A model generated the notes under the pieces. It worked only from the letters and a program-made list of their open reading frames with translations, was not told where the DNA came from and made no database searches. A stretch of DNA of 32,000 nt from an uncultured Candidatus Saccharimonas sp. (lineage in GTDB: Bacteria > Patescibacteriota > Saccharimonadia > Saccharimonadales > Saccharimonadaceae), in contig CAURWT010000001.1 of assembly GCA_963528875.1 (NCBI GenBank), positions 240,001-272,000 of the forward strand, in the 5' to 3' direction. Within the stretch, counting starts at the first letter, position 1. Each line of letters starts with the position of its first letter. This document shows, in pieces, positions 1-32,000 of the stretch. Made by a program: the position numbers and the translations under genes.

Positions 1-1
1 G

Positions 2-445
2 GAATTTACACTTGGGCAAATTTCCAGTACGGGCGATCCTGAAGGCGAGATTTCTAAATGCGAGAATTTTGAAATCCCAACTTTTGAACAGATTGAAAAA
101 GAAATTAAAACTAACTTTTTAGGCAAAATTGAACAAACTCCGCCAGCTTTTAGTGCAATAAAAATTGAGGGCAAGCGTGCCTATGATTTGGCGCGAAAAG
201 GTGAGGATTTTGAAATTCCTAAACGCACGGTTGAAATTTTTGATTTCGAAATTTTAAGTTATGATTTTCCAAAATTAAAAGTTCGCACACATGTTTCAAG
301 TGGAACTTACATTCGTTCGCTGGCAGAAGATTTGGGCAAAAATTTGGGTTGCGGTGCGTTTTGTTCGCAACTTCGGCGCACAAAAATTGCCGATTTTGAT
401 ATTTCGAAAGCTAAAAAGCTTGAAGATTTTGGAATTTTAGATTAG
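2..445 (+). CDS. truB: tRNA pseudouridine(55) synthase TruB, C-terminal part (5' end lies outside the window)
   Basis: Frame is open from the window edge. Translation contains QTPPAFSAIKIEGKRAYDLARKG and GTYIRSLAEDLG, both typical of TruB. TAG stop at 443-445. Confidence 0.9.
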   Translation, partial: EFTLGQISSTGDPEGEISKCENFEIPTFEQIEKEIKTNFLGKIEQTPPAFSAIKIEGKRAYDLARKGEDFEIPKRTVEIFDFEILSYDFPKLKVRTHVSSGTYIRSLAEDLGKNLGCGAFCSQLRRTKIADFDISKAKKLEDFGILD

Positions 446-468
446 TTTTTGCTTATACTGCCAAAAAA

Positions 469-477
469 TGATATAAT
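469..477 (+). promoter_or_regulatory. Extended -10 promoter TGATATAAT; ATG of orn lies 7 nt downstream (leaderless-type)
   Basis: TGaTATAAT at 469-477 and ATG at 485. No Shine-Dalgarno sequence in between. Confidence 0.55.
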
Positions 478-484
478 TTAAATA

Positions 485-1033
485 ATGAAAAACGCAAAAA
501 TTCTTTGGATTGATTTAGAAATGACCGGTCTTGAACCTGAAAAAGACCGAATTTTAGAAGTTGCGGCAATTGCGACAGATTGGGATTTTAATGAAATTGC
601 CACTTTCGAAAGTGCAGTTAAGGTTGATGAGAAAATTCTCGAAATCCGAATGGTTGGTGATTTTTGGGATACTTTTAGCGAAACGCGTGATGCTTTAAAA
701 TTGCAAAATTCTTGCGCTACAAAAAATTCACAAGAAGTTGAAGCGGATTTAATTAAATTTGTAGAAGAAAATTTTGCCGAAGAAATTTTGAAAGGCGAGA
801 AAATTATTTTGGGTGGAAATTCAATTCACCAAGATCGCCGATTTATTCGTGAAGAATGGAAAAAACTTGAAAAAATGCTGCATTATCGAATGTTAGATGT
901 TTCAGCGTGGAAAGTTGTGATGAGCGCTAAGTTTAAACGGGTGTTTGCTAAGCCTGAAAATCACCGCGCGCTGGATGATATTCGCGGTTCGATTGAAGAG
1001 TTGAAATTTTATTTAAAAAAGGTGAAAAAGTAA
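485..1033 (+). CDS. orn: Oligoribonuclease (DEDDh 3'-5' exonuclease)
   Basis: 182 aa. Motifs ILWIDLEMTGL, GNSIHQDRRFI and HRALDDI match the Orn exonuclease motifs. Confidence 0.9.
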   Translation: MKNAKILWIDLEMTGLEPEKDRILEVAAIATDWDFNEIATFESAVKVDEKILEIRMVGDFWDTFSETRDALKLQNSCATKNSQEVEADLIKFVEENFAEEILKGEKIILGGNSIHQDRRFIREEWKKLEKMLHYRMLDVSAWKVVMSAKFKRVFAKPENHRALDDIRGSIEELKFYLKKVKK

Positions 1034-1458
1034 TGGATCAAAGTGAAATTAAAGATTTTTTGCTGAATTTTTACGCAGCGGAAGTTCGAAAAGATGAAGA
1101 AAATAAACTTGAAATTTTTGAAGTTAATTTTGATAAATTAGAAAAAATTTGGCAAGAAAAAATGGCTGGCGAGCTTGGCGATTTTGAGCGTGAGACTGGT
1201 GAAAAGATTCTTTCGAAAATTGCAGAAAGTGAAGAGCCAAAAGCAATTTTTGCAATCATTCACGATGGTTCAAAACCTTTAAAAGTTGAAATGAAAACAG
1301 GCGTGCAGCTTGCTCGAATTTTGCGTGAAAAGGAGAGTGTAGTGCCTTCAAAGTTGATGAGCGAGCGTGAGTGGAATTTGATTATTGGCCAAGGACAAGT
1401 TTCGGCTGAAGAATTGCGAGATTTGTTTCGCTTGAGCTATCGCTTGGTTTGCGAGTAA
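1033..1458 (+). CDS. Hypothetical acidic protein, translationally coupled to orn
   Basis: 141-aa ORF. Its start overlaps the orn stop (TAATG at 1031-1035). No family recognised. Confidence 0.6.
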   Translation: MDQSEIKDFLLNFYAAEVRKDEENKLEIFEVNFDKLEKIWQEKMAGELGDFERETGEKILSKIAESEEPKAIFAIIHDGSKPLKVEMKTGVQLARILREKESVVPSKLMSEREWNLIIGQGQVSAEELRDLFRLSYRLVCE

Positions 1459-1538
1459 AATATATTTTGTAGTTTCTCTTTTAGATAGAAAATAACCTTG
1501 CAAAAGCGGGGTTTTTCTTTGCGAAAAAAACTTTTTTG

Positions 1539-1547
1539 TGATATAAT
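1539..1547 (+). promoter_or_regulatory. Extended -10 promoter TGATATAAT upstream of the Q/N-rich protein gene
   Basis: TGaTATAAT at 1539-1547. In-frame ATG at 1558 is 10 nt downstream, and there is no SD. Confidence 0.5.
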
Positions 1548-1557
1548 CATAAGTAAT

Positions 1558-2511
1558 ATGAAACCGAATGAAGATTGGAATCAGGTCGGCCAAAATCAAA
1601 ATTTTGGTGCACCAAATAATTATCCTCAAAATCCTTATCCACCACAACAAAATTACGGTGGTTTTTCGAATAATTTTGCTCAAAATGGTCAATTCCCAAG
1701 TAATCAATTTCCGAATGGACAAAATCCACAGCAACAATTTGGCAGCCAAAATCAAAACTTTGGTGCACAACAGAATTTTCCGCAATATCCAAATAATTAC
1801 CGAAATCAACAACAATTTCCAGTTCAGCCAAATCAACCTGTTCAAAATTCGCAAGTTGCTCCAAATTTAATGCCAGATCAAAATTATTCGCAAGATACTA
1901 CAACTGAAAACCCTTACACAGTTGAGTATCTCAACAAGATTGCGCCCAAAAAAGCCGCTCCGTTTTGGACTAAAGGAAAAATTCTAGGTGCTTCAGCATT
2001 ATTAATCTCGCTATTTTTCTCGATTTTTATTATTGTAACTAGCAATAAGGGCGACGATAATGCTCAAGCGGTAATTCGTGCTTATTATAATATTTCGAAA
2101 TTAAAGGAAACTACAAAATCTTTTCAAAATAAGATTAAAAGTTCAGATTTAGCAGCCGTGAACGCAGGAATTAACACTTCACTTAGTTCAAATGAACAGG
2201 ATTTGAAAGAATTTATGAAGAGTCGGAAGATTGAAGTTCCTCGTGGAGATTCGAAAAAGAATTCGCAAGCAATAAAACAAACTGATGCGATTTTTGATAA
2301 ACTTAGTGCAACGCTTGATGACGCTTTCTTGAACGCTACAATTGATGAAGTTTATTCCCGTGAGATGGCATATCAGTTAATTCGTGTAAAAGATTTAATT
2401 ACACGACGCAAAAAAACTTCACCTTCTTCACAAAAGTCAGTATATGAAAAAATTGAAAAAAATCTTACAGAATCTTCAAAACAGCTTGAAAACTACCACA
2501 AAGCAAAATAA
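1558..2511 (+). CDS. Membrane-anchored protein with an N-terminal Q/N/P-rich low-complexity domain
   Basis: Start moved from 1498 to the in-frame ATG at 1558, just after the promoter. About 110 aa are Q/N/P/F/G-rich and QNQNFGA occurs twice. One TM segment (ILGASALLISLFFSIFIIVTS) is followed by a helical C-terminal domain. Confidence 0.7.
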   Translation: MKPNEDWNQVGQNQNFGAPNNYPQNPYPPQQNYGGFSNNFAQNGQFPSNQFPNGQNPQQQFGSQNQNFGAQQNFPQYPNNYRNQQQFPVQPNQPVQNSQVAPNLMPDQNYSQDTTTENPYTVEYLNKIAPKKAAPFWTKGKILGASALLISLFFSIFIIVTSNKGDDNAQAVIRAYYNISKLKETTKSFQNKIKSSDLAAVNAGINTSLSSNEQDLKEFMKSRKIEVPRGDSKKNSQAIKQTDAIFDKLSATLDDAFLNATIDEVYSREMAYQLIRVKDLITRRKKTSPSSQKSVYEKIEKNLTESSKQLENYHKAK

Positions 2512-2523
2512 TTTTCTGAAATT

Positions 2524-2558
2524 GCAGCCCATTTTTTGATTGATGAGGGCTGCTTTTT
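2524..2558 (+). terminator. Rho-independent terminator
   Basis: GCAGCCC (2524-2530) pairs with GGGCTGC (2547-2553). 16-nt loop, followed by TTTTT. Confidence 0.6.
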
Positions 2559-2559
2559 A

Positions 2560-2568
2560 TGTTAAAAT
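2560..2568 (+). promoter_or_regulatory. Extended -10 promoter TGTTAAAAT; dnaG ATG 6 nt downstream (leaderless-type)
   Basis: TGtTAAAAT at 2560-2568 and ATG at 2575. No SD. Confidence 0.55.
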
Positions 2569-2574
2569 ATAGAT

Positions 2575-4311
2575 ATGAATGATGCCAGAGACGAAATTAA
2601 AGCAAGAATAAGCATTGAAGATTTGGCTGGCGAATATCTTGAGCTCAAGCGAACTGGGCGTAATTTTAAAGCACTTAGTCCCTGGACAAATGAGCGAACT
2701 CCGAGTTTTATAATCAGCCCCGATAAACAAATTTGGCACGATTTTTCATCTGGAAAAGGCGGTGACATCTTTGGTTTTATTATGGAAGTTGAAGGAATGA
2801 ATTTCCGCGAGGCCTTAGAATTTCTGGCGCGAAAAGCTGGCGTTGAAATTGAAACTTTTGATTCAAAGCGTTCAAGAGAAATTTCTGAAAAAAAAGAACG
2901 ACTTCGAAAAATTTTGCAAATTAGTGCAAATTTTTATCAGCATATGTTGGTTCGTAATAAAGAAGCTTTGAATTATGTTTTTAAAAATCGCAAACTTTCG
3001 AAAGAAATTGTGCAAGAGTTCAAAATTGGTTTTGCTCCAAATACTCAAAAAATGCTCACGAATTTTTTGCTAAAAAAAGGTTTTGCGATGAGCGATATTC
3101 GTGATGCTGGGTTGTTAAACCGATTTGGCGGCGATATTTTTCGAAATCGAATGGTGATTGCTTTGCAGGATTCGGGTGGGTCGCCAGTTGGTTTTACCGG
3201 CCGAATTATTAAAGATGAGCCAAATGCGCCAAAATATTTAAACACACCTCAAACTTTGCTTTATGATAAATCTTCAAACATTTTTGGCCTTTCGCAAGCA
3301 AAAAATGAAATTCGAAAAGCTGGTTTTGTGGTTGTAGTTGAAGGAAATATGGATGTAATTTCGAGCCATCAAGCTGGTGTGAAAAATGTGGTTGCAACGG
3401 CCGGTACGGCGATGACAGTTCATCATTTAAAGGCTCTTGGTAGGTTTTCGAATGATGTTCGCCTTTGTTTTGATAGCGATCAAGCTGGAATTAGCGCTAC
3501 CGAGCGAGCAATTTCGTTAGGACAACAAGCTGGTGTGGAGCTTTCAATTATCACCTTAATTCAATCGGCAGGTGAAGCTAAAGACCCAGATGAATTAATT
3601 CAAAAAGATTTGGAACTTTGGAAGGATTCAATTTCGAAGCCACAACCGGCGATAGAATGGATTTTTGACCAATATGAAAAACGGCTAAATATTGCAACCG
3701 CCGTAGGAAAAAAGGAGTTTTCCACAATAGCACTGAAACTTGTGGAAAACTTAAATGACCCTGTGGAAAAAGATTTTTATATTGAACAAATTTCGAAAAG
3801 AATTGGCATTTCGAAAACAACATTACTCGGAAAATTTGACGAAAAGCCTAGGCCAGTTAAACCAAAAAGGCGAATAAAAATTGAAAAAACTGACGAGAAA
3901 TTTGTTGATGAATATATTTATGAAGATGATTTGTTAGCTCTTGCGATTAAAGAACAGAAGCTTGCTGAAATGTTGAGTGAGTTGCAAGATGATATTTTAC
4001 ATAATAAACAACGAAATCAAATTCTGCAAATTTTGAAATCAAATAATCTCGATCTCTTGAAAAACTTCGATGGTTATGTTAAAATACTTCTATTAAAGGC
4101 TGACGAACGACTCGGAAATATAAAAGGCAGTGCCACCGACGAAATGAAGCGTTTGATTCATAAAATTAAAACCCAAAATTTACAAGAACGAAAAGTGAAT
4201 CTTCAAAAGCAACTCGAAGATGCTGAAATTCAAGGTGATGAAAATTTGAGAATGAAGATTTTGATGGAAATTATACAATTAAATAAGGAGCTGAATAGTG
4301 GTAAAAGGTAA
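2575..4311 (+). CDS. dnaG: DNA primase DnaG with a degenerate zinc-binding domain
   Basis: N-terminal [32 protein letters not shown] aligns to the zf-CHC2 region. TOPRIM motifs [11 protein letters not shown] and CFDSDQAG are present. Sits directly upstream of rpoD, the conserved order. Confidence 0.93.
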
Positions 4312-5311
4312 GAGTAAAAAAGAACTACCAGAAGAAATTCTAAATGAAGACGGCATTGTGGATGCAACTCTTTCGCTTGATGATTTCGAACCAGATTTTG
4401 ACGACCTTGCAGTTGAAGATGAAGAAGATATCACTGAAGAAGATTTATTGAACGGTGCTTATAATGATGATATAACAGATGATAGTGTTCGAATGTATCT
4501 TCGTGAAATTGGTAAGATTCCACTCCTTTCACTCGAAAAAGAGACCGAGCTTGCTGAAAAAGCAATGCAGGGCGATCAATGCGCAAAAGATAAAATGGCT
4601 GAAGCAAACATGCGTTTGGTTGTTTCAATTGCGAAAAGGTATTCCGGCCGCGGTTTAGAGCTACTTGACTTAATTCAAGAAGGGAACACGGGGCTTCTTC
4701 GTGCGGTTGATAAATTTGACCCAAGTAAAGGTTTTAAATTCTCAACTTATGCAACTTGGTGGATTCGGCAGGCAATTACACGCGCAATTGCCGACCAAGC
4801 TCGGACTATTCGAATTCCTGTTCATATGGTTGAAACGATTAACAAGCTGATGCGAACTTCTCGCCGATTGACGCAAGAATTAAACCGTGAGCCAACCAAC
4901 CAAGAACTCGCTAAAGAAATGGATATGGATGTTGAAAAAATTGAATATATCCAAAAAATTAAGCAAGATATTACTTCTTTAGATGCTGGAATTGGTCGTG
5001 ATGGCGAGGAGGGTGAAGAATCAACACTTGGTGATTTTATTGAAGATGAAGATACCGCTAGCCCAGAAGAATCTGCAACTGTTCAACTTTTGAAAGAACA
5101 AGTTCGCGAAATTCTTTCAACACTTTCTGATCGTGAGCGGAAAATTCTTGAAATGCGTTTTGGTTTAAATGGCACAAAAAGCCATACGCTTGAAGAAGTC
5201 GGTCTTGAATTCGCAGTGACTCGCGAGCGGATTCGCCAGATTGAAGCTAAAGCTTTAATGAAACTTAAAAAGCATAAAGATTCGAAAAAGCTTCATGAAT
5301 ATTTGGACTAA
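4298..5311 (+). CDS. rpoD: Primary RNA polymerase sigma factor (sigma-70 family)
   Basis: GTG start with AAGGAG 7 nt upstream. Overlaps the dnaG end by 14 nt. Contains [54 protein letters not shown] and region 4 [20 protein letters not shown]. Confidence 0.95.
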
Positions 5312-5332
5312 ACGTGGTGGGGAAAGGTTAAG

Positions 5333-5977
5333 ATGAAAGAAAAAATTATACGAATTGCACCAATTTTATTGATTATTGCGATTGCAATTCTTTCGATTAT
5401 TACAGTTGTAACAATTGTTAATACGTTTATGAATGGTGGAAATGGTTCAGACCAAGCTCAGCAGGCGAACAATGAAGCTTCGAAAGAAGATAATTCGCCT
5501 TCAAGTAAAGAATTGTTAAGCACTGATCAAAACCGCAGTGTTAAAATGGTGGTTCGTGGACCGATTGTTGCACAAGAGAATTTTCGTTCTTACACGGTTG
5601 AGGTTTCACCAAGATTTCGAAAACTTACAACTTACAAGGGTTATCTTGGTGAAGTAATTAAAGAAGTTAAGCTTGATAACAATACAGAATCTTATACCCA
5701 ATTCGTAAATGCTTTAAATAAAGCCAATATGATGAAGGGAGCTCCTTTTAGTGGTGATGCAGATGATTTAGCTGGTGTTTGTGCTACTGGTCATCTTTAT
5801 GATTTTTCAATGCTGAAAGATGATAAAACTGAAAAACACCTATGGACTTCAACTTGCTCGGGTTCAAAAGGATCACTTATTGCAAATACTAAACAATTGC
5901 AAAATTTGTTCATTGCGCAAGTTCCTGGAAATGAGCAAATAGTTCGCGATCTTGGAATAAATGAAATTAAACGCTAA
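5333..5977 (+). CDS. Hypothetical N-terminally anchored extracytoplasmic protein
   Basis: 214 aa. One N-terminal TM (IAPILLIIAIAILSIITVVTIV), then a soluble domain containing Cys. GAAAGG lies upstream of the ATG. Confidence 0.6.
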   Translation: MKEKIIRIAPILLIIAIAILSIITVVTIVNTFMNGGNGSDQAQQANNEASKEDNSPSSKELLSTDQNRSVKMVVRGPIVAQENFRSYTVEVSPRFRKLTTYKGYLGEVIKEVKLDNNTESYTQFVNALNKANMMKGAPFSGDADDLAGVCATGHLYDFSMLKDDKTEKHLWTSTCSGSKGSLIANTKQLQNLFIAQVPGNEQIVRDLGINEIKR

Positions 5978-6395
5978 TGTTTTGATTTTTGATTGCTTTG
6001 GGGTGCTGGTTTCTTACCAGTCTTCTTCGGAGCATCTTTTTGAGTATATTTGGCAGAAAGATCAAAATTTGTTGAATTTTATTCGAAAAAACAAAGCTAA
6101 GGGTTCGAAAATTGGTGTTTTATCTAATATCGCACAATATCAATTTAATCAACTTTTTTCAAAAGAAGAGCAAGAGGAATTATTTGATTTCTTGGTACTC
6201 TCGGGTGAAGTTGGAGTTTCGAAACCTTCGAAAGAGATTTTTGAAATTGCAATTGATAAAAGTGAGGCTTGTTTAAATGAAATTTATTTTTTTGATGATT
6301 CTTTGCAAAATGTTGAAGCTGCCAAAAAACTTGGAATAAACGCATTTTTATATCAAAATTGGAATGAATTTTCGAAAGAATTTAAGGAGGAATAA
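5961..6395 (+). CDS. HAD-superfamily hydrolase, small subfamily IA-like
   Basis: Motif I-like FDCFGVL, GVLSN, motif III VSKPSKEIFE, and motif IV FFDDSLQNVEAAKKLG. Confidence 0.7.
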   Translation: MKLNANVLIFDCFGVLVSYQSSSEHLFEYIWQKDQNLLNFIRKNKAKGSKIGVLSNIAQYQFNQLFSKEEQEELFDFLVLSGEVGVSKPSKEIFEIAIDKSEACLNEIYFFDDSLQNVEAAKKLGINAFLYQNWNEFSKEFKEE

Positions 6396-7276
6396 TGCCA
6401 GAATTACCAGAAGTTGAAACAGTTGTAAGAGGCTTGAATCGACTAATTCTAAAAAAGAAAATTGCGAAAGTTAAACACGATTGGCCTAAAAGTTTTCCGA
6501 ATGCTGAAAGAGATGTTCAGGATTTTATGATTGGTGCTGAAATTTCGAATGTTCGCCGCCGCGGAAAAGCTATAATTATTGAGCTAGAGAATGGTTGGTC
6601 GCTCGTAACGCATCTCCGAATGACGGGGCAGATGGTTTATCGTGGTGAAGAAAACTGGGGCGCAGGGCATCCAAATGAGGATTTTTTAAATGATCTTCCA
6701 AATAAATCAACAAGAGTTGAGATTGATTTTGAAGATGAAACTAAACTATTTTTTAATGACCAGCGAAAATTTGGCTATATGAAATTATTGCCAATACCAG
6801 AAATTGAAAATTTACCTTTTTTTCAAAAGCTTGGTCCTGAACCTCTTGAAGATAATTTTACGGTTGAAATTTTAAAAAATCGTCTTTCGAAAAAACAAAA
6901 TAGTATGATAAAGCCTGCGATTTTGGAGCAGAGTGTTATTGCTGGTGTTGGAAATATTTATGCTGATGAGGCTTTGTGGCGAGCAAAAATTCACCCTGAA
7001 ACTAGAATTAAAGATTTTTCGAACGAAGATTTCGTGAATCTGCATGAGGCAATTCGTTTTGTAATGAATGAATCGATTAAAAGAGGTGGCTCAACCGACC
7101 GAAATTATGTTAATGCAGATGGCTCACGCGGAAATTATTTAAATTATGCCGCCGTTTATCATAAAGATGGCGAGCCTTGTAAACGTTGTGGAACAGAAAT
7201 CTCAAAAATTCGTGTTGGTGGTAGAGGAACACATTTTTGCACAAATTGCCAAAAAATTAAAGGTAGTGAAAACTGA
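6395..7276 (+). CDS. mutM: Formamidopyrimidine-DNA glycosylase
   Basis: N-terminal MPELPEVETV. C-terminal zinc finger CKRCGTEISKIRVGGRGTHFCTNCQ. TGA stop. Confidence 0.93.
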   Translation: MPELPEVETVVRGLNRLILKKKIAKVKHDWPKSFPNAERDVQDFMIGAEISNVRRRGKAIIIELENGWSLVTHLRMTGQMVYRGEENWGAGHPNEDFLNDLPNKSTRVEIDFEDETKLFFNDQRKFGYMKLLPIPEIENLPFFQKLGPEPLEDNFTVEILKNRLSKKQNSMIKPAILEQSVIAGVGNIYADEALWRAKIHPETRIKDFSNEDFVNLHEAIRFVMNESIKRGGSTDRNYVNADGSRGNYLNYAAVYHKDGEPCKRCGTEISKIRVGGRGTHFCTNCQKIKGSEN

Positions 7277-8238
7277 TGATTGGTGGAAAAACAACAATTC
7301 TTTATGGTGATAATTCTTATGAACGCACTGCTCAACTCGCTAAAATGAAGATTGATGCTGAAAGATCTGGTTTTGAAATTCAGAAAAGTAACTCTGACGA
7401 GCTTTCGAAGAGTGATTTTGTGAGTTTAATTTGTGGCGTTAGCTTGTTATCTGAAAAACGTTTTGTTTATATCCGAAATTTGAGCGAAAACTCAGAAATT
7501 TGGCAGAATTTAGCTGAAATTTTACCAAGAATTTCAACCGATGTTCATCTTTGCTTGGTTGAAGATAAAATCGATAAGCGATCGATTGTTTATAAGGCCA
7601 TTTCAAAAATTGTTGAATTATATGAATTTAAGAATTTAACTGCAAGAGATTCGAAAAATTTGGCAGAATTTGCACGACTTTTTGCAAAAAAACAAGGTTT
7701 GTTGATTGATAATAAAACGGCGAGTTTTTTGATTTCTTGGGTTGGTGTTGATGAATGGCGAATACGTGATGCAATCGAAAAAATAGCGTTAATTGGTGAA
7801 GCTAATGAACAAAATATTCGTGAATTTGTTCCGCAGAATATCGAGAGCAATGCATTTGCAATTATTGAAATGATGTTTTTTGGCGATATTTTGAAGTTAC
7901 AAGAAGAGTTTTCGAAATTAAAAATTACAGATGGCGAAGATGGAGCTTTTCGCTTTTTAGGAATGATTTCAACACAAATTTTTAATTTAGTAGCTTTAAA
8001 AGTTGGTAAAAATATTGGGAAAACTACGGCAGAAATTGCTAAAGAAATTGGTGCGAATACTTGGGCTTTAGGAAAAATGGAGAGTTTTGTGCAAAATCTG
8101 AGCGAAAGTCAACTTGCTGAGATTGTTTCGAAATTTGCGCAGGTAGATGAAATTATTAAAACTGAAAGTGTTGATCCTTGGAATTTAGTTGAGTCAACAA
8201 TTCTTGAAATTGCTAGCAAATTAAAGAACCAAAAATAG
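7276..8238 (+). CDS. holA: DNA polymerase III delta subunit (probable)
   Basis: 320 aa. ATG overlaps the mutM TGA. The N-terminal ILYGDNSYERT pattern and the overall length fit HolA, but similarity is judged by eye only. Confidence 0.55.
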   Translation: MIGGKTTILYGDNSYERTAQLAKMKIDAERSGFEIQKSNSDELSKSDFVSLICGVSLLSEKRFVYIRNLSENSEIWQNLAEILPRISTDVHLCLVEDKIDKRSIVYKAISKIVELYEFKNLTARDSKNLAEFARLFAKKQGLLIDNKTASFLISWVGVDEWRIRDAIEKIALIGEANEQNIREFVPQNIESNAFAIIEMMFFGDILKLQEEFSKLKITDGEDGAFRFLGMISTQIFNLVALKVGKNIGKTTAEIAKEIGANTWALGKMESFVQNLSESQLAEIVSKFAQVDEIIKTESVDPWNLVESTILEIASKLKNQK

Positions 8239-8258
8239 TTTTCGAAAAAACATTTTTA

Positions 8259-8267
8259 TGATATAAT
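8259..8267 (+). promoter_or_regulatory. Extended -10 promoter TGATATAAT upstream of ftsK
   Basis: TGaTATAAT at 8259-8267. TTG at 8273 and ATG at 8279 follow. Confidence 0.5.
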
Positions 8268-8278
8268 ATAAATTGATT

Positions 8279-10543
8279 ATGGCTAAAAAACAAGTAAAAT
8301 CAACAAAAGGTAAATCTAAAAAAGTTTCAGCTCCAAAACAAAGTGTTTTGCCGGCTGGTTTTTGGGCGCAGGTTGGCGCAGTTATTTTGATTGCTTTTTC
8401 GCTTTTTCTTGTTTTAAGCTGGTTTGGTGCTGGCGGTTCAGCATTGGTTGCAATTCATAAAGCGCTTCTTGGGCTTATGGGCTGGGCAACTTTCTTTTTG
8501 CCAGCAGTTTTGATTTTTATTGCTGTTGAAATCTTTCGTGATGAACAAAATCGATTTCCAATTTTAAACACTTTTGGTTTAATTCTAATTTTAATTTGGC
8601 TAAGTGGATTTTTTGGTTTATTTAAAACTTCGGCTGGTGTTCATTATGGAGGTTGGAGCGGAGAAGTTTCGAATAAAATCATGCTAGCAATGGTTAATTC
8701 AATGGTGGCAGCAATTATTTATCTTTTGTTAATTTCAATTACGCTTCTTTCGATTCTAAGAGTTTCACCAATTGTAGTGATTAAAAAGATTGGCGAAATG
8801 CTTAAAACTAGCGATTTTGCAAATGAATCTAAAAATGCCAAGGTTTTCGAAAAAGCTAAAGAATCGATGTTGCTGAAAAAAGTTAACGATTCTGCTGAAG
8901 AAAAACCAGAAATTAAACTAAATGCTGGCGTTGCAGTATTAGATAAAAAATCACAAGAAAAAGATGAGCCAAAAGAGAAAAAAGGCTTGATGCGAATTTC
9001 AAAGAAGCTGGAAGGGGTTTCGAAAGAAGAAACCAAAAAACCAGAAAATACTGGGCATATTTTTGATGATTCAAAATGGAAGGCACCAGATTTTAGTTTA
9101 CTTGAGCAATCGCAAGCTCCTGCTGATGCTGGTGATGTTGAGCAAAATGCACGCACAATTAAAAATACTTTGAGTGAATTTAATATTGAAGTTGAAATGG
9201 AAGCCGCAAATATTGGCCCAAGAGTAACTCAATATACTTTAGTTCCGCAAAGTGGCGTTAAATTAAGCAGAATTGAAAATCTTAGTGATAACATCGCTCT
9301 AAATTTGGCGGCTGAAGCGATTCGCGTTGAAGCTCCAATTCCAGGAAAACGTGCAGTTGGTATTGAAATTCCAAATTTGAAGTCGGCCGATGTGCGGCTT
9401 TACGGTGTTTTAGATTCGAAGGAATGGAAAAACTCACACGACCCACTAACTTTTGCAATAGGTAAAGATATTTCTGGTCATCCGGTTGTTGGAAATTTGG
9501 CAAAAATGCCACATCTTTTGATTGCTGGTCAAACTGGTTCAGGAAAATCCGTAATGATGAACGCACTTTTAACGAGCTTGCTTTATCGCCATTCGCCAAG
9601 CGAATTGAAGTTAATTATGGTTGATCCAAAAGTTGTAGAAATGACTGCGTATGAAGATATTCCACACCTTTTAACGCCAATTATTAATGATTCCGAAAAA
9701 GCGCTCTCAGCTCTTCGCTGGGCGGTGAATGAAATGGAGCGGCGCTATCGTGTTTTAGCTGATGAAAAAATTAAAGAAATCAAGAGCTATAATAAGCATG
9801 TAATTTCGAAAAACGAAAAAATCAAGAAGAACACACCAGAAGGGGAAGAGCCAAAACTTCTTGAGCCTTTGCCATATATCGTAATTGTGGTTGATGAGCT
9901 CGCTGACTTGATGATGGCGGCTTCAAAAGATGTTGAAGCTATGATTGTGCGAATCGCTCAAAAAGCACGCGCAGTTGGAATTCATCTTGTTCTTGCAACT
10001 CAAAAACCAGTTGTTAGCGTTGTGACGGGCTTGATTAAAGGTAATGTTCCGAGTCGAATTGCTTTTAAGGTTGCGGCAAATGGTGATTCTCGAACGATTC
10101 TTGATCGTGGTGGTGCTGAAAAACTCCTTGGTTATGGTGATATGCTTTTCTATATGAATGGAGCTTCTAATTTGAAGCGTGTTCAGGGAGCTTGGGTGAC
10201 TGATGAGGAGGTTTTGCGAGTAACCAATTTTATCCGTTCGCAAGGTCCGCCACAATATAATGACGAAGTCATTTCGCAACCAGTTCAGACGCCAAGCTCA
10301 ATGGGCGGTATTGTGATGAATGGCGGTAGTTCTTCGGCTGATGAAACTTTCGAAACAGCTGTGAAAATTGTAATTGAAGCACGAAAAGCCTCAACTAGCT
10401 ATTTGCAACGTAGGCTCGGAATTGGTTATAGTCGTGCCGCAAAATTGATCGATGATATGGAAGATAAAGGAATTGTTGGTCCGCCAAATGGTTCAAAACC
10501 TCGTGAAGTTTTAGTTTCGAGCTATGAAGAAATCGGTGAATAA
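8279..10543 (+). CDS. ftsK: DNA translocase FtsK/SpoIIIE
   Basis: N-terminal TM segments and a K/E-rich linker. Walker A GQTGSGKS, IVVDELADLM, and a gamma-domain winged helix YLQRRLGIGYSRAAKLIDDMEDKGIVG. Start could be the TTG at 8273 instead. Confidence 0.93.
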   Translation: MAKKQVKSTKGKSKKVSAPKQSVLPAGFWAQVGAVILIAFSLFLVLSWFGAGGSALVAIHKALLGLMGWATFFLPAVLIFIAVEIFRDEQNRFPILNTFGLILILIWLSGFFGLFKTSAGVHYGGWSGEVSNKIMLAMVNSMVAAIIYLLLISITLLSILRVSPIVVIKKIGEMLKTSDFANESKNAKVFEKAKESMLLKKVNDSAEEKPEIKLNAGVAVLDKKSQEKDEPKEKKGLMRISKKLEGVSKEETKKPENTGHIFDDSKWKAPDFSLLEQSQAPADAGDVEQNARTIKNTLSEFNIEVEMEAANIGPRVTQYTLVPQSGVKLSRIENLSDNIALNLAAEAIRVEAPIPGKRAVGIEIPNLKSADVRLYGVLDSKEWKNSHDPLTFAIGKDISGHPVVGNLAKMPHLLIAGQTGSGKSVMMNALLTSLLYRHSPSELKLIMVDPKVVEMTAYEDIPHLLTPIINDSEKALSALRWAVNEMERRYRVLADEKIKEIKSYNKHVISKNEKIKKNTPEGEEPKLLEPLPYIVIVVDELADLMMAASKDVEAMIVRIAQKARAVGIHLVLATQKPVVSVVTGLIKGNVPSRIAFKVAANGDSRTILDRGGAEKLLGYGDMLFYMNGASNLKRVQGAWVTDEEVLRVTNFIRSQGPPQYNDEVISQPVQTPSSMGGIVMNGGSSSADETFETAVKIVIEARKASTSYLQRRLGIGYSRAAKLIDDMEDKGIVGPPNGSKPREVLVSSYEEIGE

Positions 10544-10560
10544 TTTGCCGATTTTTTTAT
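10531..10560 (+). terminator. Rho-independent terminator overlapping the ftsK stop
   Basis: AATCGG (10531-10536) pairs with CCGATT (10548-10553), followed by a T-run. Confidence 0.45.
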
Positions 10561-10633
10561 TTTCTAATAATATTTTAATAGATTCTTAAAATTAAAGAAA
10601 TATTGGAGTTTTATTGATTTTTTTCTCTAAAAA

Positions 10634-10642
10634 TGATATAAT
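10634..10642 (+). promoter_or_regulatory. Extended -10 promoter TGATATAAT for the rpsF operon, with a leader of about 50 nt
   Basis: TGaTATAAT at 10634-10642. SD AGGAG at 10691-10695 and ATG at 10701. Confidence 0.5.
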
Positions 10643-10700
10643 TTAAAAGAATATTAGCTCAGCTTATTTGAAAGAATAGGCTTTAACCAAAGGAGTAAAA

Positions 10701-11012
10701 ATGAAGGATTACGAACTTACAGTTCTTGCTCATCCAGACTTCGAAAGCGACCTTGAAAAAGTACTTGATAAGGTTCGAAGTTTGATTACTGCTAACGGCG
10801 GTGAAATCGCAAAAGAAGACAACTGGGGCAAGAAAAAACTTGCTTACGCTATCAAAGGTCAGGATTTTGCAATTTATGTTGCAATGGATGTTAAACTTCC
10901 AGCTGCTGCACCTCTAAAAATCAGTAACACTTTGAACATTACCGACGAAGTTTTGCGATATCTGCTTGTTAAAGCAGAAGCACGACCAGTTGTAGAATCA
11001 GAAGAAAAATAA
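10701..11012 (+). CDS. rpsF: 30S ribosomal protein S6
   Basis: MKDYELTVLAHPD N-terminus. Sits in the conserved rpsF-ssb-rpsR arrangement. Confidence 0.93.
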   Translation: MKDYELTVLAHPDFESDLEKVLDKVRSLITANGGEIAKEDNWGKKKLAYAIKGQDFAIYVAMDVKLPAAAPLKISNTLNITDEVLRYLLVKAEARPVVESEEK

Positions 11013-11039
11013 TTTAAGAATATAGGATAGAAGATAGTT

Positions 11040-11471
11040 ATGGCTTTTAACAAAGTAATTTTGATGGGAAACTTAACTGCAGACCCAGAACTTCGAACAA
11101 CTCCAAACGGCCAAAATCTTGCAAGTTTCACTCTTGCTATCAACCGAACTTGGAATAGTACTAACGGTGAACGCCAAGAAGAAACCAGCTTCATTAACTG
11201 CACCGCTTGGGGTAAAACTGGCGAAACAATTTCGAAATATGTATCGAAAGGTCGCCAACTACTTGTGAGCGGTCGTTTACAACAACGAACTTGGCAAGAT
11301 AAAGATACTGGCAAAAACCGAAGCGCAATTGATGTTGTAGTTGAAGAATTTAGCTTTGTGAGTGACGGAAATCGCAGTGGAAGCGCACCTTCAGTACAAA
11401 AAAATGAAGAGCCAACTATCGGCGATGACTTTTCAGATGAACCAATCGACCTATCCGATATTCCATTCTAA
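11040..11471 (+). CDS. ssb: Single-stranded DNA-binding protein
   Basis: OB fold beginning NKVILMGNLTADPELR. Acidic C-terminal tail ending DLSDIPF. Confidence 0.95.
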   Translation: MAFNKVILMGNLTADPELRTTPNGQNLASFTLAINRTWNSTNGERQEETSFINCTAWGKTGETISKYVSKGRQLLVSGRLQQRTWQDKDTGKNRSAIDVVVEEFSFVSDGNRSGSAPSVQKNEEPTIGDDFSDEPIDLSDIPF

Positions 11472-11488
11472 TTTAATTAAGGAGTAAA

Positions 11489-11689
11489 ATGGCTAAACGA
11501 TTTAAACGAGAAATCCCAGCGTATTTTGATTACCGAGATGTTAAAACTTTGCAAAAATTTGTTAACATTTATGGTCAAATTGAGCCAGCTACAAAAACTG
11601 GTTTGAGCGCTAAACAACAACGACAATTGACAGTTGCTATCAAACGAGCTCGTCATTTGGCGTTGCTAGCATTCGTAACAAATGCTTAA
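11489..11689 (+). CDS. rpsR: 30S ribosomal protein S18
   Basis: 66 aa. Contains [14 protein letters not shown] and [18 protein letters not shown] upstream. Confidence 0.93.
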
Positions 11690-11699
11690 TTGATTTTCG

Positions 11700-11740
11700 A
11701 ATCTTCCTTGCTCAAAACTGGGTAGGGAAGATTTATTTTT
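11700..11740 (+). terminator. Rho-independent terminator after rpsR
   Basis: AATCTTCCTT (11700-11709) pairs with AGGGAAGATT (11724-11733), with one G-U pair. 14-nt loop, then TATTTTT. Confidence 0.5.
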
Positions 11741-11760
11741 AAAATAATTTAAGGAGGAAA

Positions 11761-12321
11761 ATGTATCAGCCAACTGATTTAAAAAAAGGTGTAGTTTTTC
11801 AGCTTGATGGTCAGCCATATCGAGTGGTTGAATATAACCAAAAAGTTGTTGGTCGCGGTGGAAGCATCGTAAGTTTAAAAATTAAGAACCTTATTACAGG
11901 AGCTTTATTGCCAAAAACTTTTAAGGGCCAAGATAAAGTTGAACCGGCAGAGGTTTCGAATAAAAAAGTTCAATATCTCTATAATGACGGTGAAGATTTT
12001 CATTTTATGGATCCAGAGACTTTTGAGCAATTTCAACTTTCGAAGGAAATTATTGATGAAGCTGCTGGATATTTAAAAGAAGCAGAAGAATTGAATTTGC
12101 AATTTTTTGATGGTAAGGTTATCAATGTTGAGTTACCGAAAAATGTTTGGTTGAAAGTTGTTTATACTGAAAATGTGGTAAAGGGTGATACAACTTCAAG
12201 CGTTTTGAAAGATGCTGAACTTGAAACTGGAATTACAGTTAAAGTACCTGCCTTTATTAAGGAAAATGATGTTATCTCTGTTGATACTTCAACTGGTGAA
12301 TATCGAGAACGCCAAAAATAA
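11761..12321 (+). CDS. efp: Elongation factor P, with Arg at the loop tip
   Basis: 186 aa. Contains LDGQPYRVVEY and YLYNDGEDFHFMDPETFEQ. SD AAGGAGG upstream. Confidence 0.93.
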   Translation: MYQPTDLKKGVVFQLDGQPYRVVEYNQKVVGRGGSIVSLKIKNLITGALLPKTFKGQDKVEPAEVSNKKVQYLYNDGEDFHFMDPETFEQFQLSKEIIDEAAGYLKEAEELNLQFFDGKVINVELPKNVWLKVVYTENVVKGDTTSSVLKDAELETGITVKVPAFIKENDVISVDTSTGEYRERQK

Positions 12322-12340
12322 TTAAGGTTATTGTTAAGAG

Positions 12341-12376
12341 ATAAGCTGAGATTTTAATAATCAGCTTATTTTTATT
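12341..12376 (+). terminator. Rho-independent terminator after efp
   Basis: ATAAGCTGA (12341-12349) pairs with TCAGCTTAT (12361-12369). 11-nt loop, then TTTTTATT. Confidence 0.6.
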
Positions 12377-12425
12377 GTATAAAAAAATTGAACAATAAGC
12401 TTGTATGTATTTTTAAGATAAAATG

Positions 12426-12434
12426 TGGTATAAT
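12426..12434 (+). promoter_or_regulatory. Extended -10 promoter TGGTATAAT; tlyA GTG 7 nt downstream (leaderless-type)
   Basis: TGgTATAAT at 12426-12434 and in-frame GTG at 12442. Confidence 0.5.
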
Positions 12435-12441
12435 ATACAAT

Positions 12442-13164
12442 GTGAAAGCTAGACTAGATATTTTATTAACTCAAAGAAAGATAGTTGATAGCCGTTCTCA
12501 GGCTGAGAGCTATATTAAATTGGGTAAAGTTTTTGTTGATGGCGTAAAAAGGACTAAGCCTGGATTTTTTACTAATATTGATTCGGAGATAAAGCTCCTT
12601 CAAGAGGTTCAATATGTTTCAAGAGCGGGTCTCAAGCTTGAAAGTGTTGCAAAAATAATGAAAATTAATTTTAAAGATAAAGTTGTCTTAGATGTTGGTT
12701 CAAGCACTGGTGGATTTACGGATTATTCATTGAGGAATGGTGCAAAAAAAGTTATTGCTGTCGATGTTGGCACAAACCAGCTTCATCCAAAGTTAAGAGT
12801 GAATAAAAAAGTTGAACTTTATGAAAAAACAGATATAAGAGATTTTAACACGAGTCAAAAAATTGATTTAGCTGTTATTGATGTTAGTTTCATATCTATA
12901 AAAGAAATTTTACCAAGTGTTACAAAATTATCTAATAAAGACACACTAATAATTGCAATGGTTAAGCCGCAATTTGAAGCAGGTAGAAATGGAACTAATA
13001 ACGGTGTTGTTAAAAATAATTCATACCGAAGAAAAATACTTCAAGAATTCGAAAATTGGTGTCGTATAAATAATTTATACATAAAAAATAAAAGAGACAG
13101 TGGAATAAAAGGATCTAAGGGTAATCAAGAGAGATTCTATATTCTGAAAGTATTGAATAAATAA
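12442..13164 (+). CDS. tlyA: TlyA-family rRNA 2'-O-methyltransferase (S4 domain plus FtsJ-like domain)
   Basis: Start moved from 12388 to the GTG at 12442, giving MKARLDILLTQRKIVDSRSQAESYIKLGKVFVDG (S4 domain). SAM motif VLDVGSSTGGFTD. Codon usage is atypical (AGA and ATA rich). Confidence 0.85.
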   Translation: MKARLDILLTQRKIVDSRSQAESYIKLGKVFVDGVKRTKPGFFTNIDSEIKLLQEVQYVSRAGLKLESVAKIMKINFKDKVVLDVGSSTGGFTDYSLRNGAKKVIAVDVGTNQLHPKLRVNKKVELYEKTDIRDFNTSQKIDLAVIDVSFISIKEILPSVTKLSNKDTLIIAMVKPQFEAGRNGTNNGVVKNNSYRRKILQEFENWCRINNLYIKNKRDSGIKGSKGNQERFYILKVLNK

Positions 13165-13177
13165 TTTATACAAAATA

Positions 13178-13207
13178 AAAAACCGCAAAACATTGTATAC
13201 GGTTTTT
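13178..13207. terminator. Putative bidirectional terminator between convergent tlyA and ychF
   Basis: AAAAACCG (13178-13185) pairs with CGGTTTTT (13200-13207). A/T runs on both sides. The stem is weak. Confidence 0.35.
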
Positions 13208-13213
13208 ATTATC

Positions 13214-14290
13214 TTAAACGTTAAACCTAAATTCAACAACATCATTTGATGACATAATATATTCTTTACCTTCAGTTCGAATTTTTCCACGATTCTTTGC
13301 TCCAAGCTCACTGCCAGCTTCAATTAAATCATTAAAGTCAATAACTTGTGCAGCAATAAAACCCCTTTCGAAATCTGTATGAATTACTCCTGCAGCTTGT
13401 GGAGCTGTCCATCCTTTCTTGATCGTCCAGGCATGAACTTCTTTTGGTCCTGCTGTCATATAACTTTGTAGCCCAAGCGTGTCGTAGGCGACATGGATCA
13501 TCTGTTTTAAGCCAGTTTCTTTAACTCCGTAGCTTTCGAGTAAATCTTTTGAATCTTCCTCGCTTAGGCCTTTTAGCTCTTCCTCTAGCTTGGCGCATAC
13601 GAATATTGACTTTGCAGGCAGAACCATTTTTGAAAGTTCTTCTTTTTTAGCTCCATCGGTTAAAGTATTTTCATCAACATTGAACGCATAAATTACAGGT
13701 TTTGCAGTTAGTAAATGTAAATCTTGAATTGCTTCGTAATCTAAATCTTCTATTGAAGAGAGAAGAACTCCAGCTTGAAGTTGTTCAACTAATTTGTTCA
13801 AGTATTCAGCTTGTTTTCGAAGAGCTGGTTTTGCCTTTGCTTCTTTTTGGAGTTTGGGCAAGCGGTTTTCGATAGTTTGAATATCTGCTAAAATCAACTC
13901 AGTATTAATAACCTCAATGTCATTTTTTGGATTGACTTCGTTCGAAACATGAACAATATCATTGTTCACGAAAGCTCGAACAATATGAACAATTGCGTCA
14001 CATTGGCGAATATTTGCGAGAAATTTATTACCTAAACCTTCACCTTTCGAAGCTCCCGCAACTAGCCCGGCAATATCAACAAAAGTTACTGTTGCTGGAA
14101 TAATTTTTTGTGATCCATAAATTTCAGCTAATTTATTTAAGCGTGAATCTGGCACTGGCACAATTCCAGTATTTGGCTCAATTGTTGCAAAAGGGTAATT
14201 TGCTGCTAAAATATCATTATTAGTCAGTGCGTTAAACAGTGTTGATTTACCAACATTTGGTAGTCCAACAATTCCAATTGATAAACTCAT
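13214..14290 (-). CDS. ychF: Ribosome-binding ATPase YchF
   Basis: [19 protein letters not shown]-loop and C-terminal TGS-like [15 protein letters not shown] 7 nt upstream of the ATG. Confidence 0.95.
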
Positions 14291-14354
14291 AAAATCTCCT
14301 TTTAATGTCTTTTTATTTTAACATAAAAGTTTGTAAAATAAAAATAAAAAAGCT

Positions 14355-14383
14355 TGATTTTTCAATTACGTTTATGTTAAAAT
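14355..14383 (+). promoter_or_regulatory. Promoter of the type IV pilus operon: -35 TTGATT, 17-nt spacer, extended -10 TGTTAAAAT
   Basis: TTGATT at 14355-14360 and TGtTAAAAT at 14375-14383. pilM ATG at 14390 is 6 nt downstream. No SD. Confidence 0.6.
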
Positions 14384-14389
14384 ATAGGC

Positions 14390-15439
14390 ATGATTAATAT
14401 TAAAGGTGTGGGCGATTTCTTCTCGTTAGATATTGGAACAAATGCGATTCGTGCTGTCCAGCTTTCGAAAGCTGGAGAGAATTCTTGGAATTTGGTTGGC
14501 CTCGGTTATACACCAGTCGACCCTCAATTGGTTTTGAGTAATTCGGATGAAAGCCGTCGTCGTTTGGGAGAAATTATCTCAACAATGATCGGGCAGAGCG
14601 ATATTAAAACAAAAAATGTAGCGATTAGTCTTACGTCCCAGAAGACATTCACGACAATTTTCGAAGTACCAAAACAGGATATGAGAGAATTACAAAAAAA
14701 CATAAAATATCAAGTTGATCAGTATATTCCAATGGCGGTTGATGACGCCCAAGTCGATTGGGCTCTTCTTGGAGAATCTCCTTCTAACTCTGATTCATTA
14801 GAGATTTTACTTGCAAGTACAGCCAAAAATTATAGTGAAGAGAAAATGGAATTTATTGAAGGTCTAGGCTTAAATGTAGTCGCAAGTGAACCCGATTCTT
14901 TAGCAATGACTCGTGCTTTGTTTGTGTCTAGTAAATCTGATCAGGCTCAGCTAATTATTGATATGGGTGAGCTTTCTACTGATTTATCTATTGTATATCA
15001 AGGTGTTCCAAGGCTTGTTCGTACAATCCCTACCGGAATATCAAGTTTGGTGAAATCTGCTACTCAAAATTTGAATATTAAAGAAGACCAAGCTCGACAA
15101 TTTATTATGAAATTTGGTTTAGCTCAAGATAAATTAGAGGGTCAAGTTTTTAGAGCTATCGAAATGACTCTTGAGAATTTCGTTCAAGAAATTGCTAAAT
15201 CAATAAAATTTTTAGGAACAAAATACCAAAATGCTCAAGTTGGGGTAATTTCACTTTCAGGATTTTCTGGAATTATTCCACAAATGCCAGAATATGTTTC
15301 TTCAAAAACTGGAATTCAGTCTTATTCCGCAAATCCTTTTCAAAATGTTAATGTCCCCACAAAATATCAACAGCAGATTGCGAGCGTTGGAAATGAATTT
15401 GCGGTTGCTGTCGGTTTAGCCAAAAGGAGTAACAAATAA
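14390..15439 (+). CDS. pilM: Type IV pilus assembly protein PilM (actin-like ATPase fold)
   Basis: FSLDIGTNAIRAVQL N-terminus, 349 aa. Followed directly by a PilN with the INLLP motif. Confidence 0.85.
   Translation: MINIKGVGDFFSLDIGTNAIRAVQLSKAGENSWNLVGLGYTPVDPQLVLSNSDESRRRLGEIISTMIGQSDIKTKNVAISLTSQKTFTTIFEVPKQDMRELQKNIKYQVDQYIPMAVDDAQVDWALLGESPSNSDSLEILLASTAKNYSEEKMEFIEGLGLNVVASEPDSLAMTRALFVSSKSDQAQLIIDMGELSTDLSIVYQGVPRLVRTIPTGISSLVKSATQNLNIKEDQARQFIMKFGLAQDKLEGQVFRAIEMTLENFVQEIAKSIKFLGTKYQNAQVGVISLSGFSGIIPQMPEYVSSKTGIQSYSANPFQNVNVPTKYQQQIASVGNEFAVAVGLAKRSNK
14457..14476. repeat. Perfect 20-bp palindrome TCCAGCTTTCGAAAGCTGGA centred on TTTCGAAA, inside pilM
   Basis: Read directly. Each half is the reverse complement of the other, centred between 14466 and 14467. 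Confidence 0.95.
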
Positions 15440-16206
15440 TGATTGAAATTAATCTTTTGCCGGATGTTAAACGCGATCTTATTAAAGCTCAGCAACTTCG
15501 AAATATAGTTACTTTTATATCTATAATTATTGGTGGTGCGATGCTTGCGGGAGTAGTTTTATTATTCTTGACAACTCAAGGTCAGCAATTTGTTATGGGC
15601 TTAAAAACCAATGATATCTCAAACAAATTTGCTGAGATACAAAAAATTAAAGATGGAGAAACGGCGGCTACTCTTCGAAATCAGCTTAATGCAATTCAAA
15701 AAATTAGAAATGCTTCGCCAGATACCTCACGATTGATTGGAACAATTCTACCAGCAATTCAGACTACTGGTGAAAACTCTGTTCAGTTTTCTGCAGTGAA
15801 TTACGACCCCGAAACTCGAATCGTTTCAATTGAAGGTCAAGCAGGCAATGGTTTCCCAGCCCTTGAAGCTTTTATTAAAACAATTAAATATTCGCAAATT
15901 ATTTATGATGGTGAAGGCTCTCAATGTAAGGCTAGTGAAGTTGAGAAAGACTCTAATATTTGCATGCTTGCTGATGAAGGATCGGTTGTTCGAAACGAAA
16001 GCTCGCTTGGAGCTAATGAACAAGGTCAAAATGTTTTGCGTTTCGCTGTTAGCTTTAAATTGAATGAAGCAGCTTTGAAATTTTCTTCGAAAAACTTTGC
16101 TGTAAAAGCTCTTGGTCGAAAGAATGTAACAGACTCAACTATTCAGGTTCCTGCTGGAATTTTTACTCAAAATTCAAAAAAAGATTCTGAAAAGGAGAAT
16201 AAATAA
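15439..16206 (+). CDS. pilN: Type IV pilus assembly protein PilN, with a C-terminal extension
   Basis: MIEINLLPDVKRD (the PilM-binding INLLP motif), one TM, 255 aa. TAATG overlap with pilM. Confidence 0.8.
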   Translation: MIEINLLPDVKRDLIKAQQLRNIVTFISIIIGGAMLAGVVLLFLTTQGQQFVMGLKTNDISNKFAEIQKIKDGETAATLRNQLNAIQKIRNASPDTSRLIGTILPAIQTTGENSVQFSAVNYDPETRIVSIEGQAGNGFPALEAFIKTIKYSQIIYDGEGSQCKASEVEKDSNICMLADEGSVVRNESSLGANEQGQNVLRFAVSFKLNEAALKFSSKNFAVKALGRKNVTDSTIQVPAGIFTQNSKKDSEKENK

Positions 16207-17072
16207 TGGGTGAAAATAAAGAAGTAGCTTTTTTGAAGCGGAATGCCATTAATAAGGCTAACCAAATAATGTTTTTGGCGGTTGCAGGTGCTGCTTTAAT
16301 TGCTGGCGCATCTGTTGTTGGAATGATCTATCTTTTTAGGATTTTTACATTTAATGCTAAAGTTCTTGGCGAACAAGATAAAAGTATCTCAACAATTCAA
16401 AAAAATATCCAAAATATTGAAGATTTAAAGAGTAAGTTAAGCTCATTAGAGACCGATCCGAATCTTAATGAACGAAAATTGAAATCTAACGCCGAAGATG
16501 GCGGTTTGCGTGTTATTGCTGATGCCTTGCCTGATAGTGAGAATGCTGCCGCTCTTGCAGCTAGCCTTGAAAAGAATATTTTTTCTGAAGGCGTAACTCT
16601 TGATTCATTTAGTATTGATTCTGCTGATTCTGCAAACAAAAGTCTTTCAGGATCAAGCTCGGCATCAAATTCTTCTAGTTCATCAGCAACTAGCGGTGCT
16701 CAAGATTTAAATAAAATCCCAGAAAGTGTGAAAGATATTCAATTTTCAGCAACAATTTCTGCAGGTTTTCAGGGTGAAGGCTCAAAATCAGCACAAGTCG
16801 CTAAATCTCAAGATGAAGCACTTAATAATCTAGTTAACACTGTTCGAAAGATGGAAAGATCAATTCGAGCAATAAATATTACGAGTTTTAAATTCGAGCG
16901 TTCGCTTAACAGATTTAGTCTTAACTTTTCTGCAAAAGCCTACTATTATCCTAAATATACAATGAAGCTTGAAAGCAAGAAAGTTAAAGCAGACGAAACT
17001 GCAAAACCAGCAACTTCTACAACTGGAACTGGTAAAACTCAAAACTCAAGCACTACAGGAGGATCAAAATAA
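16206..17072 (+). CDS. PilO-like pilus assembly membrane protein with Ser/Thr-rich tracts
   Basis: Position after pilN, one TM (FLAVAGAALIAGASVVGMIYLF), coiled region. Low-complexity SSSASNSSSSSATSG. TAATG coupling. Confidence 0.5.
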   Translation: MGENKEVAFLKRNAINKANQIMFLAVAGAALIAGASVVGMIYLFRIFTFNAKVLGEQDKSISTIQKNIQNIEDLKSKLSSLETDPNLNERKLKSNAEDGGLRVIADALPDSENAAALAASLEKNIFSEGVTLDSFSIDSADSANKSLSGSSSASNSSSSSATSGAQDLNKIPESVKDIQFSATISAGFQGEGSKSAQVAKSQDEALNNLVNTVRKMERSIRAINITSFKFERSLNRFSLNFSAKAYYYPKYTMKLESKKVKADETAKPATSTTGTGKTQNSSTTGGSK

Positions 17073-17290
17073 TGAAAAAAACTGATATTGCGATGATTAT
17101 TTTGATTGCGGGTTTTAGCGTTTTAATTTCATATTTAGTTATTAACTCTTTAGCTCAGGGTGGGTTTTCTGAACAGACTTATGAAGTTAAGACTACTGAA
17201 CCAATTTCGAACGAATATGTAAAACCAAGTAGTGAAATTTTTAATAAGGATGCTATTAATCCAACAGTTCAAGTTAATATTGGACAATAA
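17072..17290 (+). CDS. Small single-pass membrane protein in the pilus operon
   Basis: 72 aa with TM IAMIILIAGFSVLISYLVI. TAATG coupling to the previous gene. Confidence 0.5.
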   Translation: MKKTDIAMIILIAGFSVLISYLVINSLAQGGFSEQTYEVKTTEPISNEYVKPSSEIFNKDAINPTVQVNIGQ

Positions 17291-17317
17291 ATATTAAATA
17301 ATTCAAAAAGGAATGTA

Positions 17318-19087
17318 ATGACATTATTAACCAATGATATTCAGGATAGACTTGCAAAAATCCTTGTTGAAGAGGGTCTTATTCAAGAATCAAAAATTGA
17401 GTTGGCTATAAGAGAGGCTGGTTTAAACAATCAGTCTCTAATGTCGTATATGATTGAACATAAGTTTCTTGATAATGAAATTCTTATTCACGCTACAGCT
17501 CATGTTTCGGGGATTCCCTATGTTAATCTTGAAAATACTACCATTCCGCAAGAGACTCTTGATTTAATTTCAGTTGATATTGCTGAACGAAATATGGCGG
17601 TTCCAATTGCTGAAGTTCAGGGGCGAATTGCTGTTGCGATGCTTGATGCCACTAACATTCAAGCCGTTGACTATCTTTCTAGTCTAATTCAGCGCCCTCT
17701 AAAAGTATTTATGGCGAGCCAAAAATCAATTAGGCATATTTTAGATCAATATAAAACTGATCTTTCCGGTGTTGATGCTCTGGCTGAAAATGTTGATGCG
17801 CAAACTCAGGCGGAAGCAGAATCAAAACGGCAGGTTCAAACAATCGTGCAGGACTCACCGATTTCGAAAGCTTTGAATACAATTTTGGAATATGCTGTTC
17901 GCGCAAAAGCATCCGATATTCATATTGAACCGCTTGAAAAATCTTTGAAAATTCGCTGTCGAATAGACGGTGTTCTTCGAGAAATTATGAATTTACCAAA
18001 GAGCATTGAGCCGGCTTTAATTTCACGTATCAAGATTCTCTCAAGCTTAAAGATCGATGAGCACCGCGTGCCGCAAGATGGTCAGTTTGCTGTTGCTGTT
18101 GGGGATAAAGAAGTCGACCTTCGTATCGCTATTTCGCCGGTTGTTTGGGGTGAGCAAGTCGTGATTCGTTTGCTTGATAAAACGGGTAATTCTTTTAATC
18201 TTGAAGAAATGGGATACGCTGGGCGAGCTCTTCGAACAATTCGAAAGGGAATCGCTGCTCCAAATGGAATGGTTTTAACATCTGGTCCAACTGGTTCTGG
18301 TAAATCAACATCGCTTTATGCATTGATTAAAGAGATTAAAGATGATTCGGTGAATATTATTACTCTCGAAGACCCTGTTGAATATAAGATGGACGGCGTA
18401 AATCAGATTCAAGTTAATGCTGAAGTTGGACTAACTTTTGCAGCGGGATTGCGTTCTATTTTGCGTCTTGACCCTGATATTGTGATGGTTGGAGAAATTC
18501 GTGATGGTGAAACAGCCAACCTTGCCGTTCAGGCCGCATTAACTGGACACTTAGTATTTTCAACACTTCACACCAACTCTGCTGCCGGAATTTTGCCTCG
18601 CTTGATTGATATGGGAATTGAACCTTTCTTGATTGCTTCAACAGTGAATACGATTATTGGTCAGCGGCTTGTTCGAAGAGTAGCAGCCAAGCGAAATACT
18701 TATCAATCTTCACCGCTTGAAACGCAAAGCATTATCGAAACCGTGGGTCATTTACTACCAAAAACACCAGAGGAGGTAGAAAAAGTCTCAGCCGATTTGG
18801 GATATAAAAATCTACCTCTTGCAAACCAAAAGTCTTATACTCTTGTGAAGGGCCGTGATACGCCACAAACACCGGGTGGATATAAAGGGCGTGCAGGTCT
18901 ATATGAAGTTATGGAGGTGACCGAAGAAATTCAACAGCTTATCATTAAACATGCAACTTCGCACGAGGTTCAAAAAGTAGCAATGGCGCAAGGGATGATC
19001 ACAATGCGCCAAGATGGATATCTTAAAGCTTTAACAGGAATTACAACATTAGAAGAAGTCAATAGGGTTGCGTCTGATAGCGCATAA
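17318..19087 (+). CDS. pilB: Type IV pilus assembly (extension) ATPase PilB/GspE family
   Basis: N-terminal T2SSE_N-like domain. Walker A GPTGSGKS, Asp box LRLDPDIVMVGEIRD, His box GHLVFSTLHTNSA. Confidence 0.92.
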   Translation: MTLLTNDIQDRLAKILVEEGLIQESKIELAIREAGLNNQSLMSYMIEHKFLDNEILIHATAHVSGIPYVNLENTTIPQETLDLISVDIAERNMAVPIAEVQGRIAVAMLDATNIQAVDYLSSLIQRPLKVFMASQKSIRHILDQYKTDLSGVDALAENVDAQTQAEAESKRQVQTIVQDSPISKALNTILEYAVRAKASDIHIEPLEKSLKIRCRIDGVLREIMNLPKSIEPALISRIKILSSLKIDEHRVPQDGQFAVAVGDKEVDLRIAISPVVWGEQVVIRLLDKTGNSFNLEEMGYAGRALRTIRKGIAAPNGMVLTSGPTGSGKSTSLYALIKEIKDDSVNIITLEDPVEYKMDGVNQIQVNAEVGLTFAAGLRSILRLDPDIVMVGEIRDGETANLAVQAALTGHLVFSTLHTNSAAGILPRLIDMGIEPFLIASTVNTIIGQRLVRRVAAKRNTYQSSPLETQSIIETVGHLLPKTPEEVEKVSADLGYKNLPLANQKSYTLVKGRDTPQTPGGYKGRAGLYEVMEVTEEIQQLIIKHATSHEVQKVAMAQGMITMRQDGYLKALTGITTLEEVNRVASDSA

Positions 19088-19099
19088 AACGGGAGGAAT

Positions 19100-20167
19100 A
19101 TGAATCAAAATCTAAGAATAGAAATTTTACTTGAAGAAATCGTTCGAAAAAACGCAAGCGATCTTCACTTACAAGTTGGTTTACCACCAATGATGCGGCT
19201 TGATGGTGTTTTGGCGCCATTCCCAGGATACAACCCATTAAATGCTGAAGAAGTTGAGCGTCTTGTTTTTGCGATTCTTGATGATGACCAGCAAAAAATT
19301 CTGATTAAAGATAAGGAATTTGACTTCTCATTTGCCTTTGGTGATTTGGGTCGTTTTCGTGTTAATGCTTTTCATGAACGTGGTAATTTAGCAGCTTCGC
19401 TTCGTTTAATTCCGAATCAGATTAAAACTATTGCTGAGCTTGGAATGCCACCAGTGATCCAGTCTTTTGCCGATTTTCCGCGTGGTTTAGTTTTAGTTAC
19501 CGGGCCAACTGGTTCAGGAAAATCTACAACTCTTGCCGCTTTGATTGATAAAATTAACAGCGAAAAAGCTCAGCATATCATTACGATTGAAGATCCGATT
19601 GAGTTTACACATAAATCGAAACGTTCAGCGATTGTTCAGCGAGAAGTTCATTATGACACTTATTCATTTTCTGCGGCTCTTCGAAGTTCGCTTCGTCAAG
19701 ATCCAGATGTTGTTTTGATTGGCGAGATGCGTGATCTTGAAACGATTTCGGCTGCAATTACAATTGCTGAAACTGGGCACTTAGTGTTTGCAACGCTTCA
19801 CACAAACTCTGCAGCGCAATCAATCGATCGTATGATTGATGTTTTTCCACCGCACCAACAGCCTCAAGTTCGTTCGCAGCTTGCTAATATTCTGCAAGGA
19901 ATTTGTGCTCAACGACTTGTTCCTGCAATTGGCGGTGGGCGAGTTGTTGCGGCTGAAGTTATGGTTGCGAACCCTGCAATTCGAAATATTATTCGTGAAG
20001 GAAAAACTCATCAGCTTGATACTGTTATTCAAACTGGTTCCGACCAAGGGATGCAGACAATGGATAGAACGCTTGTTAAATTGGTGCAATCTGGCGTGGT
20101 AACTTATGATGATGCGCGCGAATTTGCGGTTGATTTAGTTGAATTTGAAAGGTTGATGAGAGGCTAA
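19100..20167 (+). CDS. pilT: Twitching motility (retraction) ATPase PilT
   Basis: GPTGSGKSTTLAALI, GHLVFATLHTNSA, and the PilT signature AIRNIIREGKTHQL. Confidence 0.93.
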   Translation: MNQNLRIEILLEEIVRKNASDLHLQVGLPPMMRLDGVLAPFPGYNPLNAEEVERLVFAILDDDQQKILIKDKEFDFSFAFGDLGRFRVNAFHERGNLAASLRLIPNQIKTIAELGMPPVIQSFADFPRGLVLVTGPTGSGKSTTLAALIDKINSEKAQHIITIEDPIEFTHKSKRSAIVQREVHYDTYSFSAALRSSLRQDPDVVLIGEMRDLETISAAITIAETGHLVFATLHTNSAAQSIDRMIDVFPPHQQPQVRSQLANILQGICAQRLVPAIGGGRVVAAEVMVANPAIRNIIREGKTHQLDTVIQTGSDQGMQTMDRTLVKLVQSGVVTYDDAREFAVDLVEFERLMRG

Positions 20168-20168
20168 T

Positions 20169-21374
20169 ATGAAAAAATTTTCTTATAAAGTAAAAGATCG
20201 TGTTACTGGTAAAATCGTTAAAGGTGAAATTTCAGCAGATAGTCAGCGTGCGGCTGGAAAAGCTCTTATTGATCAAGGCTATATTTTGCAAGATGATATT
20301 TATGAAGTTGGCCAAGAAAACGCTTTGGCGAGGTTTATGAACCGAATCACAACTAAGGATAAAATCGTCTTCACTCGTCAGTTTGCTACTTTGATTGGTG
20401 CAGGTTTACCTCTTGCACAGGCCCTTCGAACAGTTTCTGAGCAAACTGAAAATAAAAAGATGCGTTCAGTTGTTGATGACATTTTGGCTTCAGTTGAAAG
20501 TGGTTCAAGCTTGAAAGATGCTTTTTCGAAATTTCCAGATGTTTTCGATAAAGTTTATCTTGCTTTGATTGCTGCTGGTGAAATGTCAGGAACACTTGAT
20601 GAATCGCTTCGCCGTGTTGCAACTCAGCAAGAAAAAGACGCGGCAATGATGAGTAAGATTCGTGGGGCTTTAACTTACCCAGTAATTGTGCTTGTAGTTA
20701 TTGGTCTTGTGATGGCGTTTATGATGGTGCAGGTTGTTCCTCAAGTTAAGCAGCTCTATAAAGATATGCACCAAGAATTGCCATTTGCAACACAAATTCT
20801 TATTGGAATATCCGACTTTATGATTAACTTCTGGTGGCTTGTTTTAGTTGGACTAGGTGTTGCTGGTTATTTCTTCCGCCAATATCTTAAAACCGAATCA
20901 GGAATTAAATTTGCGGCAAATTTCAAACTAAATGTTCCATTATTTAGTCCGCTATTTCGAAAGCTTTATATGGCACGATTTGCAAGAACTGGTCAGCTTT
21001 TGCTTTCAACTGGTGTTGCAATGCTTGATATGCTCAACATTTGTGGCGATGCGATGAATAATGTTATTGTGAAAAAGAGTATTGATGAAGCCGGAAAACT
21101 CGTTCAAGGCGGTAAAAGTCTTTCAGAATCTTTAAAGGGTAAAGATTATATTTTGGATATGGTGCCACAAATGATTAACATTGGTGAGCAATCTGGTAAA
21201 ATTGATGAAATGCTTGGCAAAACCGCGCAGGTTTATGAAGATGAACTTGATGAGCAAATTAAAGCTATTTCAACCTTGATTGAGCCAATCTTGATGGTTG
21301 TGATGGCATTGATGGCGGGTGGTTTGATTGGTGCAATTTTGTTCCCAATTTACTCGCTAGTTACAAAAGTTTAA
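20169..21374 (+). CDS. pilC: Type IV pilus platform protein PilC (GspF family)
   Basis: 401 aa with duplicated GspF domains (FTRQFATLIGAGLPL and MARFARTGQLLLSTGV) and three TM segments. Confidence 0.9.
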   Translation: MKKFSYKVKDRVTGKIVKGEISADSQRAAGKALIDQGYILQDDIYEVGQENALARFMNRITTKDKIVFTRQFATLIGAGLPLAQALRTVSEQTENKKMRSVVDDILASVESGSSLKDAFSKFPDVFDKVYLALIAAGEMSGTLDESLRRVATQQEKDAAMMSKIRGALTYPVIVLVVIGLVMAFMMVQVVPQVKQLYKDMHQELPFATQILIGISDFMINFWWLVLVGLGVAGYFFRQYLKTESGIKFAANFKLNVPLFSPLFRKLYMARFARTGQLLLSTGVAMLDMLNICGDAMNNVIVKKSIDEAGKLVQGGKSLSESLKGKDYILDMVPQMINIGEQSGKIDEMLGKTAQVYEDELDEQIKAISTLIEPILMVVMALMAGGLIGAILFPIYSLVTKV

Positions 21375-21392
21375 TTTTTCGAAAGGAAGAGA

Positions 21393-22295
21393 GTGGAGAA
21401 TTTTCTATTAAGTTTAATTTGTGGCGTAATTGGTGCCGTTTTGGGTAGTTTTTCGGTTGCCCAAGTTTGGCGATTGCGTGCAAAACAACTTCAAGAAGAG
21501 AGAGAATCTGGTAAAAAAGTTGATTCTACTGAATGGAAAAAACTCTGCTCTTTAGTTTCGGTTAAAACAAAAAATGACCGCTCGCATTGTTTGAACTGCA
21601 ACTATCAACTAAAATGGTTTGATTTAATTCCAATTATTTCTTGGCTTTCACTTGGCGGAAAATGTCGTAAATGCCGTTCGAAAATCGGCTCGCTTGAATT
21701 TTTATCTGAAATTTTAATGTTTGCGCTTTTTGCGATTATTTTCTTAATTTTTAACCCGATTTCGAATGGCACAATTTTAGTTTTGCCAGCAATTAGACTT
21801 TTCATTTTATTAATTTCTCTGGTTCCGCTTGCAATTATGTTTATTTATGATGCTAAGTGGTCACTTTTGCCAACCAAACTTCTGTATATTTTTAATATTT
21901 TAGCGTTTATTTATTGGGCAACTGGGTTTTTGACAGTTTCTGGTGGATTTAATTTAAGATCCATTTTTTACTTAGTAATTTCAATGATGTTCTTCCCGTT
22001 GATCTATTTTGTGCTTGCAAAAATTTCGAAAGAGCAATGGGTTGGTGGTGGCGACTGGATTTTGGCAGTTGGCTTGATTTTTCTTTTACCAAACCACCCA
22101 GTTTTTGCAATTTTTCTACTTTTCCTTTCGAATGTTGTGGGCTTGGTTTTTGCAGTTTTCCAATCTATCTTGCATTTTCGAAAAGTTAAACGTGGAACAC
22201 AAATTCCATTTGGTCCGGCAATGATTTTAGCGGCTTTAATTTTGTTAGCCCTTCAACAGCAAATTTTGGTATTTTTTATCAATTTGATAATGTAA
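21393..22295 (+). CDS. pilD: Prepilin peptidase (A24 family) PilD
   Basis: GTG start after AAAGGA. CLNCNYQL...GGKCRKC zinc motif. Polytopic membrane protein with GGGDWIL. Confidence 0.88.
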   Translation: MENFLLSLICGVIGAVLGSFSVAQVWRLRAKQLQEERESGKKVDSTEWKKLCSLVSVKTKNDRSHCLNCNYQLKWFDLIPIISWLSLGGKCRKCRSKIGSLEFLSEILMFALFAIIFLIFNPISNGTILVLPAIRLFILLISLVPLAIMFIYDAKWSLLPTKLLYIFNILAFIYWATGFLTVSGGFNLRSIFYLVISMMFFPLIYFVLAKISKEQWVGGGDWILAVGLIFLLPNHPVFAIFLLFLSNVVGLVFAVFQSILHFRKVKRGTQIPFGPAMILAALILLALQQQILVFFINLIM

Positions 22296-22309
22296 AAATA
22301 AAAAGCTTA

Positions 22310-22318
22310 TGGTATAAT
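22310..22318 (+). promoter_or_regulatory. Possible internal extended -10 promoter TGGTATAAT ahead of the pilin-like genes
   Basis: TGgTATAAT at 22310-22318. AGGAG at 22319-22323 and ATG at 22329. Confidence 0.4.
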
Positions 22319-22328
22319 AGGAGTAAAT

Positions 22329-23396
22329 ATGGAAAACTTTACAATGAAAAAAGCTTTTACAATTATTGAAGTGATACTTGTTTTGGGTATCTCTGGTTTA
22401 ATGTTAGCAACTATGCTTGTTGGCTGGAATGCTAGTATTGAAAAACAGCGCTATAATGATTCAGTGAATACTTTTAAATCAGATATTCAGGGTGTGTTTT
22501 CGGATGTAGAAAATCAAACTAACGATAAGGGTTCTACAAAAATTAAATGTGACACGTCTGGTGTAAATATAAGTATTTTAAAAGATAATGGCGGCAAATT
22601 AACGGGTTCAAGCAATTGTGTAATACTTGGAAAGTATATCTCTCTATATAATGGGAATGTTATTCCTGGGAATGAAAATGCAACTCTTGGACAAGAGCGA
22701 TTCAGGGTTTTTGATGTTATAGGAAAAGATATAGATACATCAAAGGATTGTCGGGCTATAGATGAGAATGGTAGATTACATGGTGATTTGCGAGCATGTA
22801 GAAATAGTATAGAAGCCTTACGTGCAACAAAATTTGTTCTTGATGGTGGTAAGAATAGTGTAAAAGGCCCAAAAGATATAGAATTGCAATGGCGCGGAAC
22901 ATATAAAAATGTTACAGATAATAGGATAACTAGTGCTAGTGGGATACGAGCATTCAGCCACAAAAGTGCAGTTACCTCAATAACAAGTGGCGATAATAAG
23001 TGGCATGGTTTAGATACGATCACAGGCGTTTTGATATTAAGATCTCCTATTGATAATTCAATAATTTCTTTCGGCACTTCAGCAATGATAGAACATGGTT
23101 CTCTTGATGATGATGGTCTTATAGCCGCTTTTAGAGATATAAATATAAATAGTGATTTTGTTATCAAAAATGGGAAAACAGTTAATGTTTGCGTTCGACC
23201 TTCTAACGACGGAGTGCAATGGTATGCTGGTGGCTTCAATTTCTTCGGCGATAGAAATAAAGTTGTAAAAATTGGACCTTCAGCTTCTGCTGTTGAAATC
23301 GCACCTCTTGACGGTCCTAAGGGCTCTTCTTGTGGTGGTGATAGAAAAGGAGATGCAAGATTTGGTGATGTAATAATTGATGGAAAGAAATTATAA
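22329..23396 (+). CDS. Large (355 aa) type IV pilin-like protein with a class III signal peptide
   Basis: MENFTMKKA|FTIIEVILVLGISGLMLA has a prepilin leader, Glu at +5 and a hydrophobic helix. The C-terminal domain carries 7 Cys. AGA/ATA-rich codon usage. Confidence 0.8.
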   Translation: MENFTMKKAFTIIEVILVLGISGLMLATMLVGWNASIEKQRYNDSVNTFKSDIQGVFSDVENQTNDKGSTKIKCDTSGVNISILKDNGGKLTGSSNCVILGKYISLYNGNVIPGNENATLGQERFRVFDVIGKDIDTSKDCRAIDENGRLHGDLRACRNSIEALRATKFVLDGGKNSVKGPKDIELQWRGTYKNVTDNRITSASGIRAFSHKSAVTSITSGDNKWHGLDTITGVLILRSPIDNSIISFGTSAMIEHGSLDDDGLIAAFRDININSDFVIKNGKTVNVCVRPSNDGVQWYAGGFNFFGDRNKVVKIGPSASAVEIAPLDGPKGSSCGGDRKGDARFGDVIIDGKKL

Positions 23397-24007
23397 TGAA
23401 ATTTCGAAAAGGTGATACATTAATTGAAGTGCTTCTTGCTATTGCTGTTTTTGCAACTGTAATGATGATTGGGTTGACTACAATGAATAATGGAATGTCG
23501 CGTGCGCTAGCAAGTTTGCAGCTTACTATGGCGCGAAATGCTATGGACACTCAAGCAGAAGCTTTGCGTTTTGCGAATGCGGCGTTTATTTCTGAATATC
23601 GCGCAGATAGTTCAGAAGTTTCAAGTCCTGCAGCAGAATTATGGAAAAACAGCTTAACGAAAGATGCTCAAGGCTCAGCAACCCCACTTGGGGAATGTAG
23701 TCGAGGCTCAAGTGCTTTTGTTATTTCGACAAGAGATATGGTGACGAATCGTGGTTATCATAATGAAAAAATAGTTAATGCAATAACTTATCCACGAATT
23801 GCTTATGGTGATGATAAAGATAATAATGCGAACTGGCTACGCGATGACCTTCCTTATAGAAGTGCACAAGGTATTTGGGTTGAGAAAGTTCACGCTCCAA
23901 ATACAAAATATTATGATTTTCATATTCGTGCATGTTGGTCCGCACCAGGAACTAACGTAAAAACAACTCTTGGAACGATTGTGAGGTTATATGACCCAAG
24001 GAACTAA
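23396..24007 (+). CDS. Pilin/pseudopilin-like protein with an unusual +1 Asp
   Basis: MKFRKG|DTLIEVLLAIAVFATVMMIGL has Gly at -1 and Glu at +5, followed by a hydrophobic helix. TAATG coupling. Confidence 0.7.
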   Translation: MKFRKGDTLIEVLLAIAVFATVMMIGLTTMNNGMSRALASLQLTMARNAMDTQAEALRFANAAFISEYRADSSEVSSPAAELWKNSLTKDAQGSATPLGECSRGSSAFVISTRDMVTNRGYHNEKIVNAITYPRIAYGDDKDNNANWLRDDLPYRSAQGIWVEKVHAPNTKYYDFHIRACWSAPGTNVKTTLGTIVRLYDPRN

Positions 24008-24665
24008 AAAAGGTTTTACGATTATGGAATTAATGCTAGCAATGGGCGTGATTGCGTTTCTGCTCGTTGGTGTTGCTGGCTTAATTATTCAAATGACGAA
24101 CACGATTACTCGTGGAACAACTTATAAAGATTTGAACGCTGCTGCTCGCACAATTAATGCAGATTTTACTAAGACTTTCAATTCTTCACCAATGCTTGAT
24201 GATTGGAATGGTGGTGTTGATGGTAAATTTTATAAATCTACTGGTGCGGCCGGCGCATTTTGTACCGGAACTGTGAGCTACTTGTGGAATATAGGAGATG
24301 GAAGACAGATAGTTTTTAGTGATATTAGTGCCGTTAAATTAGTAAAAGTTCGCGATACTGCTAGATCTTATTGCGCTGATGGTGCCGAAAATACAATTTG
24401 GCGAAGGGTGCCTCGAGACAACAATGTTACAGATATTCTAACTAGTAGTGAAATCGACCTTCGATTACATGGAATTAATTTTTCAACCTCGCCTAATTTA
24501 AAAAATAGTGCATCAAACCAAATGATCGTTAATATTTCTTATATTCTAGGAACGCCAAACAATGGCGATATAGATGTAAGCACATATAATTGTGAAGGCA
24601 ATATTAAAAGTAATTATTGCGCAGTTAATAGATTCGATTTGACTGTTCGAACTCTTGGTAAATAA
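23991..24665 (+). CDS. Type IV pilin-like protein (canonical G|FTxxE leader)
   Basis: MTQGTKKG|FTIMELMLAMGVIAFLLVGVAG. 224 aa. Several Cys in the C-terminal domain. Confidence 0.8.
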   Translation: MTQGTKKGFTIMELMLAMGVIAFLLVGVAGLIIQMTNTITRGTTYKDLNAAARTINADFTKTFNSSPMLDDWNGGVDGKFYKSTGAAGAFCTGTVSYLWNIGDGRQIVFSDISAVKLVKVRDTARSYCADGAENTIWRRVPRDNNVTDILTSSEIDLRLHGINFSTSPNLKNSASNQMIVNISYILGTPNNGDIDVSTYNCEGNIKSNYCAVNRFDLTVRTLGK

Positions 24666-24691
24666 AAAGTGGCTTTCGAAGGGTCACTTTT
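24665..24691. terminator. Putative bidirectional terminator between the pilin genes and xerC
   Basis: AAAAGTGGC (24665-24673) pairs with GTCACTTTT (24683-24691), with one G-U pair. The loop contains TTCGAA. Confidence 0.4.
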
Positions 24692-25607
24692 ATTCTGTTT
24701 CGCTGTGAAATTTCTCGTGAATTTCTTTTAAATGCTGGTCAGTGATATGTGTATAGATTTGTGTTGTTGCAATACTGGCATGGCCAAGCATTCCTTGCAC
24801 TGATCGCAAATCCGCACCATTTACGAGTAAATCTGTTGCAAAAGAATGTCGCATTGTGTGGGGCGAAACATGTTTTGTGATTCCGGCAAGTTTTGCGTAT
24901 TTTTCAACCATTCTTTGCACCGAACGTGGTGTAATTCGCCGATAATTTCCATCGGTTGAAGGTTTTTTGTATCGTCGCGAATAATTTAAAAATAACGGTT
25001 GTAAGTTATCATTTCGAGCGTCTAAATAATTTTCGATATGCTCTGCGGATTTTTTCGAAATAAAAATTGGTCGGTCTTTGTTTCCTTTTCCGCGAACGGT
25101 AAATTCACGCCGCTTTGTATTGATGCTTCCACGGTTTAAATTCACAAGCTCAGAAACACGCAAACCGCTCGAAAAGAGTAATTCCACAATTGCGCGGTCT
25201 CGTAAATCACTCTCGGTTTCATTTGGAATCTCAGCAATTAAGCGCTCAATTTCTTCATAATGCAAAAAATTCACTTGTGGCTTTACAATTTTTGGTAGCT
25301 CAATCTTTGAAGGCTCCAAGCTTTTAATATCGCGCCGAGCGAGATAAGTTAAAAATCTTCGAAGGGCAATTAGGTGATAAGCTTGTGTAGCTCGCCCTAA
25401 ATCTTTGCCAAATTCATTTTCGTAACGATTAAGCCATAAACGATATTTTCGAACTAATTCTGAGGTAATTTCTTTTGCTGGAATATCGCCAGCAAATTCA
25501 ACAAATCGCTCCAAATAAAGCCGATAATTCTCGGCCGTCTTTTTCGAACGGCCACCTTCAACTTCGAGCGATTCAATAAAATCTTCAATTCCTTCAGAAA
25601 TATACAT
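24690..25607 (-). CDS. Tyrosine recombinase XerC/XerD family
   Basis: SGLRVSELVNL (Arg), HTMRHSFAT (HxxR), and LGHASIATTQIYTH (His and Tyr). 305 aa. Confidence 0.9.
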   Translation of the reverse strand: MYISEGIEDFIESLEVEGGRSKKTAENYRLYLERFVEFAGDIPAKEITSELVRKYRLWLNRYENEFGKDLGRATQAYHLIALRRFLTYLARRDIKSLEPSKIELPKIVKPQVNFLHYEEIERLIAEIPNETESDLRDRAIVELLFSSGLRVSELVNLNRGSINTKRREFTVRGKGNKDRPIFISKKSAEHIENYLDARNDNLQPLFLNYSRRYKKPSTDGNYRRITPRSVQRMVEKYAKLAGITKHVSPHTMRHSFATDLLVNGADLRSVQGMLGHASIATTQIYTHITDQHLKEIHEKFHSETE

Positions 25608-25613
25608 AATCTT

Positions 25614-25622
25614 ATTATAGCA
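25614..25622 (-). promoter_or_regulatory. Extended -10 promoter (TGCTATAAT on the minus strand); xer ATG 6 nt downstream (leaderless-type)
   Basis: The reverse complement of 25614-25622 reads TGCTATAAT. The start codon complement lies at 25605-25607. Confidence 0.5.
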
Positions 25623-25673
25623 TTTTTTTATAAAAAATAGTATAATTTATGAAGAAGTCTAAGAAGGAGTTTT

Positions 25674-26183
25674 ATGCCGAAAGAATTAATTCAGCGAACA
25701 TTAATTTTATTTAAGCCAGATGCTGTTCAGCGTGGAATTGTGGGAGAGATTTTAACGCGTTTCGAAAGGGTTGGTTTGAAAATAATCGGCACAAAAATGA
25801 TTTTCCCAAGCAAAGAGCATTATCACAAGCACTATGAAGGAATTGGCAAAATGGTTACACGGCGTGGTGAAAAAGCTTTTGACATGGCGCTAGAATTTAT
25901 GACTCAAGGGCCTGTCATTGCAATGGTTTTTGAAGGTGTGGAGGCGGTTGAATTGGTCCGAAAACTTGTTGGCGGAACTGAACCAAAAACGGCACTTCCT
26001 GGTACAATTCGTGGAGATTATTCGCACATGAGTTTTGGCTATGCAGATGAGCACAATGTTGGGATTCCGAATCTAATTCATGCTTCAGGTAGTATTGAAG
26101 AAGCTAAACAAGAAATTTCACACTGGTTTTCAGATTTCGAAATTTACGATTATACTTCACCTCGCGAAAAATTTACGCGTTAA
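25674..26183 (+). CDS. ndk: Nucleoside diphosphate kinase
   Basis: ERTLILFKPDAVQRGIVGEILTRFE and NLIHASGS (active-site His). TATAAT at 25641-25646 and SD AAGGAG. Confidence 0.9.
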   Translation: MPKELIQRTLILFKPDAVQRGIVGEILTRFERVGLKIIGTKMIFPSKEHYHKHYEGIGKMVTRRGEKAFDMALEFMTQGPVIAMVFEGVEAVELVRKLVGGTEPKTALPGTIRGDYSHMSFGYADEHNVGIPNLIHASGSIEEAKQEISHWFSDFEIYDYTSPREKFTR

Positions 26184-26207
26184 AATCTCGCTATTTTTTA
26201 AAAAATC

Positions 26208-26216
26208 TGGTAAAAT
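26208..26216 (+). promoter_or_regulatory. Extended -10 promoter TGGTAAAAT, 10 nt upstream of tRNA-Arg
   Basis: Read directly. Confidence 0.5.
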
Positions 26217-26226
26217 AGAGTAGTGA

Positions 26227-26303
26227 GCCTCGGTAGCTCAATTGGATAGAGCAGTTCCGTCCTAAGGAAAAGGTTATAGGTTCGATTCCTATCCGGGGTA
26301 CCA
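26227..26303 (+). tRNA. tRNA-Arg (anticodon CCT), CCA encoded
   Basis: Hand-folded cloverleaf. Acceptor GCCTCGG/CCGGGGT, D arm GCTC..GAGC, anticodon loop GTCCTAA, T arm ATAGG-TTCGATT-CCTAT, then ACCA. Confidence 0.85.
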
Positions 26304-26315
26304 CTAAATTTATTT

Positions 26316-26831
26316 ATGAAAGAACAAATTTTTAAAGGTCAAAGAGAAGGCGAAGAATTTCTCTTTATGTTTCGAAAGCATATTATTGCAATGCGAAAGG
26401 GTTTTTACCTTTTTTTGGGTATTTTTGCGATTTCTTGTTTGCCAACATTTTTTATGCTAACATCAGATAATCTAATGGATGCACTTTGGATTGCTTTTGG
26501 TGGATTTATTGTTGGTTTGATTTTATTTTTTTATCAATTCATGCTTTGGTATTATTCTCTTTACATTGTTTCGAATGAGCGGATTCGCCAGATTACACAA
26601 AAAGGCTTTTTTGGGCGAAAAATGATGGACTTACCGCTTTCGAAAATTCAAAGTGTTAATTTTGAAATTCCAGGTTTTTTTGGTGAAATTTTCCATTTTG
26701 GAACAATCAATATTTTTACAATCGTGGGTGATTTAGAAATTAAAAATGTTGAACATCCAGAAGAGATTTATAATAAAATTCAAGATGCGATTTCGAAAGT
26801 TGAAATGGAGGGAGAAAATGAAGAATATTAG
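26316..26831 (+). CDS. Membrane protein with a bacterial PH-like (YdbS/YdbT-type) domain
   Basis: Two TM segments followed by SNERIRQITQKGFFGRKMMDLPLSKIQSVNFEIPGFFGEIFHFGTINIF. Family assignment is by eye. Confidence 0.6.
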   Translation: MKEQIFKGQREGEEFLFMFRKHIIAMRKGFYLFLGIFAISCLPTFFMLTSDNLMDALWIAFGGFIVGLILFFYQFMLWYYSLYIVSNERIRQITQKGFFGRKMMDLPLSKIQSVNFEIPGFFGEIFHFGTINIFTIVGDLEIKNVEHPEEIYNKIQDAISKVEMEGENEEY

Positions 26832-27867
26832 AGAAAAAGCCAAAAAAATTAGAGATAAGGTTTCAAAAAAACCTGAATCTCACGAAAGCCAGATTGCAAA
26901 AATTACAAATACGACACTTGAAGAACAACGTCGTGAGATTTTGAATAAGGGTAAAAAATTTAAATATCCTGTGCAATATAGCAAAAATCGTTTAGTGATT
27001 AACGCCTTAATTATTGCTGGTGTAATTCTAATTACAGGTGCAAGTTTGCTTTGGTATCAGCTTTATCAAGCTCAAAATACCAGTGAGTTTGTTTATCGTT
27101 TTACAACCATATTGCCGTTTCCAATTGCAAAAGTTGATGGTGAGGAAGCACTTTATAGTGATTATTTGATGGAATATCGGGCGAATATGCAAATTGCAAA
27201 TACTAAAAAAGATGAAATTGAAGGAGCGAATAATATAAGCGCACTTTCAACTTTAAACAAATCAAAAGCAATGAAAAATGCAATCGCAAATGCTTATGTT
27301 CAAAAAAAGGCTCGTGAACTTGGAATTTCAGTTTCAGATAAAGAAATTAGTGAAGCTTTTGATGCACAGAGAAAAATACAAAATACCGAGCTTACTGAAA
27401 GCGCTTTATATAAAATTGCGGCTGATAATTATAATCTTTCGCCAAGTGAATATCGCCGAATGTTTATTGAATTGCCACTACTTCGCCGAAAAGTGACTGC
27501 ACAAATTGATAAAACGGCTGAAAATCTTAAAAATGAGGTTTCGAAATATTTAAGTGAAAATGCAAATAATTTTTCGAAAGCTGTTGAACATTTTGGCGAT
27601 AAAATTGAATACGCAAAACCTGGAAAAGTTCGAAAAACTAACATTGATGGTGGTCGTTCTAAAATTGCTGCAGGATTGAAAGTTGGTGAAGTTTCGAAAC
27701 CGTTTATTTCAAACTCGGGTGATGGCTATTATATCGTTAAATTGATTGAAAAAACTGATAATGAAGTTAGTTATGAATCGATAAAAATTAAATTTACTGA
27801 GTTCAATAAACAACTTGAACAGCTCGAAAGAGATGGTAAGATTCAAAAATATATTAAAGTTGACTAA
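26818..27867 (+). CDS. Membrane-anchored SurA-N/PpiC (parvulin)-like chaperone
   Basis: Start moved from 26746 to the ATG at 26818, which follows GGAGGGAG. Basic N-terminus, one TM, and a C-terminal GEVSKPFISNSGDGYYIVKLIEK parvulin-like segment. Confidence 0.55.
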   Translation: MKNIREKAKKIRDKVSKKPESHESQIAKITNTTLEEQRREILNKGKKFKYPVQYSKNRLVINALIIAGVILITGASLLWYQLYQAQNTSEFVYRFTTILPFPIAKVDGEEALYSDYLMEYRANMQIANTKKDEIEGANNISALSTLNKSKAMKNAIANAYVQKKARELGISVSDKEISEAFDAQRKIQNTELTESALYKIAADNYNLSPSEYRRMFIELPLLRRKVTAQIDKTAENLKNEVSKYLSENANNFSKAVEHFGDKIEYAKPGKVRKTNIDGGRSKIAAGLKVGEVSKPFISNSGDGYYIVKLIEKTDNEVSYESIKIKFTEFNKQLEQLERDGKIQKYIKVD

Positions 27868-27874
27868 ATAAATT

Positions 27875-27904
27875 GCACAGCAAAAGCTGTGCTTTTTATT
27901 TTTT
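27875..27904 (+). terminator. Rho-independent terminator
   Basis: GCACAGC-AAAA-GCTGTGC followed by TTTTTATTTTTT. Confidence 0.85.
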
Positions 27905-27923
27905 ACCTCAAAGGATTAATAAT

Positions 27924-27953
27924 TAAAAAATAAAAAATCGCCGGAAAGCGATT
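27924..27953 (-). terminator. Rho-independent terminator for tRNA-Asp (minus strand)
   Basis: Minus strand reads AATCGC-TTTCCG-GCGATT followed by TTTTTATTTTTT. Confidence 0.6.
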
Positions 27954-27969
27954 CTTTAAAGTCTAAATT

Positions 27970-28047
27970 TGGCGCGCCCGACCGGATTCGAACCGGCGAT
28001 CTCCTCCGTGACAGGGAGGCGTACTAGGCCAACTATACCACGAGCGC
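27970..28047 (-). tRNA. tRNA-Asp (anticodon GTC), CCA encoded
   Basis: The reverse complement folds as follows. Acceptor GCGCTCG/CGGGCGC, anticodon stem CCTCC/GGAGG with loop CTGTCAC, T arm GCCGG-TTCGAAT-CCGGT, then GCCA. Confidence 0.9.
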
Positions 28048-28064
28048 ATTGGTAGACTAATACA

Positions 28065-28073
28065 ATTTTATCA
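28065..28073 (-). promoter_or_regulatory. Extended -10 promoter (TGATAAAAT on the minus strand) for tRNA-Asp
   Basis: The reverse complement of 28065-28073 reads TGATAAAAT. A TTGATT -35 lies 17 nt upstream on the minus strand. Confidence 0.5.
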
Positions 28074-28125
28074 GACTCCCAGCAAAAAATCAAGCACTTT
28101 TTTGGTTTATTTTTCAAAAAGTTTG

Positions 28126-28134
28126 TGGTATAAT
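28126..28134 (+). promoter_or_regulatory. Extended -10 promoter TGGTATAAT, 10 nt upstream of tRNA-Thr
   Basis: Read directly. Divergent from the tRNA-Asp promoter. Confidence 0.55.
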
Positions 28135-28144
28135 TTAAGTATAT

Positions 28145-28220
28145 GCCGATGTAGCTCAGTTGGTAGAGCAACGCACTCGTAACGCGTAGGTCAGCAGTTC
28201 AATCCTGCTCATCGGCTCCA
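28145..28220 (+). tRNA. tRNA-Thr (anticodon CGT), CCA encoded
   Basis: Acceptor GCCGATG/CATCGGC, D arm GCTC..GAGC, anticodon loop CTCGTAA, T arm AGCAG-TTCAATC-CTGCT, then TCCA. Confidence 0.9.
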
Positions 28221-28231
28221 ATTTATTTTTT

Positions 28232-28603
28232 ATGAAAACAATAGCTAATTTATTTAAACCAATTTTAAAAGACCGCAAAATATTAATTTTGATGGCGTCT
28301 GTATTTCTATCTGGAATTATTTTCTTTATTTTTATGATTTTAAATACAAAATCATATGATTATCTTTTGAACGTGCGTTATACGGTTTTTGGAACTAGTG
28401 AGTTTTATAAAGATTCCTGGACTTATCGGATCATTTTGGCTGTTTTTGGTCTAATTATTTCATTTATTCATAATATTATTATCGCAAAAATTTATAGCAT
28501 TTCTGGCAGGCGTGTAGCTGCAATCTTTGCAATTTTTAGTATTATTCTTGTTCTAGTTGGTATGATAATTATAGGCACTTCAATTCGCGAGATCCCAAAC
28601 TAA
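28232..28603 (+). CDS. Small polytopic membrane protein, coupled to the downstream GT2 synthase
   Basis: 123 aa with 3-4 hydrophobic segments. TAATG overlap with the next gene. Confidence 0.55.
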   Translation: MKTIANLFKPILKDRKILILMASVFLSGIIFFIFMILNTKSYDYLLNVRYTVFGTSEFYKDSWTYRIILAVFGLIISFIHNIIIAKIYSISGRRVAAIFAIFSIILVLVGMIIIGTSIREIPN

Positions 28604-30291
28604 TGAGCAAGAAAGTTGATATTGAAATTCCACTTGGAAAGCGAACTTTTAAGTATCGCTTTTTCGAAGTTCTGCCAGCTTTTTTGAGCTTTGGCGCAAT
28701 TATTTTAATGTTTATACTTTCGGCTTTTTCTCCTTTTTTGGCCTCTCTCTATCTTTTAACGATCATTACAACTCTTCTCGTTAAGGCTATTGGGATCGCT
28801 TATCGAATGATAACGGGTCATCTTCAGATTGAAAAAGCTCAAAAAGTCGATTGGAATAAACGTCTAAATGAGCTTGAGAATGCTGGAAAATCTTTAGATA
28901 TTCTCAAAAATCAGAGAAATAACGAATACGAGTTTAAAAACCACCTTCAAAATTTGAGTGATATTATAAAAAATCCAACTAGCTTTCCAGAGCCCTCAAA
29001 GGTAAAAAATGCGGTAATTATTGCAGCTTATAATGAGCCTTATGAAGTGATCCAGCCAACTATTCAATCTGTTTTGGCTTCAAATTATGATACAAAAAAC
29101 TTACTTATTTTCTTGGCCTATGAAGAGCGTGGCGGTGAAGAAATTGAAAAAACTGCAATTAGGCTTAAAAAAGAATTTTCGAAAAGCTTTGGCACTTTTG
29201 AAATTGTGAAACACCCAAAAAATCTACCAAATGAAGTTGTTGGAAAGGGCGGAAATATCACTTTTGCTGGGCGAGCACTTCAAAAATATTGCGAAAACAA
29301 TAAAATTCCTTTCGAAAATGTACTCGTTACAACGCTTGATAGCGATAACAAGCCGCATAAGGAATATTTTGCTTGCGCAACTTATAGTTTTATTATTCAT
29401 GAAGACCGTAAAAAGCTTTCGTATCAGCCGGTTTCATTATTTTTGAATAATATTTGGGATGTTCCAGCTCCAATGCGCGTGGTTGCAACCGGTAATTCGT
29501 TCTGGAATATCGTCTCAACAATGCGGCCGCACCTTTTACGAAATTTTGCTTCACACTCACAGCCTCTTGATGCTTTAGTTGAAATGGATTTTTGGTCAAC
29601 TCGCACAATTGTTGAAGATGGTCATCAATTCTGGAGAAGTTATTTTCATTTTGGCGGCGATTATTATGTAGTACCAATTCGTGTGCCAATTTACCAAGAT
29701 GCAGTTCTAAGTGAAACTTTGCCAAAAACGCTCAAGGCGCAGTTTATTCAGCTTCGTCGCTGGATGTATGGGGCGAGCGATATACCATATGTTGCTAATT
29801 TATACTTTTCGAAAAACCGCAATGTACCAATTATTGATGGTTTAATGAAGCTTATTCGCTTGATTGATGGGCATGTGACAGCTGTTTTTCAATCACCAAT
29901 GGCTGCTTTTGGTGGTTGGGTGCCACTGATTGTTTATGCTGCCTCTTCTCGTAGCGTGATCGTGCATCAATTACCGAATGTGATTAGCACACTTCAGCAA
30001 GTTGCAACTGTGGGGATTTTCATTACAATCTTAATTAGCTTAAAAATGCTACCACCACGCCCAGAGCGTTATAAAAAACGTCGTTCTTTATGGATGGTTG
30101 TGCAGTGGGTTTACATGCCTGTAACTTCAATATGCTATAATGCGGCAGCAGCAGCATATTCGCAAACTCGATTAGCATTCGGTAAATATCTTGATAAATT
30201 TGATGTTACTGAAAAGGGGCGAATTGAAGATGTTGAACGTGCAAAGGCTGAAAGAGCTAAAAAACGAGCTTTAAAGAAGCAAAAAAAATAA
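28603..30291 (+). CDS. Membrane-embedded family 2 glycosyltransferase, processive synthase type (D, DxD, ED, QxxRW)
   Basis: N-terminal TMs. AAYNEP, TLDSDNKP (DxD), IVEDGHQFW (ED), QLRRWMYG (QxxRW). C-terminal TMs and a basic tail. Confidence 0.8.
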   Translation: MSKKVDIEIPLGKRTFKYRFFEVLPAFLSFGAIILMFILSAFSPFLASLYLLTIITTLLVKAIGIAYRMITGHLQIEKAQKVDWNKRLNELENAGKSLDILKNQRNNEYEFKNHLQNLSDIIKNPTSFPEPSKVKNAVIIAAYNEPYEVIQPTIQSVLASNYDTKNLLIFLAYEERGGEEIEKTAIRLKKEFSKSFGTFEIVKHPKNLPNEVVGKGGNITFAGRALQKYCENNKIPFENVLVTTLDSDNKPHKEYFACATYSFIIHEDRKKLSYQPVSLFLNNIWDVPAPMRVVATGNSFWNIVSTMRPHLLRNFASHSQPLDALVEMDFWSTRTIVEDGHQFWRSYFHFGGDYYVVPIRVPIYQDAVLSETLPKTLKAQFIQLRRWMYGASDIPYVANLYFSKNRNVPIIDGLMKLIRLIDGHVTAVFQSPMAAFGGWVPLIVYAASSRSVIVHQLPNVISTLQQVATVGIFITILISLKMLPPRPERYKKRRSLWMVVQWVYMPVTSICYNAAAAAYSQTRLAFGKYLDKFDVTEKGRIEDVERAKAERAKKRALKKQKK

Positions 30292-30319
30292 GTACTCTGA
30301 AAAGGGTGCTTTATTTTTT
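30292..30319 (+). terminator. Possible Rho-independent terminator after the GT2 gene
   Basis: GTACTC (30292-30297) pairs with GGGTGC (30304-30309), with two G-U pairs. Followed by TTTATTTTTT. Confidence 0.4.
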
Positions 30320-30332
30320 GGTTCAATATTCA

Positions 30333-30361
30333 TTAAATTTAAAAGCGGCCAATTTGACCGC
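30333..30361 (-). terminator. Orphan minus-strand Rho-independent terminator with no annotated gene upstream
   Basis: Minus strand reads GCGGTC-AAATT-GGCCGC followed by TTTTAAATTT. There is no T-run on the plus strand. Confidence 0.55.
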
Positions 30362-30619
30362 CTAATGTAGGAGCATTTGTAAGGTTTTCTTAAACCTTAC
30401 CAAAAAAGTGCGTCGTCGTTTGGGTGACGAAAATAGCAGAGGTTATTATGAATGCAACAGTAGTTACTAAAAACTATATAAAAAAATTTTTTTTATTTTG
30501 TTTGCCCAAACCTGATTAGACTTTTTCCGAAGCCTAATCTCATTTTTATTTTACTGCGTTTTATTTAAAAAAGCAAGCATAATTATGATGTTGAGTATCT
30601 TTTTCGAAAGCTAAAAATT

Positions 30620-30697
30620 TTGTTCGCTTTTTTAGTAAAATTGAGTTTTTGAAAATAAAACATTTCACACGAAAGTCAAACTTAAAAAAGCGAACAA
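30620..30697. repeat. Perfect 15-bp inverted repeat (TTGTTCGCTTTTTTA / TAAAAAAGCGAACAA) around a 48-bp spacer
   Basis: Arms at 30620-30634 and 30683-30697, read directly. Lies in non-coding DNA. Confidence 0.9.
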
Positions 30698-30846
30698 TCT
30701 AAAATAAATATCTCACCAAATGAATAAAAATTTTCGAAAGCTGAAAACCAGCTTGTGGAAAAGCTTTGGCGGAATGTGTAAAACTAAAAAATACAATAAC
30801 GCTATATGTAGGGAAGAAGAAAATATGAAAATAGTGATAATTTTTA

Positions 30847-30876
30847 CAAAACTAAAATACCGCACATTGAGTGCGA
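30847..30876 (-). terminator. Possible terminator for tRNA-Val (minus strand)
   Basis: Minus strand reads CGCAC-TCAAT-GTGCG followed by GTATTTTAGTTTTG. Confidence 0.4.
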
Positions 30877-30938
30877 TATCTTAGAACATTGATTATAAAA
30901 ACTAACAATATAATTAAAGGAATTACTATATTATAAGT

Positions 30939-31015
30939 TGGTGGGCGATAGAGGACTTGAACCTCTGACTTTCACAACGTCAATGTGACGCTCTAGCCAA
31001 CTGAGCTAATCGCCC
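30939..31015 (-). tRNA. tRNA-Val (anticodon GAC), CCA encoded
   Basis: The reverse complement folds as follows. Acceptor GGGCGAT/ATCGCCC, anticodon stem TCACA/TGTGA with loop TTGACGT, T arm AGAGG-TTCAAGT-CCTCT, then ACCA. Confidence 0.9.
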
Positions 31016-31023
31016 GTGGTTTT

Positions 31024-31032
31024 ATTTTAGCA
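31024..31032 (-). promoter_or_regulatory. Extended -10 promoter (TGCTAAAAT on the minus strand), 8 nt upstream of tRNA-Val
   Basis: The reverse complement of 31024-31032 reads TGCTAAAAT. A TTGAAT -35 lies 17 nt upstream on the minus strand. Confidence 0.5.
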
Positions 31033-31056
31033 AAGCTTGCAAGAAAATTCAAGTGG

Positions 31057-31065
31057 TGATAAAAT
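31057..31065 (+). promoter_or_regulatory. Extended -10 promoter TGATAAAAT for thrS, with a leader of about 30 nt containing TTTCGAAA and SD AAAGGA
   Basis: Read directly. Divergent from the tRNA-Val promoter. Confidence 0.45.
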
Positions 31066-31102
31066 AAAAAGAGTTAAAATATTATTTTCGAAAGGATTTT
31101 AA

Positions 31103-32000
31103 GTGGAGAATAAAGAAGAAAAACTTTTTAGAATGCGCCATAGCCTTGCTCATATTATGGCGGCGGCGGTTCAACAAATTTATAAGGACGCAAAATTTGG
31201 TGTTGGCCCAGCAATTAATGATGGTTTTTATTATGATATTGATTTAGGTGAAAATAAAATTTCAGAAAAAAACTTTGGAAAAATTGAAAAAGCTATGCGG
31301 CGAATTATTGCCGAAAAGCAAGATTTTGTGCGAAGCGAAGTTTCGATTGAAGAAGCAATCGAGTGGGCAAAAGAAAATAATCAGCCATATAAATTAGAGC
31401 TTTTGAACGATTTAAAAAAAGCCGGCACAACAAATGCGAAAATTCTTGCTGAGGGCGATTTTGAACTTGGTAACGGCGCTGAAACTGTTAGCTTTTATAC
31501 TAATGGAAATTATAAAGACTTGTGCCGTGGGCCACATCTTTCGAATACTGGAGAAGTTGGCGCTTTTAAATTGATGCGCGTTGCTGGTGCTTATTGGCGT
31601 GGTGATGAAAAAAATCCGCAGATGCAGCGTCTTTACGGTGTGGTTTTCGAAACTCAAGAAGAACTTAATGAATATCTTGAAAGAATGGAAGAAGCTAAAA
31701 AACGCGACCACCGCAAACTTGGTAAAGAGCTTGATTTGTATACCGTTTCTCCACTTGTTGGTATTGGTCTACCACTTTTCACGCCGCGTGGAACAATTTT
31801 ACGTGATGTTTTAGCGAACTATTCAAATCAATTACGCAAAAAATACGGTTTCGAAAAAGTTTGGACTCCGCACATTACTAAAAAAGATTTGTATGAAAAA
31901 TCTGGACACTGGGCTAAATTTGGCGAAGAACTTTTCTTGGTGAAATCGCAGGTTACTGGCGGTCAATTTGCTTTAAAACCTATGAACTGTCCGCACCATA
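31103..32000 (+). CDS. thrS: Threonyl-tRNA synthetase, N-terminal part (3' end outside the window); no TGS domain
   Basis: Not in the ORF track because there is no stop in the window. GTG at 31103 follows an in-frame TAA, and an alternative ATG lies at 31133. Translation gives RHSLAHIMAAAV, DLCRGPHL, AYWRGD, RDHRKLG and MNCPHH. Confidence 0.92.
   Translation, partial: MENKEEKLFRMRHSLAHIMAAAVQQIYKDAKFGVGPAINDGFYYDIDLGENKISEKNFGKIEKAMRRIIAEKQDFVRSEVSIEEAIEWAKENNQPYKLELLNDLKKAGTTNAKILAEGDFELGNGAETVSFYTNGNYKDLCRGPHLSNTGEVGAFKLMRVAGAYWRGDEKNPQMQRLYGVVFETQEELNEYLERMEEAKKRDHRKLGKELDLYTVSPLVGIGLPLFTPRGTILRDVLANYSNQLRKKYGFEKVWTPHITKKDLYEKSGHWAKFGEELFLVKSQVTGGQFALKPMNCPHH

What the first reader, a model, noticed from the sequence alone, without database searches (positions are those of the whole stretch)
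1..32000. Palindromic 8-mer TTTCGAAA (core TTCGAA) is hugely over-represented in coding DNA of every phase, both gene orientations, and intergenic DNA
A manual line-by-line scan gave about 105 TTCGAA and about 47 perfect TTTCGAAA in 32 kb. Both counts are by eye and could be off by a few. With roughly 38% GC (also eyeballed), base composition predicts about 10-11 and about 1. That is about 10-fold and about 45-fold excess, and about one CpG in ten sits in this context. The excess is not a single codon-pair effect, because the 8-mer occurs in all three phases. Phase T|TCG|AAA gives x-Ser-Lys (402-409 ISK, 14463-14470 LSK) and is the majority. Phase TTC|GAA gives Phe-Glu (244-251, 604-611). Phase TT|CGA|A gives Phe-Arg-Lys (23402-23409). 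It also occurs in minus-strand genes (13366-13373 in ychF, 25053-25060 in the xer gene). Non-coding copies lie at 8240-8247, 21377-21384, 30602-30609, 30732-30739 and 31086-31093. Flanks are biased too: TTTCGAAAGCT occurs about 7 times, and a full 20-bp palindrome sits at 14457-14476. The density (about 1 per 0.7 kb) is in the range of the DNA uptake sequences of Haemophilus and Neisseria. The window also carries a complete pilus extension/retraction machine with three unusual pilin-like proteins. Candidate explanations, all inference: (a) a DNA-uptake or self-recognition tag read by a pilin or other receptor; (b) the target of a TTCGAA-specific methyltransferase (BstBI/AsuII specificity) with repair-driven enrichment, the opposite of normal restriction-site avoidance; (c) the binding site of an abundant dimeric nucleoid protein. 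The motif visibly shapes the proteome, with many [ILVF]-S-K, F-E and F-R-K peptides.
Basis: partly seen in the sequence, partly recalled or inferred. Interest (0 to 1): 0.88.

Follow-up and report, generated by a model that had tools for sequence, protein, structure and literature searches.

The report
Hyper-abundant TTTCGAAA palindrome in oral Saccharibacteria
This Saccharibacteria (TM7) genome has written the 8-base palindrome TTTCGAAA into about half of all places where its proteins allow it, closely resembling the unexplained HIP1 palindrome of cyanobacteria, and sister species with and without the motif offer a way to find its cause.

Summary
The window holds 106 TTCGAA and 47 TTTCGAAA, against 10.7 and 1.1 expected from composition. 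TTTCGAAA is the commonest 8-mer.

The excess survives Markov orders 0-3 and a synonymous-codon shuffle (96 observed against 30±5). It is equal in all three reading phases, both gene orientations and non-coding DNA. About 49% of all positions where synonymous codons could spell TTCGAA do so.

The window comes from a prevalent human-associated Saccharibacterium (TM7).
- Strains 95.6% identical keep the sites.
- Synonymous positions inside the motif vary 2.4-3 times less than background.
- The conservation footprint is exactly 8 bp.

About 130 other Saccharibacteria loci lack the excess. Among close sister species it is patchy: one equally enriched at unrelated positions, one intermediate, one without.

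It is built by point substitution, not by a mobile element. A Vsr-type deamination-repair origin is disfavoured. Proteome shaping is weak.

The best reading is a HIP1-like iterated palindrome. A symmetric TTCGAA-reading protein would maintain it, probably linked to a methyltransferase and natural transformation. No methyltransferase was seen, but only about 50 kb of genome was visible, so the mechanism remains inference.

The parts
1..32000 (.). Field of 106 TTCGAA sites, of which 47 are the full TTTCGAAA (marked *). Start positions of TTCGAA: 245*,403*,605*,1085,1212*,1665,2094*,2250,2903,2997*,3140*,3311,3447,3633,3792*,3810*,4385,4488,4809,5281,5479,5616*,6082,6104,6218*,6227,6371*,6544,6886*,7018,7404,7650,7911*,8127*,8241*,8668,8846*,9019*,9415,9805*,10349*,10740,10774,11092,11231*,11696,11955,12039,13048,13276,13367*,13816,13941,14046,14464*,14660,15497,15674,15989,16086,16843,17206,17863*,18231,18240,18672,19143,19680,19980,20425,20525*,20956*,21378*,21677,21761,22025*,22127,22177*,23403*,24646,24675,25054*,25358,25448,25543,25761*,26136*,26371*,26570,26639*,26792*,27540*,27573*,27629,27693*,27987,28663,29178*,29311*,29808*,30603*,30733*,31087*,31540,31646*,31850*
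   Evidence: Spacing is more even than random: CV 0.80 against 0.98, P=0.012; variance/mean per 2 kb is 0.66.
402..409 (+). Example of phase xxT|TCG|AAx (I-S-K) in truB. This is the commonest phase, 52 sites.
244..251 (+). Example of phase TTC|GAA (Phe-Glu), 15 sites.
23402..23409 (+). Example of phase xTT|CGA|Axx (F-R-K) at the start of a minor-pilin-like gene, 31 sites.
13366..13373 (-). Copy inside the minus-strand gene ychF.
25053..25060 (-). Copy inside the minus-strand xerC/D-type recombinase gene.
8240..8247 (.). Non-coding copy between holA and ftsK.
11696..11701 (.). Non-coding 6-mer copy between rpsR (S18) and efp. It is polymorphic among strains: L083 has TTTGAA here.
21377..21384 (.). 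Non-coding copy between pilC and the prepilin peptidase gene.
30602..30609 (.). Non-coding copy downstream of the glycosyltransferase gene.
30732..30739 (.). Copy in a non-coding stretch. It lies inside a doubtful 54-codon ORF called in some strains.
31086..31093 (.). Non-coding copy just upstream of thrS, which starts at 31103.
14457..14476 (.). Perfect 20-bp palindrome TCCAGCTTTCGAAAGCTGGA centred on the motif, inside pilM. It is a single instance, not a repeat family.
3791..3816 (+). Two full 8-mers 10 bp apart inside dnaG. These are the closest pair of 8-mers in the window.
27987..27992 (-). TTCGAA inside a tRNA (27973-28047), in the ordinary T-loop sequence. It is counted among the 106 sites but is not evidence for the phenomenon.
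14390..24665 (+). Context only: type IV pilus cluster (pilM, two pilN/O-like genes, pilB, pilT, pilC, prepilin peptidase, three minor-pilin-like genes). It is a candidate part of a DNA-uptake route. Any link to the motif is inference.

Best explanation
What it is (high confidence). TTTCGAAA, with core TTCGAA, is a highly iterated palindrome of the HIP1 type. It is a tag in the DNA of this Saccharibacterium and some sister species, seen throughout the ~48 kb sampled and presumably genome-wide.
- It was built one point substitution at a time, inside genes and between them.
- It is held at a set-point of about 3.3 sites per kb, which is about 50% of all synonymous opportunities.
- The force that holds it reads a symmetric 8-bp footprint in duplex DNA.

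How it most likely works (inference).
1. The motif is read by a symmetric, type-II-like DNA-binding protein with TTCGAA specificity. This is probably a TTCGAA (m6A) methyltransferase or a protein that reads its mark.
2. That protein acts in the natural-transformation route of these competent, piliated cells.
3. Conspecific DNA carrying the tag is taken up and/or recombined preferentially.
4. Tagged alleles therefore replace untagged ones, a molecular drive that behaves like biased gene conversion.
5. Ordinary mutation, mostly CpG transitions to TTTGAA/TTCAAA, erodes sites.
6. The balance of drive and erosion gives the observed saturation, the even spacing and the conservation within species.
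7. Gain or loss of the reader protein would explain why sister species differ.
For: Shown:
- A 10- to 43-fold excess that is robust to Markov orders 0-3 and to codon shuffling.
- Equal density in the three phases, both gene orientations and non-coding DNA.
- Occupancy of synonymous opportunities is 45%, 52% and 49% in the three phases. It is the same ~50% in the independently enriched species L274, against 5% in sister L272.
- The two halves of the palindrome are coupled.
- There is no extended repeat around the motif and no indels at orthologous sites, so it arose by substitution.
- 9-10 strains from independent assemblies keep 60-67 sites per 21.7 kb.
- Third-codon positions inside the motif vary at 9 of 122 sites against 21-28 expected (P = 8e-4 to 5e-6).
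- Consensus flanks vary at 1 of 82 sites, against 6.7% one base further out, so the footprint is 8 bp.
- A second species shows the same 2.5-fold protection.
- One-step decay products are enriched as a 'shadow'.
- Spacing is more even than random.
- Distribution is patchy on the tree (window,(B,C)), with B lacking the motif and C having it.
- There is no excess in about 130 other Saccharibacteria loci.

From the literature:
- Saccharibacteria are naturally competent through ComEC, acting with type IV pili (PMC10633639).
- TTCGAA-specific m6A methyltransferases exist (PMC5930826).
- HIP variants co-occur with cognate methyltransferases (PMC4390886).
- Methylated HIP1 boosts natural transformation up to 100-fold (10.1101/2024.09.10.611283).
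- HIP1 abundance correlates with uptake-machinery genes (10.64898/2026.06.24.733823).
Against: - No methyltransferase, receptor or com gene was seen. Only about 50 kb of a roughly 0.7-Mb genome could be inspected.
- Known uptake sequences (USS/DUS) are non-palindromic and 9-12 bp long. An AT-rich 6-8-mer gives only about 10-43-fold discrimination of self DNA.
- Parsimony within the main clade shows 10 losses against 5 gains, so there is no sign of ongoing net drive.
- Site positions are not shared between the two enriched species: 15 shared against 12.7 expected by chance.
- In species C the signal looks like independent TCGA/TCGAA half-site enrichment rather than a coupled palindrome.
- Conservation and even spacing are equally predicted by biased repair with saturation, or by direct selection for a nucleoid function.
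Confidence: 0.4

Rival explanations
1. By-product of methylation-directed, biased mismatch repair (Elhai's ratchet for HIPs). A resident TTCGAA methyltransferase marks sites. A repair system that uses the mark preserves replication errors that create or extend a site and removes errors that destroy one. Sites accumulate until repair coverage saturates. The motif itself has no function.
For: - The core is a classical type II methyltransferase target, and such m6A enzymes are known.
- The pattern is an 8-mer extending a 6-mer core, with deviations concentrated at the outer positions. 46 of 106 sites lack one flank, and inner variants are rare. This matches HIP1.
- The set-point and even spacing look like saturation.
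- Protection covers all 8 positions, not only the CpG.
- The patchy distribution is typical of methyltransferase gain and loss.
Against: - No methyltransferase, MutS/L or MutH-like gene could be checked.
- The density (3.3/kb) is above the ~1/kb saturation the model predicts.
- Xu et al. argued that HIP1 conservation reflects selection rather than repair replenishment.
- The model is unproven even in cyanobacteria.
Confidence: 0.25
2. Binding site of an abundant nucleoid or chromosome-organising protein. The sites are kept by direct selection for chromosome structure, segregation or replication, as proposed for HIP1 from its periodicity.
For: - Sites are conserved at synonymous positions with a sharp 8-bp footprint.
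- Spacing is more even than random.
- Density is equal in coding and non-coding DNA.
- Xu et al. 2018 favour this reading for HIP1.
Against: - An 8-bp spacer-less palindrome is atypical for nucleoid proteins.
- A sister species at the same divergence does without it.
- Positions are completely reshuffled between the two enriched species. This argues against position-specific structural roles.
- No candidate protein was identified.
Confidence: 0.12
3. Very-short-patch repair of deaminated m5C, as with Dcm/Vsr at CCWGG in E. coli. An m5C methyltransferase acts at TTCGAA. A Vsr-like nuclease converts T:G mismatches in the contexts TTTGAA/TTCAAA into TTCGAA, over-producing the site.
For: - 14 of 20 strain polymorphisms at sites are TTCGAA<->TTTGAA/TTCAAA.
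- The window carries an fpg repair gene, but that gene is not specific to this process.
Against: - The predicted depletion of TTTGAA/TTCAAA is not seen. These words are enriched 2.1-3.5 fold in motif-rich genomes against 1.0-1.5 fold in relatives.
- Protection is strongest at the outer T/A positions, which Vsr would not restore.
- Motif CpGs are less variable than other CpGs, not more.
- Known TTCGAA methyltransferases are m6A enzymes.
- Known VSP effects are below 2-fold (own knowledge).
Confidence: 0.05
4. Not a real feature: a side effect of base composition, codon or codon-pair usage, dipeptide content, or a dispersed miniature mobile element.
For: - The maximal-order Markov expectation (92 / 46) is close to the observed count.
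- Ser-Lys is the majority phase.
Against: - Lower-order Markov nulls and the synonymous shuffle are rejected by wide margins.
- All three phases have the same ~50% occupancy.
- Non-coding density equals coding density.
- Orthologous proteins of unenriched relatives offer the same peptides but do not spell the motif.
- No repeat longer than the motif exists, and there are no indels.
- The same counts appear in independent assemblies from ENA, JGI and Logan.
Confidence: 0.01

Closest known systems
HIP1 and alternate HIPs of cyanobacteria (GCGATCGC, core CGATCG; Robinson 1995, Elhai 2015 PMC4390886, Xu 2018 PMC5861425)
   Same: - A palindromic octamer around a type-II-like 6-mer core, and the most over-represented 8-mer.
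- Similar density: 1469 per Mb here against 300-2700 per Mb.
- Similar O/E: 43 here against 15-300.
- Present in all reading frames and in non-coding DNA.
- Sites conserved between related genomes.
- One-off variants differ mainly at the outer positions.
- Related lineages carry variant motifs or none.
   Different: - AT-rich (25% GC), whereas HIPs were described as 75% GC or more.
- Found in a CPR episymbiont with a tiny genome, not in a cyanobacterium.
- Confined to a few species-level lineages rather than a whole phylum.
- The cognate methyltransferase was not demonstrated here.
- Periodicity at 10-90 kb was not testable.
- The 6-mer itself is 10-fold enriched here, whereas CGATCG outside HIP1 mostly is not.
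DNA uptake sequences: USS of Pasteurellaceae and DUS of Neisseriaceae
   Same: - About 1-3 copies per kb.
- Present in coding DNA of all frames.
- Mismatched 'decayed' copies are also enriched.
- Spacing is more even than random.
- The host clade is naturally competent with type IV pili.
- Accumulation can be explained by molecular drive without benefit to the cell.
- Lineage-specific 'dialects' are a possible parallel: TTTCGAAA here against TCGAA(A)-rich in species C.
   Different: - The motif is a spacer-less palindrome of only 8 bp, whereas USS/DUS are asymmetric 9-12-mers with extended flanks.
- It is not concentrated in terminators.
- It is absent from a sister species.
- No uptake bias or receptor has been shown.
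Dcm/Vsr-driven over-representation of CCWGG in E. coli
   Same: A methyltransferase target that is enriched rather than avoided. Polymorphism at sites is dominated by C<->T at the potentially methylated CpG.
   Different: - The effect here is 10-43-fold, not below 2-fold.
- The deamination-product words are enriched, not depleted.
- Protection extends to the outer T/A positions.
Type II restriction-modification specificity TTCGAA (BstBI/AsuII isoschizomers; M.SspP37I m6A)
   Same: An identical 6-bp palindromic recognition sequence.
   Different: Genomes with an active restriction enzyme normally avoid the site. Here it is the most enriched word, which implies an orphan methyltransferase or a non-restriction reader, if any.

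Membership tests
HIP (highly iterated palindrome) class | A palindromic octamer is the most over-represented or most frequent 8-mer, at hundreds to thousands of copies per Mb | tested here: met
   There are 47 copies in 32 kb (1469 per Mb), with O/E 43 at order 0. It is the top 8-mer at Markov orders 0-3. The same holds in flanking DNA of other strains.
HIP (highly iterated palindrome) class | Occurs in coding DNA of every frame and in non-coding DNA, independent of the encoded peptide | tested here: met
   Phases are 15 / 31 / 52 and there are 8 non-coding sites. Occupancy of synonymous opportunities is 45 / 52 / 49%. The codon shuffle is rejected.
HIP (highly iterated palindrome) class | Sites are conserved between related genomes beyond background (Xu 2018) | tested here: met
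   Within species, third positions vary at 9 of 122 sites against 21-28 expected. Species C shows 2.0% against 5.0% divergence. Positions are not conserved between species at 72% identity.
HIP (highly iterated palindrome) class | A methyltransferase specific for the internal core is encoded in the genome (Elhai 2015) | not testable with these tools
   Only about 50 kb around the window could be read, and none was present there.
HIP (highly iterated palindrome) class | GC-rich motif in cyanobacteria | tested here: not met
   The motif is 25% GC. The host is Candidatus Saccharibacteria.
HIP (highly iterated palindrome) class | One-off variants deviate mainly at the first and last positions | tested here: met
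   Of the 106 TTCGAA sites, 47 have both flanks, 46 have one and 13 have none. Inner one-off words are at or below expectation.
DNA uptake sequence (USS/DUS) | Host is naturally competent with type IV pilus and Com machinery | tested here: inconclusive
   The window holds a complete pilM-pilB-pilT-pilC-pilD cluster plus minor pilins. comEC/dprA are not in the region seen. Competence has been shown only for other Saccharibacteria (PMC10633639).
DNA uptake sequence (USS/DUS) | About one copy per kb, genome-wide, on both strands | tested here: met
   Density is 1.5 (8-mer) to 3.3 (6-mer) per kb over about 48 kb. The rest of the genome was not seen.
DNA uptake sequence (USS/DUS) | Asymmetric 9-12-bp core with an extended flanking consensus | tested here: not met
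   The motif is a symmetric 8-bp palindrome. Composition and conservation return to background at the next base out.
DNA uptake sequence (USS/DUS) | Motif-bearing DNA is taken up preferentially | not testable with these tools
   This needs uptake-competition experiments.
VSP-repair-driven site enrichment (Dcm/Vsr type) | Depletion of the T-containing deamination-product words | tested here: not met
   TTTGAA + TTCAAA have O/E 2.1 in the window and 3.45 in L274, against 0.96-1.46 in unenriched relatives.
VSP-repair-driven site enrichment (Dcm/Vsr type) | An m5C methyltransferase and a Vsr endonuclease are encoded | not testable with these tools
Known TTCGAA methyltransferases are m6A enzymes.
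Miniature mobile repeat (MITE/REP-like) | Conserved sequence extends beyond the core, and copies are insertions relative to orthologues | tested here: not met
   No 12-16-mer containing the motif occurs more than 3 times. Flanks are at background. In codon alignments to L001, sites differ by substitutions only.

The most novel reading that the evidence does not exclude
TTTCGAAA is a species-specific self-DNA tag for natural transformation in Saccharibacteria. It would be the first uptake or recombination signal in the Candidate Phyla Radiation and the first palindromic one outside cyanobacteria. It would be read, possibly in its m6A-methylated form, by a component of the type IV pilus/Com route. 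Sister species switch it on, change its dialect (TCGAA-rich in group C) or lose it (group B).
Probability: 0.3. Interest if true: 0.85.

Novelty: new variant of a known kind. Interest (0 to 1): 0.72.

Why it matters
Hyper-abundant short palindromes have so far been essentially a cyanobacterial puzzle, unresolved for 30 years. This is an independent, AT-rich instance in an ultrasmall (~0.7 Mb) human-associated episymbiont.

- **A natural experiment.** Closely related, abundantly sequenced sister species have the motif at saturation, at an intermediate level, or not at all. Simple comparative genomics plus long-read methylation calls could identify the determinant, and so test the methyltransferase, repair and uptake hypotheses for HIP-like motifs in general.
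- **Practical use.** If the tag promotes uptake or recombination, adding it to donor DNA (methylated if needed) could make these hard-to-manipulate bacteria easier to transform.
- **A marker.** The motif could help in binning and strain tracking of this lineage.
- **A caution.** A DNA-level force here dominates synonymous codon choice. Half of all eligible Ser, Arg and Phe contexts are affected, which matters for codon-usage and selection analyses in such genomes.

Tried and rejected
1. **Maximal-order Markov null.** It gives roughly the observed count (92 / 46). This is uninformative because the sub-words are dominated by the motif, so it was replaced by orders 0-3 and codon shuffles.
2. **Half-site hypothesis for the window.** Rejected: TT is coupled to AA across the CpG, 43% against 13.5%. 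It does describe sister species L274.
3. **Vsr/deamination model.** Rejected on neighbour-word enrichment and on the position profile of conservation.
4. **MITE or longer-repeat explanation.** Rejected.
5. **Proteome shaping.** Only a weak S-[KN] effect was found.
6. **PilB homologue search.** It saturated with variants at 99% identity or more and gave no intermediate relatives. Searches with short conserved proteins (S18, EF-P) worked instead.
8. **Viral-contig scan for paired motifs.** It returned only chance hits and one tandem repeat, with no motif-rich phage.
9. **Metagenome-contig scan with a sister-lineage gene.** It found nothing closer than 53% identity. The 46 loci served only as extra unenriched background: 127 observed against 134 expected.
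10. **Search for a methyltransferase, nuclease or DNA-binding gene among unannotated ORFs.** Pfam and NCBIfam found nothing relevant in the ORFs tested, in the window and in the flanks L093/L096.
11. **Literature searches.** Searches for TTCGAA or uptake sequences in Saccharibacteria/Patescibacteria found no prior report.

Full report
**Observation.** The window holds 106 TTCGAA and 47 TTTCGAAA in 32,000 bases at 36.1% GC, and 9% of all 1181 CpG lie in this context. Every quoted coordinate carries the 8-mer. TTTCGAAAGCT occurs 7 times. 14457-14476 is a perfect 20-bp palindrome.

Expected numbers of the 6-mer / 8-mer are:

| Markov order | TTCGAA | TTTCGAAA |
|---|---|---|
| 0 | 10.7 | 1.09 |
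| 1 | 22.1 | 4.0 |
| 2 | 37.5 | 6.1 |
| 3 | 50.5 | 7.8 |

TTTCGAAA is the most frequent 8-mer of the window and has the top z-score under orders 0-3. The maximal-order Markov expectation (92 / 46) is close to the observed count. That is a nesting artefact: 106 of the 127 TTCGA and of the 127 TCGAA are the motif itself.

**It is a DNA-level signal, not a coding one.** The window encodes ordinary housekeeping genes: truB, dnaG, rpoD, fpg, holA, ftsK, rpsF, ssb, rpsR, efp, tlyA, ychF, a full type IV pilus cluster, xerC/D, ndk, thrS and four tRNAs.
- Sites fall in all three phases: TTC|GAA 15, xTT|CGA|A 31, xxT|TCG|AA 52. Nine lie in minus-strand genes.
- Eight sites are non-coding, and one of these is an ordinary tRNA T-loop.
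- Density is about 3.3/kb in coding DNA and about 3.7/kb outside it.
- Shuffling synonymous codons within each gene leaves 30.2 ± 4.7 sites against 96 observed. For the 8-mer it leaves 8.4 against 41.
- Codon choice depends on context. Ser is TCG in 63% of T_AA contexts against 5-18% elsewhere. Arg is CGA in 84% of TT_A contexts against 8%. Phe is TTC in 52% of cases before GAA against about 15%.
- Of 195 positions where the protein sequence would allow TTCGAA by synonymous choice, 96 (49%) carry it. The value is nearly the same in the three phases: 45%, 52% and 49%.

The palindrome, not the half-site, is the unit here. TT precedes 43% of CGAA but only 13.5% of other CpG. TCGA outside TTCGAA is, if anything, depleted: 69 against about 94 expected. 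T at -1 and A at +6 are each present at 66% of sites, independently of each other, and composition is at background one base further out. Spacing is more even than random: CV 0.80 against 0.98, P = 0.012. No longer repeat contains the motif.

**Source and relatives.** The PilB protein places the window in Candidatus Saccharibacteria (TM7, Candidate Phyla Radiation). The best species-representative genome is only 82% identical in PilB. Near-identical proteins occur on hundreds of contigs of up to 690 kb, including a Human Microbiome Project sample (JGI 7000000510, scaffold SRS053917). Sources name them Ca. Saccharimonas sp. or Ca. Nanogingivalis sp.. I infer a prevalent human-associated organism, and from the sample and study names probably an oral one.

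None of the 80 related loci shows the excess (O/E 0-2). Neither do 46 further Saccharibacteria loci, with 127 observed against 134 expected in 540 kb. The excess continues 9.5 kb to the left and 6.6 kb to the right of the window in other strains, with 30-38 and 18-19 sites against about 3 and 2 expected. It is therefore very probably genome-wide.

**Within-species behaviour.** Nine strains from independent assemblies were compared. They are 95.6% identical to the window and 97.5-99.9% identical to each other.
- All carry 60-63 sites in the shared 21.7 kb, where the window has 67.
- 53 of the 73 sites in the union are fixed.
- 14 of 20 differences are TTCGAA<->TTTGAA/TTCAAA.
- Third-codon positions inside the motif vary at 9 of 122 sites, against 21.3 expected from base-matched background (P = 8e-4) or 27.8 with CpG-matched background (P = 5e-6).
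- Protection is strongest at the outer T/A positions, 2-3% variable against 11-14%.
- Consensus flanks vary at 1 of 82 positions, while the next layer out varies at 6.7%, equal to background. The conserved footprint is therefore exactly 8 bp.
- Parsimony inside the main clade gives 10 losses and 5 gains, i.e. turnover around an equilibrium.

**Between-species behaviour.** Against orthologues in the 82% relative L001, only 1 of 55 aligned sites is shared. About 24 differ purely synonymously, including multi-step switches such as AGY->TCG and AGR->CGA. The rest coincide with changes to Ser or Arg. The effect on the proteome is small: x-S-[KN] 54 vs 35, [FLIV]-R-x 39 vs 41, F-E 14 vs 10.

Searching with short conserved proteins (S18, EF-P) exposed sister species at about 72% nucleotide identity:

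| Lineage | TTCGAA observed vs expected | TTTCGAAA observed vs expected |
|---|---|---|
| Group C (L274/L275) | 75 vs 6.4 | 14-16 vs 0.55 |
| Group D (L276) | 18 vs 6.45 | 6 vs 0.57 |
| L221 (short contig) | 4 vs 0.9 | 1 vs 0.10 |
| L225 (short contig) | 3 vs 0.4 | 1 vs 0.03 |
| Group B (L272/L273) | 6 vs 6.7 | 1 vs 0.6 |
| L220 | 6 vs 6.6 | 1 vs 0.63 |
| L222 | 0 vs 2.1 | 0 vs 0.15 |

A 2062-residue concatenate with L001 as outgroup supports the tree (window,(B,C)), with 48 informative sites against 24 and 19. The trait therefore needs either two gains or one gain and one loss.

Group C has the same ~50% occupancy of synonymous opportunities, whereas group B has 5%. The occupied positions in group C are independent of those in the window: 15 shared against 12.7 expected by chance. 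Two group C strains at 95% identity again protect the sites, with 2.0% divergence inside them against 5.0% outside.

In group C the signal is broader. TCGA is 286 against 74 expected, CTCGAA is 41, and TTCGAA equals the product of independent flanks on a TCGA core. This may be a different 'dialect' or a different reader.

**Mechanism.** What is shown is a force acting on duplex DNA. It recognises a symmetric 8-bp word, creates or retains it regardless of coding context, holds it at a similar set-point in two species, and is absent in a sister species.

The Vsr/deamination version of repair-driven enrichment is disfavoured for four reasons.
- The predicted source words TTTGAA/TTCAAA are enriched, not depleted (2.1 and 3.45 fold against about 1.0-1.5 in relatives). 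They look like a decay shadow.
- Outer positions are the best protected.
- Motif CpGs are less variable than other CpGs.
- TTCGAA methyltransferases described so far are m6A enzymes.

The closest precedent is cyanobacterial HIP1 and its alternates. These are palindromic octamers around a methyltransferase core, at 300-2700 copies per Mb, conserved between genomes and variable between lineages. For HIP1 the current candidate explanations are:
- a methylation-dependent repair ratchet;
- a role in chromosome structure;
- most recently, a methylation-dependent boost of natural transformation, with a correlation to uptake machinery.

Saccharibacteria are naturally competent through ComEC, which works with type IV pili, and the window itself carries a complete pilus machine. 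I therefore commit, at about 40%, to a transformation-linked molecular drive on a self-DNA tag, probably read through or with a TTCGAA methyltransferase. A pure methyltransferase/repair by-product gets about 25% and a nucleoid-site function about 12%.

None of these could be tested directly. Only about 50 kb of the genome was reachable, and it holds no methyltransferase, com gene or obvious reader.

**Novelty.** Full-text searches found no report of TTCGAA enrichment, HIP-like motifs or uptake sequences in Saccharibacteria or Patescibacteria. I class this as a new variant of a known kind: HIP-like, but AT-rich, in a different phylum, species-restricted, and with the defining methyltransferase link untested. 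Its main value is the natural experiment offered by abundantly sequenced sister species with, with partial, and without the motif.

Noticed in passing
L090:1-3300 (strain from JGI 7000000510, scaffold SRS053917_LANL_scaffold_24711); corresponds to window ~7300-10600: In this strain a Type I restriction-modification module (N6_Mtase hsdM plus two Methylase_S genes) lies upstream of rpsF, where the other strains have holA-ftsK. The segment is 31% GC and carries TTCGAA at about half the usual density (5 in 3.3 kb).
   Followed up: partly
window 1-32000: The four-base palindromes ACGT, CATG, GTAC and GATC are under-represented, at 0.54-0.64 of the maximal-order Markov expectation. Against composition, ACGT is 25 vs 104 and GTAC is 18 vs 104. 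This is the usual footprint of restriction avoidance, opposite to the TTCGAA behaviour.
   Followed up: no
L274, L275, L276, L272 (sister species loci): The alternating GC hexamers GCGCGC/CGCGCG are strongly over-represented in the sister species: 15 vs 1.3 in L276, 13 vs 1.5 in L274 and 5 vs 0.9 in L272. TTTAAA is depleted in L274 (4 vs 13).
   Followed up: no
window vs L083-L092: The window strain is a separate sub-lineage, about 95.6% identical to a tight clade of common strains that are 97.5-99.9% identical to each other. Third-position C and G in CpG differ in 46-49% of cases between them, far more than third-position A/T (11-14%).
   Followed up: partly
window 1-32000: There is strong strand asymmetry: G 6540 vs C 5003 and A 10469 vs T 9988. 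All but two genes lie on the + strand, consistent with a leading-strand, purine-loaded segment.
   Followed up: no
window 26316-26831 and 26746-27867: The called ORFs of the bPH-domain protein and the SurA/PpiC-like protein overlap by 86 bases. Other strains annotate a later start (349-360 aa), so the long start is probably wrong.
   Followed up: no
window 22329-24665: Three consecutive pilin-like genes have only the N-terminal prepilin methylation motif recognisable (weak ComGD/GspI/ComGE-like hits). They are among the fastest-evolving genes of the region, 38-47% identical to L001.
   Followed up: partly
window 1-32000: TTGCAA, another AT-flanked palindrome, is 52 vs 10.7 expected from composition. 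It loses its excess under the order-1 Markov model, unlike TTCGAA.
   Followed up: partly
L272-L276, L220, L221 downstream of efp: The sister species carry a ~575-aa PG_binding_4/Beta-lactamase2 protein between efp and tlyA. This protein is absent at that position in the window species.
   Followed up: no
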